NCBI RefSeq assembly: GCF_902713615.1
Contig: NW_024055497.1
Location: 1,903,584 to 1,967,583, forward strand
Direction of reading: 5' to 3'
Length of the DNA stretch: 64,000 nt
Source of the DNA: Scyliorhinus canicula
Taxonomy: Eukaryota
Both the position numbers and the translations under genes were made by a program. This document shows, piece after piece, positions 1 to 64,000 of this stretch (positions within the stretch are counted from its first letter, which is position 1; the number at the start of each line of letters is the position of its first letter). Under the pieces are notes generated by a model. That model had not been told where the DNA came from. It saw only the letters and a list, made by a program, of their open reading frames with translations, and searched no databases.

Positions 1-665
1 AACACTAGTTTGACCTGAATAGCACCCACTTAAGTCTGCACAGGAGTCAGGGATGAGAATCCCTGTTCACCATTTAGAATGTCTTATTGTCTCATTTTGG
101 TATCGGGGGAATTCTAATAGTGGCAATCTCTCTCCATTTAAATGATATTGTTTTATTTAATACTTCCTGACAAAGCGGACAATTCACATTATCCAAAGTT
201 ATGCTCCATCTGTCAGGTTTTTTGCCCACTCACAACCTATTTGTAATCCTTTGCAGAGTCCTTAATTCTACTTCACAAATTACTTTCCTGCCTGTCTTTG
301 AGGCATCAGAAAACTTAACAGCCAGACATTCAATCCCATCATCCAACACATTCAGACAGATTGTAAATGGTTGAGAGCCCAGCAATGATCCTGGTGAGAT
401 TCCACTTGACACATCTTACCCACCCAAAAATGACCCATTTATACCAACTGGCTGCTTCCTGTTAGCTAACCAATCCTCTATCCATGCTGATATGTTGATC
501 CCACACCATGAGTTCTTATTTTGTGTATTAACCTTTGATGTGGCACCTTGGGAAATTCCTTCTGGAAATCCAGATAAATCACATCTACAGGTTCCCCTTT
601 ATTGACATCACTTGTTACCTCCTCAGAGAACCTTGATAAATTAGTCAATCACGATTGATTCCCTG
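1..665 (-). mobile_element. Degraded CR1-clade LINE fragment (RT region)
   Basis: ORF 230..412 reads FTICLNVLDDGIECLAVKFSDASKTG, a decayed CR1 FTIYINDLD..KFADDTK motif. Confidence 0.8.
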
Positions 666-944
666 AACCCCATTTTCAAACACTGGGTCAAAAGAAAAAT
701 CAAATCTCCTCTCCACCTCTGAATCCTTTGCCAATTACCTAAGATTACCACTTTCTGTTAAAGAGCCTGTCAACCCCTTTCACCTACTTTCCCGAAAGTG
801 AACAAATTAATCAGGAAAAGTCCAACAAATTCAAATATTTTCCTGTTAAAAGTTTATTGATGAAACAGAAACGTGGTTAAAAAAAACTAATGGAAAATTA
901 CTTGAGGATCAAAGACAACCAGAGTAACAGGATGTTCACAATGT

Positions 945-1266
945 TAGAACATAGAACAGGCCCTTCGGCCCTCAATGTTGTGCCGAGCCATGATCACTCT
1001 ACTCAAACCCACGTATCCACCCTATACCCGTAACCCAACAACCCCCCCCTTAACCTTACTTTTATTAGGACACTACGGGCAATTTAGCATGGCCAATTCA
1101 CCTAACCCGCAGATCTTTGGACTGTGGGAGGAAACCGGAGCACCCGGAGGAAACCCACGCACACACGGGGAGGACGTGCAGACTCCGCACAGACAGTGAC
1201 CCAGCCGGGAATCGAACCTGGGACCCTGGAGTTGTGAAGCATTTATGCTAACCACCATGCTACCCT
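945..1266 (-). mobile_element. HE1-like V-SINE (tRNA head, V core, CR1-type tail), young subfamily
   Basis: Reverse complement shows box A/B head (TGGTGGTTAGCA..GGTTCGATTCCC), V-core GGGTTTCCTCCGGGTGCTCCGGTTTCCTCCCAC and TTCTATG tail; nearly identical to copies at 13459, 53366 and 63472. Confidence 0.9.
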
Positions 1267-1381
1267 ATGTTCTGGGTCCCAAATGGTTTCCCTTCAGCTC
1301 CTCTGTACCCTGTTCCTGTGCTTCCCAACTTTGGACACGGGGCACTGAATCCTGGGGGTCACATCACCATCAGCCCTGGTC

Positions 1382-1424
<43 letters not shown>

Positions 1425-1944
1425 TTGATTGGTCGGATGTCCAGTTCCCTGTCAGCCCTCCAGCACCTTTCTGTCTCTATTAGCGACGCCCATTGCAGTT
1501 TCCCAACTGGGGACAGGCCGTTATTCTCAGCTAAATTCAGCCCTCAGCTCCATCACCTGGCTGTCAGTGACATGAGCAATAGAGACAGAAAGGTGCCCGA
1601 GGCTCAAATAGGAAGACAAAACTTGTGGATTAGGATCTCCGTAAAGGTCAGCACCTTCTTATAAAAAAATCAAATTCCCAGTCAACAAATTAAAAGATCA
1701 CACAACGAGACTTCAAGTTTTATGACTTTTTACAACAAACAAACTAGAAGCTATTTTAACTCAGAAACCTACACAGTAAACTATAAAATAGAACTTTGCC
1801 CTTTTGAACAATTTAAAATCACACTCCACGATTATAGCTACTCTTTCCTGGAAGGCAAAACTTAAATTGTTTCAGAACCTGTCCAAAGTGATGATTCATT
1901 CCCGAGGATTTACTTCCGTTCTTCAACCAAGACACCGAGAAACA

Positions 1945-2910
1945 AAGGGAGAATAGAATAGAATGTGAACTAGCAAAATACATAAAAATGGATTGTAAAC
2001 ATTTCTATGACTACGTAAAAAGGAAATGTTTGGCTCAGACAAAGGATTTGTCCATTCCAGCTAGAGTCAGGAGAATTTAGAATGAGGAATAGAGATCTCT
2101 ACAGCCACCTTGTTCAACACTCTGGGATGCAGATCATCAGCTTTTGGGGATTTATTCACTTCCAACCCCATTAATTTCTCCAGTACTACTTTTTCACCAA
2201 TACTAATCTCTGCCAGTCCCTTCGTTCTCTGGTGTTTTGGGGACAATTTCTGTATCTTCCTCTGTGAAGACAGACGCACATTGTTCAGTTTCTCTGCCAT
2301 TTCCTTACTCCCCATTATAAACTCTCCTGACTCTGCCTGGAATGGACCCACATTGGTCTTTGCTAATCTTTTCCTTTTCACATTTTTGTCAAAGCTTTTC
2401 CAGTCAGTTTTTATGTTTCTCACCAGTTTGCTCTCATCAGTTTCTTGATCCTCCTTTGCTGAATTCTAACGGATCTCATGGAATCTTTTAACTTTTCTTG
2501 TTCGCCACGGTTCCATTACTTTTCCTGGTGGATTTTTATTCCTTAAAGGAATCTATATTTGTTGTATATATGTGAATAAAAGTTGCAAAAATTCCAGAGG
2601 ACCATAGGCTGCTCTCCCCTTTGACACAGAGAGAGCTGACTGGAGGCGATTTAACCCGAGGTTCAGCACACCTCAAGCGAGGGGCCTGGTTGAGAAGGCC
2701 GGGCCTTCATGAATAAACTCAGCCACGACGGGAGTTGAATCCTCACTGTTGACCTTGCTCTGCATCACCAACCAGTCGTCCAGCCAACTGAGCTAACCGA
2801 CCCCCTGATAAATAAGTAATAATTCCTTAAATATTCGGTGTTCCCTGTACCAATCCGTTTTCCAGTCCACCTCAGACAACCTTCCCCTCATAACCTGATA
2901 GTTTCCTTCT
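1945..2910. mobile_element. CR1 LINE fragments (+ at ~1945-2090, - at ~2090-2910)
   Basis: ORF 2067..2423 (KRKRLAKTNVGP..LEVNKSPKADDLHPRVL) is the CR1 ORF2 linker; the same segment recurs on the + strand at 1950-2090. Confidence 0.75.
2578..2805 (-). mobile_element. tRNA-derived SINE (third family)
   Basis: Reverse complement starts GGGGTCGGTTAGCTCAGTTGG (box A) with GGATTCAACTCCC (box B-like); inserted in CR1. Confidence 0.7.
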
Positions 2911-3272
2911 GTGAGGAACACCCAGATAATTTAAACAAAAGAACCATGTAAACACCAGGGCCCATCTCCATGGCAACGTGGTACACTTTGGGGGGGTTTC
3001 AAACAGAAATGGAAACTAAATATCTTCAAACTTCCAAACACCCTTTCACTCTGTGATCCTTGTGCAATTTGAAGCCAGGTACCAGCAACAAGGCTCAAAG
3101 AGCATCAGCCCACTGGAGGCAAAGTAGTGAGACCGGCCAGTCTAGCAGAAAGAAACCCTTCGACCATCCCCACTGACCACCTGTCAGAATGAACAAAATG
3201 CAGTCCTGGGTGTAGAGCAGAAACAAGAACAGCAGAATCCAACCCCTGTAATCAATTGTGAAATTGTTGGTG

Positions 3273-4175
3273 TCACAACAGGTCCGAGGAAACAGACAAT
3301 CCCGTCTCACATTGAGAGGTGGACGGTCTGTTCCCAGTGTGAATTTGCTGGTGTGTCCGCAGGATAGATAACCGAGTAAATCCCTTCCCACACTGAGAGC
3401 AGGTGAACGGCTTCTCCCCAGTGTGAACTCGCTGGTGTATCTGCAGGGTGGATAACTGAGTAAATCCTTTCCCACACTGAGAGCAGGTGAATGGCTTCTC
3501 CCCAGTGTGAACTCGCTGGTGTGTCCGCAGGTGAGATAATTGAGTAAATCCTTTCCCACACTGAGAGCAGGTGAATGGCCTCTCCCCAGTGTGACCTTGC
3601 TGGTGGCTCAACAGATGAGATGAATCACGGAATCGTTTCCCACATTGGGAGCAGGTAAATGGCCTCTCCCCGGTGTGAATTCGCTGGTGTCTCAATAGGT
3701 GGGACAAATTACAAAATCCTTTCCCACACTGAGAGCAGGTGAACGGCCTCTCCCCAGTGTGAACTTGTTGGTGTCTCAATAGCTGGGACGAATCACAGAA
3801 TCCTTTCCCACACTGAGAGCAGGTGAACGGCCTCTCCCCAGTGTGAACACGCTGGTGTGACTGCAGACTGGATAATACAGTGAATCTTTTCCCACACTGA
3901 GAGCAGGTGAACGGCTTCTCCCCAGTGTGAACTCGCTGGTGTATCTGCAGATGGAATAACTGGGTGAATCCTTTCCCACACTGAGAGCAGGTGAACGGCC
4001 TCTCCCCAGTGTGAACTCGCTGGTGTGTCTGCAGGTTGGATAACTGAGTGAATCCCTTCCCACACTGAGTGCAGGTGAATGGCCTCTCCCCAGTGTGACT
4101 GCGTCGATGAGTCTCCAGCTCAGATGGGAATTGGTATCCCTTCCCACAGTCCCCACATTTGCACGGTTTCTCCAT
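3273..4175 (-). CDS. C2H2 zinc-finger protein A, 10 tandem fingers, no KRAB
   Basis: 300-aa ORF of CxxC-x12-HxxxH repeats with TGERPF linkers; acceptor at 4868-4869, putative exon-1 donor at 5792-5793. Confidence 0.9.
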
Positions 4176-4324
4176 TTTTGGGTCCCCTCGTGTCTCTCCA
4201 GGCTGGACAATCAGTTGAAGCCTCGTCTACAGACACAACATCCAACAGGGTATGGTCCCTCCCCGCTCTGAATGTTATGTTTTTCAGGCTGTGTAACTGG
4301 TTAAAGCTCTTTACACAGTCAGTT

Positions 4325-4496
4325 GAAATGAAAATGAAAGTCGCTTATTGTCACAAGTAGGCTTCAAATGAAGTTACTGTGAAAAGCCTCTAGTCGCCAC
4401 ATTCCAGTGATTGATCGGGAAGGCTGTTACAGGAATCGAACCTGCCTTGGTCTGCTTTCAAAGCCAGCGATTTAGCCCTGTGCTAAAGAGCCCCAG
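4325..4496 (-). mobile_element. Short tRNA-derived SINE (GGGGCTGGTTTAGC family) inside the ZNF-A leader exon
   Basis: Matches full copy at 15569-15752; (CATTT)n tail. Confidence 0.8.
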
Positions 4497-4725
4497 CACT
4501 GGAACACTCTCACTCGGGTGTGTGTTGTGTGGGTCTCGGTGCTTTTCCAGTCACACTGATGTTTCCAGTCAGTTCACTGGAACACTCTCACTGGGGTGTG
4601 TGTTGTGTGGGTCTCAGTGCTTTTCCAGTCACACTGATGTTTCCACAGTCAGTTCACTGGAACACTCTGACTCAGGTGTGTGTTGTGTGAGTCTCCGTGC
4701 TTTTCCAGTCACACAGATGTTTGAA
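4497..4725. repeat. ~75-bp tandem triplication of the ZNF leader segment
   Basis: CACTGGAACACTCT..GGTGTGTGTTGTGTG..GTCTC.GTGCTTTTCCAGTCACAC repeated three times. Confidence 0.85.
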
Positions 4726-5009
4726 ATCTTTGGTTGACAGTTTGGGCAAACATATGTCATTCCACAATCATAGTTTGAGGATATTCAGGTTCCAAGGAAG
4801 GGAGTGACTATCAGATCGAGATGTGACGTTTGAGATTTCTGTCAGTAATTCCTCCTCGTCTAATATCCTGTAAAAACATTTTACAAAATTCATCACTGTC
4901 AGTACAGGATAGAAACTCAGAACAGACAATTCTAGTTTCTATGTCATATTTTTTCCTCTCTTATTCCCCAAAGCTGCAAATCGCCATCCCACACACTTCC
5001 TCCATTCTC

Positions 5010-5236
5010 TTTTTTAAAATAAATTTAAAGTACCCAATTCATTTTTTTCCAATTAAGGGGAAATTTAGCATGGCCAATCCACCTACCCTGCACATCTTTG
5101 GATTGTGGGGGCAAAAACTACACAAACGCGGGGAGAATGTGCAAACTCCACATGGACAGTGACCCATAGCCAAGATCGAATCTGGGACCTTGGCGCTGTT
5201 GAGGCTGCAATGCCAACCACTGTGCCACCGTGCTGC
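5010..5236 (-). mobile_element. V-SINE short variant with AT-rich tail
   Basis: V core followed by CCCCTTAATTGGAAAAAAATGAATTGGGTAC tail; similar copies at 6660-6858, 7895-8045, 24308-24530, 36362-36583, 59190-59340. Confidence 0.8.
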
Positions 5237-5454
5237 TTCTCGCCCTCTATTCTTATTCTGCTGTATCTAATAATAATCTTTATTAGTGTCACAAGTGACA
5301 TTAACGCTGCAATGAAGTTACTGCGAAAATCCCCGAGTCACCATACTACGACGCAATTCACCCTCCCTATTCTCCTGAAAATGCTAATTCTGGCTGATTG
5401 ACAGATCCATGCTCACAGCTTCCTGTCCAGGAGGTCACAACAAATATGAGCTGC

Positions 5455-5590
5455 AACCAAAGAGAAAATGCTGGAAAATCTCAGCAGCTCTGGCAGCATC
5501 TGTAGGGAAAGAAAAGAGCGAACGTTTCGACCCTTTGTCATAGCTAAAAGACAGAGAAAGTGGGAAGTATTTACACTGTGGAGTGAGAAT
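5455..5590 (-). mobile_element. Short Penelope-type repeat with decayed hammerhead-like motif
   Basis: Reverse complement AGCTATGACAAAGGGTCGAAACGTTCGCT; homologous to 51292-51388 and 62865-62990. Confidence 0.55.
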
Positions 5591-5599
5591 GGAGTCATC

Positions 5600-6270
5600 T
5601 TTTCCTGTCTCTCTGGGTGACTAATGCAGTGACATTGTCACTGGGTCGGTGTCTCCCCCCTGGTCTCTATGAGGTTGTTTGTGGAGAGAAGCCGGAAGTG
5701 ACGGACAGAGAGTGGAAAATGTTCATTATTTCACATTCGGCTCTGGGGCCGCACTGGGGTTTGTAAACCCCGCCCCCAACACTGACCTCTCACCTGAGAC
5801 CTCACAATGCCAGGGCAATGATCGACGGCAACTCCTAACCAATAGGGTTCAGGGGGCGGATTCGGATGACCGGACAGTTCTCCAACCAATCGGAGTGAAT
5901 GAGGGGGAGGGACTGGGCCGAGTGAAGCATGCGCAGTGTTAATGGCGGCGCAGAGAAAATTCTTTCTCGGATCCATAATCCGTCAAGGTGGGAATGGCGG
6001 GACCGAGGGAGAGATGATCATCGCATCGTTGGACACACTTCGTAAATGCGTTACTATAAACCGAAAACCCGTAAGAAATAAACCTAACCGGTACCTGAGG
6101 GGGCCCTGAGCTGGGCCTGTAAGGGCTGAATTCTCACAGACAGGACTAATGGGGGCGCAGCCATCGCGGTCGCGCGCGAACGGGGGTTTGCGCTTTAAAT
6201 CACTTTATTTGGGCACCAGCAACAGTGCGCACGCGCACCCACCATCTTATTGGGGGCAGCAGCACGGAGT
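5600..6270. promoter_or_regulatory. CpG-rich, probably bidirectional ZNF promoter and exon 1 of ZNF-A
   Basis: Two CCAAT boxes, GC box, NRF1-like GCATGCGCAG, ETS CCGGAAGTG, YY1-like CCATCTT; homologous (inverted) to 52385-52930. Confidence 0.75.
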
Positions 6271-7174
6271 TCAGGCTCAGTCGCCATCATTGGTGAGGCA
6301 ACATTTTTCAAATGTTTTCATCATGACACTGTTTTACTGAGTTACAAATTCCTATTTATGAGACAGAACAATGATACATCTCCAGAACTGTGACAATAAT
6401 TCAGATTTATTTTGACAGAATAAAGCTTTTCAGACATTTCAGAGAATGTATCAAAAGTACCATTTGACAGTGGAGCCACAGAGGAGATATTAGATTTTAA
6501 GGATAACCTTAGATAGAGGAAAGTGAGTGAGAGTCGGAGATTTTTAAGGAGGAAATCAAGAGCTTGGTGGCCCAATCAAATGATAAAAGGTCAGTAATGG
6601 TGGACCGAATAAAATCAGGAATGCTGTCATGGTCGGAATTAAATGAGTGCAGGGACCTTCTTTTTTTTAATAAATTTAGAGTACCCAATTAATTTTTTCC
6701 ACTTAAGGGGCAATTTAGCGTGGCCAATTCACCTACCCTGCACATCTTTGGGTTGTGGGGGTGAAACCCACGCAAACATGGGGAGAATGTGCAAACTCCA
6801 CACGGACAGTGACCCAGAGCCGGGATCGAACCTAACCCACTGCGCCACTGTGCTGCCCTTAGTGCTGGGATCTTGAAGGGGTGTGTGTGGAGGAGATTAC
6901 AGAGATCAGGAGGATCACAACTATAGGAAAAGAAAATGGGAAATTTCACCTTTTGGTCCTTCTTAAAAGGAAAGTGAGCCCAGGGATGGGTAAACAAGAC
7001 TTGTTTGTATTGTATTTGTTTTGACACGTGTACTGTGGTACAGTGAAGAGTATTGTTCTGTGTACAGTCATGAGATCATAAGATACAGGAGCAGAATTAA
7101 GCAATTTGGCTCATCGCATCTGCTCCGTCTTTCTATCATAGCTGATATATTCCTCATCTGCTATCCTGTATCTA

Positions 7175-8220
7175 TCCTGTACTGATAGTGTGACCTTTGT
7201 GATCTCCTTTACAGGACATTGAGAGAGGATTTTCAGACTGGAAACACAAACCAAATATCACATTAAGATCCAACAGTGTCACTTGGTTGGTCAGAACCTC
7301 CCAGAGCTTGTTTGTTTCACGTGCGGCCATCTTGGTAAAGGGACAGTGACTGGGTGGGCTTCAGGGTCCCAGTGACCAGGAGAGAAAATAATTGATTCAT
7401 TGATGTTATTGACACGCTGCACAGAGGGGCCTGAGAACTGAAGCCAGTCAGAGTGCAGGGAGGGAGGAAATTGTGAATAAGGAAAGGAATCATGAAGATA
7501 ATGTAATCGGTTTGTTGGGCTGACCAACTCTCCTGGTGAAAAGCCTGCCCTGGGAGTCCATGCAAGTGGTGGATGAGGTGCTGCCAGAGTTGAGTGGATG
7601 GACACTGTCTGCAGGAGCTGTCAGAGCACAGATCAGTCTGGGACATTGTTTACGCAACCAGATATATCCAAACAGGAAAGTACAGGAAAGGAAATGAAAA
7701 ATAGCTTATTGTCACGAGTAGGCTTCAATGAAGTTACTGTGAAAAGCCCCTAGTCGCCACATTTCATTTCATTTTCATTACGGTGCCTGTTCAGGGAGGC
7801 TGGTACGGGAATTGAACCGTGCTGCTGGCCTGCCTTGGTCTGCTTTAAAAGCCAGCGATTTAACCCTGTGCTAAACCAGCCCCTATTATTCTAGCCCGGG
7901 TCACTGTCCGTGTGGAGACACTTTCTCCTCGTGTCTATGTGGGTCTCACCCTCACAACCCAAAGATGTGCAAAGTAGGCGAATTGGCCACGCCAAATTGC
8001 CCCTTAATTGGAAAAAAATAATTGGCTACTCTAAATTGCTATAAAGAAAGAATGGGTGGATTTACAGGGAGGAAGCTCAAACGGAACATCACAGCATAAT
8101 CTGATCTGAAAAAGTAATTCAGTTCCCCACGGCTCGAATATCATCAGTCTTTGGATTCAGAAGGAGAAATGTTTGTGATCTGCCTGTGAGACACCATTTA
8201 AAACATCAGCGTATCTGCCC
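7175..8220 (+). pseudogene. Remnants of ZNF leader exon(s), truncated before any finger array
   Basis: TTTACAG|GACATTGAGAGAGGATTTTCAGACTGGAAACACAAACCAAATATCAC at ~7215 and GAATATCATCAGTC..GAAGGAGAAATGTTTG at ~8135 match the leaders of the other ZNF genes; cut by CR1 at ~8220. Confidence 0.6.
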
Positions 8221-10110
8221 TTTTCAGTCTCTATCCCTCTATTTAATCCCCATTCATGTGCCATCCAGATGACTCTTAAATGTTGCTAATGTGCCTGTTT
8301 CCACCACTCTTGTGTGAAAACCTATCCCGCACATCTCCCTTAAACTTTCCCTCTCTCATCTTGAACCTGTGCCCCCGTTGTAATTGACACTTCCATCCTT
8401 GGAAAAAGCCGTTGAGTATCCACCCCGTCTATGCCTCTCATAATTTTGTAGACCTCGATCAGGTCACCCCTCAGCCTCCGTCTTTCCAGTGAAAACCATC
8501 TTAGTTTATTCAACCTCTCCTCGTGGCCAACACCCTCGAGACCAGGCAACATCCTGGTGAAACATCTGTGTACTCTCTCCAAAGCTTCCACGTCATTTCT
8601 AATGTGGTGACCAGAACTGCAGGCAATACTGCAAATGCAGCCGAACCAAGGTTTTATATAGCTGCACCATGATTTCCTAACTCCTGTACTCAATGCCCTG
8701 GCTGATGAGGCAAGCATGCCATAAGCCTTCTTAATCACTTTGGCCACTTGTGTTGACACTTTTAGGGAATTGTGGACCTGCACACCCAGATCCCTCTGTA
8801 TGTTAGTGTTCCTAAGGGTTCTGCCAGAGAACAGTATCATTCATACCTAGATTTGATCCTCCAAAACTCATCATCTCGTTTTTGTCCAGATTAATCTCCA
8901 TCTGCCATTTCTGTGCCCAAGTCTCCAATCTATCTATATCCTGTTGTATCCTCTGACAATCCTTGGCACTATCAGCACCTCCGCCAATCTTTGTGCCATC
9001 CGCAAACTTACTAATCAGACCATCCACATTTTCCTCCAGATTATTTAGATATACTACGAAGAACAGAGGTCCCAACACTGATCCCTGCAGAACACCACTA
9101 GCTACAGATCTCCATTCTGAAAAACACCCTTCCACTGCCACTCTGTCTTCTATAACCGAGCCAGTTCTGTATCCATCCAGCCATGCCCACCCCGAATGTC
9201 ATGTGATTTTAGTTTTTGTACCAGTCTGCCATGTAGCCTTGTCAAATGCCTTACTAAAGTCCATATAAACTACATCCACAGCCACTTCATTAATATTCTT
9301 TGTCACCTCTTCAATAAACCTAATCAAATTGGGGAGATGTGATGGTCCCCGTACAAAACCATGCTGCCCGTTACTAATTAGTCCATTTTCCTCCAAATGT
9401 GCACATATTTTGTCTCCAAGTATCTTTTCCAAAAGCTTCCCCACAACTGATTTCAGGCTCTCCAGCCTATAATTTGCTGGATTATCCCTGCTTCCTTTCT
9501 TGAACAAGGGAACAATAGTGGCTATTCCCGTGCTCTGGGACCTCGCCTGTGGTCAAGGAGGATGTGAAAATATCTGTTAAGGTCCCAGTTATTTCTCCCC
9601 TTGCCTCCCGCAGTAACCTGGGATAGATCCCATCCGGCCCCGAATGTCTACCTTAATGTAATTTAGGATTCATAGAATTTACAGTGCAGAAGGAGGCCAT
9701 TCAGCCCATCGAGTCTGCACCGGCTCTTGGAAAGAGCATCCTACCCAAGGTCAACACCTCCACCCTTTCCCAATAACCCCACCCAACAGCAAGGGCAATT
9801 TATCATGGCCAATCCACCTAACCTGCACATCTTTGGACTGTGGGAGGAAACTGGAGCACCCGGAGGAAACCCACGCACACACAGGGAGGATGTGCAGACT
9901 CCGCACAGACAATGACCCAAGCCGGAATTGAACCTGGAGCTCTGAAGCCATTGTGTTATCCACAATGCTACCGTGCTGCCCCTCACCGTGCTGATACTCA
10001 ACACTTCCTCCTGTGATAAATTGACGTTCTCAAGAGAGTTCACACACCTATCCTGACCTCAACATCCGTCATGTCCTTCTCCCTGGTGAACACAGATACA
10101 AAGTACTTTG
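8220..10110 (-). mobile_element. CR1/HER1-like LINE, 5'-truncated and frameshifted, with nested V-SINE at 9671-9981
   Basis: ORF pieces NYRLESL..VGKLLE, DFSKAFDK, QGSVLGP, KFADGTK, RRLRGDLIEVYKI. Confidence 0.9.
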
Positions 10111-10416
10111 TTTTTGAAAAATATATTTATTGAATTTCCAAAGATGAACAATAACAACAATATAAACAGGCAAGTATACAGAATATATAGGTAAAGATTC
10201 AGAAAAGTCACATCGATAGGTCTTTATAACAACAATCAAACTATCCCCATTTTATCCTAGCCCCCTTAACCCGCAATCGTGTCCAGTTCTTTAAAGATTG
10301 AGATGAATGGCAGCCACCTCTGGTAGAACCTCCCCACTGAGCCCCGAATGGTATATTTGGTCTTCTCCAGGTATGGAAATGATATCATATCCTCCAACCA
10401 TGCGGATGCTTTAGAT

Positions 10417-10765
10417 CAGGGTGGGCAAACTACGGCCCGCGGGCCGCAAGGTCTTTATGCGGCCCACCAAGATCAAGTCATAAAAAAAATGTTAATTTTA
10501 AGGTTAATGGGGGAGGGCTGTTGGGTTACTGGTATAGGGTGGATACGTTGACTTGAGTAGGGTGATCATTGCTCGGCACAACATGTGTTTCATGTGAAGT
10601 TTCTACTTTAAAATATTAATTAATAAAAATTAATTGCTTTTTTCTTTAAAAACCTTTTATTTGGCTATTTTAAATATTAATTATTTTACTTAATATACTA
10701 TGCGGCCCTTTAAAATTGTGAATTTCTGAATGTGGCCCTTGCACGGAAAAGTTTGCCCACCCCTG
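10417..10765. mobile_element. Non-autonomous hAT (Charlie-like) MITE
   Basis: TIRs CAGGGTGGGCAAAC / GTTTGCCCACCCCTG; exact 8-bp TSD CTTTAGAT at 10409-10416 and 10766-10773. Confidence 0.9.
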
Positions 10766-13458
10766 CTTTAGATGGAGTGGGAGATTTCTAACTGAGTAAT
10801 ATTCACCTCCTATCAAAGAAGCAAAAATGAGAACGTCGGCCCAACCCCCGAATGGAGCCGGAAAGTCCGAGACTCCAAATATTGCTGCCAGTGGGCCAGG
10901 TTCTGGGGCCACCCGTAAAATCTGAGATTTCCTATCAAAAAGGAAACCCAGTAGATAACAAGGTGCCGAATGTTGTGAGTATCCTCATTGTGTTATCTAC
11001 AGAGGGTCTGAAATATACAGAAGTAGACCATCGGCGTAGAGTGATACCCGGTGCTCCACTCGACCCGGCAGATACCCTTCCACTCATCGGATGACCTCAA
11101 AACTATTGACAGAGGTTCAATAGCAAATGCAAAGAGCAGCGGGGAAAGGCAACAGCGCTGTCTATTGTCCTGCCTCATGGAAACTATTATAAAGATACCG
11201 TATTCGTACAGATGTTGGCTTTAGGGGCAAGAGGTACAGTTACGGCCAAAACTAAATCTCCCGGAGGTAGTTCCATTCCACCCTATCCAATACTTTCTCT
11301 GCATCCAAAGATACGATGACTTCAGGTCCCAGGGCAGTGGCGGGGAAAAGGGCAATGTTTAAGAGGTTTCGGACATTGTCTGACAGCTGTTGGCCTTTAA
11401 TAAAGCCTGTCCGATCCTCAGACACTATAACTGGGAGACAGGGCTCCATTCAGGAAGCCAGGACCTGAGCCAGCAGTTTATCATCTGTGTTAAGAAGTGA
11501 AATGGGTCGGTTTGACCCACGTTCTACTGGGTGCCTTCTGGCGGATTGCAGCCACCAATACATTTCAGTGTTTCTCCTGGGAATCACGGGGTGTCCAAGT
11601 TCCAACTCCTGCTTTCCTCTATGGTCGGGATGTGCAGACCATCTAGAAAACTCTTCATACCTGAAGTGTTTGGAGAAGCTCTGACTCATACAGCTTATGG
11701 TTATACGAGCTGAAAGCAGCATTAACCTGGAGAGGAGCTGAAACCAAGTTACCTTCCTTGTTCCAAACCAAAGGGGTTTCTCGAGAGGCAGTCTGCCTCG
11801 AGTTGATATGCAGGAAGTCAACCCACCTCCTCCCCATGTTCACACACGGTGCCCTGGAACGCCGTAACTGATGTAGGCCTTATCCGTAGATATCAATTCA
11901 AATTGGAGCTGTAAATTTGTTCTGTGTATCAGTCGATCTGGGGTTGGGGCAAGTGAGTATTGACAGTCAACTTTCAAGATGGAGTCCACCAGCCTTTGTC
12001 GTTCCACTCTCTCCGTTTCATGATGTGATCCTGATATGAGATCATCTTCCCCCCTTATGACGGCCTTTAGGATTTCCCAAAGTGCCAAAGGAGATATTGA
12101 CTCTATTTTGTTGACCTGAATAAAGTCTGCTATGGCAGCAGACAAATGCCCACAAAATTTATCATCAGACATCAAAGTGGCGTCTAGTCTCCAAGGTGGG
12201 TGTTTGGAAGGACCAAAACCAAAACGAAAATCAACAAAATGAGGGTCATGATCAGAGATGACAATCGCCGAGTATTCGGCTATCACCACTGAAGGAGGAG
12301 GGACTTAACAATCAAAACGTCAATTCGGGAATAGGCACGGTCAACATGAGAAAAAAAAGGAAAATTCTTTCCTGTTTGGATGCAGGGAAGGCCATGGACC
12401 CCCCCCGCCCCTCACCAATCCATCCCATAAATGAGGGCAGTGCCCTGGACATCCCAGATGGGCTCAGAGATTTAGTCATGGAACAGTCCAATCACGGGTC
12501 CAAGGCACAGTTCAGGTCACCTCCTAGAATCATCGATGCGAATATAAGTCAGGGAGGAGGTTCACCGAAGAGTTTCCAAAATTTGGATCATCCCAGTTAG
12601 GAGCAGAAATGTTTACGAAAATAACCGGAGTGTTTTCCAGTGAACCACAGACAATAATATAGCGACCATTGGGATCGTCCATAATCCGAGAGGGGGTAAA
12701 TTGTCCTATTTATGGATTAGTATTGCCGTGCTTCTAGCCCGACCGTTAAAGCCGGAATGAAAGACTTGTCCCACCCAATATCTGCAAAGCCTTATCTGGA
12801 CATTCACATACAGATGGATTTCCTGTAGAATACGACACCCGAGTTTAGACCCTTAAAATGAGCAGAAACCCCAGCCTGCTTCACTGGACCATTTACCCCA
12901 AATATTCCAGGTTACAAGGCCAAGTGGAGATCTCCCATTAATTCCTACATCGGGGTCAGCCATAACTTCTGAAGAATATCAAGCAAGGGATCTTGACAAG
13001 CCAAAGGTGAGGAGATCCATCCAGGACGACAACCAAGCCCAGTACAATGACCAGACAGACACAGAGTAGTGACCCCGTCAAACAACTAACACCCTCTCCA
13101 TCCCTCCCTAACCCAACAACACCCATCAGTAATATTACCCAACAATCCCTTATCTCTAAATCTCTACACATCATAATCCGACCACAACAATATTCTGAGC
13201 TCCTATTCACACGGTGTTTGGGACGAGGAGCTGCAGCCCACCCACTTTTGTCCCTCCTGTCAGCTAACCTCATCCTGAGCTGGGAGGCTCTCCAATGAAC
13301 CATAGACTCAAAGAAAAACTCTTACATAGATATAATTCATAATGCAACCAGAGTGCGAAGAAGAAAAAGTACAACACGTGTAAAACCCAACAATAACTTC
13401 ATATCCTAAATTTTATACAATGTAAAAACTCCTGAACCTCAAAACACAGAGTAACTTA

Positions 13459-13797
13459 GGGCAGCAGGGTAGCATGGTGGTTAGCATAAATGCTTCACAG
13501 CTCCAGGGTCCCAGGTTCGATTCCCGGCTGGGTCACTGTCTGTGTGGAGTCTGCACGTCCTCCCACTGTGTGCGTGGGTTTCCTCCGGGTGCTCCGGTTT
13601 CCTCCCACAGTCCAAAGATGTGCGGGTTAGGTGGATTGGCCATGCTAAATTGCCCGTAGTGTCCTAATAAAAAGTGAGGTTGGGGGGTGGGTTGTTGGGT
13701 TGCGGGTATGGGGTGGATACGTGGGTTTGAGTGGGGTGATCATGGCTCGGCACAGCGTTGAGGGCCGAGGGGCCTGTTCTGTGCTGTACTGTTCTAT
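13459..13797 (+). mobile_element. HE1-like V-SINE, full length
   Basis: GGGCAGCAGGGTAGCATGGTGGTTAGC head, V core, GGCCTGTTCTGTGCTGTACTGTTCTAT tail. Confidence 0.9.
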
Positions 13798-14579
13798 ATA
13801 CAAACACAGTAACTCGACTATATACAGACAAACACAGTAACTCTTAAAAAATCAAACACATTCAGAACTCCCGAACGTCACAACGCAGAATAACTAATAA
13901 AACAGAGCTCAAATTGAGTTTCTGAACAAATTAGTTTGCCTCTTCAGAAGAGGTGACGAATTGATCCTTTTCTCCGACGGACACACAAGAAGCAGGCTGG
14001 AGAGATCAAGCCAAACTGGAGAAACGTTGATATAAAACAGATTTCACCCTGTTAAAGGCTGCCCTTTTCTTCGCCAGGTCCGCACTCAGGTCCTGCTGTA
14101 ACCGAACGGAGAGGCCTTCCCAGTGCTCCCTGGGCCAGTGAAGGACCTGTTCCTCCTCCTTAAAATTATAGAACTGAACAATAACCGCATGCGGGGGTGT
14201 TTTGCCTCCGCGAACGATTTTCAAAGTCACTCAACTTGACCCTTAGACTCTTATTCATTTCCACTACTGATGATAGACTAGTTTCTAATGAAGAAACCCA
14301 GTCGCTGTGATCAGATAAGGCAATTTCCATTGTGATAACCTGACAGGGCCTGGTTTTGAGCCCAATTAAATTGAATATCTTAAATTAAAGAATTTAACAC
14401 TTTACATTAAACTGCAGTCCAGATTTGGAAACCTCCTTCGTCCAGGTCCTTAATGGAAATATTGAACAATTGCACCAAGAACTGATCCCTGCGATACTCC
14501 ACCAGTTACATCTTTCCACTCTGAAAAGGACCCATTTATTCCAACTCTCTGTTTTCTATGTGACTGCGGTTACAATCAA

Positions 14580-15025
14580 CATTCATCTTCTGAAAGCCCT
14601 TGTGTGGCCGGTGACAATGTGCGGCTGTGAAAGCTGCAGCATCAAGAAGCCGGACGAGGCTCCAATAAAAGTGTTTGAAATGAAAGGACTCAGACGGATA
14701 TTCCGTGTGTCACGGACGGCAACGTGGACAACTGAGTGGGTGCTGGAGATAGCTGGTGTTCAGAGGAATTTGTTTGAGGCAGTGATATCGAGGAAGCTCA
14801 CGTGTTTTGGACATGTGTTGTGAATAGGGAGTGTTTGGAAAAAGAGGTAATGCCAGGCTAAACATCTAGAAACTGTGTACAAGGATGGCCCGGGTGGATA
14901 ATATCAGAATGTGGACTGACCTCTCAATGGGACAGGCAGGAACAGCAGCGGAGAAATCAGTGAGAGAGATTGTCCCGAGTGCGACCAACACTCGGATCGA
15001 GGATGGATAAAACACAAGACAAGAT
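14580..15025 (+). mobile_element. RTE-clade LINE 3' fragment
   Basis: LVWPVTMCGCESC..FEMKGLRRIFRVS..RKLTCFGHV resembles the RTE C-terminus (YGCETW..FEMxCLRRI..RxLxWFGH). Confidence 0.7.
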
Positions 15026-16350
15026 ACCGTCGTGGTGGGAAAAGGACTATTTATCTCGGGGTAGAGTATTTGATTGGACTGAGGATTGGCTGTCTGACAG
15101 AAAGCAGAGGTTGGGGTAAATGGGTCCTTCTCTAGCTAGTGAGCTGTAACTAGCGAGGTGCCACAGGGTTCAGTTCTCAGACCTCAACTGTTTACAATCT
15201 ATATAAATGATCTGCAAGCGGGGAGAGAGTGTAACACAGCAAAATTTGCAGATGACACTAGAATAAGTGGGAAAGCAGACAGTGAAGAGGAGATAAAAGA
15301 TTTACAGATGGATATAGATAGTCTAAGAGATTGGGCCAGAATTTGGCAGATGGAGTTTAATGTAGATAAGTGTGAGGTTATCCACTTAGGCCGAAAAAAT
15401 AGAAAGGTAAATTATCTAAATGGAAATCAGATTCAAGATGCGTTAGACAGAGGGATCTGGGTGCCTTTGTTCATGAATCGCAGAAAGTCGGTATGCAGGT
15501 ACAGCATGCAAGTAAAAAGGCAAATGGAATTTTGGTGTTTATTGCAAAAGGACTGGAGTGTAAAAGTAGGGGCTGGTTTAGCTCACTGGGCTAAATCGCT
15601 GGCTTTCAAAGCAGACCAAGCAGGCCAGCAGCACGGTTCGATTCCCGTACCAGCCTCCCCGAACAGGCGCCGGAATGTGGCGACTAGGGGCTTTTCACAG
15701 TAACTTAATTGAAGCCTATTCGTGACAATAAGCGATTTTCATTTCATTTTCAAGTAGAGAAGTGTTGTTGCAATTGTATAGAGTGTTGGTGGGACCACAT
15801 CTGGAGTATTGTATCCAGTTTTGTTCTCCTGATTTGAGGAAGGATGTGGTGGCCTTGGAGACAGTTCAGAGAGGGTCACCAGATTGATTCCAGAAATCAA
15901 AGGGTTGACGTACGAGGAGAGATCAAACAGTTTGGACTTATACTCGCTGGAGTTTAGAAGGATGTGAGGGGAACTGTTCGAGGTGTATAAAATACTAAAT
16001 GGGATTGATCAAGTAAACATAGACCAAATGTTTCCCTTGTGGGGTAATCTAGAATAAGAGATCACGGATATAGGTCGAGAGGCGGTAGATATAGAACTGA
16101 GATGAGGAGGAACTACTTCTTGCAGAGGGTGGTGAATTTGTGGAACTCCTGCCCCATAGTGCAGTGGAATCTGAGTCATTAAATGGTTTCGAGAAAATAT
16201 ATTCCTGATTTTAAAAATGGATTAAGGGATATGGGTAACATGTGGGGAGGTGGATTTCAGACCAGGAACAGATCAGTCGTGTTCTGATTGAATAGCAGAG
16301 CAAGTTGACGGGCCAAATTGCCTACTTCTGCTCCTAATTCCTATATTCCT
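15025..16350 (+). mobile_element. CR1 LINE 3' half with nested short SINE
   Basis: PQGSVLRPQLFTIYINDL..KFADDT..WQMEFNVDKCEVIH; CR1 3' UTR ending TTCTGCTCCTAATTCCTAT. Confidence 0.9.
15569..15752 (+). mobile_element. Short tRNA-derived SINE (GGGGCTGGTTTAGC family), full length
   Basis: Box A/B (GGTTTAGCTCACTGG, GGTTCGATTCCC), tail CTTTTCACAGTAACTT..GTGACAATAAGCG(ATTTTC)n, AAGTA flanking duplication; other copies 7690-7883, 18937-19120, 33176-33343, 44669-44843. Confidence 0.85.
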
Positions 16351-16583
16351 GCGTACTATCCAGGATAAAATTAATGTATCACATCTGCCTCTGTGGATCA
16401 TTTCAGTGGAAATGTGCTGTCGCTGAAAAAGAGTATCAGCCCACTGGAGTGAACATTGGAAGACTGGCCAGCCCACAGAGAAACCTTCTGACCCCCAACT
16501 TCACCAACTGTCAGAATGAACATGGTTCAGTCCTGGATGTGATCAAGAACAGCAAAAATCAGCAGAATCCAACCCCTGTAATT

Positions 16584-16929
16584 CATAGAATTTACAGTGC
16601 AGAAGGAGGCCATTTGGCCCATCGAGTACGCACCGGCTCCTGGAAAGAGCACCTCATCCAGGCCCACACCTCCACCCTATCCCCATAACCCAATAACCCC
16701 ACCCAACACTAAGGGCAATTTTGGACACTAAGGGCAATTTATCATGGCCAATCCACCTAACCTGCACATCTTTGGACTGTGGGAGGAAACCGGAGCACCC
16801 AGAGGAAACCCACGCACACACGGGGAGAACGTGCAGACTCCGCACAGACAGTGACCCAAGCTGGGAATCGAACCTGGGACCCTGGAGCTGTGAAGTAATT
16901 GTGCTAATCACTTTGCTACCGTGCTGCTC
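16584..16929 (-). mobile_element. V-SINE inserted at the ZNF-B stop codon
   Basis: Full head/core/tail; TSD TAATT at 16579-16583 and 16930-16934. Confidence 0.9.
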
Positions 16930-16932
16930 TAA

Positions 16933-17691
16933 TTACTTGTGATCTCGCTGGTGTTTCTGCAGGTAGGATGTACTGCTGAATCCTTTCCCACACGTGGAGC
17001 AGGTAAATGGCTTCTCCTTAGTGTGAACTCGCTGGTGTCTCAGTAGGTTGGATGAATTAACAAATCCCTTCCTACACACAGAGCAGGTGAATGGTCGCTC
17101 CCCAGTGTGAAGTCGCTGATGTGTTACCAGGTTGGATGAATTAATGAATCCTTTCCCACATTCTTTGCAGGTGAATGGCCTCATTGCAGTGTGAACTCGC
17201 TGGTGTGTCAGCAGATTGGAGGAATTAACAAATCCCTTCTCACACACGGAGCAGGTGAACGGTCTCTCCCCAGTGTGAATTCGCTGGTGTGTTACCAAGT
17301 TGGATGAATTAATAAATCCCTTCTCACACACATTGCAGGTGAATGGCTTCTCTGCGGTGTGAACTCGCTGGTGTGTCAGCAAGTTGGATGAATTAGTAAA
17401 TCCCTTCTCACACACTGAGCAGGTGAACAGCTTCTCCTCAGTGTGAATTTGCTGGTGTGTCAGTCGGCTGGATGAATCTATGAGTCCTTGCCGACACACT
17501 GAGCAGGTGAATGGCGTCTCCCCGGTGCGAACTCGCTGGTGTGTGAGCAGGTTGGATGAAGCAGTAAATCCCTTCCCACACTGAGAGCAAATGAACAGTC
17601 TCTCCCCAGTGTGACTGCGTCGATGAGTTTCCAGCGCAGATGGGGAAGTGAATCCTTTCCCACAATCCCCACATTTCCACAGTTTCCTCAT
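16933..17691 (-). CDS. C2H2 zinc-finger protein B, 9 fingers (finger 2 lacks last His)
   Basis: 252-aa ORF; acceptor at 17846-17847; putative exon-1 donor GG|GTGAGT at 20789-20790. Confidence 0.88.
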
Positions 17692-18239
17692 GATGCAGCT
17701 GTCCGTGACGCGGTGCTTTTCCAGTCACACTGATGGTAAAATAGCCGATGGTTTTCCCCGTCCTAACAAATCGAGTGACTCTGTCAGATCTCAATGTGAA
17801 GTTTGGTTTGAGATTTCTTGCAGCAAATCCTCCCCTTTGAATCTCCTGTTAAAGGGGTTTACAAATATCATCACCGTCAGTACAGCTCAGAAATTCAGAA
17901 CAGACAATTCTAGTGGAACATGCTTTCCTCTCTCGTTCCCCAAAAGCTGTAAATTTCACCCTGTACACACACACTCTCTCCTATCTCACTCCATTATCTA
18001 ATATACACCCTCCCTATTCTCCTGATCGACAGGTCAACACTCAGCGTTTCTAGTTCTCAACCGAGAGATCATAAGATCCTAAGAAATAAGAGTAGGCCAT
18101 TCGGCCCATCAAGCCTGCTCTTCCAGCTAATATCATGGCTGATCTGATCGTGACCTTAACTTCATTTTCTTCCTGTCACCCATAACCCTCAACTCCCTTG
18201 AAGATCAAAAATCTAACTGAGCCTTGAATATATATATAT

Positions 18240-20620
18240 ATTATATTTAATGGATTTTATTCAATAGTACAAAGGCATGAATCAAAAAACATTGTCAACA
18301 CCCCACAGCTGACAGTTTGTGCAAGTTTTTCCCCTATTCACCCCCTTCCCCCACCGCAACAAATAATTCCTCAAACATTAGAACATAGAACAGTACAGCA
18401 CAGAACAGGCCCTTTGGCCCTCGATGTTGTGCCGAGCAATGATCACCCTACTCAAACCCACGTATCCACCCTATACCCGTAACCCAACAACCCCCCCCCC
18501 CTTAACCTTACTTTTCATTGTCCATGAACAGTCCCCACTGTGTCTCAAAGCCCTCCGCTGATCTGTCAACTCCAACTTGATTGTTTCCAGTCGGAGGAAA
18601 TCGTACAGGACCCCAGCCAGGCCGCCACCCCTGATGGTGTTGCCGATCGCCAATCCAACAGAATTCCTTCGCAGGGCAATCAGAGAGGCGACCCACAACA
18701 TCGGCCCTCCTCCCCTTCAACAGCTCCGGCGGTGCCGATACCCCAAAAATAGTCACCATTGGGTTCGGCCTGACCTCTACCCCCACAATCTTCGATTGTG
18801 TCCCGAATACCTCCTCACTAACTTCTCACAGCCCCAGAACATATGTGCATGATTTGCCGGTCCTCACCCACAATCGCACATTTGTCTGCCACCCCATGGA
18901 AGAACACACTCATCCTCGCCTAAGTCACATGCATCCAGGGGCTGGTTTAGCTCACTGAGCTAAAGCGCTGGCTTTGAAAGCAGACCAAGCAGGCCAGCAG
19001 TACGGTTCAATTCCCATACCAGCCTCCCCAAACAGGTGCTGGAATGTGGCGACCAGGGGCTTTTCACAGTAACTTAATTGAAGCCTACTTGTGACAATAA
19101 GCGATTTTCATTTTTTAATTTCAGTGCACCACCTTAAACTGAATCAAACCGAGTTCTCCTCCCGTTTATTGTTAATCCTCACCACCTGCACTCCCCCAGC
19201 CACACATATATATTCACAATCCTGCCCTTTTCTTCTATGTCCGGGAGCAGCAGCCACTCCAACAGGGAATACGCCGGCAGTTTGGGAAACCCTTTCCATT
19301 CCTTCCATGCAAAGTCCCTCACTTGCATATACCTGAACTCGCTTCCCTTCGGCGGCTCCACCCTCCCCCACAGTTCTGCCAGACCTGCGAACCTCTGCTC
19401 CAGGTATAGATCCCTGGCCCTCACCAGCCCCACCTCCCTCCACTTCCTATACAAGCCGTCGGCCTCCCCAGGCGTAAACCCATAGTTCCCACACAGCGGT
19501 GTCAGCACCGACATCCCCTCCATCCTAAAGTGGCTCAACTGGTTTCACACCCTAATCGTGGACTGCACCACCGGGCTCACCGCGTATCTCCCCGGCGCCA
19601 GCAGACACGACGCCGTCACCATGGCCTTCAGGCTGGACCCTCTACAGGACACCTCCTCCATCCTAACCCACTCTAACCCATCTCCTTCCCACCACCACCT
19701 CACCTTCTCCTCATTCACCGCCCAGTTGCAATACAGCAGGCTTGGTAGTGCCAACCCCCCTTTCCGTCTCTGTAACAGGACCCTCTTCACCCTCGGCACC
19801 TTCCCCGCCCATATAAACTCAGAGATTGCTGAGTCCAATTCCGAAAAAAGGCTTTTGGGATGAACGTCGGGAGGGTCTGGAATCCAAACAGGAACCTTGC
19901 CAGATATCAGGTGTGGTGTCCCATCTCCTAACGTCCCCTGACCTCCTCCGCCAACATTGTCAGGTTCCACTTGTAAATCATTGACCACTTCCCCCATCAC
20001 CTGAACTCCCAAATACCCAAACCTGTCCCTGGCTACCCTAAATAGCAACGCCCCAGATTGGCCCCGCCCGCCGCATTCACCGGAAACACCTCACTCTTCC
20101 TGACATTCAACTTATATCCCGAGAAGGCCTTGACCTCTTTCATATATTCAGAATTCTTCCCATCCTCTCCAATGAGTCCGACACGAACAGCAGAAGGTTG
20201 TCTGCGTATAGTGACTCCCAGTGTTCCCTGCTCCCCCCACCCCCCCCCCCCAAATCCCCCCCCACAATCCACTGCCACTGTACTGACCCCTTAAGGACCA
20301 TCGCAAAGGGCTCTATCACCAGCACAAACAATATGGTGACAGCGGATATCCCTGCCTTGTTCCCCTGTGCAAACCAAAACTCTGTGAGTTTGTGCCTCCA
20401 AGTTTGTGGCATTGGTCCATCTCGTTTCTCTGTACACTCGCCACTGGGTCCACATAACAACAGATGGACCAATGCCACAAACTTGGGGCCAAACCGTCCC
20501 AGAATCCCACAGGCGGCGCCACTCCACCTGGTCCAAAGCCGCCTCCGCACAGAGACTCCGCCCCCACACACGTCACAAAGGTGATGGCCACGCTTGCGCT
20601 CGGCTCCCCGCTGAACCAAG
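18240..20620 (-). mobile_element. L1/Tx1-clade LINE ORF2 3' part, decayed, with nested SINEs, in ZNF-B intron
   Basis: RGTRQGYPLSP, SLYADNLLLF, FSGYKLN..KSE, FGYLGV, FIWAGKVPRV..GGLALP motifs across frameshifted ORFs. Confidence 0.85.
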
Positions 20621-20699
20621 ATGGCGGTGGTGGAACTGGGCTTCATCCTGGATAAAAGCCCAGCAGCTGCAAACACGGGAACTGCGGGCTCATTTCAGA

Positions 20700-20900
20700 C
20701 CCTGTGGCCTTCACCAGGTATTTATAAAGTCTCTGCTCCCTCCCCACCCTGACTCGCGGCTCCATTCCTCTCTCCGCTCCACCGACTCACCCGCCCAAAT
20801 AGACGCTCCCATATTCGGAAGGTTCCAGGCAAAGTGTCACTGCGCAAGCTCCAGATACAGCACTGCGCCTGCGCACCTGCTCCTGTGGTGTGAATAGGGC
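20700..20900 (-). promoter_or_regulatory. Putative promoter/exon 1 of ZNF-B
   Basis: ACTCACCCGCC donor signature shared with 62312-62322; NRF1-like TGCGCCTGCGCA. Confidence 0.55.
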
Positions 20901-22064
20901 ACATTCACAGCCGCTTGGAATGTTGGGTAATAACCACACCATTGAAAACTCAATCAGTTCATACAAAGTAACTTTGTTACCATTGAGATAAATTAATTTT
21001 TAAAATCTTAAATTGTGAATTGGTGATCTGCTATGCTCTATATCTCAAAATTCTCCTGTGCGACCATGCAGAGTTTTAAAAAAGTTTTTATATTATTTCC
21101 TCTCTCATCCCTCCTCTGATGTTTCTGACTCTGGCTGGGTTCAATCACAGTCACTGGTTCCTCTGTCTTCCCTCTCCATCGTTAATTCTGAATATTCACC
21201 GTTTTACATAATATTACTGCACAAATAAAAGTCATTTGGCCTTATCTGTACTGGCTCTTTGGAAGATCTATCCAATTAATCCCACAGCCTTGCTGGCAGA
21301 GTCAGAACAATGTAGATCTGCTGATGTAATCCAATGCTTAATTTAAAAGGCTTTGCAGTTGGATAGTTCACAGTCACATTCACCCCTGTGGAAAAATTGA
21401 TTGCCTAATTTGTTGAGCAGATATCAGGTCCTCACTGTTCGTTATGCACACAGAGCATCTAATTGAGTTAATTCAACAATTGACAGTCCGCACAAACCAC
21501 AGTGACATTATTCATAAAGGGTCTAGTCAAGGGAGTATCTTGATGTGATAGAGTAGATGAATTATGGGGTTACAAAATAAAGGCATTAATATCCTGCAAT
21601 TTCACAATTCTCACTTGGCTGCAATATTGCAGACTGAAAGGGCCCCACATACCTGGCAGAGGAAACAGGCCAAGTCCAATAGACCTATTAAAGCCACATC
21701 ACTGTTCGACTATGCTGGGGTTTGTGAATGAATCTGGGTTTTATGATAAAGGTCCGTATCAGTCTGGTTGCTGTTTCTTTGATTCCCAATAACAGCTGTA
21801 GTATCCTCATTAAATATCCACCACAGTATTTAGCCCATAAATCGCAGGACATCATCATAATCACAGCCCTTGAAATTGTTCCTGATAAAATTACCAACGA
21901 TTCTGAAAGCTTCATTCACTGTTAGACCCTTATTGAAAACATACAGCTTATCCATTGCAGAAAGGAAACCACTCACCCTCCACTCCAAACTCTGAATAAT
22001 TTGGGATGTTGCTGATAAGAGAGAATTGCTATTTGTAAGGCGAAGGTACATTAGCAGCAGGGGT

Positions 22065-22345
22065 CACAAAGAACAAAGAAAAGAACAGCACAGGAACAGG
22101 CCCTTCGGCTCGCCAAGCCCATGCCGACCATGCTGCCCGTCTAAACTAAAATCTTCTACGCTTTCTGGGTCCATATCCCTCTATTCCCATCCTATTCATG
22201 TATTTGTCCAGATGCCCCTTGAATGTAACTATCATCCCTGCTTCCGCCATCTCCTCCGGCAGCGTGTTCCAGGCATCCACTATTCTCTGTGTAAAAAGCT
22301 TGCCTCGTGCATCTCCTCTAAACCTTGCCCCTCGCACCTAAAACC
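22065..22345 (-). mobile_element. CR1 LINE 3' end
   Basis: RGARFRGDARGKLFTQRIVDAWNTLP plus CR1 3' UTR and tail. Confidence 0.85.
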
Positions 22346-23953
22346 TATTAGTGAAGTTAGTGAAGAGGGGGATCGTAACGAACAGGATGACTGACTCACC
22401 CAGAAAGCAGCTCTAGAGGAGATTCATGGGATCCACCCAAAATATAAAACACAATTGTTGGCACTGGTATGACAGACTCCAGTTAAACCTGAATTTTTAA
22501 ACTTGTCAGGACCCGGACCCTGGAGTGAGTATGGGAAAGCAGTGGTACACCATCGCAAAGGCTTTCCTTCAGCAAGTAAGGTCTCACCTGTCCTTCATGA
22601 TGGGGGTTTCTATCACAAAATGGTTTTAATTTGACTTGCATCACACCTTGATGTCTTGCAAAATAATTAATTTTGTTTCAGGATCAGATTTGGGGAGTGT
22701 TTCTCTTTCATGTCCCCATATGTTCATAATTACTACTGGTGGCTGAGGAAACGCCAGGATGTTCATCAGCACCTGAACCTGTGTCCCAACTAATCCGGCT
22801 GTGTGACAGGAAGACTAATTGGAATGTTTGACATGATGATCTGGATAAATTGGGATGAACAAATCTTTTATTGGCGATTCACAAATGAGGGAAGGAAGCA
22901 CAGTGGCTGTGTTGCCATGGAGATAAGTGTGTCAGGTAAAAAATGAAAAACATCCGATAACTAGATTGAAAATAAATACAATGCTTTATTTTTTTAAGAG
23001 GGACAAGAAGTGGATGGTTACCGTGCTCGTGTACTGTGTCCAGGCTGAAATTCTGTTCTTGTCATATGATCACCACCCTCCCTGCCCCACCCACTCCTCT
23101 AATTGTCCTCTCTGAGCTCCAGCCAGGTGATATTAAACATTAAGTGGAAAGACAAAGAGCTGTATCAGGAGAATGTGCTACTCCAGAGGTTTCTCTGGGG
23201 TAGTTCCCTCCATGCCTGAATCATGAATACACTGTTATTACCTGAATCTGTGTCTCCTGTGGTTAGTTGGAAGAAGACATGCGCTCAGATCTGTACACAA
23301 TATTCCAACTGAGGTATAATTAGTGTCTTGTACAAGTTTACCATAACCAGCTTGTTCCTGTAGTTTATGCCCTTATTAAGCTAGCTAATATTATATGCTT
23401 TAACATATTTATATTTATATTTATATATATAGCATATTTATATGCTATAAAAAAACTCGAGCAAATTAATTAAACATGATTTCCCCTTTAGATATCGATG
23501 CTGTTCTACCAAATAAGTCCTCATTTTTCAATGTGGTTATTAATTCTATCTTTTCACAGTAACTTCACAGGAGCTTTTCACAGTAACTTCATTGCAGTGT
23601 TAATGTAAGCCTACTTGTGACAATAAAGATTACTTTATCTGGAATAATTGATACTTGAAGCATGCCAAACAACTGGTGTTAGACTAGTTGGTTGTAATTG
23701 CTGGGGCTATCCTTACAACCCTTTTTGAATAAAGGTTTGTAATTCTCCAGTCTGGCACTGCCAAGAAAGACTGAGAGATCATTTCTAGCGCCCCTGAAAT
23801 TTACATTTTCATTTCAACCCTTCCTCCTTATTAATTTTGAACCTATCTGGGGACTGCACTTCCTAGTCTGTCTGCATGGCCTGGGTACCATTTATCTCAT
23901 TGGTAAAGGCAAACAGTTAGTTTTGTTTCAGTTTGAGGAGCGTGACAGTTCCT

Positions 23954-25410
23954 GGGTGAGATTCTCCATCGGCTGACACCGGAATCGCAAAACGTGATTG
24001 AGTGAAGAATTGGTTCTGACTCCAAAATCATGGCGGGCACCGATTTCATGCCAAATCACAATTATCCATCACATCTACAGTGGTGTCAATACATTTCAGA
24101 ATGCACACACAGTTAGACACTGTTTACATATCATTAGGGTGGCACAGTGGTTAGCACTGTTGCTTTGCAGCTCCAGGCTCCCAGGTTCAATTCCCAGCTA
24201 GGGTCACTGCCTGTGCAAAGTCTGCAAGTTCTCCCCATGTCTGCATGGTTTTCCTCTGGGTGCTCCGGTTTCCTTCCACAGTCCAAAGATGTGCAGGTTA
24301 GGTGGATTTTTAAAAATATAAATTTAGAGTACACAATTCATTTTTTCCAATTAAGGGGCAATTTAGCATGTTCAATCCACCTACCTTGCACATCTTTAGG
24401 TTGTGGGGGCGAAACCCACGCGAACATGGGGAGAATGTGCAAACTCCACACGGACAATGACCCAGAGCCGGGATCGAACCTGGGACCTCAGCGCCATGAG
24501 ACTACTACTGCACCAACATGCTACCCACCACGTTAGGTGGATTGGCCATGCCAAATTGCCCTTAGTTATCAAAATCATTGGGTGGGGTTACGTGGATAAG
24601 GTGGAGGTGTGGACTTGGGTAGGGTGCTCTTGCCAAGGGCTGCTGCAGACTCAATAGCCCCCATGGCCTCCTTATGCACTGTAAATTCTAGAATTCTATG
24701 ATTAGTGGACCTGACTGAGTATTCTCCACGGCCTCCATGATTCTCTGCCTCCAATGGCCCAAATTCCTGACGGCGAGGTTCACTTGTGCATTTAAAAATT
24801 GTGAAACAGGCACCATCGCTGATGAGGGGATAGGGAACGTGTGCAACATTGTCATAGTTCAATGACATTTGTGCCGCTGGGTGGGGGGGGGGGGGGGGGG
24901 GGTGGGATGCTTCTACCAGGGTTGGGGGAGTAGCTGGGGATAGCCAGGATTTCAGCTGTGTGGTGGACTGGCACGGAGCATCATTACCGCAACCTGCAAG
25001 GTAACCATGCAGCTGTGTATACCGGTGACTGCCCATTGTGAACTTAGAGCCACAGGTCTCATGGGTGTCCCCCCCGGCACCACGGTATGTGCCCTCTGGC
25101 CTCAGCCGACTCCTCAGCAAGATGATGCGCTCCAGCGTAACCAGTGCCATCTTGTTGGCTGGGATGAGTATGTGAGAGGAGCGTAATGTGTATATGCGAC
25201 TACAGCTTGTCAGCCTCCCGAGTGTCAATCACAGACCCAGTGAGTCCCACACCATTTCTCAATGGCATTGCTTGGATGTTCCACGTGGCGCCGGTGTGAA
25301 GCCCTCCAAAGTCACTGAATCGGTCCACGTACGGCGCCAGTTTTGCTGCCGTGGTAGTCCACAAATCCTGCCCCTGCATCACTTAGTCTCAGGAATGGAG
25401 AGTCCCGCCC
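23954..25410. mobile_element. GC-rich non-autonomous DNA element (Harbinger-like TIRs) with nested SINE-in-SINE (24137-24700)
   Basis: Imperfect TIRs GGGTGAGATTCTCC / GGAGAGTCCCGCCC; related end GGGCTGGATTCTCCC at ~29158. Confidence 0.55.
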
Positions 25411-25709
25411 ACTGTGATTTATTCTTTTAAAGTTCCTTCTACACCTTTAAACAAGTAACGGTAAATGAGAGCAAACTGATGCCCAGTGACCCAAAAACAA
25501 GACACTGTGGACAGTCCCTCTCTGCCCTGTTCTTTTGTGAAGTCAGCTCTTGAATTGTGTGAACATAGTTTCAGATTTCCACATTTCAGTAACAAATGTT
25601 GAAATGTTTGCTCCAGACCCACAAGGTTTCATCTGTTTAAAGCCACAAACAGAAAGGTCCAGTTTTCTCCTGGAGTTTGAGACAAATCAGCTTCAAAATG
25701 ATGCAGAGT

Positions 25710-25985
25710 TTCAGCCAATGAGGGAGATCGCGGCTCAGCCCCGCCCCTCATTCATTCTGATTGGTGGGAGAATGAGTAGCTCGTGCTCGGTACTCCAGTC
25801 CCGCCCCCTCTTCCAATTGGTCCGGAAATGCCGTCAATCAGCCGGGCCTTGGTTCCGGAGCATGCGCAGAGCTGGACACCAATGCGCAGGCGTCGTGTCA
25901 AAGAGTTTGGAGCATGCGCAGTGTGATTGATGCCTGGGCCCTTGTTTGTCCCGGAGAAGCGGAGTCAGCGTCAGGCGGTGGGTGG
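25710..25985 (+). promoter_or_regulatory. Promoter/exon 1 of ZNF-C
   Basis: CCAAT boxes, GC boxes, two GCATGCGCAG NRF1-like sites, ATTGG-N10-CCGTCAATCA, donor at 25978. Confidence 0.75.
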
Positions 25986-26648
25986 GAGGATTTGGAAACA
26001 CTTTGTGGGTCCGCAAACCCTTCACCATTATTGTCAGCTCCCTGCTTTGCAGCTGCGGAGCTTCTCCCTCCCTCCCGGGAACAGGCCCAGGTTAACGGGC
26101 ACCATCCTGCTTCACACACTGGAGGGTGGTTCACATCACAGGATGGGGGAGGGGGGATAATAAATAAGAGCTGACACTTTGCACTCAAATCAATGAGGAC
26201 TCTGATCTCTGGCAAAGAAGGAAACCCTGGCAGGTGGGCGGGGAGGATTCACCAACACCTGCTGGAGGCCCCAAACCCCCTGTATGCTGACGGTGATGGA
26301 TTTTGTAAAATTATTTTTACAGGATATTAACAGACATGAAACTCAAACCAAACTTCACATCAAGATCCTTCAGTGATTTGATTCATCAGAATCTGAATAT
26401 CATCAGCCTTTGTATACAGAAGGAGAAATGTTTGTTCCGTTCTGTCTGTGGAAAAAGATCTGAGCCATCAGTGTGAGTGAGAAAGCACCGAGATTCGCAA
26501 ATACCCGAGAGAGAGTTTCCAATGTGCTGAACCTGGAAAGAGCTTTCACCAGCCTGAAAGCAAAACCACAGCATTCACCCTGGACATATTCTGTGTCAAC
26601 GAGGCTTCAACATTACCCAACCTGGAGACACACGAGGACACTCATATC

Positions 26649-27881
26649 ATGGAGAAACTATTGAAATGTGGGGACTGTGGGAAGGGATTCAATTACCCAT
26701 CTGCATTGGATATTCATCGACGCATTCACACTGGAGAGAGGCCTTACACCTGCACTGTGTGTGGGAAAGGATTTGCTTACTCATCCAGCCTGTATACACA
26801 TCAGCGTGTTCATACTGGCGAGAGGCCATTCACTTGCCTCGAATGTGGGAAGGGATGTAATGCTTTATCAAGCCTTCTGATTCACCAGCAAGTTCACTCT
26901 GATCAGAGACCGTTTCAATGTTCTGATTGTGACAAAAACTTTAAAAGCACAAAGGACTTGCTGAGACACCAGCGCACTCACATGGAGGTGAGGCCTTTCA
27001 CCTGCTCAGTGTGTGGGAAGGGATTCACTCAGTCATCCCACCTTCTAACACACCAACTTGTTCACTTTGATAAGAGACCTTTTCAATGTTCGCACTGTGA
27101 GAAGTGTTTTAAAAGTAAAAATGATTTACAAGCCCATCAACGCACACACACTGGGGAGAAGCCGTTCACCTGCTCTCTCTGTCAGAGGAGATTTGGACGT
27201 TTATCCCAGCTACAGACACACCAGCGAGTTCACTCTGATCAGAGACCATTTCAATGTTCTGATTGTGAGAAGAGCTTTAAAAGCAAACAGGATCTGGTGA
27301 CACACCAGCGAGTTCACACTGGAGAGCGGCCATTCACCTGCTCTGTGTGTGGGAAGGGATTCACCCATTCATCCCACCGTCTGAGACACCAGCGCATTCA
27401 CACTGGAGAGAGGCCGTTCATTTGCTCTGTGTGTGGTAAGGGATTTGCTGATTCGCCCCACCTTCTGATACACGAGCGAATTCACACTGGAGAAAGACCT
27501 TTCACTTGCTCCATGTGTGGAAAGGGATTCACTCAGCCATCCCAGCTTGCTGTACATCAACTTGTTCACACTGATCACAGACCTTTTAAATGTTCTGACT
27601 GTGAGAAGAGCTTTAAGTGCACAAAGGACCTTCTGAGACACCACCAAGTTCACACTGGGGAGAGGTCATTCACCTGCTCCATGTGTGGGAAGAGATTTGC
27701 TCAGTCTTCCCACCTGCTGAGACACCGGCAGGTTCACACTGGGGAGAGATCATTCAGCTGCTCCATGTGTGGGAAGAGATTTGCTCGGTCATCCAATCTG
27801 CTGAGACACCAGCGAGTTCACAAGTCACTGCAGGGGTTAGATTCTGCTTTTGCTGCTGCTGTTAATACCATGCAGGACTGA
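26649..27881 (+). CDS. C2H2 zinc-finger protein C, 14 fingers plus ~19-aa tail
   Basis: 410-aa uninterrupted ORF; acceptor TTTTACAG at 26321-26322. Confidence 0.92.
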   Translation: MEKLLKCGDCGKGFNYPSALDIHRRIHTGERPYTCTVCGKGFAYSSSLYTHQRVHTGERPFTCLECGKGCNALSSLLIHQQVHSDQRPFQCSDCDKNFKSTKDLLRHQRTHMEVRPFTCSVCGKGFTQSSHLLTHQLVHFDKRPFQCSHCEKCFKSKNDLQAHQRTHTGEKPFTCSLCQRRFGRLSQLQTHQRVHSDQRPFQCSDCEKSFKSKQDLVTHQRVHTGERPFTCSVCGKGFTHSSHRLRHQRIHTGERPFICSVCGKGFADSPHLLIHERIHTGERPFTCSMCGKGFTQPSQLAVHQLVHTDHRPFKCSDCEKSFKCTKDLLRHHQVHTGERSFTCSMCGKRFAQSSHLLRHRQVHTGERSFSCSMCGKRFARSSNLLRHQRVHKSLQGLDSAFAAAVNTMQD

Positions 27882-27914
27882 ACCATGTTTATTCTGTTAT
27901 TAAGGAGGTTGGAG

Positions 27915-29157
27915 TGGGCACTTAGATAATCTCAGTGCAATTAGGCAGAATCAATATAATTTATGAAAGGGAAATCATGTTTGACTAATTTATTGGAGTT
28001 CTTTGAGGAAGTAACAAGCAATGTGGATAAAGGGGAGACCTGTGGATGTGATGTATTTAGATTTCCAGCAGGCACTTGACAAGGTGCCACTTAATGTTCA
28101 CTCCACAAAATAAAAGCCCATTGTGTAGCTGGTAACGGCATGGACAGAGGATTGGTTAGCGAACAGGAAACATTGTGGAGGTAAAAACGAGTCATTTTTG
28201 ATGTAACCTGTGGAGTGCCACAGGGATCAGTACTGGAGGCTCAACTATTTTCAGGACTTAGTTGACAGGATCAAAAGTACTGTTGCAAAATTTGCTGTTG
28301 CGACAAAGGTATGGAGTAAGATAAGTTGTGAGTGACCATAAGGAGTCTGTAAAGGGTGCAGATAGGGTAAATAAGTGAGCTACAATTTGGCAGATTGAAC
28401 ACAGTGTGAGGAAATGTGAACTTGTTCACTTTTGCAGGAAGAATAAAAAAGCAACATATTGGATTTAATTTATTTACTGTCACGCGTAACGAGGTACAGT
28501 GAAAAATATTGCTCTACGCACAGCTCAGGAAGATCATTCCATACATGAAAATAAAATGCATACGGCAAACATAAAATACACAATGTAAATACATAGACAC
28601 AGACATACGGAGCATACGGAGTGTAGTATTACTCAGTAGAGAAGATGTGTGAAGAGAATGTAAAAGAGAAAGGTTAGTGATAGTGTTAGTGTTAGAATTA
28701 AGTTTTAAGAGATTAGTATGATTATCGGAGATGTAAGAAGTGGATCTGTGTGAGAGAGCTCACAGAGAGTCGCCACACTCCGGCGCCATCTTGCATTGCT
28801 TATTTAAATATACAGAGATTGTAGCTCCGAGGTACAGAGAGATCTGGGTGTATTGATACATGAATCAGGATCAGTTACTCTGCAGATACAGTACATGATT
28901 GGGAAGGTAAAGGGAATGTTGCTGTTTATTGCAAGGGGAAAGTACTGCAGTTGTACAGGGTATTGGTGAGACCACATCCAAAGTACTGTGTACGGTTTTG
29001 GTCTCCTTCTTTCAGAAAGGACATAATTTAATTCAAAACTGGTCAGAGACGGTTTACTTGACTGGGTGAGGAGTTATCATAGGAGGAAAACTTGGCGAAG
29101 CTGTGACTGTATCCACTTGAGTTTGGAAGAATGAGAGGGGATCTGATTGAAACATAT
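27915..29157 (+). mobile_element. Decayed CR1 LINE with nested Rex1-type 3' end (28460-28795, -)
   Basis: GGGAAATCATGTTTGACTAAT, GTGCCACAGGGATCAGT, ATGAGAGGGGATCTGATTGAAAC CR1 landmarks. Confidence 0.75.
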
Positions 29158-29690
29158 GGGGCTGGATTCTCCCATTCTGGGGTTATGGCCCCACGCCGGC
29201 GTGGGAACGGTGGCATTTTACACCAGACAAAATGGTGTAAAACGGTTACCGATTCCCCGTTTTGCTGGGGGCTAGCATGTCGGCTGCGTAGAGCACCCGG
29301 CTCGAGCTGCCAATATGCCCTGGAGAATTGCCGGGTCTGTGGCCGCACATGCGCTTGGCGGCCCCTGAGCGGCCGCGCTGTGCTACATGGCAGAGGCCAC
29401 TCGCGGACCCGGCCTGCAAAATAATGCCTCCCCTTTGGCTGGCTCGCACGTCACGCACCACCCCCACAGTGCCCCCAGCCCCAAATAAAGAATTCCCTGC
29501 CCATGTATCAACCCTCCCCCGACTGTGGTGGCGCTGGACTGAGTCCGCAGCTGCCATGCCGAGTTCCCGACAGGATGGGACCACACGCGACCCACACCGT
29601 CGGGAACTTGGCTGGTCGGGGGCGGAGCATCCGGAGGCGGATCTCAGGCAAAGTTCTGAGGCCATCGATACGTGGCGCGGCGTACCATTG
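29158..29690. mobile_element. GC-rich Harbinger-like MITE, truncated
   Basis: Starts GGGGCTGGATTCTCCC, CpG-rich, interrupts CR1. Confidence 0.5.
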
Positions 29691-31698
29691 TGATTTAAAC
29701 AGTGATTGATAAAGGTTCAGCATAACTTACCTGCTTTAAAAAAAAAAAAAATTTAGAGTACCAAACTCATTTCCGGTTTCCTCCCAAAAGTCCCGAAAGA
29801 TGTGCTTGTTAGGTGAATTAGACATTCTGAATTCTTCCTCAGTGTACCCGAACAGGCGCCAGTATGTGGTGACGAGGGGATTTTCACAGTAACTTCATTG
29901 CTGTGTTAATGTAAGCCGACTTGTGACACTAATAAAGATTATTATTAATATCCACCTTGTTAATGTGCAATCAATTTTTACCTCTCTTTATTTCTTTAAT
30001 ATTAATCAGTATTGACGAGCTGTGGTGTAACCCTGTGTTTGGAGTTTGTCTCATGGCGGTAACATTGAACATCGAGGTGATAGAAGAACCCAGACCGTGG
30101 ATATCTGAAGAACTATACCAAACTGCATTATGGGCTCAAAATGCAAAGTATGGTGGTCAATTTAGTCAAGTCACAGCCTTCCCAGAATTAGCAATGGCTA
30201 CAAATGAGTTGAATTGTGCAGGTGAACTCGCCTCAACCTGTGAGAAAGATGTGTTTGTTTGACGTGATAAAGGTGGTTGGAGCAGTCAATGCTTATGTAG
30301 TACATTGTATATCTTGTGTTGCCCTATTATATATTTTCTTGAATTTTATTTAATTCCCTTTTCTTCCCATGTACTGAATGATCTGTTGAGCTGCTTGCAG
30401 AAAAATACTTTTCACTGTATCTCGGTACACGTGACAATAAACAAATCCATCCATCCATCTGTGGATTGATAACAGTGTCAGAGGTCACAAAGTAGAGTTA
30501 GGCTCACTCGATTCGTTCAGACATCACCTTGTAAGAGGCCCAGGACATAAGAACAATGGAGAAGACAGTGATGTCATTGAAAACCAATTAAATGGGCTTA
30601 AAACAGGTCTTACCTAATAGTTTTTATTCCTTTACCGAGGTCAAAGCCCACATCCCGTTAATGAATGAAACAAAGGTGTGTGTCTCTATCTAAGTCAGCA
30701 TTTAATTGCCCATCCCTAATTGCCCTTGAGAAGATGGTGGTGAGCTGACTTCTTGAACTGCTGCAGTCCCTATAGTATCACCCACAGTGCGGTTAGGGAG
30801 GAAGTACCAGGATTCTGACCCAGGGACAGTGAAGGAACGGCGATATATTTCCACAGCAAGATGGTGAGTGTTACAATCCCAGTGATGTAATAACTGAATG
30901 GGAAGATCCCAGAATGGGAACCCTGGCTCAAAAGACTCTAACTTTGTTTAGAAAATGTGAAGCAACAGAGTCACAGGATTGCCAATTAGCTTTCAACAAC
31001 AAAAACAAACATTTATTAAACATGAAAAGTCTGGCTATGATACAAAATTCCTTCACTCCTACTTATCTTCACAAACGTACACAAATTTCAAGGACAACAC
31101 AGGTTACTACATATCTTTTGCTTTAATGTTCTCAGTGGACACACAGTCCCTTTAAACCCATAGGTTGACCATGATCAGACAACCCCCGCCCCCCCCACTC
31201 ATTTCTCGAGTTGGAGCGGAATTTGGCCACACAGTCATAGGTGTGTAAGGAGTATAGTGGGTGCTCTAAGTTGCCTATCCTCACTGATTGTGGCCTGTGG
31301 GTTAGAAAGTTCAGGATCCAGTCGCAGAGAGAGGAGCCAAGGCCACGGAGTTTGGAGATGGGTTTTGTCGGAATGATGGTGCTGAAGGCTGAGCTTCAGT
31401 CGATAAATAGGGAGTGGGAAATAGGTGTCTCTGGCTGTTCCAGGGTAGAGTGCAGGATGAAATGTGAAGTGATGGATTCTGGTCAGAAGAAAGGGTCCAG
31501 TTCTGAAGGGAGGGCCTTGTAGTGAGGGGAGTAGCATCCCTGCCTCTACAGGCACAAGTTCCGTGTTTGAATCCCGCCCCAGGACTTGGTGACCAAGCAA
31601 GGCGTGTTCGCAAGGCGACCAAAAGAGGGTGAGTGTCAACCTGGGCAACATTTACGAACACGCCAATAACAGATGGTAAGAGCAGGAGAGGTTCCCGG

Positions 31699-32555
31699 TG
31701 TCGTGTTATGTACTCTGGGAAAACACGGGCTGCAACTGGATGCAGCTTTCACCAAAAGATACTCCAGACCTTGAAGTTAGTTCAATCTGATTTATTGAAC
31801 CTCTCGCACAGTTAGCACAGTTCTCTATGAGTTCGACTCTCTGCTAACCTGAGTGTGGTTACTCTGTCTGACTGAACCAGACTACCTCTTAGCGACGTGC
31901 TGGAGGTGTGATACTGTACATACACCCTGACTCACTCTGTCTATGTTCATCGGTGGAAAGAGGCGGAGTGTGAGTGTCTCGTGCCTTTTATCGTCAGATC
32001 CCACCCCTAAGTGTCCTGCCTGCTCATTGGGCATGTCCTGGTCTCTGTGTTCATTAGCTGCCTGTCTGTATATCATTATCTGCATATCATGACATCTCCC
32101 CTTTTTTTGTTTTGTTGGCACATGTGACCATACTTACATGTGGTGGCATATATTAACATATTTACAAGCGATGGCATATGTGAACGTATTTACATGTGAA
32201 GACAGTTGTCTAATGTGAGAAAACAGAACATAGCAAACAAAACAAATGTTCATAAGTCCAGTCTCTGGGGCTGGCGTCTGATCCTGATTGACCGCCGGAG
32301 AAAGGTGGTGGTGGGGACGACGGTGCCTTGACTGGCGGGATGGAAGCCTGTCCGATGGCCTCGTGAGTCGAGGTATCAGGAGGTGGCAAAACAACGGACG
32401 GAAACGGAGAAGAAAGCGGTTGCGGGCAGGCAACTTTGCGCAGTGCCCGTCTGTTTCGACGCACAACAGAACCTGCTCATTGGGCATGTCCTGTTCTCTG
32501 TGTTCATCAGCTGCCTGTCTGTAAATCATTATCTGCATGTCTGCATATCATGACA
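31699..32555 (-). mobile_element. Internally deleted Gypsy-like LTR retrotransposon
   Basis: Full 396-bp LTR TG..CA at 31699-32094 next to a polypurine tract (AAAAAAAGGGGAGA on -); RRNRRALR post-integrase motif; 85-bp second-LTR stub 32471-32555; TSD CCCGG/CCTGG. Confidence 0.8.
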
Positions 32556-32789
32556 CCTGGTTGATCACAGTGGGGCCCCAAACAAAATAAAGGACCCCGG
32601 CGACAGACTCGCGACCGGCTCCGGGGATTAATAGCCACAGAAACGTGCCTCGGTGCTCAACCGGTTGCCTAGTTGCCGTCGAGAAGGTGGCGGTGGACCG
32701 CCATCTTGAAACGCTGCTGTCTCACGTGGTGTAGGTCCGCCCACTGTGCTGGTAGGGAGGGGGCAGTGGATATAGGAACAGACATCGTT

Positions 32790-33172
32790 GAGGGCAGTTG
32801 AGAGTTTGGGGGGACAAATCATTGGGAATGTTCGGGTGGGGGGATAGACAGAGTGGATAGTCAGAGGCTTTTCCCCAAGAGTAGAGGGGTCAATTACAAG
32901 GGGGCAGAGGTTTAAGATGTGAGGGGCAAGGTTTAGAGGAGATGTACGAGGCATGTTTTTTACACAGAGGGTAGTGGGTGCCTGGAACTCGCTGCCGGAG
33001 GAGGTGGTGGAAGCAGGGATGATAGTGACGTTTAAGGGGCATCTTGACAAATAAATGAATAGGATCGGAATAGAGGGATACAGACCCAGGAAATGTAGAA
33101 GATTGTAGTTTAGATGCGCAGCGTGGTCGGGCCGAAGGGCCTGTTCCTGTGCTGTACTTTTCTTTGTTCTTT
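32790..33172 (+). mobile_element. CR1 LINE 3' end
   Basis: TTTTTTACACAGAGGGTAGTGGGTGCCTGGAACTCGCTGCC..GGCCTGTTCCTGTGCTGTAC tail. Confidence 0.85.
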
Positions 33173-33544
33173 GTAATAATCGCTTATTGTCACGAGTAAG
33201 CTTCAATGAAGTTACTGTGAAAAGCCCCTAGTCGCCACATTCCGGTGCCTGTTCGGGGAGGCCGGTACGGGAATTGAATCCACGCCGCTGGCATTGTTCT
33301 GCATTACAAGCCAGCTGTTTAGCCCACTGTGCTAAACCAGTCCCTATGGCTGCTTGAGAGCGCTGTTGATGACCTCTTTCATCACTTTGCTGATTATGAA
33401 GGTTAGGCTAATGGAGGGGCGGGGAGGGGGGGGGAGAGAGATAATTGTCCTGTTTCTTGAGTACTGGACAGGCCTGGGGAATTTCCCACATACAATGGGT
33501 TAACACTGCTACCTCAGCCACAAGGCTCGATTCCTGGCTTGGGT

Positions 33545-34252
33545 TATAGGGGGCGGGGCTGGGGTACAGGGGCCTGGGGGTAGAAGGGGCGGGGCTGGGG
33601 CCAGGGTGGCTGTGCTACAGGAGGCGGGGCTGAGGGTACAAGGGGCGGGGCTGCGGTATTAGGGGCGGGGTAGGAGGCGGGGCCGGGGCCAGCCCCAGTA
33701 GGCGGGCGTGGGCTCAATGGGCGGGGCTGGGGCGGGCTCTGGGGGCGGGCCTGAGGTTACAGGGGGCGGGGCCGGGCTCAGTGGGCGGCGCCAGCCCCAG
33801 GGGGCGGGGCCTGCACACGCCATGGCGCTGTGAGAGGACTCCCTTCTCTTCAGCCTGCCCCGCTGCCGGGGGGCGGGACTGGGGGCGGGGCCGGGCTCAG
33901 TGGGTGGGACCAGTCACAGCGAGCGGGGTGGGGCTGCGGTGGCGCTGTGGCGGGGCCTGGTTCCCGCCGTGGCGCTGTGTGAGGACTCCCTCCTCTGTGA
34001 CCTGCCCGGCTGCCGGGGGGCGGGGCTGGGCTCAGTGCGCAGGGCCGGGGGCGGTGTCTGGTTCCCGCCATGGTGCTGTGTGAGGACTCCCTCCTCAGTA
34101 ACCTGCCCGGCTGCCTGGGGGCGGGGCCGGGCTCAGTGGGCGTGGCCTGGTTCCCGCCATGGCGCTGTGTGAGGACTCCCTCCTCAGTAACCTGCCCGGC
34201 TGCCGGGGCTGGGCTCAGTGCGCAGGACAGGGGGCGGGGTCTGGTTCCCGCC
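33545..34252 (+). promoter_or_regulatory. GC-box-rich CpG island upstream of CCNB1IP1 with tandem copies of the start region
   Basis: More than ten GGGGCGGGG Sp1-type boxes; four extra copies of CGCC(A/G)TGG(C/T)GCTGTG.GAGGACTCCCT. Confidence 0.8.
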
Positions 34253-34549
34253 ATGGCGCTGTGTGAGGACTCCCTCCTCTGTAACCTGCCCGGCTGCCGC
34301 TGCTGCCTGTCCGGCTTCGCCTGGGTCACCGCCTGTTCGCACGTGTTCTGTGACCAGCACGGCAGCGGGCAGTTCAGCCGCTCCCCGGCCCTGTGCCCGG
34401 CCTGTGGCACCGCCCTGTCCGGCAAACGGGACATTGTCCGAACCGACCTCAACCCGCCCGAGGACTACAAAGGCATGGTGCTGTCCGGCCTCCGGCCACA
34501 CACCGTGCTGGAGATCGCCGGCCGGGCACTGGCCTTCTGGGGCTACCAG
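34253..34549 (+). CDS. CCNB1IP1: CCNB1IP1/HEI10 E3 ligase, coding exon 1 (RING domain, 99 aa)
   Basis: MALCEDSLLCNLPGCRCCLSGFAWVTACSHVFCDQHGSGQFSRSPALCPAC..RALAFWGYQ matches human HEI10 MSLCEDMLLCNYRKCRIKLSGYAWVTACSHIFCDQHGSG; donor CAG|GTCAGC at 34550. Confidence 0.96.
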
Positions 34550-35070
34550 GTCAGCACCCAGCACCCACCCAGCACCCCGGGGTACCCCACCCAGCACCCT
34601 GGGGTGCCCAGCACCCATCCAGCACCCTGGGGTGCTGTCCGGCCTCTGGCCACACACCGTGCTGGAGATCGCCGGCCGGGCACTGGCCTTCTGGGGCTAC
34701 CAGGTCAGCACCCCGGAGTGGCCACACCCAGCACCCAGGGGTGCCACCCCACCCACCCAGCACCCCGGGGTGCTGTCCTTCCTCCGGCCACACACCATGC
34801 TGGAGATCGCTGGCCGGGCACTGGCCTTCTGGGGCTACCAGGTCAGCACCCCGGGGTGCCCCACCCACCCAGCACCCCGGAGTGCCCCCCACCCAGCACC
34901 CCGGGGTGCTGTCCGGCCTCCGGCCACACACCGTGCTGGAGATCGCCAACCGGGCACTGGCCTTCTGGGGCTAACAGGTCAGCACCCCGGGGTGCCCCAC
35001 CCCATCAGCACCCCGGGGTGCCCCTCCCACCCAGCACCCCAGGGTGCACCACACCCAACACCCCAGGGAC
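34550..35070 (+). repeat. Tandem copies of the exon-1 3' end and donor in a CAGCACCCCGGGGTG microrepeat
   Basis: GGTGCTGTCC..TTCTGGGGCTA(C/A)CAGGTCAGCACC recurs three more times (donors at 34704, 34842, 34978). Confidence 0.9.
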
Positions 35071-35767
35071 CCCTCCCCCGTCTGCCCGTCGCAGGGTGCT
35101 GACGTCTCCCCGTCCTTCGGAGTCAATACCTCCCGCCCCACCCAACAACTCCCCTCGTGCCCCCCTCCCAGGCTACTGAACCCCTTCCTCCCCAAGCCCC
35201 TCCGCTCCCGATCACCCAATAACGGGGAGAGCGCGATTCGATTCTGTTTGTGTGACCGCAGGGGGGAACTGGATGACAAAGGGGATGGATCAACGGTAGA
35301 CAGCGGCACACGGTTTTGCCCCTGTGCCACCTAAAGCACTGGGCTCGGTCATGGGCACCCCCTCCCTGAGTTGTGGTATTGTTGGTGGGGGAGGTGGGGT
35401 GAGGAACGGATATAGGGCAGATTCACGACAGGCCGAGGTTCATACTCTCTCCGGTGTAGGAGAATAAACGGCAACCCAGAGGAGGAATCTAGTCCACGTC
35501 TACTTTGTCAAAACCTTTTATCATCTTATACATGTCAATTAGATCTCTGCTTCTTCTGAACTTGAGACAGTCTCGGCCTAAACTGCTCATAAGACAAACC
35601 CCTCATCTCTGCAATCAATCTAGTGAACCTCCTCTGTACTGCCTCTCACACAACTACATCCCTCCTCAAATAAGGGGATCAAAACTGTACTCCAGATGCG
35701 GTCTCCCCAATGCCCTGTACAGTTGTAGCAACAACCCCCGGCTTTTATACTCTATCCCTCAAGCTAT

Positions 35768-37130
35768 TGTTATGGGCCAGGGTTTAGAGAACCCCAAAGT
35801 GTATCATGGAGTTCACCTGACCCACAACTTTTACTAGATTGTGGTATGAGGAGCACACAGCCCACTCCACAGGTGAGGTACAGCAGAAATGGAAAAGTAT
35901 TTTTTAAAGCAAAACAATGTTTATTCTATGAACTCACCTTTTTAAAACATACAGTGAACATCTTAGCAACCATTAATTCAAATACAACCCCCAAAGAATA
36001 CAACACTAAATAATCCTTTAAGCTTTCCATTTAACATCCATAAGACTTAAAACACCTTTTACCAGAAGCACACCAGGTTAAAGTCACTACTGTTATTAGT
36101 TTTAAATCACCAGGATTGATTTACAGCCTTTAAATTACAGAGAGAGATTCATACCCCTTCTGTCTGCGACTGCAGCTATCCAGCTCTGAAAGGGAAACTA
36201 CAACACACCCTGCAGCAAACAACCTAAAATGAAAGTAAAAAGCTGACAGACAGCCCAGCTCCACCCACTCTCTGACATCACTGCAGTAGTAAAAACCCAT
36301 TTCTTAAAGGTACTCTCACTACAGATATTTATAAACACACCCATTTATAAACACCCATTTTTAAAAAAAAATTTAGATTACCCAATTATTTTTTCAATTA
36401 AGGGGCAATTTAGCGTGGCCAATCCACCTACTCTGCACATTTTTGGGTTGTGGGGGCAAAACCCACGCAGACACGGGGAGAACGTGCAAACTCCACACGG
36501 ACAGTGACCCAGAGCCGGGATCGAACCTGGGACCTCAGCGCCGTGAGGCGGTTGTGCTAACCACTAGGCCACCGTGCTGCCCTTAAAACACCCATTTTTT
36601 AAAGGTACTGTCACTACAGATATTTATATACACACCCATTTATAAACACCCATTTCTTAAAGGTACTCTCACTACAGATATTTGTATACATACCCATTAA
36701 TCAACACCCATTTCTTAAAGGTACTCTCACATGACACCCTCCCCCAAAAAGAAACCTTCAACTCTAAGATGGTTTCATTTTTCACCTTTTCACCATCCTT
36801 TAAGCAATGCACACAGAAAATATACTTTATCGTTTCAAAAACACACGCAAACAGGTATAATGATATAGTCAATTTTTGCCCCCGTTCTTCTTTCCCCAAT
36901 TGAAATCCTTCTTGATTGACAGTCTCTTTGAACAAGGAGGTCTCTATACGATCCCTTTGTGTCCGCCAATTGTAACTGTCGTGTTTCATGGCCATTTTCT
37001 GAAGTTCAAACTCTCTCTCGATCTTTTTCCCTGATCTGTATCTCCCTTTCTCTTTCTTTTTGTTCTGCTGGGGCTATTCTTTCTGTTTTCCTCTCTCTCT
37101 TTTTCCTCTCTCTCTCTTCTCTCACATGAT
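35768..37130 (-). mobile_element. Deleted LTR element inserted in a CR1 copy (CR1 at ~35490-35767 and ~37130-37610), with nested V-SINE
   Basis: LTR-like TGTTATGGG..CTCACATGACA (to ~36736) followed by PPT-like CCCTCCCCCA; internal ~58-bp repeats; second CTCTCACATGA end at ~37120. Confidence 0.6.
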
Positions 37131-37614
37131 ATTACAAAGGCTAGAATCCCACTTGCCTTCCATATTCCCTGCTGTACCGACGTGCTAATTTCCTGCGATT
37201 GATGCACGAGTACACCCAGATCCCTCTCCAACAAAACACTTTGAAGTGTCTCTGCATTGATAATAAATTGCCTTTCCATCTTTCTGTCCAAAATGGATAA
37301 CCTCATACTCATCCACATGAAACTCCGTCTACCACATTGGCCCAATCACCTAACCTATCTACAACCATTTGTATTATTTCCTCATTGCAAAGGTGTCAAC
37401 TATCTACCTTATCGATCGATGCTCCTCATTATTTTATAGACCTCTATAAGATCGCCCCGAAGCCTCCTACGCTCCAGGAAAAAAGTCCCAGCCCATCCAC
37501 CCTCTCCTTATCACTCAGACCATCAAGTCCTGGTCGCATCCTCGTAAATCTCTTCCACACTCTTTCTCATCTAACAATATCCTTCCTGTCATAGGGTGAC
37601 CCGACCTGAACGCA

Positions 37615-37902
37615 ACACTGTGGCTTCACCGCGCCAGGGTCCCGGGTTCGATTCCCCGCTGGGACGCTGTCTGTGCGGAGTCTGCACGTTCTCCCCCGTG
37701 TCTGCGTGGATTTCCTCCAGGTGCTACGGTTTCCTCACACAGTCCAAAGACGTGCAGGTTAGGTGGATTGGACTTGCTAAATTGTCCCTCAGTATCCAAA
37801 AAAGGTTAGGGGGAAGGGGGTTATTAGGTTACGGGGATAGGGTGGATGTGAGGGCTTAAGTGGGTCAGTGCCGACTCCTTCTGCACTGTATGTTCTATGT
37901 TC
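37615..37902 (+). mobile_element. V-SINE in CCNB1IP1 intron 1, sense orientation
   Basis: GGGTTCGATTCCCC box B, V core, TGTTCTATGTTC tail. Confidence 0.85.
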
Positions 37903-38284
37903 AGGGATCTCTCACCCCACCCTCCCACATATAGACCACACACAGAACAGACAGTGCAGAAGGAGGCCATTAGGCCCATGGACGACTTCAACAAGAAGTT
38001 ATTTAGTTGTCCCGATTCTTGGGGAATGGTTTGAGGGGACTGGTATGGGGAAGGTGGATAAACACGAGAGAGTGAGGAAGAGAAGAATGTGGTGTTGGGG
38101 TGAGATGGAGAAGGGGGTAGCAGGAGTTGGGCTGAATGGCCTGTTTTGGTGGTGGCAGTCCGGTCTAATTCAATGATTTCAGTCCAGACGGGTCAGTTAG
38201 AGTTGCTTCCACTCTCCCCCCACCGATTCCATGGAATCCAGTCTCCGTTTGGCTGGGGCGAATTTTAACCTGCGGTTCTTTCAG

Positions 38285-38615
38285 ATCCACCAGGAGCGGA
38301 TGTACCAGGAGTCCGCCTACAGCAAAGCGGAGGGCCGGCTGAAGCAAATGGACAAACTCTACACTCAGCAGCTGCAGGGCAAGGACATGGAGGTGAGCAA
38401 CAGCCGCAGTGAGGTGTCCTCGCTCAAGAAGATGCTGGAGGAGTACAAGAAGAAGTACAGCGAGGTGTCGGAGAAGCTGATGGACAGGAACCGGCAGTAC
38501 CAGAAGCTGCAAGGCTTCTACGACAGCCTGCGCCTGCGCAGCATGGCCATGGTGGGCGGGGGCGATGCCCCGGCGGCAGTGGGCCCCGCCGGAGCCCTGT
38601 ACGGCATGCCTTTAG
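38285..38615 (+). CDS. CCNB1IP1: CCNB1IP1/HEI10 coding exon 2 (coiled coil)
   Basis: IHQERMYQESAYSKAEGRLKQMDKLYTQQ..RQYQKLQGFYDSLRLR matches HEI10; TTTCAG acceptor, TAG|GTACG donor, phase 0 to 1. Confidence 0.96.
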
Positions 38616-38759
38616 GTACGAGCACCGCAGTCACGTCCCACGGAAAACCCTCCTTGGCAACCCGAGTTCAGTTGCCCGCGCCATTTGGACAACGTGACCA
38701 CGAGTGCTTTCGAGTTCCAGCCCGAAATCCCACCGGCCGTCACGTCCATGTCCTGGAGA

Positions 38760-41195
38760 AGACTTTAGCCCGGCCAATCCACTTAACCTGCACATCGTTA
38801 GACACTAAGGGACAATTTAGCATGGCCTGTCCACCTAAACTGCACATTGTTGGACACTAAGGGACAATTTAGCAGGGCCAATCCACCCAAACTGCACATC
38901 TTTGAACACTAAGAAGTGACAATTTAGCACGGCCAATCCCCCTAACCTGTACATCTTTGGACACTAATGGACAATTTAACATGGCCAATCCACCCAACCC
39001 TGTACATCTTTAGCCACTAAGGGACAATTTAGAACGGCCAATCCACTTATCCTGCGCATCTTTGATCACTAAGGGACAATTTCGCATGGCCAATCCACCT
39101 AATCTACACACCTTTGTAGACTAAAGGACAATTTAGCACGGCCAATCCACCTAACCTACACACCTTTGGAGACTAAGGGACAATTTAGCACGGCCAATCC
39201 ACCTAACCTACACACCTTTGGAGACTAAGGGGCAATTTAGCACGGCCAATCCACCTAACCTGCACATCTTTGGACACTAAGGGACAATTTAACATGGCCA
39301 ATCCACCTAACCTGCACAGCTTTGACACTAAGGGACAATTTAGCACGGCCAAACCACCTAACGTGCACATCTTTGGACACTAAAGGATGATTTAGCACGG
39401 CCAATCTACCTAACCTGCACCTCTTTGACACTGAGGGACAATTTAGCACGGCCAATCTACCTAACCTACACATCTTTGGAGAGTAAGGGACAATATCGCA
39501 CAGCCAATCTACCTAACCTGCACCTCTTTGACACTGATGGACAATTTAGCACGGCCAATCTACCTAACCTACACATCTTTGGAGACTAAGAGGCAATTTA
39601 GCAGGGCCAATTCACCTATCCTGCACATCTTTGGACACAAAGGGACAATTTAGCATGGCCAATCCACCTAACCTGCACATCTTTGGACACAAAGGGACAA
39701 TTTATCATGGCCAATCCACCTAACCTGCACATCTTTGGACACTAAGAGACAATTTAGCGTGGCCGATCCACTTAACCTGCACATCTCTGGTCACTAAGCA
39801 ACAATTTAGCACGGCCAATCCACCTAACCTGCACATCTTTGGACACTAAGGGACAATTTAGCCTGGCCAATCCACCTAACCTGCACATCTTTGGACACAC
39901 AGGGACAATTTAGCATGGTCAATCCACCTAACCTGCACATCTTTGGACACTAAGGGACAATTTAGCCTCGCCAATCCCCCTAACCTGCACATCTTTGGAC
40001 ACTAAGGGACAATTTAGCATGGCCAATCCCCCTAACCAGAAAGCGCAATTCAGCGCGGTCAATCCCCCTAACCTGGACATCTTTGGATACTAAGGGGCAA
40101 TTTAACACGGCCAATCCATCTAACCTGGACATCTTTGGACACGGAAGGGGCAATTTAGCACGGCCAATCTACCTAACCTACACATCTTTGGAGACTAAGA
40201 GGCAATTTAGCAGGGCCAATTCACCTATCCTGCACATCTTTGGATACTAAGGGGCAATTTAACACGGCCAATCCATCTAACCTGGACATCTTTGGACACG
40301 GAAGGGGCAATTTAGCACGGCCAATCTACCTAACCTACACATTTTTGGAGACTAAGAGGCAATTTAGCAGGGCCAATTCACCTATCCTGCACATCTTTGG
40401 ACACAAAGGGACAATTTAGCATGGCCAATCCACCTAACCTGCACCTCTTTGACACTGAGGGACAATTTAGCACGGCCAATCTACCTAACCTACACATCTT
40501 TGGAGACTAAGAGGCAATTTAGCAGGGCCAATTCACCTATCCTGCACATCTTTGGACACAAAGGGACAATTTAGCATGGCCAATCCACCTAACCTGCACA
40601 TCTTTGGACACAAAGGGACAATTTATCATGGCCAATCCACCTAACCTGCACATCTTTGGACACTAAGAGACAATTTAGCGTGGCCGATCCACCTAACCTG
40701 CACATCTCTGGTCACTAAGCAACAATTTAGCACGGCCAATCCAGCTAACCTGCACATCTTTGGACACTAAGGGACAATTTAGCCTGGCCAATCCCCCTAA
40801 CCTGCACATCTTTGGACACGAAGGGACAATTTAGCACGGCCAATCCACCTAACCTGCACATCTTTGGACACTCAGGGACAATTTAGCATGGTCAATCCAC
40901 CTAACCTGCACATCTTTGGACACTAAGGGACAATTTAGCCTCGCCAATCCCCCTAACCTGCACATCTTTGGACACTAAGGGACAATTTAGCATGGCCAAT
41001 CCCCCTAACCAGAAAACGCAATTCAGCACGGTCAATCCCCCTAACCTGGACATCTTTGGATACTAAGGGGCAATTTAACACGGCCAATCCATTTTGCCTG
41101 GACATCTTTGGACACGGAAGGGGCAATTTAGCACGGCTAATCTACCTATCCTGCACATCTTGGTCACTAAGCGCCAATTTAACATGGCCAATTCA
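38760..41195. repeat. 52-bp satellite derived from the V-SINE core (~47 units)
   Basis: Unit CTAAGGGACAATTTAGCATGGCCAATCCACCTAACCTGCACATCTTTGGACA, antisense to the SINE core. Confidence 0.95.
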
Positions 41196-41227
41196 CGTAA
41201 CGGTGCGGGGGGGGGGGGGGGGGGGAG

Positions 41228-43565
41228 TGGGATACGGACTAGACTGGCTGTGGAGAGGGGATCAGACTGGCTGTGGAGAGTGGATTAGCCTGGGTGTGGA
41301 GGGGGTCTTAGCCTGGGTGTGGAGAGTGGATTAGCCTGGGCATGGAGAGGGGATTAGCCTGGGTGTGGAGAGAGGATTAGACTGGGTGTGGAGAGGGAAA
41401 TAGACTGGATGTGGAGAGGGGATTAGACTGACTGTGGGGGGGGATTAGACTGGGTGTGGAGAGGGGATTAGACTGGGTGTGGAGGGGAATTGACTGGGTG
41501 TGGAGAAGGGATTAGACGGTGTGGAGAGTGGATTAGACTGGGTGTGGAGAGGGGATTAGACTGGGTGTGGAGGGGAATTGACTGGGTGTGGAGAGGGGAT
41601 TAGCCTGGATGTGGAGAGGGGATTAGACTGGGTGTGGAGAAGGGATTAGACGGTGTGGAGAGTGGATTAGACTGGGTGTGGAGAGGGGATTAGACTGGGT
41701 GTGGAGAGGGGATTAGACTGGGTGTGGAGAGGGGATTAGACAGGGTGTGGAGAGCGGATTAGACAGGGTGTGGAGAGGGGATTAGACTGGGTGTGGAGAG
41801 GGGATTAGCCTGGGTGGGGAGAGGGGATTAGACTGGGTGTGGAGAGGGGATTAGACTGGGTGTGGAGAGGGGATTAGACTGGGTGAGAGGGGATTAGACT
41901 GTGTGGAGAGGGGATTAGACTGGGTGGAGAGGGGATTAGACTGGGTGTGGAGAGGGGATTAGACTGGGTGTGGAGAGGGGATTAGACTGGTGTGGATAGG
42001 GGATTAGACTGGTGTGGAGAGGGATTAGACTGGGTGTGGAGAGGGGAATTAGACTGGGTGTGGAGGAGGGGATTAGACTGGGTGTGGAGAGGGGATTAGA
42101 CTGGGTGTGGAGAGGGGATTAGACTGGGGTGTGGAGAGGGGATTAGACTGGGTGTGGAGAGGGGATTAGACTGGGTGTGGAGAGGGGATTAGACTGGGTG
42201 TGGAGGGGATTAGACTGGGTGTGGAGAGGGGATTAGACTGGGTGTGGAGAGGGGATTAGACTGGGTGTGGAGAGGGGATTAGACTGGGTGTGGAGAGGGA
42301 TTAGACTGGGTGGAGAGGGGATTAGACTGGGTGTGAGAGGGGATTAGACTGGGTGTGGAGAGGGGATTAGACTGGGTGTGGAGAGGGGATTAGACTGGGT
42401 GTGGAGAGGGGATTAGACTGGGTGTGGAGAGGGGATTAGACTGGGTGTGGAGAGGGGATTAGACTGGGTGTGGAGAGGGGATTAGACTGGGTGTGGAGAG
42501 GGGATTAGACTGGGTGTGGAGAGGGGATTAGACTGGGTGTGGAGAGGGGATTAGACTGGGTGTGGAGAGGGGATTAGACTGGGTGTGGAGAGGGGATTAG
42601 ACTGGGTGTGGAGAGGGGATTAGACTGGGTGTGGAGAGGGGATTAGACTGGGTGTGGAGAGGGGATTAGACTGGGTGTGGAGAGGGGATTAGACTGGGTG
42701 TGGAGAGGGGATTAGACTGGGTGTGGAGAGGGGATTAGACTGGGTGTGGAGAGGGGATTAGACTGGGTGTGGAGAGGGGATTAGACTGGGTGTGGAGAGG
42801 GGATTAGACTGGGTGTGGAGAGGGGATTAGACTGGGTGTGGAGAGGGGATTAGACTGGGTGTGGAGAGGGGATTAGACTGGGTGTGGAGAGGGATTAGAC
42901 TGGGTGTGGAGAGGGGATTAGACTGGGTGTGGAGAGGGGATTAGACTGGGTGTGGAGAGGGGATTAGACTGGGTGTGGAGAGGGGATTAGCCTGGGTGTG
43001 GAGAGGGGATTAGACTGGGTGTGGAGAGGGGGTTAGATGGTGTCGAGAGGGGATTAGACTGGGTGTGGAGAGGGGATTAGACTGGGTGTGGAGAGGGGAT
43101 TAGACTGGGTGTGGAGAGGGGATTAGACTGGGTGTGGAGAGGGGATTAGACTGGGTGTGGAGAGGGGATTAGACTGGGTGTGGAGAGGGGATTAGACTGG
43201 GTGTGGAGAGGGGATTAGACTGGGTGTGGAGAGGGGATTAGCCTGGGTGTGGAGAGGGGATTAGACTGGGTGTGGAGAGTGGATTAGACTGGGTGTGGAG
43301 AGGGGATTAGACTGGGTGTGGATAGGGGATTAGACTGGGTGTGGAGAGGGGATTAGACTGTGTGTGGAGAGGGGATTAGACTGGGTGTGGAGAGGGGATT
43401 AGACTGGGTGTGGAGGGGGGATTAGACTGGGTGTGGAGAGGGGATCAGCCTGGGTCTGGATAGGGGATTAGACTGGGTGTGGAGAGGGGATTAGACTGGG
43501 TGTGGAGACTGGTTTAGACTCCACGCACAGAGAGGTGAGATTGGGTGTGGATAGAGGGATTAGCC
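41228..43565. repeat. 23-bp G-rich minisatellite (~100 units)
   Basis: Unit GATTAGACTGGGTGTGGAGAGGG, highly homogeneous in the centre. Confidence 0.97.
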
Positions 43566-43617
43566 TCCGTGCGGCATTAATGAAAATGCTGGTCACACAT
43601 TCGTTTCTCACCAACAG

Positions 43618-43832
43618 GCAGGACCTCCCAGTTTGTTCCGATGGAGAATCCCCTGAGGAAGGAGTCCTCCGAGGGTGACTTCCACCTTCGGCCGTCCTTC
43701 TTTGGCTCGCCGGCGCCCGATGGCCCAGGGGGCTTTTTCGGCTTCTCTCCAGGTGAAGACCGGGCTCCACATCATCACCGGCCTCAGGACCCCAATCCAG
43801 GGCCCTCCAGCTCCTTCAAGATGAAGATGTGA
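43618..43832 (+). CDS. CCNB1IP1: CCNB1IP1/HEI10 coding exon 3
   Basis: CAACAG acceptor in phase 1; EGDFHLRPSFFGSP..FFGFSP..FKMKM matches human DGDFQFRPFFAGSP..FFSF..FKVKRI; total CDS 843 nt, 280 aa. Confidence 0.92.
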
Positions 43833-44106
43833 TGGTGCAGAGTGCGGGGCCTAGCGGTGGATGTTGTGAACCAGAGGGACATCCGGTCTCACTTCGGACG
43901 CAACGGAATCTAACCAGCGTGGCTGTCGGCAAACGTTTTGTGCCGGGTGGTCAGTCGCCTTTTGCTGACGGGCCATAACCTGTTGGTAGCAGCCAGCTCC
44001 CCTTGGCCTGTCTCCCCCATCCTCAGTAAGAATCTGTTAGAGCTGAGAATCATCCCTAGGCTGACGGCCTTTCACCATGTTGCTTTGTTCTTTTAAGGGT
44101 TCAATG

Positions 44107-44112
44107 AATAAA
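44107..44112 (+). terminator. Polyadenylation signal of CCNB1IP1
   Basis: First AATAAA after the stop codon, followed by U/GU-rich sequence. Confidence 0.6.
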
Positions 44113-44409
44113 TGTTTGTCTCTTCCAAGTGAATTCTGGTCTACTCGTCATTTTACCTCCATGTCTGCAAACACCGTCTGCCCTCAAACCATCTCCAGAA
44201 CCCGCCCAAGGAGGCACAGCATCAGAAAGCTCGGAATGAGGCCGTTCAGCTCATCCACAGAGGAAGTGCGACCCCTATTCATACCAGGCCCCTCCTTTTG
44301 GCCGCCCCCAGGGGCGTCATGTGCTTTTTGAAACTACTTACTGAATCTGCTCCCGAGTGCCTCGTACGGCAGCACACCTCAGCTCAGCACAACAATCAAC
44401 CTAATCCTT

Positions 44410-45620
44410 TTGAGGAAGGATGTGGAAGCTTTGGAAAAGGTGTAAAGGAGACTTACCAGGATGTTGCCTGGAATGGAGAGTAGGTCTTACGAGGAAAGGT
44501 TGAGGATGCTAGGCCTTTTCTCATTCGAACGGAGAAGGATGAGGGGCGAGTTGATAGAGGTTTATAAGATGATCAGGGGAATAGATAGAGCAGACAGTCA
44601 GCGACTTTCCCCAGGGTGGAACAAACCATTACAAGGGGACATAAATTTAAGGTGAATGGTGGAAGATATGAAAATGAAAATCGCTTTATTGTCACGAGTA
44701 GGCTTCAATGAAGTTACTGTGAAAAGCCCCTAGTCGCCACATTCCGGCACATTCTGTCTGGGGAGGCTGGTGCGGGAATCGAACCGTGCTGCTGGCCTGC
44801 TTTAAAAGCCAGCGATTTAGCCCAGTGAGCTAAACCAGCCCCTGTTTCTATGGTGCATCTGATAGAGGGGGAATGTCAGAGGTAGGTTCTTTACCCAGAG
44901 TAGTGGGGGCAATGAAAGCACTGCCTGTGGAAGTAGTTGAGTCGGAAACATTCGGGACCTTCAAGCGGCTATTGGATAGGTACATGGATTATGGTAGAAT
45001 TATGGCGTGTAGATTAATTTGTTCTTAAGGGCAGCACGGTAGCATTGTGGATAGCACAATTGGTTCACAGCTCCAGGGTCCCAGGTTCGATTCCGGCTTG
45101 GGTCACTGTCTGTGTGGAGTCTGCACATCCTCCCCGTGTGTGCGTGGGTTTCCTCCGGGTGCTCCGGTTTCCTCCCACAGTCCAAAGATGTGCGGGTTGG
45201 GTGGATTGGCCATGATAAATTGCCCTTAGTGTCCAAAATTCTATGATAATCTAGGATTAACCTAGGACAAAAGTGCGGCACAACATTGTGGGCCGAAGGG
45301 CCTGTTCTGTGCTGTATTTCTCTATGTTCTCACCCCTCGAACATGTTCACCCATGCACTCAGCTCGATCTGCAACAACAACCCATTAGTCTCCGGCACGG
45401 AAGACACAGGGTCGCAGCGGAAGGGTGCTTTCTGAATGGAAGGCTGTGACTAGCGGCGTTCCACAGGGGGATCAGTTCTAGGACCTTTGTTGTTCGTCGT
45501 GTATATAAATGATTTGGATGAAAATGTAGCTGGTCTGATTAGTAAGTTTGCAGACGACACAGAAATTGATGGAATTGCGGATAGTGAAGAGGATTGTCAG
45601 AGGATACAGCAGGACATAAA
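44410..45620 (+). mobile_element. CR1 fragments with nested short SINE (44669-44843) and V-SINE (45029-45330)
   Basis: SYEERLRMLGLFSFERRRMRGELIEVYK and YINDLDENV..KFADDT. Confidence 0.85.
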
Positions 45621-47160
45621 TTGGATTGGATTTGATTTGTTTATTGTCACGTGTACCGAGGTACAGTGAAAAGTATTTTTCTGCGAGCAGCTCAACAGAT
45701 CATTAAGTATATGGGAAGAGAGGGGAATAAAAGAAAATACAAAATAGGGCAACACAAGGTACACAATGTACCTACATAAGCACTGGCATCAGATGAAGCA
45801 TACAGGGTGTAGTGTTAATGAGGTCAGTCAATAAGAGGGTCATTTAGGCGTCTGGTGACAGTGGGGAAGAAGCTGTTTTTGAGTCTGTTCGTGCGTGTTC
45901 TCAGACTTCTGTATCTCCTGCCCAATGGAAGAAGTTGGAAGAGTGAGTAAGCCGGGTGGGAGGGATCTTTGATTATGCTGCCCACTTTCCCCAGGCAGCG
46001 GGAGGTGTAGATGGAGTCAATGGATGGGAGGCAGGTTCGTGTGATGGACTGGGCGGTATTCATGACTCTCTGAAGTTTCTTGCGGTCCTGGGCCGAGCAG
46101 TTGCCATACCAGGCTGTGATGCAGCCCGATAGGATGCTTTCTATGGTGCATCTGTAAAAGTTGGTAAGGGTTAATGTTGACATGCTGAATTCCTTAGTTT
46201 CCTGAGGAAGTATAGGCGCTGTTGTACTTTCTTGGTGGTAGCATCAATGTGGGTGGACCAGGACAGATTTTTGGAGATCTGCACTCCTAGGAATTTGAAA
46301 CTGCTCACCATCTCCACCTCGGCCCCTTTGATGCTGACAGGGGTGTGTACAGTACTTTGCTTCCTGAAGTCAATGACCAGCTCTTTAGTTTTGCTGGCAT
46401 TGAGGGAGAGGTTGTTGTTGTTGCACCACTCCACTAGGTTCTCTATCTCCCTCCTGTATTCTGACTCGTTGTTATTCGAGATCTAGCCCACTATGGTCGT
46501 ATTGTCAGAAAACTTGTAGATGGAGTTGGAACCAAATTTTGCCATGCAGTTGTGTGTGTACAGGGAGTAGAGTAGGGGGCTAAGTACGCAGCCTTGCAGG
46601 GCCCCGGTATTGAGGACTATTGTGGAGGAGGTGTTGGTGTTCATTCTTACTGATTGTGGTCTGTTGGCCAAAGTCAAGGATCTAGTTGCAGAGTGGAGAG
46701 CCAAATCCTAGGCTTTGGAGCTTTGATATGAGCTTGGTTGGGATTATGGTGTTGAAGGCGGAGCTGTAGTCAATAAATAGGAGTCTGATGTAGGAGTCCT
46801 TGTTTTCGAGATGCTCTCGGGATGAGTGTCGGGCCAGGGAAATGGCATCTGATGTGGACTGGTTGCAAAGGTATGCAAATTGCAGTGGATCAAGGCGTTC
46901 TGGGAGTATGGAGGTGATGCGCTTTATGATCAGCCTCTCGAAGCACTTCATTACGACTGAAGTCAGGGCCACCGGACGGAAGTCATTAAGGCACGTTGCC
47001 TGGTTCGTCTTTGGTACCGGTATGATGGTGGTCTTCTTGAAGCAGGTGGGGGCCTCAGGGTGGAGTAGGGATAGGTTAAAGATGTCTGTGAATACCTCTG
47101 CCAGCTGACAGGCTCTGAGTGCACAACCAGGGATCCGGTCCGGGCCCGTCGCCTTCCGAG
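45620..47160 (-). mobile_element. Rex1/Babar-clade LINE, RT to 3' end
   Basis: [64 protein letters not shown]; (ATCCA)n tail. Confidence 0.88.
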
Positions 47161-47879
47161 GTTTCCAAAGAGCCGGGGAGATCTCCCTGGTTTACTGCTT
47201 AATATTCATCCCTCAACAAACATCACTGAACAGATTCTCTGGTCACAATCACATTTCTGTTTGTGGGATCTTGGTGAATTGGCTGTGCTAAATTGCCCCT
47301 TAGTGTCCAAAGGTGAAGTGGGGTTACAGGGAGAGGGCGGAGGAAGGGGTAAGGGGGGATGCTCTTTTGTAGGGTTGGTGCAAACTCGATGGCCGGATAG
47401 CCTCCTTCGGCACTGGAGGGATTCTATGATGCTGCCAGAGCTGTTGAGTTAATCTAGAATTTTATGCTTTTATTCTATATTACACACCTTTTTAATCCAC
47501 TGATTATATTTATTGAACCATTGTACCATCGACTACCAGGAGCAGTGTGTTGATGTTTCAGCTATTTCAGCCTTGGGTGACTGTGTGGAGTTTGCACGTT
47601 CTCCCCGTGTCTGTGTGGGTTCCAGTTTTCTCCCACAGTCCAAAGATGTGCAGGTTAGGTGGATTGGCCGTGCTAAATTGCCCGTAGTGTTCAAAAAAAA
47701 GTTAGGTGGAGTTACTGGGTTACGGGGATTGGTGGAGGCATGGGTTTAAGTAGGCTGTTCTTTCCAAGGGCCGGTGCAGGCTCGAATGCCGAATGGCCTC
47801 CTTCTGTAAATTCTCTGATTCTGTATGATTTTCTCTCTCACTGTCTGATCCAATGGGTCTGTCTGGTAGTATTTCCCTG

Positions 47880-48172
47880 ATGGTAGCACAGTGGTTAGCA
47901 CTGTTGTTTCACAGCACCAGGGCCCCGAGTTCAAATCCCGCTTGGGTCACCGTCCGTGCGGATTCTGCAGGTTCTCCCCGTGTCTGCGTGGGTTTCCTCC
48001 GGGAGCTCCGGTTTCCTCCCACAAGTCCTCAAAGACGTACTGTTAGGTGAATTGGACAGTCTGAATTCTCCCTGTGTACCCGAACAGGCGCCAGAGTGTG
48101 GCGACGATGGGCTTTTCACAGTAACTTAATTGCAGAGTTAATGAAAGCCTACTTGTGACAATAATAATAATC
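47880..48172 (+). mobile_element. V-SINE head joined to the CTTTTCACAGTAACTT tail
   Basis: V-SINE 5' half then CCCGAACAGGCGCC..GTGACAATAATAAT; similar copies at 29770-29948, 57018-57297, 58150-58447, 63330-63971. Confidence 0.8.
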
Positions 48173-48189
48173 TTTATGTGTTATGGTGT

Positions 48190-48525
48190 TTGGTATATTA
48201 AGGAGCAGGTAGAACTATCTTGATTTGGCCTGTTGTTCCCTCAAGATATTCCATCTGTTTTTGGCGAATGTGTCTGGAGTCTGAGTTCTTCCAATCTGTC
48301 TCCAATTCCCCTTCCTGTCTCGGGTATATGGATCCAGGTAGCTTGGTGTTGTGATTCATGTTGTTTAGTTGTCTGTCTGTCTCCAGCAGGTATTGTTGTC
48401 TCTCGATAATGACTGTGCTGCTACCATTGTCTTCTGGTCTTATGAACATATCCGTGTTGGACCCAAGCTCCCAGATTGTCTTTGATCTCTCTGGGTAAGA
48501 TTCTGTTTGTCTCTTGTATTTCACT
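48190..48525 (-). mobile_element. Penelope-like element RT fragment
   Basis: MFIRPEDNGSSTVIIERQQYLLETDRQL resembles the PLE IKPADKG..VI.DR..Y..EA.RQL motif. Confidence 0.65.
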
Positions 48526-49329
48526 GTGACAGGGCAGAGACCTGATTGAAGGGATTCAAACATGGGAGTTCTGGGAAAGATGGAGCAGGAGCTGGGTCTC
48601 ATGGACAAGATGAGCCCTAAGAGGGCATGAGGGGAGATGGGAGAGAAACTAGAGAAAGATGGTTCAATTCCCGGTTGGGTCACTGTCTGTGTGGAGTCTG
48701 CACGTCCTCCCCGTGTGTGCGTGGGTTTCCTCCGGGTGCTCCGGTTTCCTCCCACAGTCCAAAGATGTGCGGGTTAGGTGGATTGGCCATGCTAAATTGC
48801 CCGTAGTGTCCTAAAAAGTAATGTTAAGGGGGGGTTGTTGGGTTACGGGTATAGGGTGGATACGTGGGTTTGAGTAGGGTGATCATTGCTCGGCACAACA
48901 TCGAGGGCCGAAGGGCCTGTTCTGTGCTGTACTGTTCTATGTTCTATGTGGGTTCACGGCTCGGGAAAGGATGAAATTTCGAGACAGTTTGGTCCGGTGG
49001 GCCCGTGGAAGGGAGGGAAGCAGCAGAGGCAGCTGATCGGATTGACTCAATCTCAGTCACAAAGAAGCTCCACAAGCTCCTCACACTTCTTGTTGGAGGT
49101 GAGGATGGAAGAGACAGGGGAGAGCGAGAGTACTTCAAAAGGAACTAACTTGTGTCAGAGAGATTCAAAAGTTTCAACACACTGTGGATGTCGCACAATC
49201 TAATTTATTTGACTTTTATCCAGAATATTAGCCCCTGTAAATGGGCTGGAATTGTTATCAGCAGAAAGAGACCCAAATGAACATGGTTCAGTCCTGAATG
49301 TGAGTAACAGCAAAACCCAATCACTGTCA

Positions 49330-50283
49330 TTACTTGTGGCCTCGTTGGTGTCTCCGCAGGGAGGATGACTGAGTGAATCCCTTCCCACACTTGGAGCAGG
49401 TGAATGGCCTCTCTCCGGTGTGAACTCGCTGGTGTGTCTGCAGGGCAGATAACTGAGTGAATCCCTTCCCACACTTGGCGCAGGTGAATGGCCTCTCCCC
49501 AGTGTGAATTCGCTGGTGCTTCTGTAGGACGGATGAAGTGCTGAATCCCTTTCCACACTTGGAGCAGATGAATGGCCTCTCCCCAGTGTGAATTTGCTGG
49601 TGCGTCTGCAGGTCGGATGATTGAGTGAATCCCTTCCCACACTTGGAGCAAATGAACGGTCTCGTCCCAGTGTGAATTCGCTTATATACAGTGAGGTGAG
49701 ATGAGTGTCTGAACCCAGTCCCGCAGTGAGAGCACCTGAATGGTCTCTCGTCTGTGTGAATACGTTGGTGGAGCATCTGTTCCCCAGAACTTTTAAAGCA
49801 CTTCCCGCAATCTGGACATTGGAACGGTCTCTCTCCAGTGTGAATTCGCTGGTGTCTCAACAGGTGGGCTGAAATAGTAAATCCCTTCCCATACTTGGAG
49901 CAGGTGAATGGTCTCTCCCCAGTGTGAACTCGCTGGTGTGTGGACAGAGTGGATGACCGAGTGAATCCCTTCCCACACTTGGAGCAGGTGAATGGTCTCT
50001 CCCCAGTGTGAATTCGCTGGTGTGTGGACAGAGTGGATAACCGAGTGAATCCCTTCCCACACTTGGAGCAGATGAATGGTCTCTCCCCAGTGTGACTGCG
50101 TCGATGAATTTCCAGCTTGGATGGGGAAGTGAATCCTTTCCCACAGTCCGCACATTTCCACGGTTTCTCCTCAGTGTGACTGCATTTGTGGCTTGTGAGG
50201 CCTGGTGATTTACTGAAGCCTCGTCCACACACACAACACGTGTACGGTTTCTCCCCACTGTGAACGATGCTTTTTCCTTCCAT
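49330..50283 (-). CDS. C2H2 zinc-finger protein E, 11 fingers (two with ligand substitutions)
   Basis: 317 aa from MEGKSIVH; acceptor at 50391-50392; frame also open from the acceptor to the ATG. Confidence 0.9.
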
Positions 50284-50589
50284 GTTCAAAATCCGATGAT
50301 ATTCAGGATATGATAAATTGAGGACTCTGTCAGATTCTGATGTGATGCTTGGTTCGAGTTTCCAGACTTTGAAGCCTCCCTTCGAACATCCTGTGAAACT
50401 GATTGAAAACAGAAAATAGGGAGTGAGAGAACTCACAAAAACACAAAGGCAGGTTGTGAAATTGAGCTGAATGAATCTGGTCATTTGTGGGGCCGGCACT
50501 GGGAAAAAGTGACCATGAAAACTGCTGGATTGTTGTAGAAAAACCCAACTGGCCTCTTTGGGAGGAGAGAGAAAGAGGCGAAGAGGGAT

Positions 50590-52235
50590 TTTGTATATCT
50601 ACAAGATATATTAAGAGAGTAGTTGGCAAAGCAAATTTGATCTTGAGCTTCATAAACAGTAATATTGATACCAAAACTATGCTTCTGGTGGCACAGTAAT
50701 TAGCACTGCTGCCTCACAGCTCCAGGGACCCGGGTTCAATTCTGGCTTTGGTGACTGTCTGTGTGGAGTTTGCACTTTCTCAACATGTCTGCGTCCAAAG
50801 AAGGGCAAGTTCAGTGGATTGGCCTTGATAAATTGCCCCTTAGTGCCCAGGGATGTGCAGGTTGGAGGGGCTATGGGGTTACAGGGAAAGGGTAGAGTGT
50901 GGGCCTGGGCACGGTGCCCTTTCGGAGAAGCAGTGCAGACTCGATGGGCCGAATGGCCTCCTGTACTGTAGGAATTCTATGGTTCTAATTCTATTCTATT
51001 AATCTTTATGAAGCTCTGGTCACCACTCTTCAGGAAGAATGTGAAGGTTCTTGGAGACGGTGCAGAGGAGATTTACCAGAATGGTTCCAGCAAAGAAGGT
51101 TGAGGGGAGATTTGGTCTAATGCAGGTAGGGAATATACAGTGAATAGAAGAACCCTGAAGAATATTGAAAGTCAGAGGGATCTAGGTGTACAGGTCCATA
51201 GGTCACTGAAAGGGGCAACACAGGTGGAGAAGGTAGTCAAGAAGGCATACGGCATGCTTGACCTCATTGGCCGAGGTATTGAGTATAAGAAACGAAAGGG
51301 AAAATGCTGGAAAATCTCAGCAAGTCTGGCAGCATCTGTAGGGAGAGAAAAGAGCTAATGTTTCGAGTCTGATGACTCTTTGTCAAAGTTGAGTATAAGA
51401 ATTGGCAAGTCATGTTGCAGCTCTATAGAACCTTAGTTAGGCCACACTTGGAGTATAGTGTTCAATTCTGGTCGCCACAATACTAGAAGGATGTGGAGGC
51501 TTTAGAGAGGGTGCAAAAGAGATTGACCAGGATGTTGCCTGGTATGGAGGGCATTAGCTATGAGGAGGGGTTGAATAAACTTGGTTTGTTCTCACTGGAA
51601 CGTAGGAGGTTGAGGGGCGACTTGATAAGAGGTCTGCAAAATTATATGGGGGGATAGACAGAGTGGATAGTCAGAGACTTTTTCCCAGGGTAGAGGGGTC
51701 AATTACTAGGGGGCATACGTTTAAGGTGCAAGGGGCAAGGCATACCTCTTCATTCACCCGAGGAAGGAGCAGTGCTCCGAAAGCTAGCGTTTGAAACAAA
51801 CATGTTGGACTTTAACCTGATATTTTAAGACTTCTTACTAAGGGGCAAGGTTTACAGGAGATGTACGAGGCAAGTTTTTTATACAGAGGGTAGTGGGTGC
51901 CTGGAACTCGCTACCAGAGGAGGTGGTGGAAGCAGGGACGATAGTGACATTTATGGGGCACCTTGACAAATACATGAATAGGATGGGAATAGAGGGATAC
52001 AGATCCAGGAAGTGTAGAAGATTTTAGTTTAGTCGGGCAGCATGATGGGCACGGGCTTGGAGGGCCTTGGGCCTGTTCCTGTGCTGTACTTTTCTTCACC
52101 TGAGGAAGGAGCAGTGCTCCGAAAGCTCGTGTTTGAAACAAACCTGTTGGACTTTAACCTGGTGTCAGACTTCTTCCTGTGCTCACCCCAGTCCAACGCC
52201 GGCACCTCCACATCATGTACTTTTCTATGTTCTTT
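50590..52235 (+). mobile_element. CR1 LINE pieces with a nested V-SINE and three short TSD-flanked inserts
   Basis: QRDLGVQVHRSLK..KKAYGML and CR1 3' UTR; inserts at 51292-51388, 51741-51839, ~52095-52215. Confidence 0.85.
52095..52138 (+). ncRNA. Minimal type I hammerhead ribozyme motif (Penelope-type)
   Basis: CAC-CTGAGGA-A-GGAGC-AGT-GCTCC-GAAA-GCTC-GTG: CUGANGA and GAAA core, 5-bp stem II, palindromic AGCU stem III, UC cleavage site, CAC/GTG stem I. Confidence 0.7.
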
Positions 52236-52384
52236 TACTTTTATACAGACAGATTTATTCTGTTAAAGACACAATATAAACACAAATGATTGTCATTGAC
52301 CTGATATCATTGTTCAGCGCCATCGATAATAAATTGGAGTTGAAAGAGTTTAATGAACAATTCGTTCGCTCTGTTACTGGGTAA

Positions 52385-52930
52385 TTTCAAAAATATTGCC
52401 CCTAACAAAGATGGCGGGTGCGCATGCGCGGTCGCCGCCAGTACCTTCAATAAAGATGGCGAAAGCGCATGCGTCCTGCTCCCAATACCCCCGACAAAAA
52501 TGGCGGACATTAACCCGGGTTTGTAATTGAGGAAAGCTGCGGCCCTGCTCTGTGCAAAGGGCGGGGGCCCATCCCGGATATCGGTAGGTTATTTTTCATG
52601 GGTTTGCGTTTCATATAACATGTTTACACAGCTTCTCCAGACCCCCGCCTGATCCATAGCTCCCCCGGTTCCACCATACCCATCTCTGCGGATTATCGAA
52701 CCAAAATGAACCGTCTCTGCACCGCCATTAATCACACTGCGCATGCCTCGCAAGACCGAGCCCTCGCTCACTGGGATTGGTTGGAGGACCAGTCACTCCC
52801 GCTTGGTCCTCCAGACCCGCCTCCTCTTTCCCTATTGGTCTGGAGATGCCGTCAATCATTCCCTTGTGAGATTCCAGGTGAGAGGTCAGTGACAATGTCA
52901 CTGCATTACACACCCAGTGAGACAGGAAAA
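52385..52930. promoter_or_regulatory. Bidirectional CpG promoter between ZNF-E (-) and ZNF-F (+)
   Basis: Three AA(G/A)ATGGCG YY1 sites, NRF1 palindrome TGCGCATGCGC, two inverted CCAAT boxes, ATTGG-N10-CCGTCAATCA, donor CAG|GTGAGA at 52878. Confidence 0.8.
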
Positions 52931-53365
52931 TGTTCTGGGGACATGGGCTCCAATCCATTCAATTAATAAAATCTGGAATTTAAAGTTAACCTCAATGATG
53001 GTGACTGAGGCTCCACTGAGAAAATCTCCACACAGTCAGTTTCTGGACACAAGGTTAACGTCTGTTACTGTGTCTGCTCAGTCTGGGTGATTCAGATTCA
53101 TGTCTGTGACAAATTATGAGTGAATTTATCTCCAGATCGTTAAAAGGATCTGGAAACAATTTGCCAAAACATTTTTGGATTTCAGCCCATTGAAGAGGGA
53201 GAGTGTGTGGGACGGGGATTCACAGTTGGATTGGATTGGATTTGTTTCTTGTCACGTGTACCGAGTAACAGTGAAAAGTATTTTTCTGCAAGCAGCTCAA
53301 CAGATCATTCAGTTCTGGGGGAATGAGAGGGAAAAAATGTTCCAGAGAAACTAGAATTGTCTGTT

Positions 53366-53711
53366 CATAGAACATAGAACAGTACAGCACAGAACAGGCC
53401 CTTCGGCCCTCGATGTTGTGCCGAGCAATGATCACCCTACTCAAACCCACGTATCCACCCTATACCCGTAACCCAACAACCCCCCCCCCCCCCTTAACCT
53501 TACTTTTATTAGGACACTACGGGCAATTTAGCATGGCCAATCCACCTAACCCGCACATCTTTGGACTGTGGGAGGAAACCGGAGCACCCGGAGGAAACCC
53601 ACGCACACGGGGAGGACATGCAGACTCCGCACAGTGACCCAGCCGGGAATCGAACCTGGGACCCTGGAGCTGTGAAGCATTTATGCTAACCACCATGCTA
53701 CCCTGCTGCCC
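53366..53711 (-). mobile_element. HE1-like V-SINE, young subfamily
   Basis: Near-identical to 945-1266 and 63472-63814; splits the conserved ZNF pre-acceptor block. Confidence 0.9.
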
Positions 53712-53768
53712 CATTCAAAATTTCTATCCTGGACTGATACTGGGTACTCTTGTAAACTCCCTTTACAG

Positions 53769-54963
<1,195 letters not shown>

Positions 54964-55379
54964 ATATCCGGTTTGATTCTGCTGATATTAACAATCCCTG
55001 GAGTTTAATATTCTGGAGATGTCACTGATTTTCGGGGCTGCTGTGTCCCTTTTTAAAAGCACTACCTGTGATCTCTCTCCCTAATTCAAGAACTGACAAC
55101 AGGAATTTGTTTACAATAGTTATTAACTCTGACTTAAATGCTGAACTGAATTTAGGTCCAAAGTCTGCAATTCAGTGTCTGAAAGGTTCCACTGATTAAT
55201 ATCTCCAATGAGAAAGTGTTGATTAATCCTTGCTGACAATTCTCACTGACCTGTACGTTGTTCACAGTGAGATCTCCATTATGAACTTACATTGTGAAGG
55301 AACATGAAATGAAATGCCTATTTTGCAGGAACATCAGTAAAAGCTGAAAAGAAAGCCTACCCCATGCACAAGATAAACC

Positions 55380-56110
55380 CAACAGCTGGAACACTGCATC
55401 ACTCGAACGTCACCAAGTTGTGTAAAATACAGGGAGATGGTATGTAAATAAACACTGAATCAGCCGACATCGGGAAATCCAAACTGCCTGTGACAGTGAA
55501 TATGTGCTTGCTGTGCATGAGGGATCAAGAGGCTGCTTGGTCTGACCATCAACAAAGGTATTGACAAATGGTGAGCTTCTCACCGACAGAAGTAACCAGA
55601 TGTCCCGCTGGGTTGAACACGTCTGCGAGCTGTACTCCTGTGAGACGGACATCTCCCAGTCTCTGTTTGAGTCTCCTGCAGCTTCCTGTCATGGTTGAGT
55701 TAGACAAGGAATCCTCGCCATGAGTTTGAAAAAGCCATTGATCGCTGAGCAAGCAGAGACACCTGGCAAGGATGGAATTCCAGCTGAACTGTGCAAACAT
55801 GGAAAGTCCCATCGACTGTCACACTTTCATGATGTCTTGCTCTTTTGGGATGCAAGACTGGTTCACAAAACATGTGTGATGCAATAACCATAATAATCTG
55901 CAAAAGCAAAGGTGACAAAGAAGACCACAACTACTACAGGAACATCTCACTCCTTAAAGTCACTGTGAAGGCCTTCACTCGGGTCATGGTTACAAAATCT
56001 TCACTGTCCTGCAGACTGAGTTTATCCAGAAGCACAGTGCGGTTTCTGCACTGACAGATCTACAGTGAACATGATCTTCTCCACACACCAGCTGCAAGAG
56101 AAGTGAACAA
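55380..56110 (+). mobile_element. RTE-clade LINE RT fragment
   Basis: DAITIIICKSKGDKEDHNYYRNISLLKVTVKAF resembles RTE DA.I..IYKKGD...C.NYRGISLL...GK. Confidence 0.7.
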
Positions 56111-57947
56111 TTGAAATTTAATCTAAAATGCTGCCAGTTCCTGTGCTGGGAAAAGTGAAATGTTTTAATTACTGAGTGAAAGTAAACCTTTCAGTGTGAA
56201 TCACAATTTACTGGGACAATTGGAAAAGGCACCAAAATGTTTGAATCTCTGAAGATAAACGTCAGCCTTGAAATTATGTTTCGGAGCTCACAAGCTGTGG
56301 GAAGCTCCACTCTCTTTTGCATTTTTCGGTCTAAGAAGGTTGAAGTTCACCTTGAAGGCTAATTTTTATTTCCCTTCAGTTTATTCCAGTCACCTGGAAA
56401 GGTGCCTGAAGCAGAATAAAAAGAAAAACAATTGGGCAAAACCAAAAAAACAAAAACCCAAAAGAACTGGCGCTAAAAGTTGGAAATGGTTCATCTTTGA
56501 TCTGAAAAGTCATTTAAAGTTGACACAGTTGACAATGTTTGCTTGTCCCGTTTGGAAACAGAAGTTAACCCTTTCCACTGACGGCATGGGGAGAACTTGA
56601 ACTAAAGACTTTGTCTTCTAAAGATTTGACTTCATCCCATTTGTTACCTTTCAAGACAAAGTGTTTGAGAACAGGAGATATGGGAGTTTATCTCCAAACT
56701 GATCGCAAATACTTCTGTTTCTGATGAAAAAACACCAGATTATGTGAATATTGTATTGGAAAGGAAAGTTTCTCCGGGGCTCAGAATGGTAATTAATGTA
56801 ATGTTTCACTGAGAATAAAGGAGAAAAATCACAGCTGGGAATGGGAATGACTCAGCCTGAGTACAGGTGATGGAATCTGTCAATCTCTATGGGGAGATGG
56901 TGGTGTTGTGGTAATGTCACTGGGTTAGTAATGCACAGTAATGTGGCTGATTCCTAACTGCCTCAGAAATGGGCCAAGCAACGGTCACATTCCCTGAAAG
57001 AATGAATTTAAAAACATAATAATCTTTATTGTCACAAGTAGGCTTACATTAACACTGCAATGGTTACTGTGAGAAGCCCTTAGTTGCCACATTTCGGCAC
57101 CTGTTCGGGTACACAGAGAGATAATTCAGAATGAACAATTCACCTGTCAAGCACGTCTTTTGGGACTTGTGGGAGGAAACCGGAGCACCCGGAGGAAACC
57201 CACGCAGACATGGGGAGAACGTGCAGACTCCACACAGACAGTGACCCAAGCCGGAAATCGAATCTGGGACTCTGGCGCTGTGCTACCCATGCTGCCCAAT
57301 CTAGATTCAGAAGAGCTGGAGAATTTTTTAAAGTCCGTGCCTGAACTTTTGTTCAATTGATATTTACAACACATTTTATGTTGTATTTGTGGCATGTCAA
57401 TAATTTGGAATTGTGAGAGATGATCTGCAGGCGGGGAGGATGAATCTGAGTCGATGGTTATCACATTTTACTGGAAATGTTTGACTTTTATTTGTGATGA
57501 CAGCTCAAGGGTTTGTGTTGCTGATTGTGATCATTCTGCTGGTTTTAGTTTGTTATCAACAGTTTATAATCAAGAAATGAGGAAAACAAGCTCACAGCTT
57601 AGAAATAGCTGGGTTAGTCAGAAATCAGTTGTGAGAAGTTAGTAAGGATATTCCCTTCTCCAGGTTTGGAGATCTGTAAGACGTCCTTGTCCAAGAACCT
57701 TATAAAATCTTAAATGTATTGCCTCTGTTCGGAATAGCTCCCTCCCTCTCTCTCTTGTGAAGAAAGCTTCCTGGATTGACAAACACAGGACAGTGTTGGC
57801 CTGTTTTCCCTGCCAAGGACTTGTCTCGAGCACAGAGCCTGAAACAATATAAATGTGAGAGTGTGGGGAGGATCTGAGGACCCATATGTAAACCTGCAGC
57901 TGAGTAAAGGATAAACACAGATCCTAGCAAGCAATGAGCCACAAAAT

Positions 57948-59110
57948 GACCATAAGATATAGGAGCAGAATTATGTCATTCAGCCCATCAAGTCTGCTCT
58001 GCCATTCAGTAATGGCTTACATTTTTCTCATCCCCATTCTCCTGCCTCCTCCCCATAATCCCTGATCCCCTTATTAACAAGAACCTGTCTATCTCTGTCT
58101 TAAAGACACTCAGTGATTTAGCCTCCACAGCCTTCTGTACCACATAATAAAATCTTTATTAGTGGTACAAGTAGGCTTACATTAACACTGCAGTAAAGTT
58201 ACTGTGAAAATCCCCTAGTCGCCACACTCCGGCGCCTGTTCGGGTCCACTGAGGGAGAATTAAGAATGTCCAATTCACCTAACAAGCAGGTCTTTCAGGA
58301 TTTGTGAAAGGAAATCGGAGCACCCGGAAGAAACCCACGCAGACACAGGGAGAACGAGTAGACTCCACACAATCAGTGACCCAAGCCGGGAATCAATCCC
58401 GGGTCCCTAGCGCTGTGAAACAACAGTGCTAACTATTGTGCTACCATGAGAGGGTGAGAAAGAGAGAGAGTGAGTGAGAATATTCACCACCCTCTGGCTG
58501 AAGAAATTCCCCTAATCTCAGTTTGAAAGGTTTGTCCCTTCAATCGGATGGCTGTGCCCTCGGGTTCTAGTTTCTCCTACTAGTGGAAACATCCTCTCCA
58601 TGTCCAATCTATCCAGGCCTCTCAGTATTCTGTAAGTTTCAATGAGAATGGCATGGTGGCAGAGGGGTTAGCACTGCTGCCTCAAAGCGCCACAGGTTCA
58701 ATTCCAGTTTTGGGTTGCTGTCTGTGACGTTTGCACTTTGTCCTTGTGTCTGCGTGGGTTTCCTCCGGGTGATCCAGTGTCCTCCCATAGTCCAAAGATG
58801 TGTAGGTTAGGTGGATTGGCCATGCTAAATTGTCCCTTAATAATAATAATAATAATAATAATCGCTTATTGTCACAAGTAGACTTCAATGAAGTTACTGT
58901 GAAATGTTAGGTGAAGTAGGGTTCGGGGGATGGGATGGAGGCATGGGCCGAGATAAGGTGCTCTTTCAGAAGGTCCATGAAGACTCAATGGGCTGAATGG
59001 CCTCCTTCTGCACTATTAGAATTCTATCCCCCATCATCCTTCTGAACTCCATCGAGCACGGACCCAGAGACCTCAACCGCTCCTCATATAAAAGGTTCTT
59101 CATTCCATGA
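57948..59110 (-). mobile_element. CR1 3' region with nested SINEs
   Basis: CATAAGATATAGGAGCAGAA tail; TTCACCACCCTCTGGCTGAAGAAATT landmark. Confidence 0.75.
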
Positions 59111-59337
59111 CTTCATGGTTTCTGATGGCAATAGGAAGGATTACCTTGAATATCTGTTCCTTTCTAATAAATAGTTAAATAAATCCTGGTTCTGGGTCAC
59201 TGTCCATGTGGAGTTTGCACATTCTCCCCATGTCTGTGTGGGTTTGACCCCCACAACTCAAAGACGTGCAGGATAGGTAGATTGGTCAGGCTAAATAGCC
59301 CCTTAATTGGAAAAAAAATAATTAGGTACTCTAATTT

Positions 59338-59522
59338 TTATCAGTAAATTATCCCGAGGACACTGTCACCTCCAGCCCTGGATATCACCATCCTCCTAAT
59401 CCGGATCAGTAAATTATTCCGATGAGATCGTCACCTCCAGCCCCGGAGATCACCATCCCCCTGATCCGGGATCAGTAATCCATTCCGAGGAGACTGTCAC
59501 TTCCAGCCCCGGAGATCAGCAT
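59338..59522. repeat. ~64-bp tandem repeat, three copies
   Basis: ATCAGTAA..CCGA.GA.A..GTCAC.TCCAGCCC.GGA.ATCA repeated. Confidence 0.8.
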
Positions 59523-59579
59523 TCAAACGAGCAGGAACTAGTATTCTCTCCAGTAACTTCTGAATTCTACCGCTTAACT

Positions 59580-60322
59580 TAAAGACACTTGTCCATTAAT
59601 CCTGCTTGATTTAAAGATACATGTCCATTAATCCTGCTTGACGTAATCTTTGGGGTAGCTTCGGAGCCGGGAGTGCAGGAGGCGAGAGAGGCCGGCATTC
59701 TGGCCTATGCGTCTCTAGTAGCCCGGCGCAGGATTCTGTTATGGTGGAGGGATACGTGGCCCCCCGAGTTCGGAGGCCTGCATCAACGACACGGCTGGGT
59801 TCATCAAGTTGGAGAGGATGACGTTTGCCCTGAGGGGGTCGGTACAGGGGTTCTTTCGGCGGTGGCAGCCCTTTCTCGACTTCCTGGTGAAGGGGTAGAG
59901 AGTGGTCAGTCTCAGCAGCAACTTTGGGGGGGGGGGGGGGGGGGTTTGGGATGGTTAGGGGGTTTGTTTTTACGGCGGTGGGTTTGCTATGTTGTTATTT
60001 TCTTCTTTCTTGTATTGCTGTTGGTTTTTTGTTATTATTTATTTGGGGGGGGTGAGTTCTTTTCTTGTGTTGGTGTGGAAACACGCCTTGTTTGTTTTAA
60101 ATTGTGGGGAGAAAATTTGTTATTGAAAAACTTGAATAAAAATTATTTTTTTTAAAAATCCTGCTTGACGTAAAGATACATGTCCATTAATCCTGCTTGG
60201 CGTAAAGATACATGTCCATTAATCCTGCTTGATTTAACGATACGTGTCCATTAATCCTGCTTGACGTAAAGATATGTGTCCATTAATCCTGCTTGATTTA
60301 AAAATACATGTCCATTAATCAT
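59580..60322. repeat. 32-bp tandem repeat interrupted by an L1/Tx1 3' end (59647-60156, +)
   Basis: Unit GTCCATTAATCCTGCTTGA(TT/CG)TAAAGATACAT; insert encodes ILAYASLVARRRILLWWR and ends AATAAA; ATCCTGCTTGACGTAA on both sides. Confidence 0.85.
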
Positions 60323-60677
60323 CCATGGATCAAAAATAATAACGACAAAATAAGAGATAGTGAAAATAAGGGAATAAACAGGAAGGAGCCTTACAACTGT
60401 TATGGGTCACATGTATTTTCTGCCAATTTAGCTGGTGTACCATATCTAACCTGTTGTTTTTTCATAAACTCTTCAAAATTATCAATGACATGGACCCCCC
60501 TTTTTGGGTAAACTCTGACTCGCGGACTAAAATCTTAAGTTTCCAGCATTCATCATTAATCTTGTCGCCTCTAAATACAGTTGTAAAGGAGCCTTCTGTC
60601 TGTATCTAGCAGCTCTGAACCATGGAAGAGAGCGACTGTGGCGCGTTTCTTACACACCTCAGTATTAACCCACACAT

Positions 60678-61656
60678 TCAGTCCTGGATCTGATTGACAG
60701 CAGCAAAAACAGCCGAATCCAATCCCTGCAGACACTTATCAAGTCGCTGGTGTTTCAGCATAAACTGTAAGTCAGTGAATCCATTCCCACACTCAGGGCA
60801 GATGAACAATCTCTCTCCAGTGTGAACTTGCTGGTGTTTCATTAGACTACTGCTGCTTCTAAAGCTGTGCTCACAGGCAAAACATTGAAGAGGTTTCATA
60901 TCAGAATGAATTTGTTGGTGTTTCAGCAGGTTGTATGACTGAGTGAATCCCTTCCCACACACAGAGCAGGTGAATGGTCTCTCCCCAGTGTGAATCCGCT
61001 GATGCATTACTAGACCGTTGCTGCTTTTAAAGCTCTGCACACAGACAAAACATTTAAAAGGTTTTAGATCAGAGTGAATTTGTTGGTGTTTCAGTAGGTG
61101 ATATGACTGAATGAATCCCTTCCCACACACAGAGCAGGTAAACGGTCTCTCCCCAGTGTGAATTCGCTGATGTACAGTAAGTTCAGATGATCGCCTGAAG
61201 CCAGTCCCGCAGTGAGAGCACCTGAATGGTCTCTCGTCAGTGTGAACACGTTGATGACAGGTCACTTCCCCGGACGTTTTAAAGCACTTCCCACAGTCTG
61301 GACATTTAAAAGGTCTTTTATCAGTGTGAACTCGCTGGTGTTTCTGAAGGTTAGATGCAGCAGTGAATCCCTTTCCACACAAGGAGCGGATGAATGGCTT
61401 CTCCTCACTGTGAATGTGTTGGTGTCTCAAGATACTTTTAGCTTTTAAATCTCTTCCCACATTCAGAGCATTTAAAAGGTGTCTGTTCTGTGTGAACATA
61501 CTGGTGTGTCAGCAGGCTGGATGACTGAGTGAATCCCTTCCCACAGGTGGAGCAGGTGAACGGCCTCTCCCCAGTGTGACTGCGTCGATGCATTTCCAGT
61601 TCAGAAGGGTAACTGAATCCCTTCCAACAGTCCCCACATTTCCACGGTTTCTCCAT
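60678..61656 (-). pseudogene. C2H2 zinc-finger gene G, disrupted in finger 3
   Basis: MEKPWKC.. ORF stops at TAA (61438-61440) with an adjacent frameshift; the downstream frame keeps six intact fingers. Confidence 0.8.
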
Positions 61657-62309
61657 GGTGCCGGTGTCCTTGTGTCTCTCCAGGTTGAATGACAAGTTGA
61701 ACTCTTGTCCAGACACACAACACATGGACGGTTTCGCCCCACAGTCAATGGTGTGATGGTTTTTCTGTCTATGTAACTGGTTAAAGCTCTTTCCACGGTC
61801 AGTTCATGGAACACTTAATGTGTATGTGCGTCTCGGTGCTTTTCCAATCACACTGATGTTTAAAATCTTTTCCCACAAACTGAACAGACAAACGTTACTC
61901 CTTCCACATTCAAAGACTGTGATATTCAGGTTCGAAAGAATTGAGTGACTCTGTCAGATCTCGATATTTGGTTTGAGTTTTCTGACAGCCAATCTTCCGC
62001 TTCGAACCCCCTGTAAAAGTAGTTTATAAAAGCCATCACCATCAGTCCAGGATATAAATTCTGAACAGGCAATTCTAGTTTCTCTGGAACATTTTTCCCT
62101 CTCTTGTTCCCCCAAAGCTGTAAATCCCCGTCCCACACACTCTCCCTCCTCCCTGGGCTGAAATTCAAACCCATCTCACCATCTGCACCATTTCTTCCCT
62201 CCACTCCCAGTTTTCTCCCTCCCTCCCTCTCTGCCTGGGTTCAGTTCTCCAGCTCCTGTTTGCAGACTGACAATAAAACCAATGGGTCTTATTGGGGGGT
62301 TTGGGGCCT

Positions 62310-62720
62310 CCACTCACCCGCCTGAATCCAGCTTCATATCCAGACTACGCATGCTCCAACTCACAATGGCTGGGGAGTGATTGACGGTGGCTGCTGACCA
62401 ATAGGAAGAGTGCAGTCCAGGAGTGGCTTTACCGGCCGCCATCTTGGGAAAGGGAGGCGGTTCTTTTTTTCTTGGAGCGGAGCGCTGGGGCGGCCATCTT
62501 AGTATGGGAAGAGGGAGTGCCCGGTGACAGGCCGCGGGGCAACCGGCGACCGCCGCCATCTTTGGAATGGAAGACGGGTCTTTTGTTCCGGGAGCGGAGC
62601 GCTGGAGCGGCCATCTTAGTACAGGAAGACGGAGTGGGCGGGACTTTCTCCCCGGTGACAGGCCCCGGGTCACCCGGCGGGCGCCGCCATCTTATGGCGG
62701 GATTTACTATCCGGGTCTTC
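62310..62720 (-). promoter_or_regulatory. CpG promoter/exon 1 of ZNF-G with clustered YY1 sites
   Basis: Donor at 62316-62317, TGATTGACGG-N10-CCAAT at 62378-62402, five GCCATCTT motifs in a ~118-bp duplication. Confidence 0.8.
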
Positions 62721-63471
62721 AGTGAAGGACAATGAGCTGGAGCTGAGGTTGCAAAGTGTTCAGAGGAAGGTCTGGAATCAGAATTACAGCCAAATATCTG
62801 TAAGAACCACAAAGTTCACCTTCATTATGTTTGTCAAATGAAATCATAATGCTGCAAACTCTCAGTTCTGAAGAAGAATCAGATTGCATTGGAAATGTTA
62901 ACTCTCTCTCTTCACAGAAGCTGCCAAACCTGCTGAGGATTTCCACAACTTTCTGTTTTCACTTCACATTTCCAGCTTCCGCAGGGTTTTACTCAAATTA
63001 TTATTATGTTTTTGAAATGTTGTTTCATAACCTGTTCAGAGTAAAATAATTGTCATTATTTAAATGTCCAAATCAGTGAGATATAGTTGTTTAACTGAGA
63101 CTGGGCTGTTCAGGAGCAATGTCAGAAATCACTTCATAGAAAATATCGTGAAACCTGGAATTCTATTCAGATTGTCAGTAGAAAGTTTAAAAACTGAGAT
63201 TGATTTAAGTTTGTGAGACAAGATTATTAAGGGTTATTAAATGAAGGTAGCCGGGTGGGCTGAACAGACACGTCAGACATCTGCACGCTGTAGCTTAATG
63301 TCTGTGGTTGGACTGATTCTGGTTTTCTTTTAATAATCTTTATTGTCACAAGTAGTCTTACATTTGCATTGCAATGAAGTTACTGTGAAAAGCCCCTAGT
63401 CACCACATTCCAGTGCCTGTTCGGGTACACATAAGAGAATTCAGAATGTCCAAATCACCTAACAACACGTA

Positions 63472-63814
63472 CATAAAACATAGAACAGTACAGCACAGAA
63501 CAGGCCCTTCGGCCCTCGATGTTGTGCCGAGCAATGATCACCCTACTCAAACCCACGTATCCACCCTATACCCGTAACCCAACAACCCCCCCCCAACCTT
63601 ACTTTTTAGGACACTACGGGCAATTTAGCATAGCCAATCCACCTAACCCGCACATCTTTGGACTGTGGGAGGAAACCGGAGCACCCGGAGGAAACCCACG
63701 CACACACGGGGAGGACGTGCAGACTCCGCACAGACAGTGACCCAGCCGGGAACCGAACCTGGGACCCTGGAGCTGTGAAGCATTTATGCTAACCACCATG
63801 CTACTGTGCTGCCC
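63472..63814 (-). mobile_element. HE1-like V-SINE nested in another SINE (63330-63971)
   Basis: Full-length young copy splitting an older V-SINE. Confidence 0.9.
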
Positions 63815-64000
63815 CGTCTTTTGGGAGGAAACCGGAGCACCAAGCGGAAACCCACACAGGCACGGAGAGAACGTGCAGATTCCACACAGACAGTAACCCA
63901 AGCCAGGAATCGAACCTGGGACCTCAGCACTGTGAAGAAACAGTGCTTACCGCTGTGCTACCGTGCCACCCCTTAATTGGAAGAAAGGAAACCTCCCTGA

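Follow-up and report, generated by a model that had tools for sequence, protein, structure and literature searches.

The window analysed here, 64,000 nt of Scyliorhinus canicula DNA on contig NW_024055497.1, contains a cluster that we assign, with a probability of roughly 0.8, to an old family of two-exon genes that spans the elasmobranchs and encodes bare tandem C2H2 zinc-finger arrays. The family itself is real, old, and common to sharks and rays. A six-frame finger scan combined with tblastn using array C identified exactly six C2H2 arrays (A to F), all of which fall inside 59 kb (Table 1). TGEKP-type linkers join the tandem C2H2 fingers of each array, which lies in a single exon, and the genes are clustered, as in KRAB zinc-finger proteins (KRAB-ZFPs). 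Four of these loci are intact (A, B, C, and D, with open frames of 252–410 codons) and two are decayed (E and F), while a seventh copy (R, plus strand, 5.9–8.2 kb) is a stump that has lost its array. The initial annotation had described at least seven cassettes, a number reached only if this array-less remnant is counted along with the six arrays. Its suggestion of a birth-and-death mode of evolution agrees with the mixture of four copies with open arrays, two with broken arrays, and a single stump, and with a shared non-coding identity of 59–80%. Among existing gene models, the GCA_902713615.2 annotation carries C as exactly the single-exon, 410-residue product, and look-ups returned no exact annotated product for A, B, or D (for which two starts are possible).

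Table 1. Positions of the cassette components, numbered from the first nucleotide of the window. Exon 1 and donor sites are predicted.
Locus	Feature	Position	Strand	Details
A	Coding part of exon	3273–4175	-	300 codons, 10 fingers
A	Leader, 5' UTR of dead fingers	4176–4867	-	enlarged by internal duplication and SINE-like insert
A	Conserved intron end	4868–5030	-	branch-point motif and acceptor, AG ends 4868
A	Promoter block, putative short exon 1	5794–5905	-	two inverted CCAAT boxes, CCGTCGATCA; predicted donor CAG/GTGAGA at 5794/5793
R	Outward-facing side of A island (promoter/exon-1-like)	5915–6120	+	homologous to D side of D/E island
R	Intron end, acceptor, leader start	7168–7299	+	
R	Leader piece, first fossil finger	8136–8212	+	no array after
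B	Coding part	16933–17691	-	252 codons; one finger lacks a histidine
B	Short leader, conserved intron end	17692–18005	-	leader 154 nt (deletion); acceptor AG ends 17846
C	Promoter block, putative exon 1	25740–25977	+	ATTGG boxes, CCGTCAATCA, two GGAGCATGCGCAG; predicted donor GCG/GTGGGT at 25977/25978
C	Intron end, leader	26263–26648	+	last 60 nt conserved; acceptor AG ends 26322; leader 326 nt, three dead fingers
C	Coding part	26649–27881	+	410 codons, 14 fingers, 19-codon read-through tail
D	Coding part from MEGKS	49330–50283	-	317 codons; extra intact finger before EKPWKC finger; zinc ligand broken in two fingers
D	Leader	50284–50391	-	open in frame from acceptor CACAG/G (G at 50391) to array; no conserved intron block
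D/E	Common CpG island (D leftwards, E rightwards)	52300–52960		homologous to 5700–6400
E	Promoter block	52770–52877		predicted donor CAG/GTGAGA at 52877/52878
E	Conserved intron block	53195–53768	+	split by SINE at 53363–53712; acceptor AG ends 53768
E	Leader, decayed array	53769–54960	+	array ~54227–54960; first finger duplicated (54133, 54227); stop in finger 1; several frame shifts
F	Array	60678–61656	-	MEKPWKCGDCWKGF; 72-codon frame to stop at 61438–61440; other seven fingers in a different frame only, open 60678–61508; read-through tail as in C
F	Leader, conserved intron block	61657–62175	-	acceptor AG ends 62011; leader 354 nt, three dead fingers, shared TGA
F	Promoter block, putative exon 1	62318–62470	-	predicted donor CGG/GTGAGT at 62318/62317

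The paralogy of these loci extends well beyond the fingers, and the common architecture proposed in the initial annotation is borne out, with promoter, putative exon 1, intron end, leader, first finger, and 3' tail recurring across loci. Exon 1 and its splice junction are predicted from sequence conservation. A promoter block situated within CpG islands contains two CCAAT boxes in inverted orientation (ATTGG..ATTGGTC N CCGTCAATCA); it is exact in C, E, and F (three exact matches observed vs none expected) and present with one mismatch in A. In B, no promoter block is recognisable. A search for tandem-repeat structure in the motifs upstream of F found none. The intron block, originally given as about 140 nt and conserved, spans ~140–160 nt in A, B, E, and F (pairwise identity 68–85%), is reduced to its last 45–60 nt in C and R, and is absent from D. 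At A, B, C, E, and F it ends in a CTGAC or CTGAT branch-point-like motif followed by the acceptor TTTTACAG/G, from which the D acceptor differs. We considered and rejected a special constraint on this block, as its identity (59–80%) is about that of the leader (59–75%). Downstream, a leader start of the form GATATT../..CTCAAACC..CACAT..AGATCTGA is present at all loci, and a TGA in the first dead finger (..CAGTGTGAnTGGAAAAGCAC..) is common to A, B, C, E, and F, D being without that part of the leader. The loci also have ~70 nt past the stop codon in common. In a sequencing-run index, words from the C intron and leader had a share of ~0.5 in rows guessed to be RNA and in rows guessed to be DNA alike.

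A constant first finger (..[KR].W[KE]CG[DE]CGKG[FY]..PS.L..H.RSH) is found at all six loci, in decayed form in E; its MEKPWKC start is exact in F, varied in C, and internal in D. Among A, B, C, D, and F, the DNA encoding this finger is 81–89% identical, vs 59–80% for the intron end and leader. The same signature occurs in proteins of Scyliorhinus torazame, Pristiophorus, Heptranchias, Rhinoraja, and Hemitrygon. The N-terminal start of one Pristiophorus protein matches that of the family, a second Pristiophorus protein has an identical dead linker (NLERHKDTCTMDKPWEC), and D shares 85% identity with an S. torazame protein across residues 67–176 of the D open frame, i.e. the leader peptide and first fingers. 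The family had been proposed as chondrichthyan; the evidence narrows this to elasmobranchs, with sharks, one skate, and one ray carrying the signature. Whole-protein homology searches are swamped by the many-finger proteins of all vertebrates, and neither family size nor taxonomic limits can be derived from them.

DNA-contact residues change much faster than the finger scaffold, with dN/dS still below 1. Crude pairwise counts on repeated units gave an omega of 0.66–0.89 at contact positions vs 0.15–0.35 in the scaffold, which is under purifying selection. These values do not support the diversifying selection at helix positions anticipated from the sequence. In the variable fingers of D and its assumed S. 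torazame orthologue, 4 of 16 contact residues are identical vs 53 of 68 scaffold residues (p ~1e-4). Recognition helices do differ widely between genes, as initially described, but in B five fingers carry nearly one and the same helix.

No effector exon (KRAB, SCAN, SET, or other) was found in the window by Pfam, tblastn, or a KRAB HMM, in agreement with the initial annotation. Pfam reported finger families and nothing else. The N-termini of 231 other ZNF proteins, including KRAB, SCAN, and PRDM9-like SET proteins, yielded only weak or transposon-derived tblastn matches outside of the arrays and leaders, and the PRDM9-like N-termini of Cetorhinus and Rhinoraja gave no match in the window that would indicate a PR/SET domain. 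Across 2740 six-frame ORFs, the KRAB HMM (built from 45 boxes) scored at most 4.4 bits. Two candidates were examined and dismissed: a KRAB-like tblastn match at 11621–11725 (minus strand) is weak and at chance level (E = 0.028), and the KRAB HMM did not retrieve it; the 19-residue tail of C and F corresponds to read-through into a homologous 3' UTR, the stop codon falling right after ..HK at four of the six loci. In A, B, C, and F, the stretch from acceptor to ATG is interrupted by in-frame stops, and the E leader has the shared TGA, which precludes an N-terminal extension from an upstream exon at these five loci. On the same basis, an upstream coding exon of the FiNZ type is absent from them.

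An effector might nevertheless reside on distant, possibly shared 5' exons joined to the finger exons by long-range splicing. In two S. torazame gene models, of 17.5 kb and 243 kb, related finger exons are preceded by ~55 to ~220 additional N-terminal residues; one of the two models matches the pre-finger leader peptide of the family (..ESLNALGAEYHLPEKMEGK..). Such far-upstream exons make a similar arrangement possible for D, whose leader has no in-frame stop from the acceptor onwards. An annotated minus-strand model of 795 residues also covers more than 21 kb of the region. Very long gene models in ZNF clusters are often chimeric. The leader stops of A, B, C, and F bar such an extension, as does the TGA that the E leader shares with other loci; the N-terminal parts of the S. 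torazame proteins have neither a Pfam family nor a match in the window, and the D leader is frame-shifted relative to the 509-residue S. torazame protein, as would be expected of non-coding sequence. We consequently regard remote effector exons as improbable.

The bare architecture could also mean that the cluster is a graveyard without a functional copy, its members being relics that descend from a once domain-bearing ZNF gene and have lost their N-terminal part. Leaders made of decayed fingers, the breakdown of E and F, the missing array of R, and the zinc ligands lost from fingers of B and D are all in line with this, but they have to be set against the four open frames, a scaffold omega of 0.15–0.35, and the retention of the first finger and start codon context in proteins of sawshark, sevengill shark, skate, and ray, which together make a non-functional cluster quite improbable. 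That the cassette spread as or within a transposon, or as a retrocopy, rather than by segmental duplication is very improbable indeed: SINE and CR1-like copies are abundant in the region, some within cassettes, but their sites differ from cassette to cassette, as expected for later insertions, the retained intron and promoter rule out retrocopies, and homology ends at the promoter island on one side and ~70–100 nt past the stop codon on the other. No terminal repeats were seen.

We thus favour a family of fingers-only genes, each of which would comprise a CCAAT-box CpG promoter, a short non-coding exon 1, a short intron, and a second exon in which a 5' leader of dead fingers precedes 8–14 live ones. 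In the main gene type, the start Met probably arose in the linker ahead of the constant signature finger, and D would represent an older-looking type with one more intact finger and an open leader, features that the initial annotation had overlooked. The islands of A/R and D/E show homology on both sides; each pair is arranged around one homologous CpG island, which identifies a gene pair as one unit of duplication, a point that the initial annotation had also overlooked. Of the head-to-head genes initially listed, A/R is upheld and D/E is added, while B and C, 8 kb apart and without a shared island, do not form an island-sharing pair. The cluster may accordingly be pictured as having grown by segmental duplication, at least in part as such head-to-head pairs, with transposon insertions, finger duplication within arrays, rapid change of contact residues, and loss of some copies coming later. 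The encoded proteins are most likely sequence-specific DNA-binding proteins.

A constant finger in fingers-only proteins raises the question of whether a zinc finger can itself be the effector. In a speculative scenario that we consider unlikely, the near-invariant first finger, plus the preceding finger in the D type, would not read DNA but act as an effector or adaptor recruiting a co-repressor, enabling KRAB-independent, finger-only tracking and silencing of transposons, with diversifying selection acting on the variable fingers. A family that is large, old, and common to sharks and rays is a candidate cartilaginous-fish counterpart to the KRAB-ZFP system, and the FiNZ genes of cyprinids indicate that other lineages are able to build a parallel system. 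If these are instead ordinary sequence-specific transcription factors, the value of the present analysis lies in the annotation, i.e. gene structure, start codon, dead and live copies, and pair-wise duplication. A limited full-text literature search found no paper describing the family.

KRAB-ZFPs are the textbook vertebrate system for transposon recognition and are tied to sarcopterygians. The shark cluster resembles the KRAB-ZFP clusters of tetrapods, lungfish, and coelacanth in its tandem C2H2 arrays on a single large 3' exon, clustering with birth-and-death turnover, transposon-rich surroundings, and fast contact residues on a conserved scaffold. It differs in having no KRAB exon or other N-terminal domain, and thus no obvious handle for TRIM28-type recruitment, and in a start located inside the former array. 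With the FiNZ-ZNF genes of cyprinid fish it shares lineage-specificity, KRAB-independence, a two-exon structure, a constant N-terminal element followed by variable fingers, and a proposed role in tracking transposons, which for the shark family is a proposal only and for FiNZ genes has been demonstrated by knock-down (PMC10547256). The FiNZ domain has 28 residues, is not a finger, and is encoded by a separate upstream exon (Wells et al. 2023, PMC10547256), whereas in the shark genes exon 1 is apparently non-coding and a zinc finger serves as the constant element. Domain-less poly-zinc-finger genes occur across animals, as seen in a metazoan ZNF survey (PMC10547256) and among mammalian C2H2 subfamilies (PMC2443715), and likewise combine fingers-only products with lineage-specific tandem expansion. 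What sets the shark family apart from these is its stereotyped dead-finger leader with a shared stop codon, its duplication as head-to-head pairs, and a first finger that is nearly invariant among sharks and rays. Overall, we read the cluster as a fairly ordinary, undescribed variant of lineage-specific ZNF clusters.

A six-frame scan returned 55 C2H2 finger matches in the window, 53 of which fall within six arrays (A–F) and one within the leader of F, i.e. the start of the second exon, between the splice acceptor and the array. Using array C as a tblastn query led back to these six locations, with no other part of the window above noise. A seventh copy, head-to-head with A, has lost its array (hereafter "remnant"), so that the count of seven in the initial annotation holds only if this array-less stump is included, while the number of arrays is six. 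An exact-product look-up matched C to a single-exon 410-residue gene in GCA_902713615.2. Two further genes are annotated near C: one on the plus strand (280 residues), beginning near 34.25 kb, and one on the minus strand (795 residues, ~16.6–37.9 kb), whose model extends beyond the 21-kb stretch around C at either end and may be a chimeric ZNF model. No ZNF cassette covers the segment 24420–24462, which falls in SINE-like repeats in the B–C interval.

Coordinates of the finger arrays and of the array-less seventh copy
Feature	Positions	Strand	Basis or remark
Array A	3273-4175	-	six-frame finger scan + tblastn
Array B	16933-17691	-	six-frame finger scan + tblastn
Array C	26649-27881	+	six-frame finger scan + tblastn
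Array D	49330-50283	-	six-frame finger scan + tblastn
Array E	about 54227-54960	+	six-frame finger scan + tblastn
Array F	60678-61656	-	six-frame finger scan + tblastn
Remnant, island side	5915-6120		array absent
Remnant, acceptor and leader start	7168-7299		array absent
Remnant, fossil finger	8136-8212		array absent

Alignment of ~1.5 kb upstream of each array, followed by alignment of single segments, confirmed that the loci share a common non-coding architecture. A promoter block composed of two inverted CCAAT boxes and CCGTCAATCA was identified in A, C, E, and F, in each case inside a CpG island, and the spaced pattern occurred 3 times vs 0 expected, with A carrying a one-mismatch version; no recognisable promoter block was found in B. 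Predicted GT donors are located shortly 3' of this block (CAG|GTGAGA in A and E, GCGG|GTGAGT in F, and GCG|GTGGGT in C). At the other end of the intron, ~140–160 nt are conserved in A, B, E, and F (68–85% identity, with the block of E interrupted by a SINE at 53363–53712), and conservation in C and the remnant is limited to the last 45–60 nt. This region includes a CTGAC/CTGAT motif ~35 nt ahead of a pyrimidine run and ACAG|G. Downstream come a constant first finger ("signature finger"), the variable array, and a shared 3' tail, in which ~70 nt beyond the stop codon are common to the copies. Immediately 3' of the B stop, a SINE (16581–16927) interrupts this tail, which continues beyond it. This conservation is the basis on which exon 1, its splicing (predicted junctions 25977^26323 in C, 5794^4867 in A, and 62318^62010 in F), and expression are predicted; in the sequencing-run index, runs guessed to be RNA and runs guessed to be DNA matched C alike. 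Just upstream of the F CCAAT block (62435–62693, minus strand), five YY1-consensus-like AAGATGGC[GC]GC motifs are spaced 55–76 nt apart. The same motif has 10 matches in the window vs 0.76 expected, and Tandem Repeats Finder detected no tandem repeat at 62435–62693.

The leaders (154–692 nt) are built of dead fingers. In the finger frame, the F leader reads ..LNVEGVTFVCSVCGKRF*TSV*LEKHRDAHTH.., followed by two further decayed fingers, and its end places the start methionine at the former glycine of a TGEKP linker. A, B, C, E, and F have a TGA in common in their first dead finger, and the open frame containing the start codon extends back just 33–168 nt in A, B, C, and F, far from the acceptor. 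In these five loci, the dead-finger leader blocks any N-terminal extension. D differs in that its first two dead fingers are absent and the third is kept as a live finger; its leader is open in frame back to the acceptor at 50391, and its start is probably at MEGKS. The A leader (4176–4867, minus strand) is twice the usual length, with about three tandem copies of the dead-finger unit and an insert whose beginning resembles the head of a tRNA-derived SINE.

The initial annotation had seen no effector-domain exon, and across the window this was borne out by three types of searches. Pfam returned zinc-finger families only, in all seven reading frames tested. A tblastn search with the sequences that precede the fingers in 231 ZNF proteins, many of them KRAB, SCAN, or PR/SET, gave no match outside of the arrays and leaders, except for a single one at E = 0.028 and some pieces derived from transposons. 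Finally, a KRAB HMM built from 45 boxes scored its own sequences at ≥80 bits and the 2740 six-frame ORFs of the window at ≤4.4 bits. A 19-residue tail in C (27822–27881, plus strand) and F (60678–60737, minus strand) was considered as a candidate domain and rejected: A, B, D, and E stop directly after ..HK, and in C and F this stop is now a sense codon (TCA and TGT, respectively), leading to a read-through of 19 codons into the homologous 3' UTR, up to a common TGA.

Copies range from intact to heavily decayed. Open frames of 300, 252, 410, and 317 codons are found in A, B, C, and D, with a zinc ligand lost in one finger of B and two of D. In E, the first finger is duplicated and contains a stop, and several frame shifts are present; in F, the frame from the start codon stops after 72 codons, and the remaining array is readable solely in another frame. 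Non-coding identity among copies is 59–80%, and every cassette has separate SINE or CR1-like insertions, which together argue that the duplications are old. Within B, five consecutive fingers display an almost identical recognition helix, xNSSNL[LV]T, a repetition that points to recent in-array duplication and would predict a periodic, simple target sequence. Head-to-head gene pairs were recovered for A and the remnant, as initially proposed, and for D and E: the islands of the two pairs (5700–6400 and 52300–52960) are homologous on both outward-facing sides. Among the elements they have in common are the CCAAT block on one side, GCATGCGCAGTGTGATTAATGGCGG.. on the opposite side, and a GCGCATGCGC-plus-GCCATCTT element ~450 nt in. 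From this two-sided homology, a head-to-head pair was duplicated as a single unit. B and C do face each other, but are 8 kb apart and share no island. Two large neighbouring tandem-repeat arrays occupy 38764–43574: the first (38764–41201) shows self-match offsets in ~52-nt steps, with 80–85% identity between shifted copies, and matches part of a SINE family dispersed through the window, and the second (41236–43574) is G-rich with about 93% identity.

Over 51 fingers, variability was highest at helix positions -2, -1, 3, 5, and 6. Nei–Gojobori estimates from 42 nearest-neighbour finger pairs gave an omega of 0.74 at the contact positions (-1, 2, 3, and 6) vs a scaffold value of 0.35 (Fisher p = 0.002), and within arrays of 0.66–0.89 vs 0.15–0.35, with a contact omega of 1.63 in B that rests on only 6 synonymous differences. 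Within the region used as query, which covers the leader peptide and the first fingers, D and its best Scyliorhinus torazame match share 85% identity, with identical residues at 4/16 contact positions of variable fingers, 53/68 scaffold positions, and 34/40 leader peptide positions. Taken together, these comparisons point to fast change at contact residues over a constrained scaffold, which is the usual pattern in poly-ZNF families. This pattern fits diversifying selection but does not prove it: a similar picture would result from shuffling of fingers, a relaxation of constraint, or wrongly assigned orthology.

General protein searches were dominated by many-finger proteins from all vertebrates. 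Among the sequences that they returned, those with the signature finger all came from cartilaginous fishes (S. torazame, Pristiophorus japonicus, Heptranchias perlo, Rhinoraja longicauda, and Hemitrygon akajei); chimaeras and bony fishes may carry it as well. One P. japonicus protein has a methionine-start N-terminus and another contains NLERHKDTCTMDKPWECGDCGKG, the dead linker of F. From this distribution, the methionine-start gene type appears older than the divergence of the two shark superorders. The signature finger, found in sharks as well as in Rhinoraja and Hemitrygon, appears to predate the shark–ray split. In some S. torazame models, exons lying as far as 243 kb away add 55–220 residues to the N-terminus; for these parts, we detected no Pfam family and no counterpart in the window.

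Metazoan-wide ZNF expansions and a cyprinid FiNZ family have been described (PMC10547256), and KRAB families are lacking in cartilaginous fishes (PMC8455134). A limited literature search found no paper describing the elasmobranch fingers-only ZNF family of this cluster. Overall, the cluster is real, old, and well-built, and represents an apparently undescribed family, a variation on an established type of gene family whose link to transposons is putative here. Because the cluster has no N-terminal domain exon, the defining trait of both KZFP and FiNZ, it falls outside of either family, but it resembles their clusters in both layout and turnover.

Follow-up and report, generated by a model that had tools for sequence, protein, structure and literature searches.

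Five tandem copies of the start-codon region in a probable promoter minisatellite of a catshark HEI10 (CCNB1IP1) paralogue

Variable-number tandem repeats (VNTRs) are present in the human promoters of INS and MAOA. HEI10 is a dosage-sensitive pro-crossover factor, as seen in plant and mouse work, and any element that alters HEI10 output could matter for recombination rate. In apple, the R6 repeat of the MYB10 promoter is a minisatellite that multiplies transcription-factor sites (PMC5671642). At DDX3Y, the MSY2 minisatellite gives rise to testis-specific distal transcriptional start sites (TSSs), and the resulting long leaders are thought to control translation (PMC3039753). Translational control by upstream open reading frames (uORFs), including uORFs that overlap the main start, has been reviewed (PMC3368165). 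Here we describe a HEI10 gene of the catshark Scyliorhinus canicula in which a tandem array just upstream of the gene repeats the start codon itself.

The gene lies in a 64-kb window of catshark DNA, the window being the whole stretch of 64,000 nucleotides that was analysed, which is free of N. The first-pass annotation of this window had recognised HEI10, and comparison bore the identification out, as exon 1 is 72 to 76% identical to vertebrate CCNB1IP1 (E of about 1e-45 to 1e-48). The coding sequence spliced from 34253 reproduces XP_038643952.1 ("E3 ubiquitin-protein ligase CCNB1IP1-like", Scyliorhinus canicula) exactly over all 280 residues, and its span of 9,580 nt is the same as that recorded for XP_038643952.1 on an unplaced 2.0-Mb scaffold of GCA_902713615.2. 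Exon 1 contains the N-terminal RING-type zinc finger block CxxxxC...WVTACSH[IV]FC and is matched by Pfam zf-RING_5 with E=2.6e-5 and 24.5 bits, under the 27.9-bit gathering score. As in CCNB1IP1/HEI10 orthologues, the N-terminal RING exon ends in ...FWxYQ and the exon phase is equal; at the level of the protein, other shark CCNB1IP1 sequences are 70 to 86% identical to that of the catshark. For the S. torazame protein, similarity reaches only about 86%. In the public annotation, a minus-strand gene model of 795 aa (24253-51255 and beyond) covers the whole locus, and HEI10 would thus be nested in its intron.

Table 1. Repeats and coding exons at the catshark HEI10 locus, in window coordinates.
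Feature	Position	Strand	Details
GC-box minisatellite	33536..33811	+	TRF periods 19/20/36; 5' of start-codon array
U1	33775-33893	+	119 bp; start copy 33822, reading ATG GCG CTG TGA after loss of 1 nt
U2	33894-34028	+	135 bp; GTG at 33969 in start copy
U3	34029-34129	+	101 bp; ATG 34070 in frame with main ORF
U4	34130-34211	+	82 bp; ATG 34159 begins out-of-frame ORF
U5	34212-34299	+	88 bp; continues into exon; start codon in use 34253
HEI10 coding exon 1	34253..34549	+	99 codons, RING finger; donor GT 34550
Second array	34570..35047	+	period 136; 3.5 copies of the final ~75 nt of exon 1 with GT donor
HEI10 coding exon 2	38285..38615	+	exact splice reconstruction of protein
Intron-2 satellite 1	38764-41201		52-bp unit, 104/156-bp higher order, ~43 copies
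Intron-2 satellite 2	41236-43520		23-bp unit, ~100 copies, 93% matches
HEI10 coding exon 3	43618..43832	+	stop codon included; exact splice reconstruction

Five head-to-tail units, U1 to U5, each 82 to 135 bp long, occupy positions 33775-34299 of the plus strand (Table 1), with borders set by anchoring on GGCTCAGTG. All five carry the pattern CC(A/G)TGG(C/T)GCTGTG.GAGGACTCCCT, and the five start-region copies reported earlier at 33822, 33969, 34070, 34159 and 34253 each proved exact by pattern match and reading frame. Likewise the GC boxes said to separate the copies were located, as GGGGCGGGG, at 33801, 33882, 34017, 34118 and 34231. Pairwise identity between units is 77 to 94% overall; U1 is the most diverged unit (77 to 80% against the other four), the remaining units are 84 to 94% identical among themselves, and stretches of 41 and 39 nt are identical between units. 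Tandem Repeats Finder reported periods of 94, 101 and 183 over 33949-34299, with scores of 474 to 578. A 25-nt degenerate pattern found five sites on the plus strand versus none in each of 100 dinucleotide-preserving shuffles. We conclude that the start region is repeated in tandem beyond chance expectation.

Upstream of the array lies a GC-box minisatellite whose unit, GGGGCGGGGCCGGGCTCAG, recurs between the start-region copies, where it forms the spacers of U1 to U5. All 11 occurrences of GGGGCGGGG in the 64-kb window fall within 33416-34231 and in a single orientation (plus), and the sole four occurrences of TTCCCGCC in the window, also all on the plus strand, are at 33961, 34062, 34151 and 34245. 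The motif complement differs from unit to unit. U1 is without TTCCCGCC, and U4 is without an intact GGGGCGGGG, carrying only the degenerate GGGCGTGG, with the nearest intact box at 34118 in U3. U2 additionally contains a partial GGTGGCGCTGTG at about 33938, and in U5 the GC box is followed by TTCCCGCC, then by the palindrome CGCCATGGCG (34249) and the start codon. A possible reading of this palindrome as a YY1 site, after Xi et al. 2007 (as cited in PMC8384218), was not adopted. TCCCGC, a site for E2F6, is enriched in the CpG islands that lie close to the TSSs of meiosis genes (PMC8195999). Judged by motif, the GC boxes and the TCCCGC/E2F-type sites of the array are putative factor binding sites. 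GC skew is +0.35 to +0.49 across 33400-33800 and turns negative past 34300.

The reading frames of the upstream copies agree with those described by the first-pass annotation, and the effects that it predicted for the individual upstream ATGs are those that the sequence implies. Copy 1 opens a 3-codon uORF, and copy 2 reads GTG where the others read ATG. The ATG of copy 3 lies in frame, 183 nt or 61 codons 5' of the main start, and the frame between the two is open. Copy 4 begins a 35-codon ORF in another frame, which overlaps the main start and terminates at 34266, and copy 5 is the start codon of the public annotation (XP_038643952.1). The context GCCATGG surrounds all four ATGs (33822, 34070, 34159 and 34253), and the contexts of the three upstream AUGs are of the kind that captures scanning ribosomes. 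The upstream copies look like decaying relics: copy 2 has become GTG, copy 1 is frameshifted to TGA and copy 4 is off frame.

One explanation of the array is that it is an artefact, a repeat mis-expanded or mis-joined during assembly. The scaffold is unplaced and 2.0 Mb long, and the region is multi-copy and repeat rich, all of which would favor such an error. Units that differ by 6 to 23%, however, are not inflated or collapsed identical copies. Moreover, independent contigs cross three of the four unit junctions, namely that of copies 1 and 2 (33735-34002), that of copies 3 and 4 (34087-34205) and that of copies 4 and 5 (34190-34465, the last with no mismatch), and DNA-type runs of this species contain 58 to 63% of the upstream words. 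On the combined strength of unit divergence, junction-spanning contigs and DNA-type word shares, we consider an assembly artefact extremely improbable and discarded it.

The 3' end of exon 1 is also repeated, in a second array that begins within intron 1 (Table 1). We conclude that exon 1 has been drawn into minisatellites at both of its ends. RNA-like contigs extend from 34888 to about 35795 at 15 to 25% of exon-1 depth, and the annotated RING-less isoform X3 has as its first coding piece MRSTQPTPQ, located at 35846-35872 and followed by a GT donor. From the contig coverage and the location of MRSTQPTPQ, part of intron 1 would be an alternative exon or retained. Intron 2 of HEI10 is nearly filled by two satellites.

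Transcription of the array was assessed by comparing 33450-35249 with three RNA-like contig sets from three studies (X1, X3 and X15) and with one raw RNA run (X20). The Logan contigs used are unitigs built from k-mers and break wherever words recur, so a contig end cannot be equated with the end of a transcript, and gaps between contigs are uninformative. In X3, a 290-nt contig matched 34190-34465 with no mismatch at a depth of 5.5 and carried the CRCC codons typical of this locus. Its 5' flank consisted of CTCTTCCGATCT, which is the end of an Illumina adapter, and 2 nt preceding 34190. A fixed, adapter-bordered end at 34190 is as expected from a transcript 5' end and, at a depth of 5.5, is suggestive of one. 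In X1, exon 1 had a depth of 120 to 256, a contig at 34232-34282 had 39 and the bin 34170-34229 had 0, with scattered bins at a depth of 3 to 8 further upstream. In X15, depth was about 860 to 1870 over exon 1 and 4.4 over 33735-34002, which contains copies 1 and 2; in the RNA-like runs these two copies reached roughly 0.2 to 0.5% of exon depth. X20 yielded three reads only, all of them within exon 1, and these hold no TSS information. We interpret these depths to suggest that most transcripts start after copy 4.

The contigs do not all derive from the locus in the window. At 34302 (G>C) and 34304 (T>C), all depth in X1 and X15 reads C and C, which is the CRSR type of a paralogue rather than the CRCC type of the window. 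Thus, the abundant X1 and X15 contigs describe the gene family, and the locus-specific support is the single X3 contig. The window's own CRCC type was seen in X3 only and at low depth, and this locus may be a weakly expressed member of the HEI10 family.

The share of words from 33760-34165 found in each run provided a second measure of upstream transcription. That share was 0.00 to 0.13 in the RNA-like runs of studies P1, P2 and P4, 0.24 to 0.34 in the runs of study P6 and 0.58 to 0.63 in the DNA-type runs X25 to X28. No contig covered 34003-34086 in the RNA-like runs X1, X3 and X15. One X15 contig, at 34087-34205, had a depth of 177, or about 10 to 20% of exon depth, with four mismatches, three of them near the contig ends. 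This contig may represent the copy 3-4 junction of a paralogue, with a copy-4-type ATG in 10 to 20% of transcripts. Alternatively, it may represent the region just 5' of the true start in a paralogue with a short-type last spacer. The contig ends at 34087, 34205 and 34270 were considered as TSSs and rejected, as they coincide with the borders of words identical between units and are graph breaks. An intron in the 5' untranslated region was rejected for the present; an acceptor-like CTCCCTCCTCAG is present in copies 3 and 4, but no run contained joints or exon-like loose ends, and the loose end in X3 is adapter.

The first-pass annotation had proposed that the copies form a ladder of uORFs in which the choice of TSS switches translation. 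On this model, TSS choice, or the copy number of the array, would tune HEI10 protein output. A transcript starting 5' of 34070 would encode HEI10 with a 61-aa N-terminal extension, one starting within 34071-34159 would carry the overlapping uORF and have its main start blocked, and one starting after 34159 would be translated normally. The frames and Kozak contexts are as that proposal requires, each unit could act as a promoter by virtue of its GC box and E2F-type site, the X15 contig at 34087-34205 may hold a copy-4-type ATG, and transcripts of DDX3Y that start in the MSY2 minisatellite in testis offer a precedent (PMC3039753). Against it, the 5' limits of the exon-1 contigs, 34190 and 34232, both lie past the ATG of copy 4, the RNA-like runs of the three studies hold hardly any of the upstream words, annotation lists no isoform with an N-terminal extension, neutral decay is seen in the upstream copies and the bamboo shark is without the repeat. 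The sequence component of the proposal stands, its switching of TSSs finds little support in the RNA, and we regard tuning by the ladder as unlikely.

The proposal had named its own counterevidence, namely TSSs confined to the interval 34165-34252, from which the upstream ATGs would never be transcribed. Both contig limits fall inside that interval, and being contig limits rather than mapped caps, they speak to where transcripts mainly begin and stop short of proving exclusivity. The fallback offered with the proposal, that the array is only a promoter VNTR, fits the contig limits and the depth gradient best; the word "only" goes beyond the evidence, given the contig at 34087-34205 and the potential effect of NMD. 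RNAs bearing uORFs could be NMD targets, in which case steady-state depth would understate upstream initiation. Minor, tissue-specific or germline-specific use of upstream TSSs is possible and compatible with these data, which derive from runs of unspecified tissue.

NMD is central to another explanation, in which all units fire as promoters and the upstream units serve as decoys, their uORF-bearing transcripts being translated unproductively and removed by NMD. With such an array, each initiation event would yield less net output, an effect that steady-state RNA would mask. The GC box, TTCCCGCC and the palindrome are common to units, and depth falls stepwise upstream rather than to zero (134, 39 and 8 in X1; about 900, 177 and 4 in X15). 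A gradient of this sort is, however, equally expected from dispersed initiation at a CpG island together with paralogue and k-mer effects, and initiation at the upstream units was not directly seen. The motifs are also unevenly shared, with TTCCCGCC missing from U1 and an intact GGGGCGGGG from U4. We consider a decoy array improbable.

The N-extended protein was sought separately. None of the 12 annotated CCNB1IP1-like proteins of S. canicula carries an N-terminal extension, and they begin with MALC(E/D)DSLL or at an internal exon. When the extended ORF (34070-34561) was used as a protein query, matches were confined to the exon 1 part with none to the extension, and those matches that do have upstream extensions carry unrelated read-through sequence. 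The frame from 34070 is open, and mRNA or protein support for an N-extended proteoform was not found in these comparisons. Annotation should place the start at 34253 and leave out the extended ORF of 341 aa.

We conclude that the array is probably a lineage-specific, promoter-proximal minisatellite at one catshark HEI10 paralogue and that the usual leader probably lacks an upstream AUG. A G-rich 19-bp GC-box repeat 5' of the gene would have expanded by unequal exchange or slippage, and the expanding unit would have taken in not only the GC box, the TCCCGC/E2F-type site and the palindrome CGCCATGGCG but also the opening 15 codons (45 nt) of the coding sequence. The outcome would be the present five units of 82 to 135 bp, with the protein start served by the last unit alone. 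Steady-state mRNA would begin mainly in the 3' part of U4 or in the spacer before U5, at about 34190-34232, giving a usual leader of about 20 to 65 nt that contains no upstream ATG, and U1 to U3 would be untranscribed promoter DNA with additional GC boxes and E2F-type sites. The anatomy of the repeat, the identity of the gene, its exon model, the 5' limits of the contigs and the gradient in depth are observed; from them we infer the exact TSS, the binding of factors and how the array arose. Two properties of a promoter minisatellite, tandem units beyond chance and transcription-factor motifs within the units, are present as read from the DNA sequence, and a location of the array mostly upstream of the TSS would agree with the limits and depths of the contigs, which are not cap-based. 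The repeated start codons would then mostly be untranscribed by-products of a minisatellite that engulfed a core promoter and the first codons.

The bamboo shark Chiloscyllium punctatum provided a comparison outside the catsharks. Its exon 1, at 431-727 of contig BEZZ01142908.1, is 86% identical in DNA sequence. It has a single start codon, and the start region is not repeated within the 430 nt that precede the exon. Bamboo shark exon 1 also has minisatellites on both sides, one at 1-151 with period 19 and unit TGGGGGAGTGTCTCAGTGC and the other at 751-956 in intron 1 with period 43 to 46, but these arrays end short of the exon, whereas the catshark arrays include the exon ends. In both sharks, a period-19 G-rich repeat with CTCAGTG lies upstream of HEI10. 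A shared ancestral upstream minisatellite in sharks was considered, but blastn-short gave no significant upstream similarity, and common ancestry of the two repeats is unproven. In teleost contigs (L002 926, L003 1384 and L004 575), the HEI10 ATG lies 2 nt past a splice acceptor (YAG/CCATG, for example ttcctAG/CCATG and gtcccAG/CCATG, with the slash at the junction). Among the taxa sampled, only the two sharks have the start codon directly in a CpG-island promoter. With a single copy in the bamboo shark and an acceptor before the ATG in teleosts, the uORFs appear not to be conserved between species. Compared with CCNB1IP1 orthologues of other vertebrates, the start region is repeated in the catshark only, where the gene is multi-copy. 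Catshark TTCCCGCCATG resembles the teleost acceptor-ATG junction but is without the AG, and the E2F-like site may, by this resemblance, have descended from an old polypyrimidine tract.

HEI10/CCNB1IP1 gene models are found on at least seven unplaced catshark scaffolds (146,521 to 4,131,383 nt, GCA_902713615.2). The paralogue proteins are 96 to 99.6% alike and fall into three N-terminal types, CRCC, CRCR and CRSR. At all four loci examined, a gene of 404 to 410 aa ends 4.0 to 7.3 kb before the HEI10 start (6.4 to 7.3 kb at three of them); in the window, where the pair spans 26649-43832, this neighbor is a C2H2 zinc-finger (ZNF) gene. The distance from ZNF to HEI10 varies among paralogues (6,372, 7,122 and 7,260 nt). 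The pattern suggests that a segment with HEI10, a dosage-sensitive gene for crossovers, and the neighboring ZNF gene was amplified recently, and some of the copies may be haplotigs. The array predates this amplification, because its units differ by 6 to 23% versus 0.4 to 4% for the paralogue proteins and because a paralogue contig aligns at 96.6% across the copy 3-4 junction. Our literature search found no publication about CCNB1IP1 of Scyliorhinus, nor any about amplification of HEI10 in sharks. The amplification of HEI10 with its ZNF neighbor and the presence of both ends of exon 1 in arrays are more unusual than the start-codon array itself.

A further reading joins array and amplification in the control of dosage. 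In it, the start-codon minisatellite is a tunable element, upstream units active in germ cells yield uORF-blocked or N-extended HEI10, the number of units at each of at least seven paralogues sets the amount of active HEI10, and amplification and repeat length co-evolve to adjust the number of crossovers. We consider this reading very unlikely and favor the promoter minisatellite described above.

Like known promoter VNTRs, the catshark array consists of head-to-tail units of tens of base pairs, lies just 5' of a gene and carries binding-site motifs in each unit. It differs in that its unit includes the start codon and 15 codons, such that each added unit brings a strong-context ATG. As with MSY2 at DDX3Y in primate testis, a minisatellite has been amplified 5' of a germline-relevant gene. 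The distal TSSs of DDX3Y were mapped by RACE, however, whereas the RNA data here put most 5' ends 3' of the copy-4 ATG. Units of MSY2, unlike those of the catshark, are without start-codon copies. In relation to uORF control (PMC3368165), the ORF at 34159 would be an overlapping uORF in strong context if transcribed, but it is not conserved, and the catshark copies look like decaying duplicates rather than maintained uORFs. Promoter minisatellites are a known kind of feature. The evidence suggests that the upstream ATGs are not in regular use, and by duplicating a start codon in strong Kozak context the catshark array represents a variant of that kind.
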